Below, in pieces: positions 1 to 64,000 of a stretch of 64,000 bases of DNA. Every line of letters begins with the position of its first letter. Position 1 is the first letter of the stretch. Source of the DNA: Lytechinus pictus. Lineage: Eukaryota. Below the pieces are notes generated by a model that saw only the letters and a program-made list of their open reading frames with translations, was not told where the DNA came from and did not search any database. The translations under genes were made by a program, and so were the position numbers. The stretch is taken from contig NC_087245.1 in the NCBI RefSeq assembly GCF_037042905.1, forward strand, positions 14,510,001-14,574,000. Direction: 5' to 3'.

Positions 1-115
1 CCAGACGATGATACGATAGACCAGAGGCAGTAGCGGTTGATGTCGTAGGGTAAAGGATAGTTAGGTGATCGTATCGTCCTGGTAAGAGGGGAAATTATGA
101 TTGTCTCCTCACAAT
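1..115 (-). CDS. Exon 37 (truncated by window): CUB9 N-part
   Basis: CEETIII..TIRSPNYPLPYDINRYCLWSI. Confidence 0.88.
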
Positions 116-3100
116 CTAAACAAAATGAACAATCAAAAAAGTTATTCAATATTAGTTCATGTAGGCCTTGGGTAATGTAGGGAGCATTTCATCAACATTT
201 ATATCTAACAAGTTGTCAGATCTGACAACTTTCCCTGATTTTAACTGACTGAGGAGCATAGTTCCTATGGTATCTGTCAGATAAAACAGGACTTGTCGGA
301 TAAAATGTCTGACAAGTCCTTTCATGAAACACGCCGAAGACCTCATAATTCATAATAGGGGGGTCACTTTTGTTTTAATCTTGTCTGAAACCAAGTTTCT
401 TATCTCAAATAAAGCCAATGCAACATATAAGAAAGGGAAGAAAATCTCATGGATACAGAATTCAACATGTTTTTCAATCTCCTGAGCATTTTTTTAAAAT
501 GATGATACAACTATTCTTGTCTTGGCACAAAAATATTATACAATTTTAGATTAATCAAATGATTTCATGATTATCAAAGTGATCTTGAGAAGATGATGTT
601 CTATCCCGATACTATTCAATTCAGTACTTTGAGTAAAACTTTTACCAAGTAGTTGCTGGGCTTAGAAATGTACTTTATTACAATTTATGTGTCGATTGGA
701 CTTCCATACCTCTATCTTGCTTTGCATCAAGTGAGAATCCTATATCGACAGTGGAGTAGTCAGATGTGAACCTGACCCAGCCGATAGACTCTTCAATCAT
801 GAGAGAGAATGGTTCCACCGAGCCAGAGAGTGAGACATAGTGAGAAGTGGGATCAGATGCATCATTACCACGACCAATCTCAACGATATCATACCTAGTG
901 ACAAAGATGAGCATACCGATACGAGGTAACTTTACTATGATAACAATATGAACATCAAGACGGCTATAACGGATGTTTTAAACGAGTGTTACATGAAAGA
1001 TACCATTAACAGCAGAGTTACAGCCATTAATGTGTACCTGGAAAATCACAAGTTGCTTGGTACAATCAAATTATAGCATATTCCATGAAAAATTGCACTT
1101 CATTTTTATAAATTTCATTTATCATTGCAAAAACAGAGTAGACAGTCATTTGATAGACCAAATGGGTTGCGTTCTCACAACGGTGTCCTAGCTTCTATGG
1201 AACTCTAGGTTTAGTCTTTAGGATTTATTCCAAAGATAATGTTCAAAAGAATCCATAGGAAATCCTACTTTCTATATTTCATTGTGAAATAATTTTCTTC
1301 TTTTTTTAATATACTTTTCACTACAGGATTGAAATACTTCGTATTTATCAAATTTAACGGAATAATCGCTCCATTCACTATTCTACTGTAAGTTAATCTA
1401 GGATCATGTGACTCAATGTTAGGCAATTCCATATCCAACATTTTTAGATTTTGTGTGCCTGATTTAGCACCTTGCTTTCCTTTTTAAAATTTGATACAAG
1501 GAAAATATGTCTTTCCTATCATCTGAATTTATTCATTCAAACAATTTTCTACTTACATTCCGAGTATAGTGGTATTTAGTCATGGTAATGGAATAAACTG
1601 GATATCTAAGCCTATGTCACAGGTTAATTAAATCATATAAATCAATTCAGTATTATACCAACACTGACTATCATCCTGTTCCTGTTTGTTGCAAGCTTCA
1701 TTTAATCAAAGGATTTGGGTTTTGAGGACGATCAACATGATTATTCCTACTGTATATATGAAGTGAGATGAAAATTTAAGAGGAATTGACCTGTTATGAG
1801 ACAAACAATGATATGAAAACTTACCCATATTCTGTAAAGAAAGCATTGGTGTCCATGCCAATCCTAAACCTGCCACCCTGATCTGCCTGTAGGTACCAGA
1901 CGCAGTCCAGGTTTGTGGGGTAACCTTGAGGGTAGTTAGGAGACTGGACCCTCTGGAAACCAGATACAGGGACAATCAATGTGCCGCCGCAGGTTAGGTT
2001 TGTGACCGGGCTCTCTGTCGGTGCTGGCTGTTTGGTGCCTGGGATTTCACCTGAAACCACACAATGATGAAAGATAGGAATAACATGTAATCTACCCACT
2101 GGGTTGAACTAACTTTGATTCCTCACCTTAATAAAACAATTCTTTTGTTTAGAGGCAGGTTGATGTTGATTTTGAATTGGATATCCAACGTTTGATCTGA
2201 TAAAATGATGCTTTATCATATTCCATCAATATCAGCAAAGTCAAATTGTTAGCACATACACTGCCTGATTCCCCTGAGAATTACAAACTAAAAATGAGCA
2301 AAACATACAGGTCTTGAAACTAAATATATAAACATTAAAAAATATTGAACATAGTCTCCCTCTAGAGGAAAAGACACTGCGAGAAACATTTGCTTAGTAC
2401 TTACTAGGAGTTTTCTCATCAGCAGTAAGTGAGAATCCCTGAGCTGCGGCAGCGTTAGAAGAATCAGTCTCCAACTTTACCCAAAGAGCATCCTCACTGG
2501 AACGTAAGAATGGTGGTTTGTTGGTTCCGGAGTAGCGATCAATCTCTGTCGCACCATCAGACGGATCCATGCCATAACCTACGATAAGGACATCATAGTT
2601 GTTCTCCAGGCTGAAGTCGGTGAAGTTGAGTTCAATGAAGTTATCGGCAGCGACCTTGACATCGCCAAGAGCAGTTGAGGATTGTTGGAAGACATAGGCA
2701 CAGTCCTGGTTGTCTTCGTAACCATTGGGGTACCCAGGAGAATTGAAAAACAATGGGACTGGTCCCATTTTGAGAGGGTAAACATTGGTGCACTGCTTCT
2801 CGGCAGGTAATTCTATTGTCAAGAAAAAAAGAAGGATGATAGTATAGATTTAAACATAGGTATTTGTAAGATGATTTAAAACATTACACAGTCAGATATT
2901 CCATGTTTCAATATTAGCATCATATTCTGCTACGTTTTATTCCAAAATCAGGTCACAAACCAATCTTAAGGTGTGCGGTGGCATTTACATGCAGATAAAC
3001 AAGGGTCCCATCTCATGTAAATTGGTCTAAAAATTGAATTATTTAGAGCCATACATGTATAAAACAGTTGAAATGGTGATATTTGATTAGCTGATGGCAA

Positions 3101-6100
3101 ATTTGTCTCAGAAAGTTTGCATTTGTTACTGATAATTAACTTTATGATTTAAAAGCTTGTGCCTGTTTCAAAAATCTTGTTATCAATAACAAATGTGAGA
3201 ATAAAAACCATAAAATCAGCCCTGAGCCAATAACATGGATACATTTCGGTAGCGTTGAACACTCGCATTTGCCTTGTCATTGATAACTAGTTTCGAGAAA
3301 CAGGGTCCGAAGTCAATGACATACAGAGGACTTACCAACATTGTACCTCGTGTAGGTGAAGAAGAAACCAAATCCTTCAATTCGATTGTCTGTCACAAAC
3401 CTGATCTGGATAGACGTGGCCTCACTGATGTAAGACTTGGGCAAAAATATTCCACTTAGCCTCTGAAAATGATCACAAGTGAAACAGCAAACTGATAGGT
3501 AATGAATACACTAGTATTGATGGCTTCAAAATTTGATCTTCGGGGAGGAAGGAATGACCCAAGACATGGAAGGTGAATTTGGTCACACCCATTTAACAGG
3601 TACAAAACTAGAATTTACAATTTAAACTACTGAGAGAGTGATAAGATAAAGAACATATGCAATAGATCAATGCTTGTGGTATATCACACTGGTATACCTC
3701 ATATGACCTTTGACCTTTAGTTGTGAGACATTTGACTCCAAATAAAAATTGATATGTTTAAACAACTCCTACCATCAAAGTTTGGTTACAAAAGAATAAA
3801 CATAAAGGTTGTTTTATAACTGTTCCATGTGGAAAATAGCAAGTACATTTCCAACATTTTACCTTATATGAGCCTTGACCTCCTTAAACGACCTTTGAAC
3901 TAATTACATCATTGTGGATGGATGGATGGATGCCATTTCCATATTTTTTTTTCCATCTTAGCAAATTCTAAACCAAAACAAAAGAAATCTACATGTATCT
4001 CTTCAAATCAATGCAAGTCTTATAGATAAGATTGTTTAAGCTACTAACCACTCTCTCCTCATATCAATTCTCTACCATCTCTGAGATGGTTAGATAGTCT
4101 TATCAAAGCAAGTCTTATAGATAAGATTGTTTAAGCTACTAACCACTCTCTCTTCATATCCATTCTCTCCCATCTCTGAGATGGTTAGATAGTCTTCGGG
4201 ATCAGGGAGAAGGAAGAGGAGCTGGAAACTCAGCTGGATGCGGGTATCCAAGGAGATGGTGTATACGCAATCCACAGACGGTGGGTAGTTACTAGGGAAG
4301 TTGGGAGATGAGATGTTGCCAGGGGCATCGGTGATGACGACAGGTTCCAGGCATCCTGCAAAAAGAATGTTTTAAAAGCAAACATAGAATGCATCACTTT
4401 CATCTATTGAAACTTCCCAGTATGTGAAAATACCTATTTTTCACTCTTCTGATTATTGCCGTTATTTTTTGTCAAACAGCGACAACACACGAGCTTGCTC
4501 CACGCACAAAGGTCACAATGTTGCGATGAAAAACAACCACTGTTCATGAGAAACACAGGAGACAATGACGAAATTGGCCAAGAAAATTAAGAAACGTGTC
4601 ATGATAATTCTACTTCCACTGTTCAATTTCATTGATATAAGCTTTAAATTTGAATTGCAATAAAAGTTTTTTTTTTTTAAAGAGTACCGAATATTCTACT
4701 CTCAAACATAATTTTTTATCAAGAATGGTGCTGCTGTCAGTTATTTCTTCGGAACACCATGAACGGAAGAACATAAACAAAACCCATCGCATTGGATGGA
4801 CTCTGGTGCTCCGACACGACTGGCTTAGTCCTATTAACTTCTCACAAAATACTAAAGAAAGTCATTCAAAAATATTACCTGCATAAGGAAGAGTGGTTGC
4901 TTCTATCGGAAGACCATAATCCAAGTTCCTATCGATAAGAAGCATTGGTTTGATGGAGAAGCGATACGCTGTGCTTGCACGAAGACCACTCACCACGCTG
5001 CTGTCGGAGGCACCACCTACCACCATGAATTCTTCAGCATTGTTGAGGTCTGTGTACTCAATCATGTACCCTATGACGTCACAGTTAAACAATGACGGGA
5101 CCCAAGTCAAGAGGATGGTTGAATCAGAGATCGCCTCACCACTGAAGTTACTTGGGGCAGTCTGGATTGGGACATAGTCTGTTGGGGTATGAAAAGAGGA
5201 GATAGATTGTATTCCAACATCAATTACTGTAGGGTTAACTAAGTATATCTTGAAGAATGTTTATAGTGAATCGGGTTTGCAACATGAATTTATATTTCAA
5301 TTGTGTCTCTGATTTATTGGCTATCAGAATACAGTATTGATCATAAAGTTGCATAAAAAATAGGCTTGCTTTACAAAAAAAAAGAAAGGGCGCCTTACAA
5401 ATAATACAAAATTCAACATCATCATTGGGGTTAGAATTTGCAGCACAAAGAACCATGTAAAAAATAAAGACATAAATCTACATGAATTAGAAAAATGAAA
5501 AGAACATGCAGGTAAAACTTTGTTACCCAAAGATATCTTTTTTAGTTCTCTTACCCCTGATAATAGGAACTTTACTTGACAAGGTTGCTATATTATGTTC
5601 TGCCACATTATGACATACAAGGCGATCCCTGCTGGAATTACCGGAATCACAAACTCTATTGTGACTTTATATTTCTTTCTCAAATCTACTACTTTCTTAT
5701 ACAGCACTTTGTCCTGCATTCCATATAATAATGATAAAGTGTAACTCAATCAAATAAATATTATTTTTCATTGCATCTTATGTGTATAACTTGATAAATG
5801 TAAAATAAATTAATCTAAATTATTCTGAATCTGAAAAAGAAAATAGATTTCTTCACTTACCCTTGGCAAAGATCTCACAGATGAATTGGTTTGGCCTCTG
5901 ACACGGCCAATCCATCCACTGACCACTGGAGATCATCTGGACACAGTCCTGGACATCACCTTCAGCTTCATCCGGTTCATCAGGTGCCCAGTTGGTCATC
6001 TGCCATGCGGTCATCGATGAGCAGTCCGTCCAACGGAAGTCACCCTCTGACCACTGGTCTTGCAATCCTGGCATTACATTATCATAATATTTATTTATGA

Positions 6101-9100
6101 TATCATATCAACCAAATAAATATAATATAAATAATCAGGATTTCTATAGCACTTTGAATGTATCATACACTGTAATCATGGCCTCATAAGGCAGCTAGTT
6201 TGGTAGTATAGCTGGGTTTTCTTTTAAACAGATTGCGCATATTAATTAATGCAAGCATAAAAATAGGACATTTGTTCAATCATTGAGATACGTGAGAACC
6301 CAGATTAGACATATCAGATGGAAAGTGAACTAATCAGGCGAGCGTATACAAGTATCGTGGCAAGATCATAGAGTTCGAGTAGTACTTTTGGTCACTACTA
6401 GAGAATAGATTTCAAAAGAGTATTGTACAATCCTATGCAAAACAAAGTACAACACAATAAACGGAAAGAGCAAAGCTGATTGCAATGCAATCACAGGAAA
6501 ATTATTTTCTGGGGAGCATTTCATCAACATTTTCATCTGACAACCTCCCTTGATTTTGATTGGCCGAGAAGAATGGTTCTTATGGTTACTGTTGGATAAA
6601 ACAGGACTTGTCGGATAAGAGTCTGACAATTCCTGTCATGAAACACTCCCTCATTGTGCAATTACAAACTCCAAATCATTTATATTTGAACTCTGAATAT
6701 CATGATATTCCAATATTGTCATGATATTACAATATTTGGGGTAAATATTAGGAAGCCCTGACATCACCACAACTGGGCCCGTAACACGAAGATCAGTGAT
6801 CAATCGCTAATTTAAAAGAGCAATTCTGATCACTTCCTAGTCAAATAACTGAGCAAAATGCGCATGCAAGGAAAGTCTTAATAAGCCATTTCATTTTACA
6901 GTGATTGATCGCTAACCTTTGTGTTACGTAACCCGGGACAGTCTGGCTACTTACCAATCCACCAATCTCCTTCCACTGTCTTATTAAGAATGTAATCATA
7001 TTCCTCTTGGTTGTCGACGACGACCAATTCACCTCCAAAGTCCTTACTGCATTCCAGACGAGCTTGACTCCAGGTTAAAGAACCCTTGACAAAACGATAG
7101 CAGCCACCCTGGTAACCTTCTTCATAGTCCGCTGGGCAACCAACTGAAAGGATGAGATCATAGTATTACAGATAACAGCAAACTCTCAAGTTGTAGGAAA
7201 GGTAATATCAGTTTAATATTGCGAATTCTTCTGCAGATTCTCTCACATTTAAAACATGACAATATCCAGCTTTTCTAACATATGTGTGCATGCAGTCCCA
7301 CGGGGGGATTTCTGTCTGCAGTGCAAGCAACTCGAAGCTAACAAGGATGAATTTCTGATCCTTTGGGTCATTCTAAAATCAAATACAGACCTGCCAACCA
7401 GTACGTTTTTGGTGTATTTAGTATGTTTTTGCAACCAAAATACGGCAGTGCATTTTTTTTTTTTTTTACAAAATCGTAATTTATTGAGAAAAATCATCTC
7501 TATATGTCTCTATTTCATAAAACTTACACAAATATGGTTATTAGATCAATGTAATTTTAGGTAACTTGTTTTTTTTTTCAATCATTTTGTTAAAACCAGG
7601 TTGAGATATAGACATGTTTAAATGTGTTTTTTTTTTCATCCGCAAGAGCAGTGCGCATTTTAGCTTGCATGCAGCTTGAGCACCGCGATGAGCGAGTGCG
7701 CCACGCATTTTATTATGAAATACACTTTTTTGGGGAAAATTCAATTTTTTTAATCACAGAATACACTTTTTCATTCCCAGAGGTTGGCAGGTCTGCATAT
7801 AGCACAGGCTGATATCTACATGTATATGCATTATAGACAAGTATTTGTTCATTCGTTTGAGGGATTGTTCTGCAAGCCAGAATTTTAGTAGCTTTTAAAA
7901 GACGTCAGAGATTTCTTCTGACAAGACGTTTCACAAAGGGCTTTCATCTAACCTGTTTCATTGTTGGTTCTAGCATCGATGCGTTCACTGTATGACAGCG
8001 GCCCGTTTATCGTCAGAGCAGCGATCCTGAAGCCATACTCAGTATCAATCAGCAGATTGTTGACAAGATAACTGCTTGTTTCTCCACCATCAATGTCAAC
8101 GGTGGTTGCAAGTAGACCCTGAGAGATGAGGATTCGGTAGCCTGTCACATCACAGCTGAAATCAGATGGTACCCACGATAGGAGGATGCTGACGATGGAG
8201 AGAGGACTGGCTAAGAACTCTGTGGGACTCAGGTCTCTTGGTTCAAGATCTTACAGAGGGAAAGGAGAAAGGTATTATCATTTTAGGGCAATTCCATAAA
8301 ATAATCAACCTTTTTGTACATCCAACCCCCATATTCTCAAGTTTTACTTCAATTCATAAACTTACCATGTCATGATCATTTGAGAACATTACAGACTGTC
8401 AAAAGAACCAGAAATCAGAGGCATAAAATTTCATGAAAGTCTCACATATAGGGGGTTGGGTGTACATATCTTATGGAATTGCCCTTTGTCATTTCAAAAT
8501 TGGAGGCTACATGTAATATTAATGATCAAAATCATATTTACACAAAGAATAAGATTAAAAACAACATCATCAAAAAGTAACAAAAATATTCTATCATAAT
8601 CTTAAATAAAATCTTGTAAACTAGCTCAAACTATTTGAAAATACAAGAATATATGCATATCCTAGTGCTTCCCCATATTCTGAGATTACTTACTGCGAGG
8701 ATCGAGCTCACAGATATACATGTTTGGCCTGTCACAAGGCCAGTCCATCCATTCTCCGCTAGAGATCATCTGACCACAATCTTGAGTCCCATCGGAATCA
8801 TCTGGCTGACCTGGAGCCCAGTTGGACACCTGCCAGATGTTCATCTCAGTGCAATCTACCCACCGATGGTTGTTTTCTGTTCCAACATCGTACAACCCTG
8901 AAGACAAGGAGGTAATCAGTGACACAATAGGCTTCAAATAAAGAAAGTTTTATTCATGCAAGTAATTCTCTTAACACGTTGACTCCTGAAAAATCTTGAA
9001 TGCAGACAGACTTTGAACTGGGTCATCCGGTTACAGAAGCCTAATCTGTAATGCCTGCTGAAGTCTGTAACTCCCACCTTTCAGGGCATGTATTTGTACA

Positions 9101-12100
9101 ACAGAGCAGATTTTGAGATCAAACTGATTAAACTCACATTATAACTTATATGTAATAAAAAACCTTCCCTTACAATGTGTGGGTTTAATAATACATGTGC
9201 GCATGTTGCGCCCTTAATGTGACGTCATTTATATGCATTAATCCGAAGATATTTATCAACCACAGTGTATTCAACCCCATGCAGTGATCACAGTATTTCT
9301 CAGTCAAAATGATTAAAATCTGCAAATGAATGCTACAGTTTTCACGGGATGTTACTTATAGTTCTACTAATTTATTCTTATTCCCCTGGCACTTGGATTT
9401 CATCATTCGGTTAAATATTTTTTAAATTGTTCATTCTCACTCGCGGCCCACACTATCTTTTGTGTCTTTAGGAATAGGTGGGTGACCCACAGGCCTCTCA
9501 TGATGATTGACATTGGTGGTGCATGTATTATAAAACACAAAGATTGCATGACAACTCACCAACCCACCAATCACCCCCTCTTGTTGTATTCAGGATATAT
9601 TCCAGTTCGAATGGGGTCTCAATGACGACCAGATCTCCACCATTGGTTTGTTGGCAAACCTCTCGAGCATCGTGGAATTCAACCACACCAGGAACAAATC
9701 TATAACAGTCTCCAGTTGGACCAAGCTCGTAATTTGCAGGACAATCTAAAAATGAATAAGGCCAATGTGGTAGTCAAGAGATTCATTACACCAGACATGC
9801 AATATGCTGTATCTGCCACTATATACAGTACCTGTATGTGTAGATACTTGCCAATGCAGTACAATTTTCAATAAGAATGCATAATCTGGAGTTCTTACTC
9901 ATGTTTCTAATAGTGGCTCATATCCTTAACAGAGCACACTGAATTTATAGATGTAGAAAGATGGACAGAGGGATAGATAGGTAAGTAGGTAGGCGGATGG
10001 ATGGGTGGACAGATGGACAAACAGTCCGACCGAACGAGAGACGGATGGATGGCAACCACCTACAATAGGCCGGGGGCATAAAAAGTGCTATTTTTACCAA
10101 GATACACTAATAATAGCTCACTTTTATGTTGTCATTTTCCCCTATGAGACTCAAGACACTTACCCTCAAGAGTAGACACCTCAACCCCAGCTGAATTACC
10201 AAGATTTCCAAAACTGAAGGTCAGAGTATCAATGAATATGACATAGTCGGTGGCTGGGGTCAGATTGTTGATGATAGCGCTTGAAGTGTCTCCGCCAGGG
10301 ACAGTCAGCGTTCCCGTATCTCCATTTTGGCCCTGCCAGCCTAAGATGTAGGCCAGGATGTCACACTGTTGTGAAGAAGGGAACCATGTTGCCGTAATAG
10401 AAGATGGGGTTTGGGAGTTGCCTCTTAACAGCAAGGGTGACACACTATCTGGAGACGAATCTGCAATAAGATAAAAATTGATTTTAAGCCATTACATGTG
10501 ATTTGATAACTGTTTAATACACACTTTAACTAAATGTACATGTATGTGCATTTTGAAGACCATTTCATTACACCGCTGAGATTTTCCACACATCTTTCAC
10601 AGTATGTACTTGTCATGTTTGAGTGAGTCTCAAACTTCAAACAAGATTTTTTTTTTCTTTAATCTGTGAATAATTCCTTGACAGTCTTCTGTACTGAATC
10701 AAGTGGTTAATTCTAGTTCATACTTTTTTTTTACAATATACTTATACATATATAGTCTTGCTTCTTAGGGACCCTAAGTATTTTAACGCTGTAGTTTGGT
10801 TTTATTTTGAATCCTATATATGTTGTGTTATGTCATATTTTTATGTTCAAATAAATGAATCAATAACTAAAATAATGAATTATTTTCAACATCAGTCCCT
10901 GTGATTTTTTTTTTCAAACTGTAGGAACAACTCAGAATTCATTTTGTCTCAACATCTGATGGTTCTGAGTGAGATTGTCACATGACACTTGCAGATTCTG
11001 AAGAATCAACATAGTAGGTAATTTGTATAGAATTTGCCTTTTGGACACAAAAACATGTTTTCTTTCAAGGAAATCATATGAGAAATGTAGAAATTTCTAC
11101 TTCTATCTGGAAAATGATACCGCTAGCTATTGCAAAGATTTCATCAATACTCACCCCGGTCTTTGATCTCACAGATATAAAGGAGAGTGTTACTGCAAAC
11201 CTGGTTGCTCCATGTTCCTATTACACCATCGAATGTAGCACAGTCATAATCTACATCGTCGTTGCCTGGCTCACCTAGTCCCCATTCAGTGTAAGAGGGC
11301 GCTGTGCAGTCCGAACCCCATCGCCAGTCACCTTCGTTCACTGCATCATAAAGACCTGGCAAATACATAATGTGATGAATAAAAAATAATTTTCCTCATT
11401 CAAGAATATAAGGAATATTTATTTGATTAGATTCACATCAAAATATTACAGGAAATAGTTTTCGTCAAAACTAATAACGTCATATTTTCCACTACTTTTC
11501 AAAAGAATTTCACTGACCCACTAATTTGACATACTGTAGTCAGGCATTCCCTGTGACCTTCTTTCGGTTGCCTCCTATCTTATTGACTTCTTACACAAAG
11601 AATTGTTGAGATCTTATACTAAGATTTGTCACATCCCATCTCACCCTTAACCCTCTGAATACTGAATTCTCTCATTCCCATAGACATTTGTATACAGACC
11701 ACCCTGGGCCTGTAGGCAGGGGGTTAACTTACCAATCCAGTATTGTCCATTTCCTGTCTGTCCCTGTAGGTATGCCGTCATAGTCTCATTTGTGATTTCA
11801 ACCAGATCTGAATTCTCGGTCTGGAGGCAGTCTGCTCTTGCGTCAGTCCAAGAAGCAAAATCTATGCTAACCTTGAAGCAATTACCAGCAAAACCGAGGA
11901 CATAGTCAGAAGGACAGGCTGCCAAACAATGTAAAGCAATATATAAAACAAGGTAAACTCATTAACCCAAGGCCTAGTTTCCATGAGCAAATTTATTGAA
12001 ACATACTACAGTGGTCTGAATTTTCAGACTACCAACTGATTATTGTTTCCATTTCAATAAACATAATAAAATCAATGATAATAAAAATAATAATTTCACT

Positions 12101-15100
12101 ACATTAACAGTGAACACCTACATTAGTTTGCGTGGATAGTTTATTCATTGTTATAAACCAACGTCCATTCTGTCCATCTCACCTAATGGATGGAGGGGGG
12201 CTAGTGAGATGAAATAAAGCAGAGTAAAATAACCATCTAATGTACATGTTTCACTTAAAAATGTAAAAATAAATTTTGGTAGAGCTTTGAGATACTTACG
12301 TGGAGCCAGAGGTGTTGTAGCATTGATGGAGTTACTTTGAGGGTAGGCGGAGCCAGGGACGATGGGAGAGATGGTGAAGAAGTAGCGTGTATCTTCTTCA
12401 AGATTCATGACTACAACGGAATCACTCTGAGCACCATCAACCTTGAATGGAAATATAATGGAAATATAATACAAATAATGCACAGATGAGAGAGATTTAG
12501 TTGCAATGCAGGGCACGCAAGTGTATTTACCATTGAGAATTATAAGACATACTACCACTGAATACTTTTGCACAACATTGCAAAATCCCGACAGCGTAAA
12601 CTTGTGCAGCATTTGTGATACAAAATATTTCTAGTTTATTATATCAACTTTTAGATCAATGATCACACAAACAAATCATTGATCTCAAATAAAGCAATCA
12701 TGAAGTCCAATCAAACATCAAGTTGAATATTAAAATTGAAAATGAAATGTGAATGTAATAGAAATGTATATTTTTAATGATGTGAGAGCTGCTTGCATGT
12801 GACACAACAAAATCAATCCTTTGAAAAAAAAATATGTTATTCATTGATGGATTCAATCTTTCATTATTATATTTCTGTAATTCTTCTACCTTCATTTAAA
12901 CTTATGTCAGTATGGACTTCCCCTTGAACATTACATGTTCAATACACTAGACACTGCAAAGCTTGATTGATAAAATGTCAACAGAAATATCCTTTCGAAA
13001 ACAGAAAAAAAAAGACTCAACAAAAAATCTTTGCTGTATTTTTTCATCCTTTTCATTCTAAAACAAGGATGCATGATTCTTTAACCACATCAAAATGCAA
13101 CTGAGATAGGATTTTTAAAATATTTTTTTCACATTTGTGTGTATACCTGAACCTCCCCACGGATGATATTTGTGGAGTACTGAATGCGGTAACCGGTTAC
13201 GGAACAGAGATTTGCTGGTATAGTCCACGTCAAGGACACCTCAGAGAAGCTCAACACCTCTGCCTCAAAATCAGTTGGGTAGATGTCATTTGCTAAGTCT
13301 GGAGAAGTTCAAAGGACATATAACAATTAAAGCACAATCTCCACTGTCTACATTAAACTCGAATCCTAGCGATACAACCTAACCCCAATCTTTACTCTTA
13401 CAACATATATGATCCTATTAAAGCATATATGCTTAATCCTTACAGTAAACATATCACATTAAGTGCAACTATCACTAAAAATATCCCCAACCCCAAACCT
13501 AAACCTTACTTTACCCATATCGTTCTCTGTGTTGCGGGTGTTCTCTATTCACGTAAATAAAACATGGACACTACACCAAGCTATACTACACCGAGACACT
13601 CTACCTATTCCTGACATTATTTCTGATCGAAGACATAACCTTTACAAGACACATGACTCTCATGATATACCTAATCATAATGTACATGTATAACTAATCA
13701 CATCCCCTGCATTGTATAATATGAACTCAACATTTATTAGCAAATATTAATAAAAAAGATTCTCATGTATGAATACATAATCTTAAAAAGATAGAATACT
13801 AGTAATATCGATAATCTTTCAATAATCTTTAAAAAAAATAAAATTGAAAGGTTTCCAATGCACCGCAGCAGCCTAGTGACACATTTGACATGAGAAAAGG
13901 TTGAAGTAGTTTCTCTCCTAGTGCTATAGTCATATCAACAAATCTGACTCCAAACAAACCAATGGTATGTGAATTGAAATAACATAATTATAGCTTTTAT
14001 CAGTCTGACGTTTGTTTCAGTGGTGTGACTATGGAATAAGAGAATGTCAGGGTAGGTGTGTGTGGGGGGGGTATGTGTGATTGTTTCTTAAATGTGTTTA
14101 TTTCTTATCAATTATTATTTATTACTAACTATTTCCTATTTACTTGTTTTTCATTCTTTATTTTCATTTTTGTTGTGTTACATATCTTATGTAATGGGCC
14201 ACTCTTCACAAGCCTCTGCTTCACTTTGGTCCTAACCATTCAATGATATATCATGATTTGCAAATGATTTATAAGTTTTTATATCCCTCTTATGAATATT
14301 CATGAGTATTCTAGATAAACGGTTGGTCAATTCGTGATCATGTGACAAAGTATAATTTCAATAGGAAAACACATCGCTGCAATTAGCTCCGTATAGTTTT
14401 CTTGTAGCTCCGTATATTTTTCGATATACTTTCATGGGCATAACTGCGCATGCTCATGCTCGATATTTTCTCTCAACTTTGAATTGTGCATGCTCCCTGA
14501 CCCATATACCGTACCGGTATCGCGATCATCCGCAAAGCAAAAGCGCAAAAAGTAAATAAAGTAAAATACAAGCTCTCGCCCAAATTACCGTGCCGACAAT
14601 CTGAAAAACAGTGTGGAATTGGGTCTAGATTACAATGCAGAAAATATAATTCCGATGGCCATTCATACAGGATCCTTAAATATGGAATAAACATACCTAA
14701 CAAGGTGAGTCAAGATCCGATATTAATTTTTAACGTTAGAGCATACATTTTAACTGCGCGTACCGGAATTTATTTTGAGTGCCACTCTATGGTGCCACTG
14801 CAGCAACGGCAACGCAGCGCAGCGGACCTCTCATTAAGTGCAGTCGGGTAGAAGCCGCGCGCAGCCTACCCATGAACTGTCTAGCAATTTTTATAGCTCG
14901 ACAGCTAGAGTAGGAGTCAGGACTAGGTCCGGCAACGTTAGATTTGTTCGAGGTTAAAAATCAGCAAGGACTGGAGGGATATAAAACAAATATATCAGGC
15001 GTTTCTTTCGAAAGCATAGTGGGAATTATTAATCCTCGGTTGGACTTGCAATGTAACTATTTTTCCCTCGGGGCTTCGCCCCTCGGGAAAAATAGTAATT

Positions 15101-18100
15101 GCCAGTCCAACCTCGGATAAATAATTCCCACTATACTTTCTCAAAGCCTGATATATTTGTATAATAATTTGTCTTGATGGTTGTGTGGTCTAGAGGTTAT
15201 AGCGTTGGACTCATGACTGAAAGGTTTGAATCCCAGCTTGACAATTATCTCCACTTTAACCAAAATGGCCCAACAGTATTATATATCATGTCATCCATAA
15301 GGTCAGCCAACTATGACTGATTATCATAGACATAAAATGTTTCCTGTATGTAATTGGTTACATATAACAGCTTGGCATTAATGTGGCAGAAAGCTGTTTT
15401 GCCAAGTTCTTGCGGGAGTTACTTCAACAGAACAGAAAAAAGTAGATGAGCTTACCTTCATCGTATTTACATAAGAATGCATACTGAGCCGAACAGTTCT
15501 CAGCCATCAGGACCCCTGTATCAATGTCAAGGTAGACACAGTCCTTGTCATCTGTATTTCCTGCTGGTGTGTTCCATGTTTCTCTAGTCCAATCCAAGCA
15601 AGTCGACCACGTGAAGTCTCCCTCAGTCTCAGAGTCAGACATTCCTTTAGGGATGATAATAAACATACACCATTGGTATCATCAGCATAGCATGTTTGTT
15701 TTTGTTTTTTTTTAATTGTTGTTGTGACCACTCACCTCAAAATCCACACTAAGTTCCTGGACTATAATCTCAGTATTAAGCCAAAATAGTCAATAAGTCT
15801 TCCAAAGATAAACATCCACAATTAAAGCTTACATGTATCTGAAAAAGAAAACTCTATAGAGGACATTTACACCAAAAATTTGAATATTGCAAATTCCAGT
15901 TAAATCAAGATAAAAGTATTTTGTTGAAGATTATCTGTCCAGACTGCTATTTTAACAGATCTAGCCCAAGCATGCAGATCTCATGCTTGAGTGTACCTCT
16001 AACTTCAGACCCCATTGTTCTTTAAATCGCTCCCTAAAATTTGTTCCTTTTAATCAAGTAAATGGGACTGCTACATACCGATCCATCCATCATCATCACT
16101 AAATGTTTGGAGGAAGGCTAATTCATTCTGATCAACAATGGTAACCAGGTCAGCTCCCAACTGACGACGACATTCGAAACTAGCTTCAGTCCAAGTCAAC
16201 TCATCTGAAGAGTAACGATAACAGAATCCATTTTCCGATCCCTCATAAAGACGAGGACAACCTGCGTGAAGAGAAAATGGATAGATTATCAGCTGAGCTG
16301 TTGCAAAAAGGGTTCAGTTTGACTTAAAGCGCTACTGTGAGTCGTTGTTGTGTAACACATCACTTGTTGAAATCATAAAGTTGGTTAGGGACAATTCATT
16401 TATCTGCTCCAATACATAAGTAAAATGACACCTTTTTACAAAAGATTTATTCAGAATGTCTTTCATCAGGACATACAACAAAATCACTGCCCTAGTATTG
16501 AAGGAATCAATTGTATATGGGGAAAACCCCATTCCTAATTCTGAAAAACCCAATTCTGAATAATATTACATAAGTGATGAGCAATAGGAGAGTCGCTCCT
16601 TATTTTGTCACAATCTTCTTACTTCATTGCCAATTTGAGATTCAATCGGTGATCAAAATGTTGAACAGCCATAACTGTAATATTCCTTGTCTAATCACTT
16701 TCAAACTCTCTTCATCTTTTATTTTAGTTAAATATTTCTGCTTTCACAAAGATCCTTTTAGTATTAATGTTGGATTTCCTTTTATTAGTTGCAGAAGAAT
16801 GCAATAATTTTGAACAAGATAATTGCAGGGCTGTAGCTAGGGCGGGGGAGGGGGGTTCCCTGGGTTCCGTGGAACCCCGTCACTCGCCAACAAAAAAAAG
16901 AAGAGTTTTCTTGGTATTCGCTCAGAATGTGTATCGGAAAAAGGTTCACTTTTTTTCATATTCAGGATCCCCCCCATAAGAATTCCTGGCAATGGCCCAG
17001 AATTAGAAATACATTTATCTAATACGTGATGATGGATGATTTTGTTGAAAAGATAAAGAAAGGGGACAATCCTTACCAGTCGTTTGAGCTGAAGTTTCGA
17101 GAGGCACAACACCTGTGAAGGAAAATGATAATGTTTCCAGTCGGAATGTATAGAACATTCCCTTGCTTAAACCATCAACCCTCAATTCACTTGTTTCTCC
17201 ATCCTCGACGTCTATCTCTGACAAGGGCGTTGTTTCTCCTGACTTGAAGACAGAAACTTTGTATCCTGTGATGTCACAAAATTGGGCAGGAGGGCTCCAT
17301 GTAAGGTCTACTGTTGTCTCGTTGATGGGTGTTCCCCGGAAAAAACGAGGAGTAACATCTTCTGGGTCCGAACCTAGGGCTGCAAAATAAAATAAATACA
17401 GGAAAATAGTTTATTTGATGGAAAGGTATTAATCATTTGTTTTAAAATGTGGCATTTGCTACATTAATGTACTGGGCCATGCAAATGGTCTGTGAGAGAA
17501 TCTGATCAGTACTATGAGATGCATGATTGACAAGACATATAGACCAGGTTGTGTGAGACATCAAGGGCAGCACGCTAGCCCCAGTACAGCCCACTTACGC
17601 TACATCATGTACATTCTAGAATAGCATTAAAAGTGCATAATATCTACTCACATCGGGCTGTTGCTTCACAAATGTATCCTACGGGGCTGCTGCAGTTTGC
17701 ATCGTTCCATAATCCAGTCGTATCCATGGTAACACAGTTTTCATTGGGATCCTTAGGATGATCTCCACCATCCCAGTTACGGTAGGGGGGTCGGACACAC
17801 TCGTACGTCCATAAGAATTCTCCTTCTTCCACTACATCATACAGTCCTGTGAAGGGGAGGGAAAAAAACCCATGCATTAAAAAGTAGGATTGTTCCTTTA
17901 ACCACTTTTAAATATGGCCGTAAGTTTAATGATCCTATTAAGAAAACAATGAGAGCTGGTTCATGGCATGATTCTACCGATTAATTCCTTATTAAAGTGA
18001 ACTGGTTTCAATGTTCTTGTCAGTCTTGATGGTACAAAAGCAGTTCAATAAAAATGAACAAAAAGTGATATGGTGCTGTTTTGATTTGATATCAATTCAT

Positions 18101-21100
18101 AGATGTTCATTGAAATTCCTGGACAGACATCACTCTAACTTTGTCACTCTCTATTCAGGGGATGTGTCATTAACTCTTTCAACGCGTACTTTGCACCGAT
18201 GCACGATCGGTGCCGCGCGAACTTCGCATTTCACGCTCAGACATTCAGTCCATTGTATTTGTGCGAATTGTGTTGATTTTCCCAGAGGTGGTGGTTTTCG
18301 TTCAGCTTTTGTTATTATCTACACTCACATGGCTTTCGTATGCGGTCGTTTCACCATAGATTTACATTGCAAATTTTGTAGAAAAACACGTTTTTTTACA
18401 GCTCTTTTAGTATTGTCATCATGGCTCCAAGGAGGTTATTTTCCGTAGATGAAGCTCGTGAACTTATGCTGGCGGGCTCTCCAGAGTCACCTGCTTTTGT
18501 CATGGATTCAGATTCGGAGCATGATGAGCCCATGTCATCTCAACGCTGTCCCACCCATAGCAATACAGGTGGTGAGTTGGATATCGATGAAGATGAACAG
18601 TTTACTCAAGATTCGGACAGTGAGATTGAGGATGATGATGAACAAGAGCAGAATGATGATGAACAAGTACATTCCTTCCTTTTTTCTGACTATCGTTCGT
18701 TCTTTCTTTTTTTCTTCCTCTCATCTATCATTTTACTTTACCTTTTCTTTCTTTCGTTTTTATTGCTTGCTTCCTTTCTTTCCTTCCTTCTTTGTGTCTT
18801 TCCTTCATTATTATGGTTATGTAGATTCTTATACACTAGCCTTTGAACATCCTTTACCATAATAGAATCATTTTTCTATGAAATTATGGATTATATACCA
18901 ATTTTTTATCATTATTTTCCCTCAAAATGTTGGAGTAAAAAGTTATAGCAAGTTGAAGTAAGCAAGTGTATTTTGTTTACTTCTCCTGATGCCTCCTTGA
19001 AAACAATTCAGCACAGAGGGGGTTCATGGCCCAGCGCACAAAGAGTTAAGCTGGTTTTAAGATCAACCTGAATATTATCATTTTGTGCAAATATTCCTGA
19101 AAAAACATGACTGTATTTCTAATACTAGTAATCTTATTTGAATTTTGAAGAAAAAAATGCACAAAAATATTTCTTTTTATTAAAATGCTTTTCTATATCT
19201 TCATGATGAATCTTTAACTGATGAAATGAAATAACCATTGATAATCTTAGAGTTGTTTTATACCCTATCAAGTATGGAAAAGCACTTTCAAATCACTTTA
19301 CATGTTCTATTCAAAATAACTTAATCCTTTCCAAAACAAATTGGTAAAATAAAATGGACATTTTCAATATATGCGGTAAATAAGTGTAATTTATACAGGA
19401 AATCTGCATAAACCATGGGTTCAAAAGATGGTTTTAAAAATCACCTTCGTGAATTCGGGCCCTAGAGTCTAGCCTTACCTATCCAGTAATCTCCAGAAGC
19501 AGGAAGCATGGATCCCAAGTACTCATTTTCCTCCATTGTCTCAATGTTCACAAGGTCTGCATCTTCTGCTACTCCACTGATACATTGGTCTCTGGCTTCC
19601 ACCCAGGACAAACTGGCTGGCATGATAGAATAACAGCTTTCTCCCAAGAAATAGTCATAGCCAGTTGGGCAATCTGGAAATACAAGGATGAGATGGAAAA
19701 TAATTCACTTACTAATAAGCATTTTTTATCCATATCATTCAAATGATGATAAAAAACTATGTTCATTGACCCTAAATGACATTTGACCTTGATCGTGTGA
19801 CCAAAGACTTGTGCAAGACGATCAGTAATACTTGATTACCCTTAATTAAGTCCACATTTCATGAACTAAATCTATAAACTTTCAAAGTTATGATGGCAAT
19901 TCAACAAATACCACCAACATGGCCAAAGTTCATTAACCTCGGTCATGTGACCTGAAACTCACGCAGGATATTCCTGATGCTTGATTACTCTTATGTCCAA
20001 GTTTCATGAACTAGATGACATTTAAAAAACTTAACCTTGGTTAAGATTTCGTTTCGATTCCCCCAACATAATCTAAGTTTATTGACCCTAAATGACCTTT
20101 GACTTTGGTCATGTGACCTGAAACTCACAAAGGATGTTCAGTGATACTTAATATACTCTTACATGTATGTCCACGTTTCATGAACCAGATCACTAAACTT
20201 TCAAAGTTATGATGGAAATCAACAAATATCCCCAACATGTCCAAAGTTCATTAACCCTAAATGACCTTTGACCTTGGTCATGTGACCTGAAACTCAAGCA
20301 GGATTTTCAGTAATACATGATTACCCTTATGTCCAAGTTTTATGAACTAGGCCAATATAGGTCCACATACTTTCTAAGTTATGAGGACATTTCAAAAACT
20401 TAACCTTCGGTTAAGATTTTGATGTTGATTCCCCCAATATGGTCTAAGTTCATTGACCCTAAATGACCTTTGACCTTGGTCATGTGAGCTCAAACTCTGG
20501 CAGGATGTTCAGTAGACTTGATAACCATTATGTCCAAGTTTCATGAACTAGGACCATATACTTTCTAAGTTATGATGACATTTCAAAAACTTAATCTTTG
20601 GTTAAGATTTGATGTTGACAATGCCACCGCCGTTGGAGAAGCTGCGCCTATAAAAAAAAAATGGATGAGAGAGGTGCATTCTCATAAGTATGTCTGAGTT
20701 GGTCATACCAACACCATGAATATCAAAAGTTGGCATCTCTGAAAGAGAAAAAGAGAGAGAAAAAAAATAGACAGGGATAGGGAGAAAGGAAATAGAAAAA
20801 TAAGAACGTGGAAGAGAAGAGAGAAAAAGAGGGAAATAAAGAGAAGGAAAATAAAAGGGTAGAACATGGCAAATACTGACCTGCAGTTGAGGCCAAGACG
20901 GATAAAGCTGTTCTATAGCTGTAACAACCATACGAGACTGTGCATGTTGTCAGTTCAAAGTGATAGGTGGTTGAAGTATTTAGTCCATTGATAACAATGG
21001 AGTTGGTCCTGGCCCCAAGAAGCTCTTCTTCCACATATTCACCAGGAACGCTGGTATTGTAACGGATCTAGATCAAACGGATACAAAACTATTAGTGCTT

Positions 21101-24100
21101 ATCCAATCAGGTTTATCAGTAAAATTCATAATAGATGATTAATAATTAATCATAATTATTGAGCCAGGGTTATGATGATAAATCAGATTTACATCACTGA
21201 AATGTGTCATTTATATTATGCTTTGACTAAGGGGGACAATGCCAAAACATAAAAAGATAGCTGTGAGTGCATTACTGCATGAGTCACACTTTTTAACTCC
21301 AAATATATAAACCGGTATATAAATATATATATTGAGCAGAAAGACACAGTGGATACAGAGAAAATTTTTTTTAAAAATCAGCTATTTCACAATTGGAGGC
21401 AAGAAAAAGAAGAAGAAGGAGAAAGACAGTGAAAGAAATCAACAACCACAACATCAATGACAAAGAAATTTTTAAAAAAAGGAAGAAGGGAGAGAAACAG
21501 GATGAGGAGAAGCAGAAGACAACCAATAATATAATAGAGCTTTTAATTTGCTCTTCTTTCCTTCATACCTTGTAACCTGACACATCACAGAGATAGTCAG
21601 ACACAGTAAACCTGAGATCAGCTTTGGTATATGATACTTCCTCGACTCTGAAGTTAGATGGATAGCAATCAGAATCCACATAGTCTGACAGACAAGACCA
21701 AAGAAATTGCAAAAAATATGTATTTCATTGTCAAATAACATTTACTTAATACACACTTCTGGGCCACGTCTTACAAAGAGTCGCGGTTGATCCGATCAAT
21801 CGCAACTATGGAAAGCCAGCAACATCAACATCTAAAATGCATGTTTGTTCAAAATATTTTCTAGATATGCTGTATATTCATGCACTCATCCTTTTCTTGC
21901 AAGTTCAGTGTGCTTCTCTTCGCTTACAAAAGACATTGAGGAAATTTCCTGCAAAATAAATTATGACATTGATGGATTTCCATAGAGTTATGGTTGATTG
22001 GATCAATTGTCCCTCTTTGTAAGACAGGGCCCTGGTGGGTGTAACATAAAGAATGACAGAAAAGACAACTCCATTTAAGAACTCCCAAAGGGCAGGTCTC
22101 CAAAGGAAACTCCCCTAGAGACAAATCTCCAATCCCAAGAAGAGTTGTCCTGTAGCATTGAAAAGGTAATTTCATATTTTTATCTATTATGATATTGAGA
22201 TCTTGATTCTTAATTGTGCTCATATGACCAGCTTTGACCAATATATATACTATATCACTCTTATAAATTATTCATCCAAGCATGAATCATCACCTTCCAT
22301 ACAACAGACATCATCTTGTGGCTCAACCTTCCAATCATTCCCCAGCCAAATAACAACTACTAACTCCAAAACAGCATAGGTCTGAGCAGTAGTGGGTCAT
22401 TTCAAATAGAAGACTCTCAGTAAATAGGTGCAGATATACGATGTTCACAGTACAGGGCTGTTATCGTTGAGAAAATTTTCTGTCAATATCATGCTAAAAA
22501 TATCTTACCAATATCGATAACTATCAACAAAAGAACATAATCAATACGCATTTTTTATGCATTATAGCGATGTCACATAATCGCGCCACTGTACCAAGAA
22601 CACTTTAAAATCTGCAATCATCGGATGTAAATGACTACATAACATCTTTAAACATTAAGCATTAATACATCCTCACCTTTCACGTTAATAGCATTACTTT
22701 AGGGTTGGATGAAGTTTTATAAAAAAATTTGGGTCTTTTCGGACAACGTTCTGAGCAGTCAACATTTTTTGCCTATCCGCCATTTTGATATCGTGCTGGA
22801 AATTTTTTAACGTAGAGGGCAGCAACACACGACTGTGTGCTAGCTGCCTTCTACATTAGTTCGTACTCTGAAAAAATTGAGCTTGCGCTTTTGATGTTTT
22901 CGATTCAATCGAATGGAGTCGACTGCGGTCAGTGTTTGGATTGTCACAATCTCAACCCCACTTCGCTATGATAATAGCGAAGTGGGAATGAGATTGTGTT
23001 TTGTGGCTAGTATTTTGTTGAGATTTTGGAGTAATTTCTGTTGCTGTTCTGTGCAGTTTGATATACGTTTTCCGTGATTTTCCCTTTGAAAAGCCACTTT
23101 CAAAGGGCTGTTTCCATGAATTCTGTGAAATCGGGGAAAATCACTGTGTCCCTACATAATAGCAGGTATTATCGACAACGAGAGAATAGTTATCGATATC
23201 GCTAAGTGGCAAAAAACAAGCAATTATCGATAGGACTAGCCATAAAGACGTTATCGATAACAGCCCTATCACAGTATTAATATTTTCATGGCTCTTCAAG
23301 TAATTCCCTATTTAGATCTCCTTGGCAATTTTCTCTTCAGCATTTCCTTTGAAAATCATGACCATCTGCATGTCTGTAATTGATATCAGTGACCAAATAT
23401 ATCCTATCCTTCAAGCTTTTTAAAAACCCAAGACTCACTCTTTCTTGTGATTTCACAGACATAGCTCCGATTGTTGCTACACATGTCGTCATTGTACTCT
23501 CCATCTTCGGTAGAGATGTAGGCACAGTGGTGGTCATCGGTGTTGTTTGGAGCACCAGTCTGCCAGTTACTATCACCATAGAAGGTGGACTCTTCGCAGT
23601 CCACCCACACCCATTCCCCGTTGATGGCCAGGTCATAGAAACCTGAAAGAATAAGAGAGCACGATTTCATCTGTGAGTTAGTAGACATTTTTACCAAAGC
23701 TACATGTAAATGGTACCAAGTCACAACATTCACAGTAGGTGGAATCGATGTATTTCAGATTCTATTGGAGAAACAGATAAGAGGCGTGAGCATCTGTCCA
23801 TAACAGATGGCAGTACAACATACCTATCCACCAATTCTCAGTCTCATTGGATTCCTGCATCGACCTGATCTTCTCTAATACATAGTCATTCTCATCACTA
23901 TCGCCGATCACCACCAGGTCACCATCGGCAACATCGTTACAGTCGTAGCGAGCATCTAACCATGAGGCTGGGGTCTTGACAAACTTGTAACAGGTTTCGT
24001 TTGCTGGGTCATACTCATACCCCTCTGGACAGTCAACTGGATGGGAAAAAATATGGACAATGGATAATTCTCATCTGTCTAAACTTCCCAAAGGAAAGAC

Positions 24101-27100
24101 AACACATAAACATTTTCAAAAAAAGCATATCTGTATGAAGAGGGGCCTCTATATATGTGAACATAATTGAATAAAGCTTTGTTTTCAAATTTGACTTTCT
24201 GTTTATTGATTTCCATTTCACAGTTGCTCATAATATGATAAACATTATCATAACAAAGTCAAAAATATTAGAAGACATCATATATTTCATAATGTTGCTT
24301 GAATTCTGAAGAGAAGAATAAGTGTGCCAAGACCTAAAAAATATACAAGAATATAAAATTTAACAGGCAATAATATTTTGACATTGAAAATGCCAATGGT
24401 GCCATGTCAGCACCACCATTAAATTTAGATGGGAGAGATTGCATTTCAGTCTTGTGTATTAAGATGTTTTCTAATTATTTTGATTCATTGTTTATCATTG
24501 AATATATATCCGTTTAATGCAGTTTGTGATTATTGATATAACTTGTTTGATAAGAGCTGTGCAGAAGAGGAGTGCTATTCAGACATGAGGAACCTTGACA
24601 TACTTTACTATCTGACAGAAAGATTCATGGTTTGGGGGATAACATGAACATTGATACTTCCTTTGGTAAATTTTTGCCTCTTTAAAAAACAATATTAAAA
24701 AAAGTGCATTTTCTAGATGATAATGTCCCTTAAAAGTATTCACACTTTCTTAGCAACCAGGTTAAAACAAAATCACCATCACCTTCACTATTAGTGAAAA
24801 TTCAATGTGATCAACAGAAATAAACCATAATCAAGTTATGGGTATGACGGTGAAAGATGGTGCATCATGTAATTACAAAACCCAATTATTCTTTACTTAA
24901 GGCTTGGTATCACAGCATTTCACTTTTCAATACTATTGAGAAATAGTGTAGCCCATTAAAAAAGAGCAAATCATATTCAAAGTCTCACAGAATTCTTGGA
25001 AGATGAGCTTGAATCCAGAGCTAGACATGGCGCTGTCTGTCTTGAAGCGGAGATTGAGACCGTTAAAGCGACTCACAACATCATCCGGAACTTCAGAACC
25101 AGTAAGTATCTGATATGATGTTTAGAAAACCCAAATAGAAAGTGATTGAAGTAGATTTCCAAAAATTACAAGGGATCATTATGCTATATGTTTGATATTC
25201 AGAAGGATTCATCAATCTTCTTTGCTATTGTAAATTCAACCATTACTCCTATAAAGTTACACTGTGTAAAAAAAATGGTATTAATTCACAACTTAACCAA
25301 CAATGCAATTATGTTTGGATCAATAAAGCATGAACCCTGAATGTAAAGATTTTTAAAATATGATATGATGATCAATTTATCTATGCCAGAATATGACCAT
25401 TCACAAATCTGCCATGTACGTACATTCCTTGAATGCTTTAGCGCCTATATGGCCGCTCAGCTACGCCGGGGTAATAATAATATACCAAGTATATTTCAGC
25501 GCCTTGAGCACATAATCAATGTGGATTTGGCGCTTTATAAATACTCTATATTATCATTATTATTACACATTGTATTTCAATTTATTCTGGGAAATATCTT
25601 GTAATTCCAACTACTAACTACAAGTACATAGTTATTAAGCACTTGATGATACTATACTTTCAGAGGATTTTTCGGGGCTTTACCTTTACACTAAATTGCA
25701 TATATTGAGAGCATATTGGTACTTTCGACTTATGTTTTACATAGTAACCAATTTGCTACCTAGAGCCATGTAATATTTGTATATCACCAAAGGTAAAAAG
25801 AAGATTTATTTGTCAATGGATTGAAAGTAGGGTAAAACTCACCAAGTAGGATGAATCCACATCATCCTCATCAGGGTTTGTTCCTCCGATGAGTAGCTGA
25901 TCGTGGCCATACTCCAAATCGAATTCCAAGAAGTGAAGACGTACTTGGAACCCCCCACGGACCTGAACGATCCACTGGCAGTCTGCATCATCAGGGTACA
26001 TTCCATGCAGACCACGGGGGGAATCAATCTCCCCGTAGCTCTCTAGGATGGTTTTAAGGATGCAAGCATCTGTGAAAAAAAATGAGATTACAGAGCGATC
26101 TCAGATTATGCTTTTGTTGCAGCACTTTGTAAGCCTTAGACCCTGCAATACCATTAGATATTCTTTGCTTGTGAATAACAATATGTTTAATAGAACATCA
26201 AAGATATCATATTCATAAACGTCATACTGTACAAGCAGAATTTTTGCTATGTTTATGTTTTCCCTAATTCCATGTGTTCTACATTGCACTATTTCTATTT
26301 CTGTATATCGCCATTGTGGCACATTAAAACAACACCGTGACATAAAAATAAAAACTCTTCAATTACTTCCAATGTAATTGATACAGATCTGATAAAGTTT
26401 GCAGCACCATGACAAACATTATCAGAAACAGATAAATTTTCAAAGATCAAGACAAAAACCATGTTTTCTTGTGTCCTAATGAAAATCTTTAAAGTTTGCA
26501 GCATTGCGACGAGCGCTAGCCAGAAAAAGGTAACTTTTCTAGAATTTTTTTTTTTTTATAGCCAAAAAAGGTAACTTTTCTAGAAAAAGATGTATATTTT
26601 TTTAAAAACTTACTATCATCCAATGACACTGAGATCTTGATGTCATCTCCTGGCATAAGATCCTCAGCAGAGAATACCACCCACATCTCTCCTGAATACG
26701 TTGAGAAGGTCTGATCCATGACATCCCGCGTGATGAGCTTCTGACGAGACCTAATATCCGTAGGATCCATCCCGGTTCCAATTTCAAAGACGTCATAGTT
26801 GTGTTCTAAAATACATGAAAGGTCAAATACTTTAGTTTTTTATACTTTATGGTAAACTGGCATCAGATATAGGATTACCTTCTACTGACATGCATAATCC
26901 AAATGGATGTTTAATTTACGTAAAAATAGTAGAATACGTTCAATGAGCCCAAGAGAAAAGATAAGAGTGTTAATGTGACAATCAAACGGTTTTGAGTTGA
27001 TAATTCTATCAGGAACAAAATTAGTATCTTCTTATTGTCTGAGCACCATGACTATTCCTTGGTAAATATAACTTCATTTAGACCTATCATCTCTTTATTC

Positions 27101-30100
27101 TTTCAAGTTAACCCCAGCATGTTGCTAAAAGTGATTTTTAACCCATCTTTTCTGTCATTGTTTACTTCAAAGATGCAAAACTGATGCTAGATAAACATCT
27201 TCTGCTTTATAAAAAAAGACATCAAGAATTGATCAATTTTATTATGTGACCAATCAGATTTTGCTTAATCATGGATCTGTATAATCAAACATTGAAAGCA
27301 ATCTAATTGATCTCTTAATGACATAATAGCTTTATGGAGTCTGTTACAAGACATCTGATCCAAGCTGTAGCTTGGCGAAGATACTACGGAGAAAACTCAC
27401 CAATATGTAGAGAATCAACATGGAAATTAATGTTAGTGAGCAATGGAGTTTTGATGAGCCACTGGCAGTATACGTGGGACAGGTCTGAGAAATTACCAAT
27501 GTCCAGATAACCTCGGCCATTGAATGATAGGTCAATCTCACCACTACAGCCATAGTCTGTAAAAGAAACAAGTAAACAATCAAATTAACACATAAATTAT
27601 GGGGTTTTTTTCATGTTTTTGAAATGGAATCAATTGCAAAAAAAAATTCATGGGGGCAATTTGTATGGGGTAGAGGTAGAAGAATGTCACTTCCAATGTA
27701 GAAACTGCATACCAAATGAATAGATAAAAGGGAAATTTGTAAAAATCTAGCAGTCAAATTGTCACTAGACACATACAAAGGAAGAAACCGAATTATGATG
27801 AAATGTCATAATTTTTACCAAACTTTTTTAACAGACCCACGTAGGTCTCTTTATTTACTATGTTTAAAACAACTCTCTATTTACAGTAAGTGTGATAGCT
27901 CAGTCGGTAGAGTGGGGGTTTCGGATTCCAATGACCCCGGTTTGATTCAGACTCGGTGCTCTAGTGCCCTTTGGTAAGGCATTAATCCTCATTACCAAGT
28001 CCTTCGGAGAGGACCTTAAGCCGTGGGTCCTCTGGTTGCTTGCTTACAAGCATTCATGCTTTCTTAGCATAATAGCAATCAGGTAAAAAAATCACCACCA
28101 TTTACCATTATTTTTTTACCTTGCATTTGCCCAACATGGGCATGGAAGGTTCTATTCAAGTCAGCATTGCCAGAAGAGAAGATCAAAGTAACACTTTCAT
28201 CAGCATCTATGAAGACAGTCTCAGAAGCAACAACCCCTGTCAAGCGACGGCGATAACTTCTCCAGTCTGAATGATTGAGCCCGCTTCTGATTTCAAGGTA
28301 CTCTGTGCTATAGGGGCAGAAGTAAAATTGTTCACATGCACTTTCTCATTTCGAGCATAATCCATAAACTGAATTTGGAAGTCTCCTGATTACAGAAGTC
28401 TCTTGCCAATAAACTTTCAATTCAGAAGTTTCTAGACCTATACTTTTTCCCTTTTCGGCAAGCACATGCTATAACCCCTATGCTATAACCCCGGGGCTTT
28501 AACAGCGTGGCTCTTCTCTAAATGTTTCATGTTTTCATGCATTTTCTGTAAATTCAACTGTAGAGTGTCCATTTGTAGGCGCTAGGCCTTCTTCAGTCTG
28601 TGCAGACATTAACGTTAGTATCCTATCCAATCATCAAGGGCAAGGCAAGGTATTTAAAATCTAAATGATTTTAAAGAATTATCATGATAAAGACGATAAT
28701 GTCCCAATATTCAATAGAATAACTTTCTCTTCTTTTTTTTTCTTCTGGCCTAGCTGCTGTACGATGGTGCGCCTTGCGACACACAGGTGCAGCAGTAGAC
28801 AGCTGGCAGCAGTCTGTTTCGAGGAGTTTAAAAAAAAAAATTATTTTTTAAATTTCTCCTCATACACAGACGGCTCGCTATCGTGCAGCCACCATTAGGG
28901 TACTTACAATGCAAAATCCCCCCGTCGAGGCTCTTCAATTTTTGTCTTTAATGAATCAAACTTTTGAAAATTAACGCGACCGAAATGCAAATAAATATTC
29001 CCTCTTGGCATTAATTGCCAAAAAACGGGGAAAATCAAGTTAAAAGGAACAAAAACAGTGACTTACCTCGGCTGTCGCGCAACTTAACTGCCCTGTTTTA
29101 TCCGAACTTAATACACATAAACATATGGCCATTGAGTCCCCTGTACAGATCGCGCTAGAAGTAGAACTTCGGTCTCTGTATTTGGTGAGTGAAGCCAACG
29201 GAGTTCAGCTGAACAACCAACATAACAGAGACCGAAGCTTTTGGTCTAGTGCAGCAGCAGTTTCCGTATTTAACTCTATGTTACAGTTAGTACCCCGCCA
29301 ACATATTATTGCTCCGAATATCACCGACGCACCGCGCCGAGTAACCCAGAGAGCTCCGGGCCGCGAAGCGGTCCGGGGCCGTAGCTCTCTGAGTTACGCG
29401 CCGAGTTACGACGTTCATGACGTTAGTTTTGACTAGTAGAAGCTTGATCTTGAGCGATCAAGACAAAATTCCTCAATTTTCATTTGAAACTATACCTCAG
29501 TATCAGGATTCTAAAGGTAAGCCTGAATGTTCTATTGGTTAGCAATTGATAATTGTAAAATAGACTCCAAATCCTTACTTATTCTCTATCTAAGATGAAT
29601 TTGCCGTCAAGCAAAACGATTTGGCCAGTTCGGCGATGCAGTATCGGTACGCAGTTTCAAATCAAGTCCTCAAATTTATTTCGTCAAAAATAAGGGGGAA
29701 AATAACATAACAAAAATAGTTCAAATGGGGCGAGAGAAGTAAATAACACATATAAATGATATAATCTTCTCGAATCGGTGTTTTGAAACTAAGTTCTTGA
29801 TGATATCTTGAGGAATGAACGACGAAGAGAGAAGTGTGTTTATTAAAAATAGATTAGAAGTTTCTTCAGATCTTTTATACCTTGACTGAACCAAGGCAAC
29901 GAAGAATCTCACGTGTATTTGTTTTGCTGGCTCCCCGGGGTTTTTAGGGGAATCCCCATTTTAGTTTTTGGAGCAGCGGCCGGTCTTACCCTTCTTCAAC
30001 AAAGAGACCATGCACTTCAATACTGATCCTTTCTTTAAAACTATTCTCGATCCTCCATATACAGTGCAGGTTTGATGTCTCCTCTGGCAAATGGATGGAT

Positions 30101-33100
30101 AAATCTGAAATGCAATCAATCAGTAGTAATAAAAGAAAAATATGATACTATAATCAATACTTGAGGACACCAGCGTACCTACGGGGGGACAGAGGGGGCA
30201 GACTGCCCCCCTGACGAGTCACAACCCATGCAAGGGACATATCCCTGCCCCCCCCCCCCCCTGACGAGTTTTGAAGACTTTTTTTTTTTTTTTTTTTGCT
30301 TGTCAAATTTGTTTCTGGTACGAAATCCTTTATTTGTGGTTGAAGACCTTTTTTTTTTTTTTTTGCTTGTCAAATTTTTTGGCGGACGAATTTGCCCCCC
30401 CTGTGGAAAATCCTAGGTACGCCACTGCTTGAGGATCTGGATACGGGTCATAGCATGCACGGCCATCCAATTTTCCAAAACCAAAACAGATCTCCTTGTC
30501 CTAATTTGAAAGTGTTTGAACGCTTCTTTTATTTTAAGACAATTAATCTTTACTAAAATTTAGTCCGTGTACAAAATCAAATCAGGTCACTTTTGTTCAA
30601 ATGGTTTGGACGCCCTTTACAAATAAGGATACAGGATGAATTTGAAATACGGAGGCTGACTTCAAACAATAGCACACTAAATTAAAGCAACAGAGAATGG
30701 AGAAATGACTGAGGAGCAAGAGCGGCGATCCAGCTAGGGGGACGGGGGACATACCTCCACCCCCTTCGAATTTCATTTTTTTAACAGCAGCGTACGAGGG
30801 TTTTCTCACCCTCCAGGACCTCCCCGACAAGTTGATTTGAATGGAGAAAAGAAAAATCTAATAAATGCCGGGAATGAAACGTAAGGCTGAAAATTTCATC
30901 AAATTCGGATTTGAAATACTGATTTTTTTTTTTACATTCACAAAACAGTTACATAAATATCGAGGTTGGTAAGCAAATAATGACAAACTGATGACGTAGG
31001 CCTACCCACTCATTTTTTTTTCTTCAAAATTTGATTACTAGTATAATAATGATAAATATCAAAATAGAAGACAGAAATATTACAGCATGGCATATTTGGT
31101 TTTTCATTCGGGAAAGAGCACATTATTTTTTTATTATTTTAATCTTGACTTATAATTATATAGATATACATGTAAAATACAAACCTTCATTTCCTAAATT
31201 CAAGTCTCCCCCACAACTAGTATCAGGTCTATCAGATATGATATCCATTACTGTCGGGAAAAAAAGGTGTAAATAGGATAAAAGAATCATACCTTGCAAT
31301 TTTTGCATTTAAAGAAGTATAAAGGCAATGAAATCAAAATGAAACACAGGTGAATATAATTGACTGCTCATCTAGCGGGTCCTACTCTTGACATGGTATT
31401 ATTCTTGATCACCTGGGACCCGTTTCATAAAGCTGTTCGTAAGTTATGAATGACTTTATGCACGACTGGTAACCCTGTCTTGTGCTATATGATTTCCCTA
31501 TGTATCTGACTCATGTATAAGAACATGTTTCAGTCGTTCGTAAATTTGTGCGTAACTTTACGAACAGCTTTATGAAACACCACCCTGGCAAGAAGATCAA
31601 TGCCCTGTTTATATTCTTTGTTCAACTTGACCGGGGTCCGAACTCACAACCTCGCATTTATTTTTTTTTAAACGCTGTACCACAGAGTCATCACTCCTGC
31701 GTAATGAATATAATTAGCATGGAAATTAATGTGAAAATTAATAATGATAATAATAATGATAATATGGACTAATATAGCGCAGCTACTATAAATACTCATG
31801 TTCTTGATTACCCCGGCTGTATAGCTGAGCCGCCGTATAGGCGCTAAAACATCCAAGGAATAAATCATACCGGTATACCCATTCACCTTACCTGGGTCGA
31901 GTGCAGCACATGAATGTCGGTAAATTTCTTGTTAAAGGAATAAACGCCATGGCTGGAATTCGAACCCATGTCCCTCTGATTGAAATACATTAGTCGAAAC
32001 CACTAGAACACGATGCGACGCCCCCACGAATAGATGAATACGTGTAGATAAATACCAGGTGTGGAGACGGTCAGAGTATTATAGTTTTTTGGGGAAAATG
32101 TCACAGAGAGGGCTCATAACGTTTTTCATGTTGCTCCCCATGAAAATGACCCAAACCGTTCTAATTACGGATGCATGCATTGAACATGTTAAACAAAACA
32201 ATTTTGATTCTCTATAACCTTGTTTTAAGCCATGCAGTTTTGATTCTTGGTATTTGTAAAGTTGTGATGAAAACTGCCTTCTCTGATCTCTACCACCGCT
32301 TTGTAATAAAAACAATAAAATGGAAAGTAATTCCCTTCCGTTTGAATTCAGAATAAATTATTAACGTATGGGACTTCAAACAAGCTCTTACCACTGTCTG
32401 GTTCAACGATTAAATGGAAACCACGCCCACTTCTAGAATAATCTGTCATAAATTCCACTGTAACATAATCCGCATCCCTCACAGTCAATTGGCCGACATC
32501 ATCGGTAGGCGTTCCGGACTCGTAGAGCAGAACTTCCGGACCCGACGTCATTGAATAAGAAGTAACTTTCAACCAATCACGTTGATCTTCTGTGTCCATG
32601 TCAACGATGGTCATTACCATGACACCGGTGCTTGATGACGTAATATTCCATATATAATACGTATCATCGTCGTAGAGCATTGGGTAGTCATTTGTGTAGA
32701 GATGAAGTGCTTTTCCCGGTTTTAGGTCGATATCGTCCATAATGTGCTTACGAGAGATCGGGTCTGAAATTATATAAAGGCGGAAAAGTGAGGAAAAAAT
32801 TATTACTCAATATCCTATCTTAATGCCTATCTTTAACTTTGGTAGATAACCAAATATTCACTATCCCAATAAATAAATAATATGCCCTAAATGCCGAGGA
32901 TATGAACAAATTTGCGATTTTACTACAAAATTAAGTTCGATCGGATTCCCGATCAAAATAAAATTTAAACCTGTCTTTTACCTTTTGATTTAAAATCTAT
33001 TCATTTTCATGTAATGGGCTTAAAGTGTCAGAATATGGTCTTTGTCTAATCACTCAAATCTGTAAGATAGCTGCAAAAGAGTCTATTCAAATGGAATAAT

Positions 33101-36100
33101 ACAAAAAAAATTGAGAGGGCGATAGATACGAAGCAATGTCAAATTTTAATTAATTTTTTTTTAAATTATCTATCGCTACACTTTTGTATGATTAAAATTT
33201 TACTCGAGTATAATTCACATTAGACCCCTTATCAACGCTTTACAGCACGCCTGACTTTAATTATCACTAATTAAAGAATACTTTGTGTAAGCAATAACGC
33301 TGTAGGAAACACAAGTCCAATCTTGTATTGATTTACCCAGCTAGATATAGCCACCTCGGTTATAAACGGTTCGAAGAGCGGGTCGTATCCGGTTCACCAT
33401 TCGAAATACCGAACTCAATGCAAGTGAGAACTACGACGGTACAATGGTCGGTTAAGAAGTATTTACAAAACTAACACTATTCACATTGGGAAATATTACA
33501 AAGTTAATAGCAGGGAAGCAGTGAGATTTTAGAAGATGAATTACAGTAACATTTTTTATTGAATGAGAATACATGTATAGATCTTAAAAGTTCATTTGTT
33601 CACCAGCAGATACTAGGTTTGAAGACAGATATTTTTCCTCATTTGTAATTTACTCTTTCTTGTACTTCTCTAAGTTCTCTTTACTTTTATGTTTTGCTCT
33701 CTTCTGAGTATTTAATCAAAATGGAAAAGACGCTATTTAAAAAATATGTATTATTATTGTTATCATTATTATCATTTACAAGAAAATATTCATTCCGAGT
33801 TGCATTTCATAATACTATTTGGAGAATAACAACTACAAAATTAAAGAACAAACTAATTTTGCTTTAAAAACTATATTCGGGAAGAAAGAAAGTATTTTAA
33901 AAAAGCTGAAACATACCTCTGGTATACTCAGTATAACTAAAACTAAATCCGGTGGCATTGTTCTCCACTCCATCAGAAATGAAAGTAACTTCGAAACCAC
34001 TCCCAATGAAATCCTTTGGTAGTGAACTCCCTGTTAACATCTACACGAGGAAGATGATGAAAGGGGGTCAGTGGGGAGAAAAAGGGGGTTTGAAAGGGGG
34101 GAATGGCCCGGGAAAATTGACAGGCAGGAAGTTAAATGAGAAATTGAAAGAGATATGGTCGATGAAGCTAAACAAACCCCCGAAATAGCCCCGATGCCTA
34201 TTTAATACAAAAAATGTCATCAAAAAATTGATTAGGTTACACAATATCAATTTTGCACATACTCATGATACTGCAGACTGTGTGGCTGATGTAGTGGCGG
34301 ATCAACGGGGGTGGGGCATATCTTGCCCGTCCCTCCCCTTGACTTGACAATTATATACAAAAATATAATTAGTGGAAAATGTCGGGCATACGCAAGTGAA
34401 GACTTTGGTTTTTTTTTGCTTTGTTTTTTGTTTTGTTTTGTTTTGTTTTTGCATGTCCAAATATCCGTGCCATTATTCACCTTCGTAAAGGATTAATCTT
34501 TTTTTCCTTGTCAGATTGCCTCCCCCCCCGGAAAATCATTGAGTCGCCACTGGGCTGAAGGTATATGTGCAGAAACAAGCATAAAGTGATATCACATTTG
34601 CACTATATAGCCTATGGGCTGGTGGGCAAATTGTATCGAATTGTCAGCATTCAAATTTCTTGAAAACTGACTAATTTGACTGATCTATTTGCCTATCTAC
34701 CCTCCAAATTCCTTAATTTGGAAATCAATTTAGATTGTGGTGGGGCCGAAATTTCAAATTAGATTAAGAATAAGAATGAATTCTCACTTTATTAGATTGT
34801 TTATTTTTTTAATCAGTTTTTCCTAGCAATCTAAAGAATTGTAAATTGTATCGTTTCGCTTGCTCGTATTTTATTTTTAGAAATAATTCAATATTTCTTC
34901 ATTATTTGACTATTAGCTCTCATTATGATGCATATTTTCATTTGATATACCGTTTGTGTGCCGTGATCATCAACCACCATCACGTAGTCGTCGCCTTCCC
35001 TGAGATCGAAGTCTGTGAACTTTAATCGTAAGCGGTCTTGAGGAGCTTCTAACACTATAGAACAGTTCCACGTTCCCGGTGTATTTTCGTATGGTGAGGG
35101 GTAACCCGGTGACGTAATCACGCCAGGAATGGTGCTTGGTGGATTACAGATGTCTTCGCCTGGGGAAAGGAATAAATGCATTATGGTAAAAATGCCTCGA
35201 TCAATATAGAAGAAATAAGCCACTCCAAGAAATCAAATAAATAATGTGAAAAATAGAAAATAAAATATGAAATTAAAGATACCTTAAAGAAGTGTAGTAA
35301 AAAAATATTCAAAAAAATTGATTAATTGAATGAAAAACAAATAAATATATTTTGAAAGTGAAGAGAAATGATGGCCCTACAACACCAATATGAATGTAAT
35401 CCACGTAGATACTGATTTTAATATTTCAATCAAAAAGGGAAATAAAAACGGAAAATAAAACAGAAAGAACCACGTGAGTCCCATAGCACAAAACTATTAA
35501 TTAGAGTAATCAGTATAGAACGAAATAAAATTATATTTAAAGATATAAAGAAGCAATAAATACCAGATCAATTAAAATACATATAATAATAAATTATCAA
35601 GGAGATACTCGATGATAAGGTCCGCATGGCGTATCTAGAGAAAACAATTCTGAGTGACATAAGGTTCCGTTTCCACCCCCCCCCCCCCCTTCTCACCTAT
35701 ACACACTCACACTTTATTTTTCCAGAACTACATTTTTTTTTCTTTAAGTTTCCTTTTCTCAATTTCCTGGTTTGATTACAGGGCATTAAGGGTTTCGTCC
35801 TCTATAGCGCCATTCCTGACCAAGGTCCCTTTTCATAAGACTTGATATCATTACAAATGCACAATTTCTATAACACATCTACATTATTGCAAGTTTGTTA
35901 TCATGTTTTTTAAAACCGGTCCTAAATCAATACAAAATTATTTACCCCAATAAAAATGCATAATATTTCACTACTATTTTTTCCCCTTCTATTATCATTG
36001 CCGATTTCTCAGTGGGCTTAGTCAGTTTTGATAAAAACATTCTTGAATAATTCTTATAAAAATGTCATTGAAATTTGTTGCACATATCACTTGGGTGAAG

Positions 36101-38876
36101 AGAAAGAAGGACTGATACTAAAGTGAATCTCCTGACGTGGTAATAATTCTTTTTGGCCAGTCTAAACTTATAGGTTATTTGAGTAGATTTAAGATGAAAA
36201 GCGACTTCCTTCTCTCGGAAAAAGGAGAAATGCAGAAAGAGAGAGAGAGAGGGATAAATTAGAAAAGAAAAATGCATTGTATCGAAAAATTCGGACTGGT
36301 AAAGTCAACTTTGAAGACGATAATCTTTTTTCATCATGACGTCATATTTTTGTGGTTTTGAATTCTCCGAGATTGGCTTATATCCCGCGATAAACAGAAA
36401 TGTAAATACAATCTAGAACCTATATATCCTGTGACTGTGAGTGGTGCTTATATTTGCAACGCCAACAGTGATAAGAACAGGATTAGCCCAAAGTGGACTG
36501 GAATAAACTATCCTACTGATCTGGGATGAGGAAATGCTATTGTTACTACTTCTGCGTATTTTTTATTAAAAATATCATTAAAAATAACGAGTGTTTCAAA
36601 TAAGCTCCTTATTACATAGGACGTAAACGTTAAACAGTTTACTAGATACATTAAGAATATGCAATAGAGGGGAAAATCAGACAAGTTGATAGGTGAAAGT
36701 TTGAACAATATCGGACAAACAGTAAGAAAGTTATGAATTAAAAAAAAATATATATATTGGTAATCACTATACCCATGGAGACTTCAAAATGGCCGCATAT
36801 GTCTTAGTGATGGAAGGCAGGGACTACTCTTCAATTTATTCCATAAAATGGCTAAAATTTCATTTTTTTTTTCGGAAACTTTTATTACAAAATATATTTT
36901 TCTTTCATGAGGACGTAAAACAATATACTACATGTACCTTGGTGACATTCAGTTTACTGCCCCGGGGGAATGGGTACTAAGGAGAAAACCACATGGCCTA
37001 TATATGGGGAAAGTTGTCCTTGCCCCATGTCAAAATTTACTTACCAAGTTGCCAATTTGAAATCAACATTTAGGGATCTCAATAAAGCAGTCATTACTTT
37101 TTTATTGCTTGTTCGATTCTTTCAAACTTTCACCATTCTGGGTTTTTTTCTCTCCTTTCCAACACATTTTATGACCAAGGCTTTAATCCCCTTTAAACAC
37201 TGTAAAACGCTGTTTAAAATTTCAAACACGTTGTTTAATTCTATTCTAACATCAAGTTGTTAAAACTCTTAGGCAATTGTTAAAACGGTTTTAAACAACT
37301 TGTTTAAACTTAAACAATACCTGTTAGAGTGACGGACTTAAACAACGCACTTAAGATTATGAACTTTGATAAGTTTCGTTCATTGTTTACATTATATGGA
37401 TTAATGATATTATCATACCAGAAAATCACGCTTGAAATTAGGCATTTATGTAGTTTGTTCATGTAGATGTGCTATTTTAGGGGATTGCATATTTTCTTGG
37501 GATTGCATATTTTCTTAAATCAAGAAAAAGTTTGTGAATTATTAAATACCATAAGGCAATAAAAATGAACGACCTTTGACCCCAAAATATTATCAAGATC
37601 ATCATATCCATTGTTACATGGAATTTATCACCCCAATGCAATAATTACCCCCCGATCAGGGTTCTATTATCTATGAAATTGTCACAATTTAAGCACTTAT
37701 CAATCTATTATCTACTTAGTCCAAACCGTTCTATTTGTTTTATGGGAATCAATATTGATTCCTACTTTGAAAAGTAGTGAAAAGAAAATTAAAACTTCGC
37801 CTGGTGCTATTGACGAGTAAAGCGCAAACATAATTTTTTTCCTTAATAGTCAAACCTTGTGATAATAGTGATTATTTTTATCATTAAATACCACCATTAT
37901 AGAAATGAGGACGCAATCTTTAAAACTCAGAAGTAATGCTAGAGAGTGATTTTCATTGCATCGATACGTAAATAACAATTCTAAAAGGAAAAAAAATTGT
38001 TTTTATTACTGTCTATACTTGCACGTATATGACTACTGTCAATATTAATTCATTAAATTGATATCAGACATCTCTACATTATTTTAACAAAAAGTGTATG
38101 ATATTTCTAACAATAATTATTCTGGGGTCAAACTGTTGTAATACTTATTTTTACAATAGTAAACATACACTGAATAGAATTACTGATCATTAATAGTTGC
38201 CCAATGTCATTTAATATTTATTTAGAGTGGGAGTTCGATTGTGTACATCATTTAATGGTGCAATAAATACATAAACGTTGAACTATAGCAGACATAATGT
38301 ATATAAAAAGAACAAATATTAGCACTGCATGGTCGAATAGGACTTGTTGCTAACTTTTTCAAGTGTGCAACTCACTATCACATTGTACATGTTTTAGAGA
38401 TAGATAATATAAGTGCAAGAGTCCTACCCACAAATATTTGATTTTTTATTGATTTTTTTAATGAAATTCCACCCAACATGTGCGACGATTTCTTCAAATT
38501 CAATTTTTAGAATACAGGAAATATTGTATTTATTAATATTATATCGTGTTGTGTCGTACTGTACTGTATTTTACTATATGGTATTGTTTTAATATCTACC
38601 AAACACAAATATTCACGCAAAGACGATCATTGTCCTTGTCAGCATTATAAGGCTAAGGTTTGTTTTATCATATTCCCACATTAGGATCTAACATAAACGG
38701 AGGAACCTATCGTTAATTGATTTTGTTGATTGGTTAGTTGGATGATCGAGTGATTAATCGACTAAATTCAATTTATGCCACTGGAAACACTAATAAATCA
38801 ACCACTCAACTAAATATCTACAATTCATGAAAGGCACATTATCATGGCAGTGAACCCCCCCCCCCAAAAAAAAAAA

Positions 38877-38909
<33 letters not shown>

Positions 38910-39193
38910 AATAAATAATTAATTAAATAAAAGAGATAATCTTCATTTATTATGTACGACTTGTGATAAACAATTTCTTAGCGATATCCTTCATAATAAT
39001 TGATCTCAATTGGAACATAACTAAATAAATCAGTTTGGTGAATATTATTACAGTCGAGCGTTATATGTAACTTTTTAAACGGCTTTATGAAAAAACACCA
39101 AGGGATGTTTCGTATTCTCGTTAAAGGCATTTCCTCTGAACTTCAAAGCGATAAAAAAATGACCATTTAGCTCTTGATATAGTCAAGAAAAGA

Positions 39194-39263
<70 letters not shown>

Positions 39264-40126
39264 TAACTTTCTTCTTATAAACATTTACCCCGAACTATTT
39301 TTAAGGATCTTTCACGTACCTTCTTAGTCCGAAACCTCTATATACGAGTGAACGCTCTTTGCTATCATTAATATTAGTAAAATATGTGAGTTTATAATTA
39401 CTAAAAAATTTAATCAAATGTGAGAAAGCACCGGTAAACTTGGGGAAAATGATTGAGATATTTCTTTTATCAAAATTATAAATATGTATCAATAAATAGT
39501 AATTGAATAACAATTGATTCCTGTATAAAGCTATATTTCGAACAACGTAGAACACACTGGGAGTAAATATATGTAGTTCACATGAGGGTTATACACAGTA
39601 AAAAAAATTATACAACGCTGTTTACTATATGAACCTTACAGTAATTGTTTAAACAGTTTAAACAAGTGTTTAAATCTTAAGCAACGAAGTTTAATTTTCA
39701 ATATCTAATCTTCAATAAATTAAACATGATTGTTTAAATGGTTAAAAAAATACTGTAAGGTTCATATAGTAAACAGCGTTGTATAAAATCTTAAACAGCG
39801 TTTTTACTGTGTATACTTTGAAGGCAACATTAGGAATTGCCAAAATAATACCTCGAAGGCTATTAATTACAAATTCATACAATAGAAATGACCAAAATAA
39901 GCAAGAATATTCAGAACCAATGAATTTCCTAGTAAGAAATATTCTATAGGATTTATTTTAAGCCTATACATCGTTTTTAAAGGGTTGTATAAACATAAAT
40001 TAAGCATGATACGGATAATGATGATATAAATGTAAGTTTAAACTGTAGAAATGAAGAAAAATTACCATATGATGTAGAAGTTGTAAAGACAACGACCAAA
40101 GCAAATATCATCCACGACGTAGCCAT
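1..40126 (-). CDS. Whole gene span: large extracellular mosaic protein, SP-CUBx5-(CTL-FN3)x6-CUBx>=4; 37 coding exons in window, 3' end beyond left edge
   Basis: 37 exons with GT/AG boundaries join in a consistent phase into one open frame of about 7250 nt; CUB, C-type lectin and FN3 consensus motifs are recognisable by eye. Confidence 0.9.
710..894 (-). CDS. Exon 36: CUB8 C-half
   Basis: YDIVEIG..LSGS..WVRFTSDYSTVDIGFSL. Confidence 0.9.
1825..2050 (-). CDS. Exon 35: CUB8 N-half
   Basis: TCGGTL..VQSPNYPQGYPTNLDCVWYL. Confidence 0.92.
2405..2812 (-). CDS. Exon 34: CUB7
   Basis: FNSPGYPNGYEDNQDCAY..FTDFSLENNYDVL..LETDSS..GFSL. Confidence 0.92.
3336..3462 (-). CDS. Exon 33: CUB6 C-half
   Basis: RLSGIFLP..IQIRFVTDNRIEGFGFFFTY. 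Confidence 0.88.
4006..4197. repeat. 95-bp tandem duplication overlapping the exon 32 donor
   Basis: GCAAGTCTTATAGATAAGATTG at 4013 and 4108. Confidence 0.9.
4144..4355 (-). CDS. Exon 32: CUB6 N-half
   Basis: CLEPVVITDAPGNISSPNFPSNYPPSVDCVYTI..EDYLTI. Confidence 0.88.
4879..5178 (-). CDS. Exon 31: FN3-6
   Basis: LTWVPSLFNCDVIGYMIEY..VSGLRASTAYRFSI. Confidence 0.9.
5861..6067 (-). CDS. Exon 30: C-type lectin 6 C-half
   Basis: EGDFRWTDC..NWAPDEPD..DCVQM..WMDWPC..FICE. Confidence 0.9.
6955..7143 (-). CDS. Exon 29: C-type lectin 6 N-half
   Basis: GCPADY..GCYRFV..TWSQARLEC..WWIG. Confidence 0.9.
7386..7795. mobile_element. MITE
   Basis: Perfect TIR CAGACCTGCCAACC; no clear TSD. Confidence 0.7.
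7953..8249 (-). CDS. Exon 28: FN3-5
   Basis: ILLSWVPSDFSCDVTGYRI..VNNLLIDTEYGFRIAA. Confidence 0.9.
8287..8484. mobile_element. MITE
   Basis: TIR GGGCAATTCCATAA / TTATGGAATTGCCC. Confidence 0.65.
8694..8897 (-). CDS. Exon 27: C-type lectin 5 C-half
   Basis: RWVDC..NWAPGQPD..DCGQM..WMDWPC..YICE. Confidence 0.9.
9560..9745 (-). CDS. Exon 26: C-type lectin 5 N-half
   Basis: DCPANY..DCYRFV..DAREVC..GDLVVI..WWVG. Confidence 0.9.
10164..10460 (-). CDS. Exon 25: FN3-4
   Basis: SITATWFP..QCDILAYIL..INNLTPATDYVI. Confidence 0.9.
11155..11355 (-). CDS. Exon 24: C-type lectin 4 C-half
   Basis: EGDWRWGSDC..GEPGN..DCA..WSNQVC..YICE. Confidence 0.9.
11733..11918 (-). CDS. Exon 23: C-type lectin 4 N-half
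   Basis: CPSDY..NCFKV..SWTDARADC..YWIG. Confidence 0.9.
12300..12441 (-). CDS. Exon 22: FN3-3 C-part
   Basis: VDGAQSDSVVVMNLEEDTRYFFTISP. Confidence 0.87.
13147..13298 (-). CDS. Exon 21: FN3-3 N-part
   Basis: YPTDFEA..VSLTWTIPANLCSVTGYRIQY. Confidence 0.87.
14986..15160. repeat. 175-bp imperfect hairpin
   Basis: ACAAATATATCAGGC..GCCTGATATATTTGT arms, centre GGGGCTTCGCCCC. Confidence 0.85.
15456..15644 (-). CDS. Exon 20: C-type lectin 3 C-half
   Basis: MSDSETEGDFTWSTC..DCVYL..ENC..FLCK. Confidence 0.88.
16079..16261 (-). CDS. Exon 19: C-type lectin 3 N-half
   Basis: CPRLY..FCYRY..TWTEASFEC..ADLVTI..GWIG. Confidence 0.9.
17077..17379 (-). CDS. Exon 18: FN3-2
   Basis: LTWSPPAQFCDITGYKV..VDGLSKGMFYTFRL. 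Confidence 0.9.
17652..17846 (-). CDS. Exon 17: C-type lectin 2 C-half
   Basis: EGEFLWTYEC..ENCV..GLWNDANC..YICE. Confidence 0.9.
18174..19045 (+). mobile_element. Internally deleted piggyBac-like DNA transposon
   Basis: TTAA at 18170-18173 and 19046-19049; termini CTCTTT..CGC / GCG..AAAGAG; acidic ORF start at 18421 (MAPRRLFSVDEARELML..DSDSE). Confidence 0.7.
19479..19673 (-). CDS. Exon 16: C-type lectin 2 N-half
   Basis: DCPTGYDYFLGESCY..SWVEARDQC..YWIG. Confidence 0.9.
19760..20655 (+). repeat. Tandem repeat, ~170-200 bp unit, about 5 copies
   Basis: Recurrent GTTCATTGACCCTAAATGACCTTTGACCTTGGTCATGTGACCTGAAACTC..TGTCCAAGTTTCATGAACTAG. Confidence 0.85.
20881..21067 (-). CDS. Exon 15: FN3-1 C-part
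   Basis: IRY..SIVINGLNTSTTYHFEL. Confidence 0.88.
21569..21684 (-). CDS. Exon 14: FN3-1 N-part
   Basis: YPSNFRVEEVSYTKADLRF..LCDVSGYK. Confidence 0.85.
21762..22031. mobile_element. Harbinger-like MITE
   Basis: TIR GGCC..GTCTTACAAAGAG; CTG TSD. Confidence 0.75.
22453..23268. mobile_element. Non-autonomous hAT-like element
   Basis: TIR (C/T)AGGGCTGTTATCG; exact 8-bp TSD TCACAGTA at 22445 and 23269. Confidence 0.85.
23439..23642 (-). CDS. Exon 13: C-type lectin 1 C-half
   Basis: GEWVWVDC..NWQTGAPNN..HCAY..YNDDMC..YVCE. Confidence 0.9.
23824..24036 (-). CDS. Exon 12: C-type lectin 1 N-half
   Basis: DCPEGYEY..CYKFV..SWLDARYDC..GDLVVI..WWIG. Confidence 0.9.
24989..25109 (-). CDS. Exon 11: CUB5 C-half
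   Basis: ILTGSEVPDDVVSRFNGLNLRFKTDSAMSSSGFKLIF. Confidence 0.9.
25843..26069 (-). CDS. Exon 10: CUB5 N-half
   Basis: GEIDSP..YPDDADCQWIVQV..VRLHFLEFDLEYGHDQLLIG. Confidence 0.9.
26614..26805 (-). CDS. Exon 9: CUB4 C-half
   Basis: EHNYDVFEIGTGMDP..SGEMWVVFSA. Confidence 0.87.
27401..27556 (-). CDS. Exon 8: CUB4 N-half
   Basis: YGCSGEIDL..VYCQWLIKTP. Confidence 0.85.
27890..28075 (+). mobile_element. tRNA-derived SINE
   Basis: A box TAGCTCAGTCGG, B-box-like GGTTTGATTC, followed by a non-tRNA body. Confidence 0.7.
28120..28307 (-). CDS. Exon 7: CUB3 C-half
   Basis: EYLEIRSG..RLTG..VTLIFSSGNADLNRTFHAHV; phase 2 to 1. Confidence 0.82.
28475..29950. mobile_element. CpG-rich non-autonomous DNA element, family uncertain
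   Basis: CCCCTA..ACCCCGGGG / CCCCGGGGT..TAGGGG ends, AA on both flanks; left end complicated by a short local duplication. Confidence 0.5.
29990..30104 (-). CDS. Exon 6: CUB3 middle
   Basis: LPEETSNLHCIWRIENSFKERISIEV; GTAAG donor. Confidence 0.82.
30168..30427. mobile_element. hAT-like MITE (CAGTGGCG family, poly-C/poly-T)
   Basis: TIR ..GCGTACCTA / TAGGTACGCCACTG; TSD CTTGAGGA. Confidence 0.8.
31185..31250 (-). CDS. Exon 5: start of CUB3
   Basis: MDIISDRPDTSCGGDLNLGNE; phase 1-1, CAG acceptor, GTTTGT donor. Confidence 0.7.
31416..31584. mobile_element. Harbinger-like MITE
   Basis: TIR GG....GTTTCATAAAGCTGTTCGTAA; CTG TSD. Confidence 0.75.
31770..32025 (-). mobile_element. tRNA-derived SINE
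   Basis: Minus-strand A box and GGTTCGAATTCC B box; body shared with the 57505 copy; (TTA)n-like tail. Confidence 0.7.
32392..32763 (-). CDS. Exon 4: CUB2 (no cysteines)
   Basis: TNDYPMLY..IWNI..DMDTEDQRDWLKV..VEFMTDYSRSGRGFHL. Confidence 0.9.
33917..34040 (-). CDS. Exon 3: CUB1 C-half
   Basis: LTGSSLPKDFIGSGFEVTFISDGVENNATGFSFSY; phase 0 to 1. Confidence 0.88.
34292..34552. mobile_element. hAT-like MITE (CAGTGGCG family)
   Basis: TAGTGGCG / CGCCACTG; TSD GGCTGATG vs GGCTGAAG (7/8). Confidence 0.7.
34951..35159 (-). CDS. Exon 2: CUB1 N-half
   Basis: EDICNPPSTIPGVITSPGYPSPY..NCSIVL..LKFTDFDLREGDDYV. Confidence 0.9.
36489..37196. mobile_element. Possible Kolobok-like non-autonomous element
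   Basis: Right end ..TCCCCTTTAA; left end degenerate AAAGTGGA. Confidence 0.35.
39594..39811. mobile_element. Palindromic MITE with CAC..GTG ends
   Basis: CACAGTAAAAA / TTTTTACTGTG, TA on both flanks, long internal inverted arms. Confidence 0.7.
40066..40126 (-). CDS. Exon 1: signal peptide MATSWMIFALVVVFTTSTSYG
   Basis: AACCATGG start context, hydrophobic core, phase-1 GTAAT donor matching the next exon. Confidence 0.8.
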
Positions 40127-43100
40127 GGTTGCAGCCTTAGTGTAATTTGGTGCTTATTACACCTCCAAAAGTCAGTTCGGATCCTATACCGATATACCCA
40201 CTTCTGTTTTGTCTCTTTTATCTAAAAAATGATGATACCGATTCCTTCCGTATAATCAGAATTCGTTACACTCCCAATATGTGTGACTGAGTAGTTTTAT
40301 TTCAGATCGTTAGCCATCCATTTTAAACTCAGTAGTCCAAACGATAAGAAACAGGTTTGGGTCGTGAAGAAGTTTCAGCCAAGTTTTGAGAGGAACATGA
40401 CTTAGAAGCGTTCGGAAGGCCTGCTTCTGTTCACACTGTCGCTATCAAGAGATCAATCTTGGCTGGTGACTATACTTGTAGATGCCCTTTCGAATCAAAG
40501 ATTAATTATTGACTTATCATGCAGGTATTAGGGTGTGTTTAGAAGGATAAATAAATAGTCAAGAATCATCTGACTGCGATAATGATTAGCCATGGCTGAA
40601 AATCAAGCTTGACTGGCATAATATATGCTTTTATTTGGATTGATTTATCTCGGCCCAACATAATGCATCAAGATTGATATCATTGACACGCATCAAAATG
40701 AATTTTGGAACACAATGAGCCCTAGTACTATATTCATGGCTATATCGCATACTTAATTACACACAATAACAATTATGGATATTATAGAGCTTGACCTGAA
40801 AAATTAATTTTTGCGTATTAAAATACATGTACACCTTCTTGGAAATCTAGATTGGTATTAAAATTACGGTTCAGATTATTCTGCATGGAATAAAAAAAAA
40901 GACTTCGCAATAATATACATATTTATAGCGTACTTTCTGTTCCACCTTTTTGTGTATAGTTGGAATGATTTATTAGTATATATTTCATAGACAACTGGAA
41001 TATTAGGACAAAACTTCTTGGGTGAAAATGCAAGGATTATGGGGGAAGTATTGAGAGAAATGTTTCCGTGAGTGCCGCTTCAGAAAGAGCTGGATTTGTG
41101 AGTTATATATATTTTTGTTTGTTCAATTTGCCTTCACATATTTTTATATTTAGGTTTGATTTTCTTTCTGGAACAGACCCTATAGGAAGACACTGAAAGA
41201 GAACAGAATCAATTAAAGTACATGTAGAAGGAATTAAGCTGTCTAAACTTAATTAAGTTTGTGTGACTGGCAAGATCATCTAATAAATCTTAAAGGAATT
41301 AGATAATTCTAATGATAATCGACACACAGTGTAAACATATTAACGCCCTGTCACACAAGGTTAGCAGATTTTGGTGGGACCCTCTAATTGTAGACATTAA
41401 ACGAATAAATGCGTGCGCTCCAGTTGTGCAACCGTAAGAGATTCTGACCAAAAATATCTGAAGAGAGCATCATTCCAATTAAAGAAAGAATTATCAGTTT
41501 AATAGAATTCATGTAAAAACATGTAAAATTCGGCATGAATTATGCAGGGGTGTTGACAACGGAGGGGCAGGAATTATAATCCCTACTTTTCTGGGTGGGG
41601 GACAATCATCTCCCATGTTTCAAGGTGTATGGAATAAAACATTGTTAGGAGGGCATTATCATACAAGTCATATGTTTACATGTATACATATATACATACA
41701 GACCTCGTGATCATCCCCCCTACACACACACACACTGACCTATAGATGGGAAGCTTTGGGGTCCTCCCCCATCCAAAAAACTGAAAAAGTTCCCAAAACA
41801 AAAACAAAAAGAAAAAGAAAGAAAAGCAAAGCAGGAACTGTAAATATAATTATCCCCAAATATCATGTAAAAATCTACCACAAACAGGGATTTCATTTTT
41901 GTAAAAGGTCATACTTTTTGGTCGTTCGCTTCGCTTTCTCGCAACTAAAAATTAAATTTTACCCATACATGCTATTTTCGTCACTCCTTCAATGTTTGAA
42001 GGGGGTGAGTTTCCCCCAAATAATGACACGGAAACAAAAACAAAACTCATCACTCCCAATTGAAATACATTTGCTCTCGCAAAAACCTAACAAGCAAAAC
42101 GTAAAGAGAGAGAGAGAAAACGAAAAAAATGAAGTAATGAATGTTGAGAAAACAAACTCTTGAACCATTGGGTCAGGCTGGGTGTATACGTGACAAAATG
42201 AATTCTTATCTATTTTAAGTAAGATTGAATATTCATGACGCCGTAATGAGGCGTGCCTCTTATGCGACCTCAAGCTATATTCTAAATTTGACCAAGGGTT
42301 GAGGGATTGGGGCATTTATTTCAATTTGAAAATTTATTTTGCCGGTCTACGACGTTTCTTGGTAATCTATTATTAATAAACATTTAAATGTCATTCCTAA
42401 ATGAATGAATAAATAATTCAAACAAAGTAAATAATTGAATGGATGAAACAATCGATACAGCAGGTCATGTTGAGTAGATGGGATAACGCATAAGAAGCTT
42501 TTCAGGAAATAAAAAGGGGGAAAACAGAGATTAGTGTCACATTAATTGATAAATTGTGAAGTCATTTAAACAGTAATTTAGTGTGGGTTTTTGAAAGGGG
42601 AGATATAAAAGAAATGAAAATTATCGTAACACGTTTATAGTGAAACTTTAACAAACCATATACTGCCAATTTCAAAGGTGACTTCCTGGACGGCTCTCTT
42701 GACAAAGACTTAACTCGAAAATCCCGTTTCGGGAAATTTATGACCACTAAAATAAGTTTGTCAAAAATCAATAAAATTCAAGGGTAGGAAAGCTTTGAAT
42801 TAAATATTGTCACTGGGATAGAGACAAAAAAGAGCAAGGAAGAGCAAGAACAATATAGATCAAGAAGATGAAAGGAAGAGAAAGCTATTATTGATAAGGC
42901 AAAGAAGATTCATAAGCAGCCAACGTCAAAGAAATGGAGCAAAATAGAAACAAAAAAGGTGATGAGAAGCCCCCTTCCCAACATAATAAGCTGATTTTTT
43001 TACACGTCTATTTTGAAGAGCCTTTGCTCCTATCTTTTGTTTGTCTAATTTCTTTTGGGCAGATCAGGAGATGTGAAGCAGATCGAATGGTCAATAATCA

Positions 43101-43186
43101 ATTATCTTGGCCACTGTGTGATTGTGGTCTTGATGATTATGATATCTAGATAATATATTTTGCTCTAAATATATGCAATCTTACAA

Positions 43187-43407
43187 ATTCCAGGTCAGAC
43201 TCGACTCAGAAATCAGTATGTTGGGGGCCACATAGTGTTCCGCGGGGAGATGATTGACCAACAATATGGTCAGATATGACATAAAATATTCAAAATGACA
43301 CCGGAACAAAGGCAAATGTTACCCAGATTCCTGGTCAGTTTTTTTTTCAAATCAGAAACAAAAAATGGCCAAAACGGGCTAATTTCAGGGTCTATCTGAC
43401 CTGGAAT
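43187..43407. mobile_element. MITE
   Basis: TIR ATTCCAGGTCAGA / TCTGACCTGGAAT. Confidence 0.6.
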
Positions 43408-43482
43408 GTTTTAAATGTATTGTTTGTTGAAAAAATCTGACGGCTCTTAAACTGTACTTCCATCAGCACGCCCCCGACTGTA

Positions 43483-43648
43483 CAGGGGCCGCAGAACCTT
43501 AGGGGGGCTGGATGGGCTTCAGCCCCCACTTTTGTCTAAACCATGTACAAAAACGTAAAAATGACCATTTGATTAATTTTATATGGTCAGCCCCCCCCCC
43601 CCCATTTTTGGCTCAGCCCCCACTTTCAAAACCGTTCCGCGGCCCCTG
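43483..43648. mobile_element. MITE
   Basis: TIR CAGGGGCCGC(A/G)GAAC; no exact TSD. Confidence 0.6.
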
Positions 43649-46600
43649 CGATATACCTCCGGACAAAAAAATATAATAAATTTTTCATCTTAATCTTAAT
43701 ATCCCACATGACGAGTATGTTAATAAACATAAACACAACTAGATTCATATTCAATCAAATAAATTTTGTTTACCGCATTGACATGATGCCTTTTCCGTGA
43801 GGGCTCGTATCGCATCTTTGTAACAGTATAGAATATTACTTTTTCGTTCCCGGCCCATCGCTAACATTCCTGTCATTTCTTAAGTATTTCATATCAATAT
43901 TCTAATTGACAAAATTTGTACATTGTACAATATGACCGTTTTAATGGCCGAATAAATGATAACGATAATGATGATAATAACATATTTGAATAAGGTTGGA
44001 TACTGATATGATAACGGAGAGGCCGTATAGTCGATTCTATAACCGGGTCCTCTTCACACACTCGTTGTTCAAAGTCTACATTTGGTTACTTTAGAAAAAA
44101 AAAAAAAAATTTATAGTCCTCCACCTTCATGTTATTTTTATATACAAGTACCTGCAAGTTGATACTTAACACGAATTACTCAGACAGTTGTCGAACAGTT
44201 TGAATACAATCAACTTTTACCAACTCCATGTAGCATACATATAGAAAGAAAAATCATCAAACGATTTTGCTGATGATGTACATTGTGTAATAGTGAGGAA
44301 CTGCCTCATATAGATTTGGGATTACATTAAAGATTAAGATAAGCTACATCATGCCCATGTCTCATCAATTTAAAATTCAATCTACTTTGATAACGGTCTA
44401 TCATGTTGGATTGAACAATGAGGGAATGAATGCTAAATTCAGGTAAACTACTCTACACATGTTGGATTGGTGGAGTTAGCCATACATCCTATGGATTTGA
44501 TAAAGCTCCGTAAGTTCACGTAAAGTGGGCCACACGAGAATTTCCGAAATTTATATAAAAATTTATTTTATATAGCGTATATTTTTTATGTGCCACGGGT
44601 CAAACACTTAAACAGTTTATTTATCCAGATTACTTCATGGTTCTTACAGAAATAAGTTAACTAAATTCTTATCAAAGAAATATTAAAAAGCAAAAATTTA
44701 TCATAAGACAAACTGTTAAATCAAACCCTATTACTTAAAAAGGATATAAAGGGCACTTCGCCAAAGAGTGTGTGTGTGTGGGGGGGGGGGGCACAATGCG
44801 CATACTGGTCCTGCTCCCTCTGCCCCCGGTTGTGTATACCGTACCATTCAGTGCTTTTGGAACCCCTCCAATGTTATAAACGGGTGTTTTGTCAGGCCAG
44901 GTGAGACATGTTCTTTATTATTTTAGGGACTTTATGGACGGGGAATGTTCCCGAGAATATAGTTCAGTTAACACAACCACTCAACCAATTCGACCCCCTC
45001 CACGCATGCGCCAACATACAATACTTCTCTCCGTCTTCTGCATTTTCATCATTTTCAGGCGTGATTCAGACAAACTGATCATTGTTGACCACATGAATAC
45101 GTAAGATCAGCTTCATAATTTAGTAGGCCTAGTAATTTTAATGACAGTTTATATATATATCTGTGGCGAATTGAATGTTATTCTTTATTTGATTACTCCA
45201 TGTAGAATGAGAGATTTTTTTTCTAAATAGTCATAACAACATCCCTGTTATGGTGATATGCAAAGCAATGGTGTCACAGCGTTCCTGTCCTCTTATATCG
45301 ATAATGCTAACAACTAATTGACTTTAGATAATGATATCTCCTCCGTAATATCGAGAAACAAAATGGCAGAATTAGGTGCATGGGGCAAATCCCCCCGAAT
45401 CAAGGAATCAATTTTATTGTTGAAGAAAATAAAGTCAAAATACTTTTTTTTAAAGAAAAAAAAGAAAGAAAGTCCGATCCCTCACTGCATCATGCTTTAT
45501 ATATATATATTGTTAGCCTCTTGCAGTTTTTTTTCCCGAATTTATAGAACCGATGCCCCATGTCCCGAAATGATTGATCTATTGTCATTAAAACCCTATG
45601 TTTCTTTAACAGAAATTACTTTAAAAATCTTCCTCACTGCCGAAGAAGTTTCGGAGCTGATCCTTTCTCTTATGAAATAAAATCGACGTACAATAATTGT
45701 ACGTCAATTTAATGAATCTTCGTATCGTATCTTTCAAGACAAAATTATCACTGAATTTCCTTGAATACTTGGTCTATTTGGAATATCTGAATGCAAAACC
45801 GTATCTCGAAAAGGACCTTTGACTCAACCCCTTGGATTATTGAACTTATTACACCACTGATCTTTCTGACCGGGCGCAGGACAGAAATACTTTGACCTCA
45901 TTGAGATTGTCATTGAGTTTTTCTTCGATCAATGACGGTTTCATCGGTTTGAAAACTGTCTCGTCATCCTAATCCTCCAAATCTTGACCGATGTAACTAT
46001 CAAAGGTATCATTAAACCTCTCCTCTTTCTTTTGTTCTCTCTTACTTTCATTTTTTTCTTCTTTTGTTTATCCTTTTATATATTTTCGTCAGTTTATTCT
46101 TTTTTTATTTCTTTCTTTCCTATGTTTTCTTTCTTCATTTGTCCATTCTAACATCGCTCTTACATTTTTTCTCTTTGACTATTTTCTTCCCTTTTTCTGC
46201 TTTCCCTTAGTTTATCTTTCCTATTTCTTTTTGTCTTTATTACCCCCTTCTACAGTCTTTATGACCCACGATCGGGGTGTACATTGGTCATTCGACTTCA
46301 TCGTTTACAAAACTGTTTTGTCATTCGTCATCCAGCTCGCGATCAATAACGACAACGAATTTATCATGTACTGTAGGCCTACGCGTCATGATTCATTTAC
46401 GCGTAAAACTGTCATCTTTCTTTTCTCTTCAATTTATCCCTTTATTTATGGGTTTCATTCTTTTTTTATACTTTCTTTATTTCTTTCTTTATTTCTTTGT
46501 CCTTTCTTTTTCTTAATCTATTTTCTTTCTTTCTTTTTACTCATTTTCTCCCTTTAATTTCATATTCATGTTTCCCTTTCTCTGTTCTTCTTCCCTTTCT

Positions 46601-48474
46601 TCATCAATCAAACATGCTCTAGTTTCTCTCATTCCTTTTCTTTATTCATTTTTTTTTCTATTTCTTTATACTTTTCGTTGTTTTATTCTTCTTCTGCATA
46701 TTTTCTATATACCTCTTATTCTTCCATTTCAATTTCAGATTCCACTTTAGCTTTTCTCCGAAAACAAGATAGTGAATAACAAACACGTTTCCACAATTAA
46801 CTTTAAATGTGTCCATGATCAAAATGAAAACTTTAACGCAACAAGACCAGTCAAGGGTGCAAACAATCATTTTATTGGTGTATAAATATTGTAATTACTT
46901 TTGGCATAGGAAATCTCCCTTTTAACATGACACAATCAATATCATTACTACCATCACCGTGAAATTGTGAAGAAAACTGATTGTTGGGACTGTAAAGTTC
47001 TTTATTTCAACATAATATATCGACATCGAGTTGTAGGTGCCTCATGTGACCAACGGACTCTTTGTTATCTTCCATAACGTAGGCCAAATTAACAGTATGG
47101 AAACCACTTGAATAAATTATCTTAAATAGCAAACAATATTTGAGTTTGTTTTTTGTTTCCAATGGTCGTGATGGTGCCAAATATAATAGCATTTGGTAAA
47201 TGAGAGACATAGTTTCATAGCTATTATACTTTAGATAATATCGACGTAGTCTATAAGTAGCTAAATGAGGGTTAATTAACCAAATGACATCATGCACGAA
47301 GTGCGTGTGTGTGTGTGTGTGTGTGGGGGTGGTGGCAATTACAAAGTATCCCTTTATAACACTTGATGTGTCTGTATCTTGTTCAAAATAGCATACGCAA
47401 CAAAACCTGTTTTAAAGCTGCATCATTAGTCTTCTGAGAGGGTCACATGAAGCATAATGGTGTAATTCCGACACCCATTGGGTTTATTTTGGTTTATTCT
47501 TATTCAAATATCTTGCAGTTCCATTAGATTTATGTCATTTTGTCAATCAAATCAAAGTTATAATTGTGTTCACTTTGTGTTCACTTTAAACATTAAATCA
47601 GTGGCAAGATTTATTTGCAAATTCGACCGCAGCAAGGGTAAATGTCATCCCCCTCCATTCACATCGCCATCCCAATGCTCATGATGCTAAACAGACTAGA
47701 AAATTGTTCACCGTGCATGGATAAATCGATCCGTTCTAAATACTGACTATTTTTTTTGTTTAGTCTTCTTCAATATTTTATTGTATATGACGAGTTAATG
47801 TGTTCCATTCTTTTGAGTTAAACCTGGGTTCATTCAGACTGAAGAATTTGGATCCAAATCTTAGATTTTATATTCCTTATTAAATATTTACTTTTGCACT
47901 GCGGATATACATGATATTCCAACAATAAACTGAAATACATTGATTATCGTATTGCAAAAAAATACCTTTTCCTGCAGGAATAACATTGATTTTTATTATC
48001 CAGTGAAAGGGTTGGCAACGGTCTCTTTATGAAAATTTAAATTATGAAATCAAATAAGAAAGCACTCCTTTACAAGCGACGCATGTGCTGTCCTGTACCA
48101 CTACAACTATATTTCCAGCGATTATTGTGTAATCTCCATCATGATTATTTTAGTAAATACTATCTGAATGTAGGATTAAAGCACAGGCATGATTTTGCAG
48201 TAAGAAGATTACCAACTTTCCAATACCAATTTGACATCCGATGAGTCTGATGTTTGGAGGGAAGAAATTATTATCTTACTATTCATTTTGTTAATTTACC
48301 CACTTCGATGATAAATGAGGTAAATGCATTGGTATATTCATAAGAGCATGATTATAATAAAACAGTCAATGGCTCAGCTTTCAATAGACTTTGAATTGGA
48401 CCCAGGGGTATATTCTGGAAAAAATGGCTCATCATGATAACTCGAATTGATTATATCGCCATGATGTTATTAAT

Positions 48475-48496
48475 TCACTCGTCTGAATCGTCATCA
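48475..48496 (-). CDS. TM gene terminal coding exon
   Basis: tctctctacag acceptor, SDDDSDE-TGA. Confidence 0.55.
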
Positions 48497-51400
48497 CTGT
48501 AGAGAGAATAAAATTATAAGAAATATTAGATATTGGCAATTGAATAAACGATTAAGAGATCAAGATATCGAGAGCAAAATAACGACAATAAAATTGTATC
48601 AGACAATCTTGCTGAGAATTAAGTGAGCCCGAGAGTTGGAATGGAGGTATAATCTTAAATGAGTTCATTTAAATGATTTCGTTGAGTCCTATATATTTTC
48701 TAATTGTTATAGGGCCTTATAAAAAGAAGACCACCATCTTTGAAAATAAGTAACGTTCTGCAAATAACAGAATAAAAAATAAATAATCAAGAAACAAATA
48801 ACTCTATAAATACATGAAAATAAATAAAAACAAACAAACAATGGTAGAAAGAAAGAATGAAAGGAATCTAAGAAAGGGGGAAAGGAAAGAGGGGAATAAA
48901 AAAGAGAAATAACAAAGAAATAAGTTTTTAAACTTAAAAAAAAAAATTAATGAACATTGATATACCTTGAACTAGAGTAACACAACCTATATCGCCTGAT
49001 ACGTTCATCAAGCGATAAACAGAGTTTATTCGCCAGATCCTCATCATGTATTGAGAGTTTAGGTCTTCTAGGATTGGAGGTTTCACTCATTAGCTCTGGA
49101 GAATGGTGGCTCCCGTTCAAAACTCCTATATTATTATTCTTCAGGTACATATTTCTAAGGAGTGATGAGGAACTAAATGACATCGAGAAAAGAAAGTTGG
49201 TGATTATAATTTTGTAGCATTCTAAGATTAGATTAGATAAAACAGCATTTTGTGAATATTTCTAGAGACAGATACCATGCACACTAACAACAATTTTTAT
49301 CTGAAACATTAATTTCCATATTGATCACTCAGGAGATAAATAATAAGAATTAAAAAGAGCGCTAAATCGTTTTTGTACATATGGCGAGAGAAACAGATGA
49401 TCGCAGAGTGTTCTTCATGATTTACAAGAACATTGCTTATGATGACTATAAACATTAAATCATAATTGCTATATGTCTGTCGTTAGAGCTTCATCTCTCG
49501 TTTTGTATTATAAATTGATATGACCAAATAACAACAACAAAATCTTGCAAATTTGCCAATTCCAGCTTAGTGACAATGATCATGATGAATGTCCACAATT
49601 ATTTTTTTTTTATTAAAAATGTTAAGAAACTGATTTTGTTTTCCTAATTATTTTAATTTCTTTTGATCTTTCTCTTGGTCTCTTCCTTTCGTCCATTCCT
49701 TTCTTTCATAATACTGTATAATCATGTTAACGTAAAAAAAAGAGAATCAAAGATCAAAATACATATAATCCCACCATCCATTAATTAATTTCTCTAAAAG
49801 GTCATTTGCATCTATTTACCTGCTTTTTTGGAGGGGACTTTTTCCCGTCTGTCTGTCAAGGCAACATCTACAAGCAATTTTGCGCGGGAATGTTGACGAA
49901 CTCGTCTCAGTTTGACAAGAAGTACTCGTTAATTGGACAATCGAGCTGTCAATCAAACTCGGAGTGCAGTCAGCTTGGAATACCATTGGTCGTTTAAATG
50001 GGAGAGAGGCGGAGTCAGAGCAGCTTGGGCGGAGCGCTGAGTTGTTGTTGTGATGAACAAAACTGAGAATGAAATATTGAGACATGCCCGTGATTAATTT
50101 GATGGGATTCACTTTGTCAAAAGTTTGGTTCCTGTTGACAAAAAACGGTCGCCCATGGAGATAGAATTGGACTGGAGACATTTTTCTTCTCGATAAACTG
50201 ACAAACAAGCCACAAAGGGAGTTCCTAAAGAAATATCTGAAAAGCAAAAAGGGGAAAAAAGTGTTATCACTCCCCAAACCGGTAACATTGTAATGTACCA
50301 ATCAATATAATTGTCATGTATAACATCCTTTCTATTTGGCTGACTCAATATTGTTTACTGTCAAGTCATTTATTATTTTTTATCTTTTTTATCAAAAGCA
50401 ACCTAAGGTCAAGACGGGCTTCCCCTTTTAAAGTAAAAAGATGCATGGGGTTTAATGGGGTGATCATTGATATTTTACCTAAGCTGACATGAGTTGGTAT
50501 CGGCATCGAAACCCATTTTCAAGACCCTTTCGATTCTTTTCCATAACCCGTTCATGATCATCGGCGCGCTCGACGACTCCCTTGCCTTAACTTGAACGTC
50601 CGGTCCACGACGGTGTTTCGACGGCGATCCCTGTGGTTGTGGTGGCGAGTGGTGGTCGCGTGGCAACAACGGCGATGGCGATTTTTGTGTTGCACAACGA
50701 TTGGTGTTTGTATTTTGACGGGGTCCTGAACAATATAAGCAACTTGAAAATATATTCAGAGATTTCGTTTATTCCCCCCTCTCACTTTTAATCATTTTAA
50801 GATATCGGAGATCGTATATTATGTATTACCGACTGCCTTTAATTGTGAATATATTTCACATAATGTTATACATAAATATACTCAAATGTACATTACAATT
50901 ATAGCAAATAAAATCGGGAAATACAAAGAAATAACAAGGTAATAAATAAAGTCATAATTTATGTGGTTGAATGCAAAAATTTTGACAATGTTTGATTTTT
51001 TTTTTTTTTATGGTTCTTTGTTGCTGTCTAAATTTTGCCGAACAAGGATATAAATTATGCTTTGAGTTGGGGAAAACAAGAAAGGGACGAAGATATAGAC
51101 AGAGTGACAAACTGACAGTCTGAGATAGGCATGGACAGGGAGAGAAAGAGGGCGAGCTTGCTAGGAGGTAGATTAGTCTTGTTCATCACTGTATTCATAT
51201 CTAAATAAGATTACATTTTATGAAACAGTGGTGGATTTCAAATTAACAATATGAAATCCCAAGATTTGGCTCATGCATGAAAACCTAGGAATAAAATGCA
51301 ATTTACACGAATACACCAATTCTGCACGATCTGAACGAACCTCTTCTTGGAAGTTTCCCCGTAGATGGCGGACTACTGGGATAAGAAGCTCCGTCTGGGA

Positions 51401-51822
51401 TATGCTGCTCTTTCATGTTTTCATACCTGATAGCATGATGGTTTCTCTTTGGGTCGATCTGTGGGTGATTAGGATCTATTCTCAGATATTCACTGAAATG
51501 AAACGTATTGAATAAATTAAACTTATTTTTAAATGATTTGGTGCTGATGTGACTGAAAATTTACTTGTAATGTATTTCTCAATAATTATGACATCATAAT
51601 CATCATCAGTGCTACTACCACAATCATCAATATCGTTATAATACTACCACAATCATGAATAATTTATATTGTAGTAATAGTAGTATAGTAGTAGTAGTAG
51701 TAGAAGTAGTTGCAGTAGTAGTAGTAGTAGTATTATTATTATTATTAGTAGTAGTAGTAGTAGTAATAGTAGTAGTAGTAGTAATAGTAGCATTAGTAGT
51801 AGTAGTAGTAGTAGTAGTAGTA

Positions 51823-51872
<50 letters not shown>

Positions 51873-52721
51873 ATAGTAGTAGTAGTAGTAGTATAGGAGT
51901 AGTAAAGTAGTAGTGGTAGTATAGGCACCATGGTTTTTTTTTAATGGGGTAGGCTTTTTTTTCTAAATCCAAACATTATATTATTGTATGATGTATTTGT
52001 ATTATGAGTATAGTTGCACGACTGAGCACTCTCTTTTCTTCTTTTTTTCTGCCACTTTCCTCTTTTTGCCCTTTTTCTCCACTTTTCTGTCACTATAAAT
52101 CAAAGTGGGTGGTCATCCCCCCCCGTAACCCCTGTCTCCACTTCGACGCACCCATAACTCGTAATCATTTTACATATACAAACACACTTCTGTGAGGATG
52201 ACGATGTTTTGGGTTTGTAGATTGCTTCTTCGTCATTTTCATCAAACTTCAATGTTAGATCCTTTCGCCTTTCCCTGTAAAATAATACAAAATGAAATTG
52301 AATTTGTATGATTCAACCTATTGAATTATCACAGAGGCTGTTAATATTTAAGAACACTACAAACTTTCTTGAAAACGAGAGTTACTGGAAAGGAAATTTC
52401 AGGAAGTATATGCCGAATAATCCTTAAAAGATGCCGAACGTTTTAAAATATTGGCATAAGTGTTCTTTGAGGTCGTGAGAATCATTTCCTTCATTTCACC
52501 ACCCTCTTTGTGTTACACATTCTGAAGGATAGAGTTCATTACCTTACTATTTGCACGGAGCTAACAAGAGCGATCAAGCATCCAAATATGCTTAGAGAAG
52601 TCAGCATCAGAATCGGGAGTGGGACCACTGGCATCCAAGCTTGTCCGATTGTGATCTCAAACTCGTTGTCAAAGATGATAGTCGAGGCATTCAGAGATCC
52701 GTTTGTATTCGATAGGTTCAT
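48475..52721 (-). CDS. Whole gene span: uncharacterised single-pass membrane protein, about 430 aa, 7 coding exons
   Basis: Exons 52543-52721, 52188-52274, 51341-51492, 50479-50725, 49820-50236, 48966-49154 and 48475-48496 join in phase (2,2,1,2,2,2) with GT/AG sites and end ...SDDDSDE*. Confidence 0.65.
48966..49154 (-). CDS. TM gene exon 6
   Basis: NMYLKNNN..DEDLANKLCLSLDERIRRYR; phase 2-2. Confidence 0.65.
49820..50236 (-). CDS. TM gene exon 5
   Basis: 417-nt open exon, strong polypyrimidine acceptor, AG/GTAAAT donor. Confidence 0.68.
50479..50725 (-). CDS. TM gene exon 4
   Basis: Pro/Ser-rich; only the phase-compatible frame is open; AG/GTAAA donor. Confidence 0.65.
51341..51492 (-). 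CDS. TM gene exon 3
   Basis: EYLRI..IRYENMKEQ..SYPSSPP; donor position less certain. Confidence 0.6.
51673..51920. repeat. (TAG)n microsatellite
   Basis: Direct reading. Confidence 0.95.
52188..52274 (-). CDS. TM gene exon 2
   Basis: RERRKDLTLKFDENDEEAIYKPK; positive-inside juxtamembrane. Confidence 0.65.
52543..52721 (-). CDS. TM gene coding exon 1: short ectodomain + TM helix
   Basis: ACCATG; MNLSNTNGSLNAS (3 NxS sites); VVPLPILMLTSLSIFGCLIALVSSVQIV. Confidence 0.72.
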
Positions 52722-54050
52722 GGTGTAAGAAAGCCGAAGCTCTTGCAGACAAGAGAAGAAAAGGGATTTTCAAAATGAAGGACAAGATATAAACATTTCG
52801 GGAGTGTAATATGGAGGAGGGGTCCGTTACTAATTTGCCATAGTGGTAGACCTAGATGTGTGTCCGGACAATCGATTTTAAACAGTCATTTGAAAAAGTT
52901 AACAAGCAAATTCTCATCAGTTTTTAGTAAAAAAAAATGTTAGGCAATATTATATAATACAAAATTAAAGAAGTTAAGAACTACAGAATTCATATTTTTT
53001 TGTGTAATCTACAGACACAAAAAGGCTTCAAATTTTAAAGTGTCCGGACACCCCGCCCCTCCATCCTAACTACCAAGTTAACAAGGCTAATCAGTCAATC
53101 AAAATCAAGGTAGGGACCAATTAAAAGCTGGATTGAAGTTTACAATATAATAGATTTAGAATTCAAACTTATTCGATTAAATCTTTGATCCAATTTTTGA
53201 TTGGTCCCTGACCACAATCTATAGATTGACTTTCAACTTAAGAAATTTAGAGAAAAGACATTTATTAAACGAGCCCCTGGTAATGACCCTCTTTGTTTGT
53301 TTCGAACCCAACTGTCACAGAATACGAGACCACTTTTCACTACAAATTATATGTTCAGTGCATGTTTAGTTATCATAAATTTTCCAGTCATTTTTATGTG
53401 TTTAGCTTTTAACATTGATAACTCATGTATTAATTTTCATGTACTCGATTGTCCATTATAGAAACATGAATTTACTTTGACATTTTACTTTTTCATGTTC
53501 ACATTTACTATTACCGTGTATGCACCGCTTTGTTCGAATTACCCAAGTCCAATATATATTTCATTTTGTATATTATTGATGTTTTTGAGAACGGTATATA
53601 ATTTCTTCGTCTTCTTCTTATTATCATTATTATTCTTTTTCTTCTTCTTTTCTTCGTCTGTTTTCTTCTCCGTTGTCTTTTGCTTCTTCTCCTTTTCCCC
53701 TTCTTCTTCTTCTTCCCTTTTTTCTTCTCCTCCCCTCCTCGTCACCTTTCTATGATTCCTTTGTAATATTTAATTGATGCTTCTGTTTATGTTAACATAT
53801 TTTTTGTCATATATATTGTTCGTTAAAGACTGGTTTTTAAATGTTTACTATGTCAATTGTATATTATGTTCCACAAGGCCCCAATGGAAATGAGTCTGTG
53901 AACTGTTTGTGCTTTTTAACCGTGTATAAATAAAATCAATCTTATCTTATCTAGGCCTAATACGAAACCACTTTTCACTACAAATTAAACGACGTCGTGA
54001 AAATACACAACAGAATTACTGATAGAGTAAAACGAAATGTTGAAAATGGA

Positions 54051-54340
54051 ACTTACCAAATAATAACTGAAATAGAACAGTTTCACAAATGGGCTCTGTC
54101 CTAGTGTAAATGTTACAGAAGAATTTTCACAAATTTGCTTAAGTTGTAGCAAATATGCATGCATAAAATTATGAATGCACGTGGGAAAAATAAACAAATC
54201 AACATTTTGGCGCGCAAATGAGATGCGCTGAGGAATTGCGCCTGAAAATGAAATTAGAGCGCGAGTTGGAGGGCGGGGCGGAGCAACTTGGCTTCAGTCC
54301 AGTCCTCGGTGACCACGTGTCGGCGCCGGGCGCCAGCACG
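54051..54340 (-). promoter_or_regulatory. Candidate promoter and non-coding first exon of the TM gene
   Basis: CpG-rich patch with GC box GGGCGGGG (~54271) and E-box CACGTG; consensus G/GTAAGT donor at 54057; an acceptor lies just upstream of the ATG (~52742). Confidence 0.35.
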
Positions 54341-55012
54341 ACTTTTTTTTTGGGGGGGAGGCCAGGGGTGAAAATTATATCGCATTCGAACCCGCCACCT
54401 ATGTCAAATCATAGTGTGATAATATTTTTTCCGTTTTAGATTCAATTCAGTTCCAAATTTATTGTTTAAAAGTCCTCAGATGAACTAATGTTCACAACTC
54501 ATTAAAGAAAGAGGATGCCCAATTTAGCGCCCCGAAAGTTTATAGGGATCTTTCTTTATTTCCCCCATTTTTTCTCTCTCTCTCTCTCTCTCTTAGTTTA
54601 TTGATTAATTTTTTCATCGTTATTTTAATTGTTTTTATAATTATTATTATTTTCGGAAGAAAGGGTCTTGATAATATTGCGGTTTTTTTTTGGGGGGGGG
54701 GTTGAGGGGCTTAAGCGTAGCTATATTCGGGCTTCGCGCAAGTTATTACAACTTTATTAGGCCTAGCATACTACTACATCGCAAGAATTATAAGAATAAA
54801 CGGGTGACACTGCATCTAGTACAGTTTTACTATTTCATATCATATTAAAAGTTGATGTTATATTAAAATTAATTTAAAAAAGCTAGGCGTTTATAAACTT
54901 TTATAACTTTCTTGAGACATTATCAAAATAATGATAAAAAGACAGCAAATAAATTAGCGCTAGCATGACTTATGAAATAAATTACACAATCAGGAAATAG
55001 AAGCAATAGGTG

Positions 55013-57400
55013 CAGTGGTGTAACTACGGGGGGGGGGGGCACGTTGTCCTCCCCCCAATCGGCTGGCAAAAAAAAAGAGGAAGAAAGGAAGAGAAACGTA
55101 GCGGGAAAGAAGAAATTATTGTTCATTATAATTATAATTATGTTATATTACATAATAAATTTTTTTCATAACTTTATGAAACATGATTTACTCAGGGCCT
55201 ATGTCTTCATTGTTCCTGGTGCTCGCATTGTCTGTTTAATGAGATACACAATCCTGTTGTACTAAAACCTCCCGTTTTCAAGTCAATAAACACCAAATAT
55301 ATTTCCTCGCACTTCGAGTTATCATTGTTTTATGTCTTGACTTATGCTTCTTTTTTTTATGACTACTTTAAGTGATTGCCCCATTTTAAGGTCTTAATAT
55401 AAAAAATTTCCTGTCCGTGCTTATGTTCGCATTATTGGATTGGTGATATATGTCTGCTGTTCATGAATTCCTAAAATCAGTCCTTAAAATGTTCCTTTTT
55501 CTAATCTGAATATCAAAAATTTTCAGCTCGCGCTTCGCGCTCGCATTATTCGGTTAGTAAAATACGTATAGTCTTAGTGAATATTTACAAACAAGCCTTA
55601 GAATGCCCCTCTTAAGGTCTGAATTTCCTTAATTTTCAGCTCGCGCTCGCAATATTAGTGAGATGCGTATGATAATCATGATTACACCGACTAAGGTGCT
55701 TCGTGCGTTTAGATGTAATTCTAACAAAATCAGCCAGCGCTTGGCACTCAAATTAGATGTCTGAAGTGAGATATGTGTACTCTTAATGGGTTCCTAAAAT
55801 ATAGTCCTTAAAATGTCCCTGTTTGGGGTCAATATATACGAAAATTTCAGCTCGCGCTTCGCGCTCGCATTGTTTGTTTAGCGAGACAGGTACGTATCAT
55901 GATTACAAAAAATTTGCTTATAATGTCCCCTTTTAGGTTTGAATATCACACATTTTCAGCTCGCGCTTCGCGCTCGCATTATTTGATCAGCGACATACAT
56001 ATCCATTTAATTACACTGTCCTTAAAATGCATCTATTAGGTCAGTATAGGTATTTATTTGTCTATGGTATAGGCCAGGGATTCTCAAATGGTGGCGCGCG
56101 CGCCACTTGTGGCGCACCGAGCCTTGCGGAGTTGCGCTTGGGAGCAGGTATAAAAAAAGAACGTAAAAATAAGGAAAAATTGGTGAGAAAAAATGTATCT
56201 ACCAGTAACCTGGAAATAAGGATTTGGTGACCATTTTAATACAAAGAGAAAACAAAAACTCTTTACTTGACACTTAATTGCTAATTGATTTCCTCAAATT
56301 TTGTCCAATTTAGCACTCGATAATCCTTATTATGGAGGGTCGATGGTGTTCTCCTTTTTGTTTATTCTATGCTGTACAAAGTTAATGTTCCACACAAGTG
56401 ATTTGAAAACCCCGTTTGTAGGATTTCTTTTTCAACGGCAAGAAATTTTCAATTTCCAGAGTATACGTTTTGGTTAAGAGTTAAACATCAAATAATATGA
56501 TATTTAAAGTACATCCTGATCATAAAAGATTATGAATTTGGGACATAACAAGCAGAAACTTTGTTTCCGGAGCCGATTAAAATCCGAAGTTGTAAAAGTG
56601 AAATACATGTATGGTCAGATGTATTGCCTGCCGTGATTGCCTGCATGCACTCTTGCCTAACACGAGTTGTAGAGAGAGAGATCTATCAAGAGGGGCAGTT
56701 TGGGGCGTTAGTGCAGTGCAACGCCTAATTTTCAGCCCTTGCAAAATCGGGGAACGTAACTTCAGCCACTGGCGTACAGATGGGGGTGGGGATGGGGGCC
56801 CCCAAGTGTTTCACGGCCAAGAAAAAAAAAGGAGAAAAGGAAAGGGAAAGAGTGGAACATTGTATTATTTTCTTAATATTATGTCAAAATATAGATTTTT
56901 GTATTGAAAAGTTCAATATTTTTGCTTCAGCTGCCATATCTTGCCCCCTCATTTTTTTTTACTCATTACGCCACTTTCTTCAGCCAATAGGTCTGGTGCA
57001 AAACAGTTTGAACTAGTGGTATCATTGGTATGTTGTGAACAAGTCACTGGTAATTTTTATTTTAATATTCATATTGTGTAGTTTGTTGGTATTTGTATTT
57101 CTTCTGTTGATATTAATTAGAGCCCCTCTGGGCAATTTAAAAGGCCTCATATTCCAAAACTTTTGGGGGCTCTGCCCCCTCGACCCCCTCCGCTGATACA
57201 TTGCTGGTTTGCGTAATGGATAGTGCGGGGGATAGTAGAGCATTACAGATTCTCAACAAGAAATGTGGCCCTAAAAAAAAAAGTAATTGAGAATGGCTGG
57301 TATAGGCCCTACGCCCTACCTAGCCGCGCTCGCTAAGTGACTCCAAATTTTTGCTGGTGTGCCCCCCCCCCCAAATGCTGTGAACCACGGTACGCCACTA
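55013..57400. mobile_element. 2.4-kb hAT-like non-autonomous element with internal repeats
   Basis: CAGTGGTGTA / TACGCCACTA; TSD AATAGGTG at 55005 and 57401; repeated TTTCAGCTCGCGCTTCGCGCTCGCATT units. Confidence 0.8.
56075..57299. mobile_element. Nested hAT (Charlie-like TIR) element
   Basis: CAGGGATTCTCAA / TTGAGAATGGCTG; TSD GTATAGGC. Confidence 0.8.
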
Positions 57401-57504
57401 AATAGGTGTCACATTTTTTTTATTTTTCAAAGTATTTCTAAGGTCAAACTCTGGGGAGGTGCCACGAGGGGCAAATGCCCCCTCATTTTTTCAAGTAATT
57501 GATA

Positions 57505-57821
57505 ATAATAATAATAATAATAACGGCATATTTACCCAGGGTAGCCACTTCAGTTCCGAAAACTGTTCTCCCAGCGGGCCCTGCTATTATTATTACCCAG
57601 CTAAGCTTAGGCTACCGATTCAGATGCACACAGCTTTTTGAGGAATTATTTCCTGCCGGTACCCATTTACTTCACCTGGATTGAGTGCAGCACAGTGTGG
57701 ATAAATTTCTTGCCGAAGGAAAACACGCCACGGCTAGGATTCGAACCCACGACCCTCTGTTTGAAAGGCGAGAGTCTGTTTGAAAGGCGAGAGTCAGAAC
57801 CACTAGACCACGACGCACCCA
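57505..57821 (-). mobile_element. tRNA-derived SINE
   Basis: TGGTCTAGTGG A box, GGTTCGAATCC B box, (TTA)n tail; internal ~20-bp duplication. Confidence 0.75.
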
Positions 57822-59100
57822 CACTGAGATATTGAGATATTACCCCAAAAAGCCGATAAAATGAGGAGGTAAGGAGAAATTGAAGGGCATAAACAGTAGT
57901 TGTATTTGGTCAAAATGCTACTTTCCCCGTTAGGAAAAACTCTGTAGGACACCTTGTCCCCTTATATCAAAATGCCCAGACGCCGCCACTGACATACTGC
58001 CCATTTGAAAAGTGATACTATTAGTCGATCCCGGGCTGGAATGAAGAAGGAAAATATGGCATGTCATCGTGATGGATGTGATTTAGGCATTAATGATGGT
58101 ATTAGTTCTTCTTTTTTTCAAAATCGTTTCTATTCATTCATTAAAAAATATATATTTAAGGATACAGGATCATTTACACCAGTCCTGGCTTTTTTACATC
58201 CTGGGTCCCGTAAAGCCCCTTTCACAATTGACGTACGACCTGTTTACGACCACCTGCAACAGTTTTTTCTTGTTGTTGCACGATCGATCCCTTGGTGTCT
58301 TGCGAGCACTCGCAGTCGTTGTAGGCGATCGCACAAACTCGAGGTGGTCGGAGGTGATCGTGACTGGTCGCATCTGAACTTTGAACATGTTCAAAATTCA
58401 AAAGCGATCAAATACGATTGATTCACTCGCATCAGGTCGTACCATCGGTCGGGCGATCATCGTGTGAGTGTTGTTCAACGTTGTGCGACTTGGTGCGAGA
58501 GGTTGCACAACTAAGTATAGTCGCATTTAGTCGACTGGAGGTCGTACAACACTTGCACATGTGCTGGAGACCTACAGAGACCATTGATTTTGATGACGTT
58601 TTACGTATTTTGGTTGGTTAGTTTCACTCCTTTTATTCAAATCAAATCACTTTGAGGGTGGAGTACCTAATAGAGCCGATTTTCTTGTGAGATAAAACAC
58701 TGAATGTGCCTGAACAAACGGAAATGTCAGGAAGTGGTATATTCCTTATTATGATCGATAGGAATGTAAGTTTGAAGGTAGTATCAAGTTCAAACGCAGT
58801 GGACTTGAGCGTGCTGCTAGTCGTTATTCTTTGGAAGTCTATTTCGAGCGACCCCTAAAAAATAATAAAACGATATGGATGAGAAAAATTATACATGTAT
58901 ATATTTGAAATATTTTATTCCGAAAAAATACACATATCGAGTATTAAAATGAAGGATTCCTTTTTATTCTTTCAAGTCCATATGATCTGCTGAGGTGCAA
59001 AGCCAGGATAATTTCGAATTCGGTTACTTTTTTTAAATTCTCGTCTTCAAAAGGAGGGCACAACCAGGGATACTCCTTTCCCTTAGGATACTCTTCTACG

Positions 59101-59318
59101 CACTGGCAGATCCAGTGAGGAGGGTACAGCCGGCCCAAGCCCCCCCCCCCCCCTTTGAGAAGCAAAATTTAAATTAAAAAAAAAATGCCGTTGAATTTGA
59201 AACAGAAGTGTGCCCCACCCCCCTTTAAAAGTGAAGACCTTTTTTTTTTCTTTTGGCTTGTCAAATTTTTCTGCGGGAAAATGTGCCCCCCCCCCCCCCT
59301 GGAAATGATCCGCCCCTG
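59101..59318. mobile_element. hAT-like MITE (same family)
   Basis: CACTGGCAGATC / GATCCGCCCCTG; TSD CTTCTACG; interior resembles the 30168 copy. Confidence 0.8.
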
Positions 59319-59955
59319 CTTCTACGTGTATATACATATCACTGTCGAGGGAACCATATGCCTCTTGTGCCCCCTGTTATGCGTGCCTGGTTCTGCTATA
59401 TGCCATATGTAGTTTTGTTACTTGATATAGTTGCCTTATTCATTACAGTCAACATTTCGCGAAATAGGACCGGATATAATGTGGAGAATCACGCTATGTT
59501 GTCTGAAAAGGAGAATATTACATTGGAATTACCTTGGGTGTAGCCAATCGGAGTTAACAATTTATTTGCCTCTCGTTGACTGCTCATGATGAGTTCAAAC
59601 TAGAACACGGTTTTAATGGCAGTGTACAGCATTAGAACACGGACAAGGTTTCATCTGTGTCAAACTTCTCTTTTCTTGAAGTCCGAAATTTTAACAGGTT
59701 TTGGACTTCAATTGTCAATGGTGAAAATGATTCGATATAAAAGTCATTCTTATTACAATCTTTGATAGCCTATCTTTCGTAGATACGACGAGTTTTGAAT
59801 GTGGTTTCAGTTTATGCGATTCTCTTGCAAGTTTCGGCTGGATTGACGGACATTCAAATTAAATATTTGATGAACATCATTTTGGGCATGGTGTTGGTTT
59901 CGTGACCATTTAGCATGTTCAGTGCTTGATCCGAAAGTAGAAATCAGTTCCGATT

Positions 59956-60163
59956 ATGTCTGGGTGCGACTGCAGTCGACGAGATCTTCGCCCTACTTGG
60001 GGTTGGTTGGTGGTCCTTGGCGCATTCATCGTCAACCTCGTCGCTATTGGGACCCTCAAATCATTTGGAGTTCTCTTACCATACCTGGTAACCAATCTAC
60101 ACACTGGTACTTCAGTGATTGGGCTAGCAGTCGGCCTGTCGCATGGGGTGTCTGTCGGTTTCG
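59956..60163 (+). CDS. First coding exon of an MFS transporter, SLC16/monocarboxylate transporter-like; remainder beyond window
   Basis: PTWGWLVVLGAFIVNLVAIGTLKSFGVLLPYL resembles the SLC16 TM1 motif (DGGWGWVVV..G..KSFG); G/GTAAG donor; in-frame stop upstream of the ATG. Confidence 0.85.
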
Positions 60164-60190
60164 GTAAGTGGTAAGCAATAAGAAGACCTG

Positions 60191-60434
60191 GGGAGCGTTT
60201 CATCAACATTTTCGTCCGACAAGTTGTCAGATCTGACAACGTCAGATCTGACAACTTTCCTTGATTTTGATTAGCTGAGAGGCACTGTTACCATAGTAAC
60301 TGTCAGATAAAACAGTACTTCTCGGGTGTTTTATCCGACAAAGTCCATAGTAACAATTCTTCTTAGCCGATCAAAATCAAGGAAAGTTAATAGACCCGAC
60401 AACTTCATGGACAAAATGTTGATGAAATGCTCCC
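60191..60434. mobile_element. Harbinger-like MITE; related copies at ~179-337 and ~6512-6650
   Basis: TIR GGGAGC(G/A)TTTCATCAACATTTT; CTG TSD; shared core ..GATAAAACAG(G/T)ACTT(G/C)TCGG. Confidence 0.75.
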
Positions 60435-60943
60435 CTGTACACAGAACACCTTTTGAAAATTTCAGCTTTTTATTCATTAATATTTTCCTCATTTCCCATT
60501 TTGCGTTTAAATCAATACCAGGTTCATATCGACATGAAAGTTGTTAAACGAAAATTCCAGTTTTTATTAGCGGAAAATGATTTGACCCATAAATTTTCTT
60601 GTATTTAGCTAATAAGTTACGAGGAAAAAATTTTCCCTCATAAATATGCCTGATAAACAAACAAGATATAAAAAAAAAATATATGTCGGACCTATTATAA
60701 GTTAATTTGGCTCGGTGTTTCGACTGCTCCAACTATCAGCCTTCTGTATCATCAAATTATCAAATTAAAATATTGGAATATTTCATTACGATTAATATGC
60801 GTGCATGCTCCTGAAGAAGATCAGTGCAAGAAAGCTTATCCTCTTTGGTGGATTTATAGCGGGTGGAGGATACTGCACATGCGCATTCGTTACCACTAGC
60901 GGCGAATTCATGACATGCGTGACTGTTTCGGTTTACTGACGGA

Positions 60944-61466
60944 TGGTCTATTATCACTTGGTCTAATCATCAGATGGGCTAACAACATTCGGGCTAAACC
61001 CACTTAGTCCAATTCTCTTTTGGTCTAATGACCACTTGGTCTAATAGCCAATTAGTCTAATGACCACTTGGTCTAATATCCACTTGGTCTAATGGCCACT
61101 TGGTCTAATAGCCACTTGGTCTAATGCCCAGTTGGGCTAATCGTCACTTGGTCTAATTTTCATTTTGTCTAATTGCCATTTCGTCTAATGTATTTTATTG
61201 TCACTTAGTCTAATTGCATTTGGTCTAATACCAGTTCGTCTAATAGTCGATTGATCTAATACTAGTTGGTCTAATACCAGTTGGTCTAATCCTCACTTGG
61301 TCTATTATTCATTTGGTCTAATGTGCAGTTGGTCTAATGTGCAGTTGGTCTAATTTCCATTTCGGCTAATTTCCACTTGGTCTAATTTCCACTTTGGCTA
61401 ATTTCCACTTGGTCTAATTTCCAGATAGTCTAACATTCATTTCGTCTACATGCCTTTGGTCTAATT
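60944..61466 (+). repeat. Array of ~16-20 bp units (CCACTTGGTCTAAT), left arm of a foldback-like element
   Basis: More than 20 degenerate units. Confidence 0.9.
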
Positions 61467-61880
61467 TGTAAAGTCTGCATGGTGACTTCTTTTCAATTTT
61501 CTGGTGAAATTTTTAAAGTTACTTTCCGCGCGCCGGCTTCGAATCTTCACATGCGCGCCCCTCGATATTGGAGTACAGTTAGAGTGACGTATATTTCGTC
61601 CCCAACTGAATTTTGAAAATATGGGGATTTTCGAAAGCCTGTGGGGACGAAAAAAATTATTTGGGGATTAAACAAACTTTGGGGATTTTTTTGTCTGTTT
61701 CAGGGGATTTTGGAAGGTTTTGGTGAAAACAACAAAATTTGCTATTTTTCTGTAAAATAATGCTAATATAAAGGTGAAAAAATATGTTTATTTATTCACC
61801 TCTATGTATACGATCTACTGTAGATAGTTAACGCTGGCTTATCCCAATCATGGTTCCCAACTTTTCAAGAAAACAAAAAT

Positions 61881-62465
61881 CCCTGATATCTCTGATGAAG
61901 TTTTAAAATTCCTTGATAATTATTTAAACCCATTCCCAGTTTCTCATGTTTTCTAAGTTGTTACAGTGAATTACATGTATTATTATTATTTTAGTTATGC
62001 ATGTATAATTAATGTACCAGTAGGTCTATACTTGTATTGTAGTAGAAGAGGCTACACTAAAAAAAACCCACCATAACATGTCATTCAATGAATGTTGTTT
62101 TAATATACAACAAAATATAACAGAGTCTCACTGACTATCATGCTTTCAACTTTTGGGCCGATCAAAATTCCCTGATATCTCTGATGAAGTTTTAAAATTC
62201 CTTGATAATTATTTAAACCCATTCCCAGTTTCTCATGTTTTCTAAGTTGTTACAGTGAATTACATGTATTATTATTATTTTAGTTATGCATGTATAATTA
62301 ATGTACCAGTAGGCCTATACTTGTATTGTAGTAGAAGAGGCTACACTAAAAAAAAACCACCATAACATGTCATTCAATGAATGTTGTTTTAATATACAAC
62401 AAAATATAACAGAGTCTCACTGACTATAATGCTTTCAACTTTTGGGCCGATCAAAATTCCCTGAT
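61881..62465. repeat. Near-perfect 289-bp tandem duplication
   Basis: CCCTGAT anchor at 61881, 62170 and 62459. Confidence 0.9.
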
Positions 62466-63397
62466 TTTGCCCTCATTTGAGGCATTTTCCCCGGAATTGA
62501 GGCAATCCCTGACTGGAAAAACATTTTTTTAAATCCCTGATTTCCTTGATTTCCCTGATGGGGCGGGAACCTTGCCAATCCATTTTAAGGAAGAGGCGAA
62601 GAAGTAGAACAAAAACAGAATGAGAAGATATATAAGATGAATGACTACTGTGGTGATAACTGATAAAGGTCTGCAAGCGTAGACTACATGTATACTATGT
62701 TATTACACGTCAGAATGATGTGGCTGCTACCAAGATGGTCAGAGTGATGTTGTCGCAGCTAACCCAATAGACCTGTATAGTGTTATCAAACTATATCTAA
62801 CTGGTCTGTTATTTGCCTCCAAACTTACTATTGAAATAACTAAACAAATATTCATAACAAAATTGCATGATCTAATGGCTTTGTAAGTTTTGGAATCCCC
62901 CAAACTGCATAACTAGGCCATCAAGTTCAAGTATCGTCCGTAATGGTGCATAACAATGATTTAAAAGAGGCATAAACATGTTTACCAGATACGTATCCAC
63001 ACAATCAATTACATTATATTTTCGTTCCTTTCTTCATAATAATTTTATTCTGATGAAACCCCGCCATTCGACCATTATAAGCTACAAGGTCCCCAACTTA
63101 TTGTTCTGTAAATGTGCATGCGGTGATGTAATGATTATGAGTATGATATAATTTTTATCATCATCTTATAATCGATATACAGGCCTAATTATGAGAATTA
63201 TTTTATTAGAATAATTAATTTGATGAGCGACTATATTGTCATCGATAGTCCTTCACGGTGAGGTTTTGCGCCCACCAGCTCTACCCCTCCGGATCCTGGC
63301 GATATTTATTAACTGATGCATGGTATTTATCCATTACGTACCATATTTGCTAATTCTAGATAAAATGAATAATAATGATGCTATATTAGAATAAATG

Positions 63398-63872
63398 GAC
63401 ATTAGACCAAGTGTGAATTAGACCAAATAGAAATTAGACCAAGTGACGATTAGCCCAACTGGTCATTAGACCAATTGGTCATTAGACCATTTGGCTATTA
63501 GACCAAGTGGTCATTAGACCAATTGGATATTAGACCAAGTGGAAATTAGACCAAGTGGAAATTAGACCAAACGGTCATTAGACCATGTGGCAATTAGACA
63601 AAGTGATAATTAGACCAAGTGGAAATTAGCCAAAGTGGAAATTAGACCAATTGGTGTTAGACCAACTGAAAATTAGACTAAATGATTTTAGCCCAACTGG
63701 TCATTAGACCAATTGGATATTAGACCAAGTGGGAATTAGACGAAATGGATATTAGACCAAGTGGAAATTAGCCCAACTGGTTATTAGCCCAAATGGAAAT
63801 TAGACGAATTGGATATTAGACCAAGTGGGAATTAGACGAATTGGATATTAGACGAACTGGTTGTAGACGAAA
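63398..63872 (-). repeat. Reverse-complement array (ATTAGACCAAGTGG), right arm
   Basis: Same unit in the opposite orientation. Confidence 0.9.
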
Positions 63873-64000
63873 GTTTGGCTAATCGTCACTTGGTCTAATT
63901 TCCATTTGGTCTAATTCACACTTGGTCTAATGTCCATTTATTCTAATATAGCATCATTATTATTCATTTTATCTAGATTTAGCAAATATGGTACGTAATG

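Follow-up and report, generated by a model that had tools for sequence, protein, structure and literature searches.

A giant mosaic protein is encoded on the minus strand of the window, i.e. the 64,000-nt stretch of Lytechinus pictus DNA analysed here, which holds its first 2416 residues; CUB blocks flank an array in which C-type lectin (CTL) and FN3 domains alternate. The full protein (4162 aa, ~464 kDa, 33 domains) has the architecture signal-CUB5-(CTL-FN3)6-CUB5-(CTL-FN3)5-CUB-SEA-like-TM-tail, and in the sequences compared this architecture is conserved across four echinoderm classes. A calcium-dependent multi-ligand scavenger (endocytic) receptor is the proposed function, to which we give about even chances.

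Gene model and domain order

Thirty-seven minus-strand exons, joined by coordinates between the ATG (40126) and window position 1 (7250 nt), gave a chain of 2416 aa with 0 stops. GT-AG borders were present at 36/36 introns, all 36 were phase-compatible, and the introns between domains were without exception of phase 1 (21/21). The translation was identical at 2416/2416 residues to the NCBI proteins P0284 and P0285, representing the start of the 4161/4162-aa NCBI model. The earlier note had claimed 37 phase-compatible exons and more than 2400 aa, and the splicing and protein comparison that it proposed bore this out with one open chain. Using the Strongylocentrotus purpuratus orthologue as tblastn query, 35 of the 37 exons were matched, those left unmatched being the signal exon and one of 66 nt. 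Tblastn with eight family proteins revealed no further CUB, CTL or FN3 exons inside introns; its four matches outside the model were an alignment overhang, two to a short duplicated exon end, and a weak one (E 0.22). In four runs, RNA only by guess, 0.21-0.23 of the sampled words from positions 2001-11900 were recovered, close to the expectation of 0.249 for exons alone; being unaligned, these words do not count as evidence.

Pfam scanning, exon by exon on 35 of the 37 exons (E≤0.1), identified CUB in 10/15 CUB exons, Lectin_C in 11/12 CTL exons, and fn3 in 6/8 FN3 exons (Table 1). CUB3 and CUB4, with split exons devoid of Pfam matches, were assigned via alignment to the other CUBs and via orthologue matches. 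The order in the window is thus signal peptide-CUBx5-(CTL-FN3)x6-CUBx3 plus the beginning of a fourth CUB after the CTL-FN3 block, which is exactly the order predicted from the letters alone, with at least four CUBs at its end. CTL6 was the best-conserved CTL of the window (90% to S. purpuratus).

Table 1. Features of the gene within the window, listed in the direction of transcription.
Feature	Position	Strand	Exons	Evidence and remarks
Exon 1, start codon and signal-peptide-like stretch, aa 1-20	40066..40126	-		hydrophobic window aa 1-24; P0284/P0285 start identically
CUB1	33917..35159	-	35159-34951, 34040-33917	Pfam CUB 2e-5, first exon
CUB2	32392..32763	-	single exon	no Cys; E..D..D triad; Pfam CUB 2e-5
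CUB3	28120..31250	-	31250-31185, 30104-29990, 28307-28120	diverged; no Pfam match (2 exons scanned); alignment; NCBI model identity
CUB4	26614..27556	-	27556-27401, 26805-26614	diverged; no Pfam match; alignment; sea star best match CUB4-CUB4
CUB5	24989..26069	-	26069-25843, 25109-24989	in-register paralogue of CUB10; Pfam CUB 7e-9
CTL1	23439..24036	-	24036-23824, 23642-23439	extra Cys697; Pfam Lectin_C, second exon
FN3-1	20881..21684	-	21684-21569, 21067-20881	module Cys782 and three echinoid-specific Cys; weak fn3 match
CTL2	17652..19673	-	19673-19479, 17846-17652	extra Cys932; Pfam scan, Cys analysis
FN3-2	17077..17379	-		single Cys1015; fn3 2e-9
CTL3	15456..16261	-	16261-16079, 15644-15456	extra Cys1158; Pfam scan, Cys analysis
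FN3-3	12300..13298	-	13298-13147, 12441-12300	single Cys1237; Pfam scan, Cys analysis
CTL4	11155..11918	-	11918-11733, 11355-11155	extra Cys1382; Pfam scan, Cys analysis
FN3-4	10164..10460	-		single Cys1465; fn3 2e-7
CTL5	8694..9745	-	9745-9560, 8897-8694	QPD...WMD calcium/sugar-site pattern; extra Cys1609; Pfam scan
FN3-5	7953..8249	-		single Cys1694; fn3 3.5e-9
CTL6	5861..7143	-	7143-6955, 6067-5861	EPD...WMD pattern; extra Cys1839; Pfam scan
FN3-6	4879..5178	-		single Cys1925; fn3 2e-8
CUB6	3336..4355	-	4355-4144, 3462-3336	Pfam CUB 5e-9
CUB7	2405..2812	-	single exon	E..D..D triad; Pfam CUB 8e-14
CUB8	710..2050	-	2050-1825, 894-710	E..D..D triad; Pfam scan
CUB9, beginning only	1..115	-		Pfam CUB 1e-4

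A split into two or more genes, for instance a secreted "cubilin-like" one for the N-terminal part and one downstream for a receptor, would agree with older annotations, in which the S. purpuratus locus was divided between a "cubilin" of 785 aa and a model of 3290 aa and that of a sea cucumber lay in several pieces, and with one NCBI isoform that begins at aa 377; the junctions rest on DNA and protein models. Such a division is highly improbable, as the old S. purpuratus break falls mid FN3-1, the current models of ten species carry both the CUB and the CTL-FN3 blocks in one chain, and the chain has one signal peptide, no stop and phase-compatible introns throughout. Within the reach of the tools a single gene is supported, its one ORF agreeing with the NCBI model at every residue.

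A cysteine pair and the distribution of the family

An extra CTL cysteine was present in 176/176 family domains that cover the column (out of 177 from 20 proteins) vs 0/105 mannose-receptor-like invertebrate controls, and a loop cysteine in 173/173 family FN3s vs 18/1361 unrelated FN3s. Exactly 8 cysteines were counted in 135/144 CTL-FN3 pairs. Both cysteines were kept where a lone CTL-FN3 cassette sits between CUBs, which fits pairing of each CTL with the next FN3. Very probably, each CTL is disulfide-bonded to the following FN3, giving a rigid two-domain cassette that was copied and shuffled between phase-1 introns. In five echinoid proteins 11 cysteines fall in the first pair and an odd 113 in the ectodomain, both of which the pairing model leaves unexplained. 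The structure model of two pairs had a pTM of 0.49, and CTL6 and FN3-6 predicted as two chains scored 0.03, as computed without alignment, a value that speaks neither for the bond nor against it. Among the matches listed for the two-pair model by Foldseek against PDB (best query TM-score 0.26), and likewise among those from a search of solved structures by sequence, each chain had either CTL or FN3 alone and none was a CTL-FN3 structure; the best sequence matches of the CTL parts were in the mannose receptor family. The extra-cysteine pair and the predicted disulfide-locked cassette are, judged by sequence, new here.

Under the name "uncharacterized", RefSeq already includes the protein and its orthologues from sea urchins, sea cucumbers, sea stars and crinoids, e.g. 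LOC579551 (S. purpuratus, 74.7% identity) and LOC121424455 (L. variegatus, 95.7%). The 33-domain order was identical across five echinoid proteins, and sea cucumber, sea stars and crinoids had the same plan with other repeat counts, from 8 to 14 pairs between classes. The orthologues formed one clade (support 96/95, tree from the CUB-SEA-TM region). An echinoderm paralogue group has the plan (CTL-FN3)n-CUB2-3-SEA-TM, and in hemichordate "cubilin-like" relatives from three acorn worms CUB8-(CTL-FN3)1 is repeated, the cassette with both cysteines. No alternating plan was seen in brittle-star, chordate or protostome proteins, either among the 31 and 34 matches listed or within a set of 249 proteins; the searches were word-limited or FN3-ranked, so the taxonomic range is a lower bound.

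The N-terminal domains diverge faster than the membrane-proximal ones (to Diadema: CUB3 39%, FN3-2 40%, CTL3 43% vs CTL9 80%). Together with the multivalent CTL array and four Saccoglossus relatives in a suggested tandem cluster, this would suit an innate-immune pattern-recognition or phagocytic receptor of coelomocytes or gut epithelium, with microbes as the main ligand and a mechanism overlapping that of a scavenger receptor. We regard an immune receptor as improbable, because the orthologue tree tracks the host classes without expansion, and EPN/WND occurs in just 1/63 site-bearing orthologue CTLs vs 33/42 control CTLs of mannose-receptor-like proteins.

The earlier note had recognised no characterised family with this architecture, and this holds as far as the tools reach. 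In the papers searched, neither the family nor its function was described, and locus and accession ids led to no paper; the 2006 echinoderm adhesome survey may contain an earlier mention. The ids tried had no match in the supplements of PMC10396339 or PMC5460417, outside which large expression tables may fall, and the protein is not described in the available parts of PMC11401434, PMC2884547 and PMC10140915.

Membrane end and comparison with known receptors

Beyond the window, the database protein models, by which this part of the gene is known without genomic DNA, add ~1745 aa with CUB10, five CTL-FN3 pairs, CUB11, a SEA-like domain, a membrane helix (aa 4022-4042) and a 121-aa low-complexity tail, predicting a single-pass type I membrane protein. 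The SEA-like domain was modelled with pLDDT 84.7, and the closest juxtamembrane folds were PCDH15 MAD12, CDH23 MAD28 and CELSR1; Z was moderate, from a two-domain model (PCDH15 MAD12 9.4-10.0, IA-2 7.5, MUC16 SEA 6.5). A paralogue gave a SEA lead in ESM Atlas (score 0.84), and the modelled domain is accordingly described as SEA/MAD-like. In echinoid paralogues, a basic RRRR run lies within it.

In the tail, the motif N[VI][YF][YF] was aligned in 10/12 orthologues and absent in sea cucumber and Antedon; this NxxY/F lacks the proline of classic NPxY and is short enough for chance occurrence, and the mannose-receptor-like control tails have F-x-N-x-x-Y instead. The second motif [DE]PxYA, which presumably resembles a phosphotyrosine docking site more, was found in 9/12 orthologue tails and in the echinoid paralogues. 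SNX17 recognises NxxY/F, according to the available part of PMC11589680. Of the roles proposed in the earlier note, scavenger or adhesion receptor remain, and a secreted matrix protein is unlikely in view of the single-pass topology, the SEA-like domain and the tyrosine-bearing tail.

The protein resembles cubam, as described in the available part of PMC6283879, in its CUB arrays, many with acidic calcium-type residues, in its size (~460 kDa), and in having a single membrane helix immediately preceded by a SEA-type domain, as in amnionless. In cubam, ligands are linked to acidic residues of the receptor by calcium, and cubilin starts with an N-terminal coiled-coil/beta-helix region and 8 EGF-like domains (same source). 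In contrast, CUB1 here follows directly after the signal peptide without a trimerisation region, no EGF family is in the Pfam list of P0255, the 11 CUBs stand in blocks of 5, 5 and 1 instead of 27 in tandem, 11 CTL-FN3 pairs are inserted, and the membrane anchor and tail belong to the same chain. Identity with cubilin is ruled out by the N-terminus, CUB count and own membrane helix.

The mannose receptor family (MRC1, Endo180, PLA2R, DEC-205) is defined by N-terminal ricin-like and FN2 domains, and shares with the protein type I topology and many CTLs; an asparagine-tyrosine motif in the tail may be a further likeness, although NxxY/F here stands against F-x-N-x-x-Y in the control tails. The protein differs in having CUBx5 in place of ricin-like or FN2 domains, strict CTL-FN3 alternation vs uninterrupted tandem CTLs, QPD/QPN instead of EPN, and the extra cysteine that all 105 controls lack. 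The CUBx5 N-terminus and the interrupted CTL array exclude this identity. In the sea urchin egg bindin receptor EBR1, TSP1 and CUB alternate behind an ADAMTS-like metalloprotease head. It is likewise a very large echinoderm surface protein in which CUB blocks are combined with a repeat of two alternating domains; however, no TSP1 or ADAMTS-like Pfam family is listed for P0255, and with CUB, CTL, FN3 and SEA-like domains accounting for the whole ectodomain, an EBR1 or ADAMTS-like identity was rejected. CTL and FN3 also occur in one chain in chordate clusters automatically named PTPR-eta/H-like and tenascin-like, contactin and small prokaryotic proteins (ESM Atlas leads, scores 0.81-0.91), but no CUB is listed for these, and all but contactin, which has Ig domains, are much shorter than the present protein. 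A receptor tyrosine phosphatase or contactin was dismissed, as no PTP or Ig family is listed for P0255 and the tail is of low complexity.

Putative calcium sites, proposed function and meaning

The E..D..D triad of calcium-type CUBs was present, at motif level only, in 7/11 CUBs of the L. pictus protein and in 87/124 of the orthologues. Calcium-dependent sugar-binding CTLs carry EPN/QPD-type and WND-type site residues; this pattern, often as hybrid QPN/QPS/EPD, was found in 6/11 CTLs (CTL5, 6, 7, 9, 10, 11) and was absent from 5/11. Among orthologue CTLs, 63/111 had the pattern, 53 of them Q-type, and in the paralogue/other group 63/66 CTLs were without it. Glycan binding, which the earlier note had suggested for the protein, is thus plausible only for some lectin domains, in the window for CTL5 and CTL6 and not for CTL1-4.

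All 33 domains are net acidic, and the part in the window has a pI of ~4.05 with 384 D+E vs 132 K+R. Such an acidic calcium-binding ectodomain, like the RRRR run of the echinoid paralogues, might belong to a structural surface-coat or biomineral protein, shed or displayed at a mineralising or apical surface. A Patiria CTL+Cub+FN3 protein, PMI_003522, whose identity as a family member is not established, was reported in a skeletal proteome (available part of PMC5460417) from one peptide with 41% probability, a match below any normal threshold. CUB had 0 occurrences in the text of the S. purpuratus test and spine proteome (PMC2527298), relatives are present in three acorn worms, and a role inside the cell is implied by the conserved motifs of the tail; a surface-coat or biomineral function is quite improbable.

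The acidic CUBs with calcium-type motifs, the QPD/QPN lectin motifs and the NxxY/F tail fit a calcium-dependent scavenger receptor. On this reading, protein ligands would be caught by their basic residues on the acidic CUB blocks, through calcium as in cubilin, and glycans by those membrane-proximal CTLs that carry QPD/QPN motifs. The FN3s would serve as spacers, uptake or recycling would be driven from the tail motif, and the whole would resemble a single-chain cubam with lectin arms. A point against this is that adhesion proteins have SEA/MAD domains just as typically. The main rival, although unlikely, is a receptor for signalling and for adhesion between cells or to matrix, with a long stiff ectodomain on glycans or matrix and tail tyrosines recruiting SH2/PTB/FERM adaptors. 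It would agree with the closest juxtamembrane folds (PCDH15, CDH23, CELSR1) and the shared [DE]PxYA motif, and the locked cassette would suit a load-bearing rod. However, no RGD occurs in the 2416 aa of the window part and no catalytic domain was found in the protein, the uniformly acidic surface disfavours homophilic binding unless bridged by calcium, and the variable number of pairs between classes would be unlike a fixed-gap adhesion molecule.

More tentatively, the locked cassette may descend from the ancestor of echinoderms and hemichordates and have been shuffled into several genes, defining an unnamed giant-receptor family, of which this member would be a single-chain cubam equivalent with galactose-type lectin arms and a main bulk protein and glycoprotein uptake route in echinoderm epithelia or coelomocytes.

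All domain types are familiar, and function is inferred from sequence. The analysis names and delimits a giant surface-receptor family of four echinoderm classes and acorn worms, so far hidden behind the labels "uncharacterized" and "cubilin-like", and the locked lectin-FN3 cassette, as its invariant cysteine pair suggests, would be a new structural unit that can be reused. Should its role be that of a scavenger receptor, the protein would provide a concrete candidate for protein and glycoprotein uptake by echinoderm cells.

Gene model within the window

The window is AT-rich, eukaryotic DNA, and the rebuilt minus-strand gene comprised 37 exons, with a spliced length of 7250 nt encoding 2416 residues and zero stops. 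GT-AG borders were present at 36/36 introns (181–4906 nt), and all 21 between-domain introns were in phase 1. The domain order read in the earlier note, CUBx5-(CTL-FN3)x6-CUBs (CTL, C-type lectin), recurred in the rebuild, and its 37 phase-compatible exons with more than 2400 aa were borne out by splicing in silico. When 35 of the 37 exons were scanned against Pfam one at a time (E≤0.1), the expected domain was returned by 10/15 CUB, 11/12 Lectin_C and 6/8 fn3 exons; CUB3 and CUB4 had no match in these single-exon scans, and are putatively assigned from alignment.

Because the model was identical to NCBI proteins P0284 and P0285 at 2416/2416 residues, and the S. purpuratus orthologue matched 35/37 exons, the exon chain is not due to chance; the gene, predicted earlier in public annotation, is judged to be real. 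That the exons belong to two or more genes is highly improbable; the locus is divided in an older S. purpuratus annotation, but the break cuts through the centre of FN3-1. Among predicted isoforms (P0288/P0286), one form of the gene begins at aa 377 and lacks a signal peptide.

Features located in the window
Position	Strand	Feature	Remarks
1–40126	-	Gene under study	ATG at 40126; exons down to position 1
20881–21684	-	FN3-1	Three added cysteines (756, 830, 836)
4007–4196		95-bp tandem duplication, 95% match	3′ end of first CUB6 exon and donor copied into intron; possible second donor
18382–18846	+	154-codon open frame, acidic stretch	In intron 16; presumably resembles piggyBac-type transposase start; no credible Pfam match, no terminal inverted repeat reported
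about 48400–52720	-	Probable small upstream gene	First exon encodes one hydrophobic helix, several polar exons follow; start codon (ATG) near 52720; frames tried gave no Pfam match
59941–60174	+	Exon-like frame, several hydrophobic segments	Presumably resembles monocarboxylate (SLC16-type) transporter start; no Pfam match
51671–51921, 61020–61448, 61874–62465, 63383–63947		Repeats	GTA microsatellite (85 copies); two 16/32-bp minisatellite arrays, opposite orientation, 289-bp tandem pair between

Full-length product and its relatives

Searches with the FN3 repeats led through crinoid and Diadema relatives to the full-length protein of 4161–4162 aa (about 464 kDa), in the order signal, CUBx5, (CTL-FN3)x6, CUBx5, (CTL-FN3)x5, CUB, a 130-aa juxtamembrane domain, membrane helix and a 121-aa tail. 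The C-terminus, left outside the window by the earlier note, is thereby supplied with a single membrane helix (4022–4042). The model of the juxtamembrane domain matched PCDH15 MAD12 (Z 9.4, rmsd 2.5, 97 aligned), CDH23 MAD28 (Z 8.9), IA-2 (Z 7.5) and MUC16 SEA (Z 6.5), values that are moderate and obtained with a two-domain query, and all these matches point to a SEA-like fold.

Domains of the relatives were called with profiles made from those of the protein under study, in agreement with Pfam for database protein P0004 and with precomputed Pfam lists. The closest named relatives were L. variegatus LOC121424455 (95.7% identity) and S. purpuratus LOC579551 (74.7%), pointing to a Lytechinus-like sea urchin as source of the window, and the 33-domain order was identical in five echinoid proteins, as far as Diadema (53%). 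Sea stars had 3–4 plus 5 CTL-FN3 pairs, crinoids 4 plus 4–5, and Apostichopus 14 in three CUB/pair blocks. Domain order of this kind, in a predicted type I membrane protein, is shown to be kept across four echinoderm classes. CUB5 and CUB10 were mutual best matches in 5/5 proteins with 11 CUBs, as were CUB1 and CUB6, and CUB3 and CUB8, in both sea stars, and the two CUBx5 blocks are, by sequence, in-register duplicates.

A tree of 19 proteins, built on the stretch running from the final CUB through the SEA-like domain to the helix, rooted by midpoint only and omitting proteins without membrane helix as well as P0164, P0004, P0310, P0328 and P0330, grouped the orthologues together (support 96/95), with unresolved basal forks within the group. 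Two hemichordate proteins fell outside it, as did a group of paralogues built as (CTL-FN3)n-CUB2-3-SEA-TM. In sea star paralogue models P0251 and P0319–P0321 the CTL number varied and runs of adjacent CTLs occurred; exons used alternatively, or FN3 exons passed over, may account for this. A basic run (RRRR, RRKRR), possibly a convertase site, was located within the SEA-like region of echinoid paralogues and one crinoid protein (P0262, P0303, P0305, P0164), and was absent from orthologues of the gene under study.

Full-length echinoderm records were all labelled 'uncharacterized', and acorn worm proteins with CUB8-(CTL-FN3) repeats 'cubilin-like'. Cubilin, the mannose receptor family, receptor phosphatases and contactin were rejected on their defining tests, as was EBR1. 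CTL and FN3 are also found together in other proteins (Atlas leads), for which no CUBs are listed. No description of the family was found in the literature searched, which covered few subscription journals or large supplementary tables, and the architecture has possibly been listed before. The sole mention found that may concern the family comes from a skeletal proteome (PMC5460417), where a Patiria protein combining CTL, Cub and FN3 domains was represented by a single peptide at 41% probability.

Cysteines of the CTL-FN3 cassette

In addition to the usual six cysteines, the CTLs carry a seventh shortly after the W-x-W motif. Of 177 family domains from 20 proteins, the alignment reached this column in 176 and the cysteine was present in 176/176, against 0/105 CTLs of 8 mannose-receptor-like proteins; an FN3 cysteine, which we place between strands B and C, occurred in 173/173 family FN3s versus 18/1361 FN3s of 245 unrelated proteins, counts that are not independent events since the domains share descent. 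In the comparison that took in the single cassettes, the column was missed in three hemichordate CTL matches (the terminal match of P0322 and two in P0316, where the first CTL is without the segment holding it) and in an FN3 match at an N-terminus. Exactly 8 cysteines were counted in 135/144 pairs (14 proteins), the remainder being five echinoid first pairs with 11, three pairs with 9 and a single artefact of counting.

In every block the opening CTL and the closing FN3 retained their cysteine, as did single cassettes between CUBs, among them those found in Diadema (in a CUB-ZP protein) and in Ptychodera. Cysteine-marked cassettes were also seen in other genes, in P0330 of Diadema setosum (CUB5-(CTL-FN3)2-ZP-TM, named DMBT1-like) and P0328 of Ptychodera flava (CUB-cassette-CUB3-EGF/FN3). 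The simplest reading of the counts would be that every CTL shares a disulfide with its downstream FN3, and a locked cassette is very probable. Such invariance at about 30% identity is indicative of strong constraint. The CTL5-FN3-CTL6-FN3 model had a pLDDT of 85.3 (good domains) and a pTM of 0.49.

The added FN3-1 cysteines were kept in 5/5 echinoid proteins and absent in non-echinoid classes. Together with these extras, unaccounted for by CTL-FN3 pairing, the ectodomain totals 113 cysteines; because this number is odd, one FN3-1 cysteine may be free or in an inter-chain bond.

Predicted ligand binding and candidate function

All 33 domains were net acidic (−6 to −24). The E..D..D triad, which we take to define the calcium-binding CUB type, was found in 7/11 CUBs of the protein and 87/124 orthologue CUBs. 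Our own sequence pattern for the CTL calcium/sugar site fitted 63/111 orthologue CTLs (26 QPN, 14 QPS, 13 QPD, 10 E-type), 3/66 of the paralogue/other set, and 42/105 control CTLs (33 of 42 EPN/WND); in the protein under study it fitted CTL5, 6, 7, 9, 10 and 11 and was unmatched in CTL1–4 and CTL8. QPD is associated with galactose and EPN with mannose, and from the hybrid motifs sugar specificity could hardly be read with confidence.

In the tail, N[VI][YF][YF] was aligned at one site in 10/12 orthologues (echinoids, sea stars, Anneissia) and missing from Apostichopus and Antedon; [DE]PxYA occurred in 9/12 and also in echinoid paralogues, and sea star paralogues had WNPAF. One S. purpuratus isoform model (P0288/P0286 set) stops ahead of both tyrosine motifs. 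Cargo-tail NxxY/F is described in excerpts of PMC11589680 as recognised by SNX17.

In cubam (PMC6283879), ligands are bound by CUB arrays through acidic residues together with calcium, and the SEA domain and membrane helix come from amnionless; the protein under study would combine cubam-type parts, plus lectin arms, in a single polypeptide, apparently a likeness of design rather than demonstrated homology. A calcium-dependent multi-ligand scavenger receptor is a reading to which we give an about even chance. An adhesion or signalling receptor is a distinctly weaker candidate, an immune recognition receptor is unlikely, and a surface coat or mineral matrix protein slightly more so. For originality and ease of testing, the invariant cysteine pair ranks first among the points of the analysis, and the uncharacterised family, present in echinoderms and hemichordates, is predicted to be of the giant modular surface receptor type.

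Follow-up and report, generated by a model that had tools for sequence, protein, structure and literature searches.

In the mannose receptor family (MRC1, Endo180, PLA2R and DEC-205), long-form CTLs are arranged in tandem along an extracellular rod; Cys-rich (ricin) and FN2 domains precede the CTLs, and no FN3 domains are interleaved. Cubilin has long CUB runs, preceded by a coiled coil at the N-terminus and by EGF repeats; it is not known to contain CTL or FN3 domains. Interdomain disulfides and supradomains are both known kinds of arrangement. In the extracellular lectican CTL–tenascin-R FN3 complex (PDB 1TDQ), a CTL is packed on an FN3; this complex joins two proteins non-covalently and Ca-dependently, and the lectican CTL buries strands b6 and b7 and loop L4 (PMC4052930).

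The gene analysed here lies on the minus strand of the window, by which we mean the whole 64,000-nt stretch of Lytechinus pictus DNA. It encodes a large surface or secreted protein with the layout signal peptide–CUB×5–(CTL–FN3)×6–CUB×4 or more, extends well past the interval 4879–24036 given in the earlier note on either side, and continues past the window start, beyond which the C-terminus lies. Our hand-built 31-exon model runs from the ATG at 40126 to 4879 and comprises 1992 aa, with GT-AG junctions and without a stop codon (Table 1). Pfam CUB was found on 3/5 scanned exons of 24989–35159, where tblastn with Lytechinus P0126 matches 8/10 exons, and on both exons scanned in 1–4355. Among the module exons, Pfam Lectin_C was found on all six second-half CTL exons and Pfam fn3 on 4/4 single-exon FN3s; the two FN3s that are split between exons had no Pfam match in their second exon when this was scanned alone, and a profile built in this analysis recovers all six FN3s of the gene model. 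For 7900–10500, none of the 21 sequencing runs listed is recorded as RNA (20 are only guessed to be RNA; shares 0.05–0.27).

Table 1. Positions of the coding features in the window; each extra CTL Cys and BC-loop Cys is given by the start of its codon
Feature	Position	Strand	Details
First coding exon	40066..40126	−	ATG + hydrophobic signal-peptide-like stretch (by-eye reading)
Five N-terminal CUB or CUB-like domains	24989..35159	−	Ten exons
Module 1	20881..24036	−	CTL 24036-23824, 23642-23439; FN3 21684-21569, 21067-20881
Module 1 Cys		−	CTL extra 23598; FN3 BC-loop 21589; additional FN3 Cys 21667, 20944, 20926
Module 2	17077..19673	−	CTL 19673-19479, 17846-17652, Cys 17799; FN3 17379-17077, Cys 17278
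Module 3	12300..16261	−	CTL 16261-16079, 15644-15456, Cys 15600; FN3 13298-13147, 12441-12300, Cys 13206
Module 4	10164..11918	−	CTL 11918-11733, 11355-11155, Cys 11308; FN3 10460-10164, Cys 10365
Module 5	7953..9745	−	CTL 9745-9560, 8897-8694, Cys 8853; FN3 8249-7953, Cys 8154
Module 6	4879..7143	−	CTL 7143-6955, 6067-5861, Cys 6023; FN3 5178-4879, Cys 5083
Three CUB domains + beginning of a fourth	1..4355	−	At least six additional in-frame exons

The gene belongs to an uncharacterised cubilin-like extracellular family, found in echinoderms and hemichordates, that is assembled from blocks of one CTL and a directly following FN3. Its closest relatives (S. purpuratus LOC577309 and LOC754003, L. 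pictus LOC129263433, A. planci LOC110985794, Antedon XP_071940891.1 and hemichordate "cubilin-like" entries) contain the same module, with one extra Cys in each domain. Model residues 18–1029 share 48% identity with L. pictus P0126, and residues 3–1774 share 31% with Antedon P0137. The relatives carry 2 to 11 pairs per protein, in varying order, compared with six in the window gene, and end in a ZP module plus a hydrophobic segment (P0126, the closest relative) or in CUBs plus a hydrophobic segment (P0004, P0124 and P0125). They have automatic names only, and a literature search for six relative locus ids returned no paper; a description of the CTL-FN3 module was likewise not found in the literature searched, whose coverage takes in few subscription journals.

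Among the PDB sequence matches (60 listed of 179), the best belong to the macrophage mannose receptor family. Membership of that family was rejected, as the window protein has five CUB domains at its N-terminus and an FN3 after each CTL; in an Asterias MRC1-like protein, the extra Cys is present in 0/14 CTLs. The long CUB runs are shared with cubilin, after which the relatives are automatically named. That assignment was rejected as well, since the signal peptide of the window protein leads directly into a CUB domain, and Pfam scans of the family proteins list no EGF family. Other chains combining CTL and FN3 are chordate PTPR-eta/H-like, tenascin-like and contactin proteins and clusters with few taxon records in the ESM Atlas, the clusters being compared by domain content only.

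The earlier note had claimed an extra Cys in all six CTLs and all six FN3s, and each of the 12 motifs is indeed found on the minus strand within its interval. The seventh CTL Cys sits at the Gly position of WxDG (consensus WSDG becoming WxDC) in 6/6 window CTLs, a position held by Gly in 595/943 non-redundant background CTLs. The FN3 Cys is located in the BC loop in 6/6 window FN3s, BC loops being at the N-terminal end of the domain. Both domains are otherwise ordinary members of their folds. All six CTLs have the extra Cys on top of the six canonical ones, which together with a WIG motif and the CTL fold define the long form, and the CTL of a homologue structure model aligns with DC-SIGNR (Z 19.9, rmsd 2.2, 128 aligned) and aggrecan (Z 20.1, rmsd 1.4, 123 aligned). 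The FN3s fit the type III pattern, whose marks are a Trp in strand B, a Tyr in strand C, an L...T.Y motif and a sandwich of seven strands, and residues 136–233 of the homologue model align with a contactin-5 FN3 (Z 15.8, rmsd 1.7, 97 aligned). In FN3-1, Phe replaces the B-strand Trp. Module 1 also has three additional FN3 Cys absent from the earlier note, making 7+4 Cys, an odd total of 11.

Across the family, the Cys is kept in 105/105 CTLs followed by an FN3 and in 105/105 FN3s following a CTL, counts that were taken from profile columns and that do not represent independent tests, because the modules share a common ancestor, count isoforms, alleles and the six modules of the window among them, and were found with a search profile that itself contained both Cys. 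At 90% redundancy, the figures are 58/58 and 60/60, at an average identity of only 38% for those CTL halves and 30% for those FN3s. The module occurs in the sea urchins Diadema, Strongylocentrotus and Lytechinus, the sea star Acanthaster, the crinoids Antedon and Anneissia, and the hemichordates Ptychodera, Glandiceps and Saccoglossus. Elsewhere, the extra Cys appears in 7/968 other CTLs, all seven from family members with truncated models, and the BC-loop Cys in 10/1418 other FN3s, of which five come from partial family models and the remaining five are unrelated; because this Cys is so seldom seen, the module can be regarded as a natural CTL fixed on an FN3 scaffold. An earlier FN3-profile search listed 120 matches, with one family member among mostly unrelated FN3 proteins.

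The covariation of the two Cys that the earlier note proposed to look for turned out to be invariance, because no complete module with loss of one or both Cys was found among the 105. As a single-protein control, an unrelated direct CTL-FN3 junction in the brittle star Amphiura (P0297) has neither Cys. Some database models pair a Cys-bearing CTL with an FN3 missing its first half (Acanthaster P0125, P0133 and P0134; Diadema P0140) or a Cys-bearing FN3 with a preceding CTL missing its second half (P0124 and P0138), which we read as exons skipped in gene models. Among 50 complete modules from 14 proteins, 44 have exactly 7+1 Cys, window module 1 being one of the six that depart from this parity. 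The last CTL Cys is separated from the FN3 Cys by 35–40 residues (37–38 in 44/50 modules).

The CTL-FN3 pair is the unit of duplication, as the earlier note had proposed. Five hemichordate pairs with a CUB on both flanks retain both Cys, so that the next repeat is not needed as a partner; the window array opens with a CTL and closes with an FN3; and over 28 junctions, FN3(i) similarity follows that of CTL(i) (rho 0.76) more closely than that of CTL(i+1) (rho 0.48). Phase-1 introns lie at both ends of the module, and a conserved K.F...D.N linker motif lies near the CTL/FN3 junction.

Structure predictions were made on homologues (P0160 and P0126) in place of the window's spliced protein. The AlphaFold2 model of a single pair (pLDDT 95.1) has a pTM of 0.85, compared with about 0.55 estimated for undocked domains; by our own arithmetic, the observed value needs a cross-domain error of roughly 3–4 Å, and it thus points to a confidently predicted fixed orientation of the CTL relative to the FN3. 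A two-pair model reached a pTM of 0.63, against our estimates of about 0.35 if all four domains were free and 0.51 if the two pairs were rigid but independent of each other. When the P0160 CTL and FN3 were submitted as separate chains to complex prediction, with no supplied alignment used, the score was 0.03 twice against a mark of 0.34, a result that speaks neither for nor against docking. No match spanning both a CTL and an FN3 was found among the best 60 of 179 PDB sequence matches or among the structural matches listed, where single-domain matches fill the lists.

We hypothesize that the seventh CTL Cys would bond to the BC-loop Cys of the same-module FN3, which would fold back onto its own CTL via the fixed-length linker. 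Such a bond would lock CTL and FN3 rigidly together as a block some 230 residues long that would have been duplicated and shuffled whole. We place the probability of this intramodule disulfide, a bond predicted from sequence and models, at roughly 0.8. The interdomain disulfide suggested in the earlier note gains support, as an inferred bond, from the odd Cys in each domain, the predominant 7+1 parity, retention from echinoderms to hemichordates, the Amphiura control and the predicted orientation. The pair is a supradomain built from ordinary domains in uncharacterised cubilin-like proteins, with one unpaired, co-conserved Cys on each side and a domain orientation that is fixed by prediction. 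Unlike the partners in 1TDQ, the window CTL and FN3 are parts of the same polypeptide, and their putative link lies at the WxDG hairpin, a face that we take to differ from the CTL surface buried in that complex.

The same Cys could instead link a CTL to the FN3 of another chain, or like to like, giving a disulfide-linked matrix. The protein is extracellular, the relatives P0126 and P0148 end with a ZP domain, and the odd Cys count of module 1 is conserved in P0126 and P0287. Binding of CTL to FN3 in trans is moreover described for lecticans and tenascin-R (PDB 1TDQ; PMC4052930). Given the 1:1 stoichiometry per module, the near-fixed spacing and the confident intramolecular orientation, a bond in cis is simpler, and we consider the intermolecular arrangement improbable. 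We regard it as quite improbable that the Cys are conserved interface residues, reduced or metal-binding, in a module that is rigid without a covalent lock. Conservation and models are silent on oxidation state, and the K.F...D.N motif might keep the interface together even if no bond forms; however, neither Cys is replaced by Ser or Ala in any of the 105 modules, and two invariant Cys, each unpaired in its own domain, are normally bonded in secretory-pathway proteins.

A partnership of FN3(i) with CTL(i+1), making FN3-CTL the unit, would fit the very short linker from each FN3 to the next CTL and a two-pair pTM above that expected of independent pairs. It is highly unlikely, since the hemichordate pairs that stand alone go most of the way to refuting it; both Cys are also kept in the first CTL and last FN3 of arrays, and FN3(i) follows its own CTL more closely. 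Least credible is that the 6/6 pattern reflects only recent tandem duplication of an ancestor with two chance Cys: all modules do share ancestry, but the window repeats are just 26–55% (CTL) and 16–34% (FN3) identical to each other, a divergence that refutes this reading, and both Cys are retained from hemichordates to sea urchins.

The intramodule disulfide is an exact and testable proposal. The module itself combines two of the commonest extracellular folds as one two-domain block conserved in echinoderms and hemichordates, and provides a sequence signature for a family currently labelled only "uncharacterized" or "cubilin-like". It overturns nothing established, and the function of the family remains putative. 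The window CTLs carry, in order, APN/YND, HPK/WND, neither motif, EPG/WSN, QPD/WMD and EPD/WMD; EPN or QPD together with WND, as in Ca-dependent sugar-binding CRDs, was found in 0/6. For this reason the ligands may be mostly protein or non-canonical, and these CTLs may still bind in a non-canonical way. More weakly, the protein might act as a surface or apical-matrix adhesion or scavenger rod in which FN3 spacers hold CTL faces at a fixed orientation. It is speculative, and we think rather unlikely, that this distinct echinoderm/hemichordate supradomain, with a covalent interface absent from the searched structures, forms a disulfide-knit matrix of rigid lectin-displaying rods whose chains are linked by the odd Cys of module 1. 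With 7+4 Cys, window module 1 would also permit other pairings, and its odd Cys is present in ZP-bearing sea urchin relatives as well.

The gene lies on the minus strand and is spliced. Its coding model is predicted, with exons chosen by hand from open reading frames and GT-AG sites (see table), and six further in-frame exons beyond the end of that model reach the window start. The encoded protein opens with a signal peptide and five CUB or CUB-like domains, continues with six pairs of a C-type lectin-like domain (CTL) followed by a fibronectin type III domain (FN3), and then has at least four CUB domains, with the 3′ end lying beyond the window. CTL, FN3 and CUB are textbook domains, and CTL and FN3 also occur within one chain in other proteins.

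Positions of features in the window
Feature	Position	Strand	Remarks
Predicted coding model	40126 to 4879	-	From ATG; 31 exons, stop-free, 1992 residues
Second CUB-like domain	32392-32763		Zero Cys; likewise in the Lytechinus relative P0126
Three additional FN3-1 Cys	21667, 20944, 20926	-	Ahead of strand A; around the FG loop
CTL5/CTL6	5861-9745		Most similar CTL pair, 55%; their FN3s 33%, no closer than others
Uncertain exon end and donor	4144		CUB exon
Tandem duplication	4007-4196		95 bp, 95% match; overlaps 3′ end of CUB exon
Dispersed repeat	19700-20600		Intronic; several imperfect internal copies
Repeats upstream of gene	61020-63947, 51671-51921		16/32-bp minisatellite arrays, 289-bp duplication, long trinucleotide array
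Adjoining frames	49816-50768	-	161 and 97 residues, protein-like composition

Each CTL in the window contains seven cysteines, the seventh replacing the glycine of WxDG, and each FN3 carries a cysteine five residues ahead of the C-strand tyrosine. All twelve motifs were present where the earlier note had located them, and the extra cysteine holds in 6/6 CTLs and 6/6 FN3s, but the three additional cysteines of FN3-1 had been overlooked. Mutual identity is low (26-55% among CTLs, 16-34% among FN3s), indicating that the repeats are old and that the 6/6 pattern does not reflect recent copying. With the three additional cysteines of FN3-1, module 1 has 11, an odd total that two other sea urchin proteins (Lytechinus P0126 and S. 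purpuratus P0287) share, so at least one cysteine must be free or bonded to something else; its additional cysteines are candidates for a free thiol or an inter-chain link.

Across 289 proteins with a domain match, we scored the cysteine column in CTL halves (1073 of 1108) and in FN3s (1523 of 1535), the unscored ones (including one incomplete row on each side) being cut or gapped there. Both cysteines are retained in homologues, in 105/105 CTLs directly before an FN3 (58/58 with near-duplicates removed) and 105/105 FN3s directly after a CTL (60/60). As these modules share an ancestor and the search profile contained both cysteines, the counts represent strong constraint rather than independent trials. 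The cysteine appears in 7/968 other CTLs, all from members of the family with models that stop early or omit half a domain, and in 10/1418 other FN3s, of which five come from incomplete models of family proteins and the other five from unrelated ones. In some database models (Acanthaster, Diadema P0140, Lytechinus P0124, Anneissia), a cysteine-bearing half-module adjoins a partner without its cysteine half; these gaps fall at intron positions of the window gene, suggesting that exons were likely skipped in the gene models. A later search adding 27 proteins found an unrelated direct CTL-FN3 junction in Amphiura without either cysteine, and 1/75 scored CTLs with a nearby cysteine, at another position and not adjoining an FN3.

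The earlier note proposed a disulfide between CTL and FN3. Five hemichordate pairs with CUB domains on both sides retain both cysteines, and in the window array the CTL at the start and the FN3 at the end retain theirs, so a neighboring repeat cannot be the partner in general. Exactly 7+1 cysteines occur in 44/50 complete modules, with more in the remaining 6/50, and the last CTL cysteine lies 37-38 residues from the FN3 cysteine in 44/50 modules and 35-40 in 50/50. Phase-1 introns flank every CTL and every FN3 of the window gene, so that separate shuffling of either is possible in principle. The proposal that the pair is the unit of duplication is borne out by the CUB-flanked single pairs and by FN3(i) similarity, which tracks CTL(i) with rho 0.76 versus 0.48 for CTL(i+1) over 28 junctions, orthologous modules inflating both values (subsampling range of the difference, 0.03-0.50).

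Predicting the structure of a pair, as had been suggested, gave a confident placement of the two domains in a homologue. For a lone Glandiceps pair with a 28-row alignment, AlphaFold2 returned pLDDT 95.1 and pTM 0.85, compared to ~0.55 expected for an undocked CTL and FN3, which suggests that FN3 is placed on CTL at ~3-4 Å expected error. Expected values were computed here from the pTM formula. A two-pair Lytechinus fragment (10 rows) reached pTM 0.63, higher than the 0.35 expected if all four domains were free and the 0.51 expected if the two pairs were rigid but independent. In structure comparison, both halves of the predicted pair match ordinary CTL and FN3 structures.

The CTL-FN3 module is a real, conserved supradomain, and it is probably disulfide-locked. 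We hypothesize that FN3 would pack back onto its own CTL in the secretory pathway, guided by the conserved linker, and that the two spare cysteines would then oxidize to a disulfide. We estimate a probability of roughly 80% that FN3 folds on CTL with the spare cysteines in this putative bond, forming a rigid unit. Tandem units may build a rod presenting CTL faces at set spacing, either within a ZP matrix or above an anchor in the membrane, in line with relatives that carry a hydrophobic segment at the C-terminus. By motif reading, 0/6 window CTLs have a complete EPN/QPD plus WND site, making canonical sugar binding doubtful; their ligands are more likely protein or non-canonical.

No description of a CTL-FN3 module with both cysteines was found in the literature searched, whose coverage excludes most subscription journals. 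The nearest structural precedent we found is the lectican-tenascin complex, described in PMC4052930 (PDB 1TDQ), where CTL and FN3 bind non-covalently between two proteins, whereas here both domains lie in one chain and the link is a putative disulfide. In PMC5460417, one skeleton peptide, at 41% probability, is assigned to a protein of Patiria that combines CTL, CUB and FN3 domains; this protein is a candidate relative by domain content, and the peptide is a weak hint of location.

Sequence searches found the module in Diadema, Strongylocentrotus, Lytechinus and Acanthaster. A search of 1.84 billion representatives with a junction profile extended this to two crinoids (Antedon and Anneissia), three hemichordates (Ptychodera, Glandiceps and Saccoglossus) and two fragments; as these come from the best 150 of 4174 matches, the range covers at least echinoderms and hemichordates. 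Relatives have up to 11 tandem pairs, two pairs with a ZP module after them, or lone pairs flanked by runs of CUBs. The closest, Lytechinus P0126, is 48% identical across residues 18-1029 of the model, which points to a sea urchin as the source. The N-terminal block of five CUBs, CTL and FN3 is ~48% identical to Lytechinus and S. purpuratus ZP-domain proteins and the remainder diverges, which suggests a paralogue or shuffled chimera.

The exon end and donor chosen at the tandem duplication are uncertain, and the duplication is a possible assembly artefact. The intronic repeat is probably a transposon remnant, and the adjoining frames are possibly another gene's exons, or noise.
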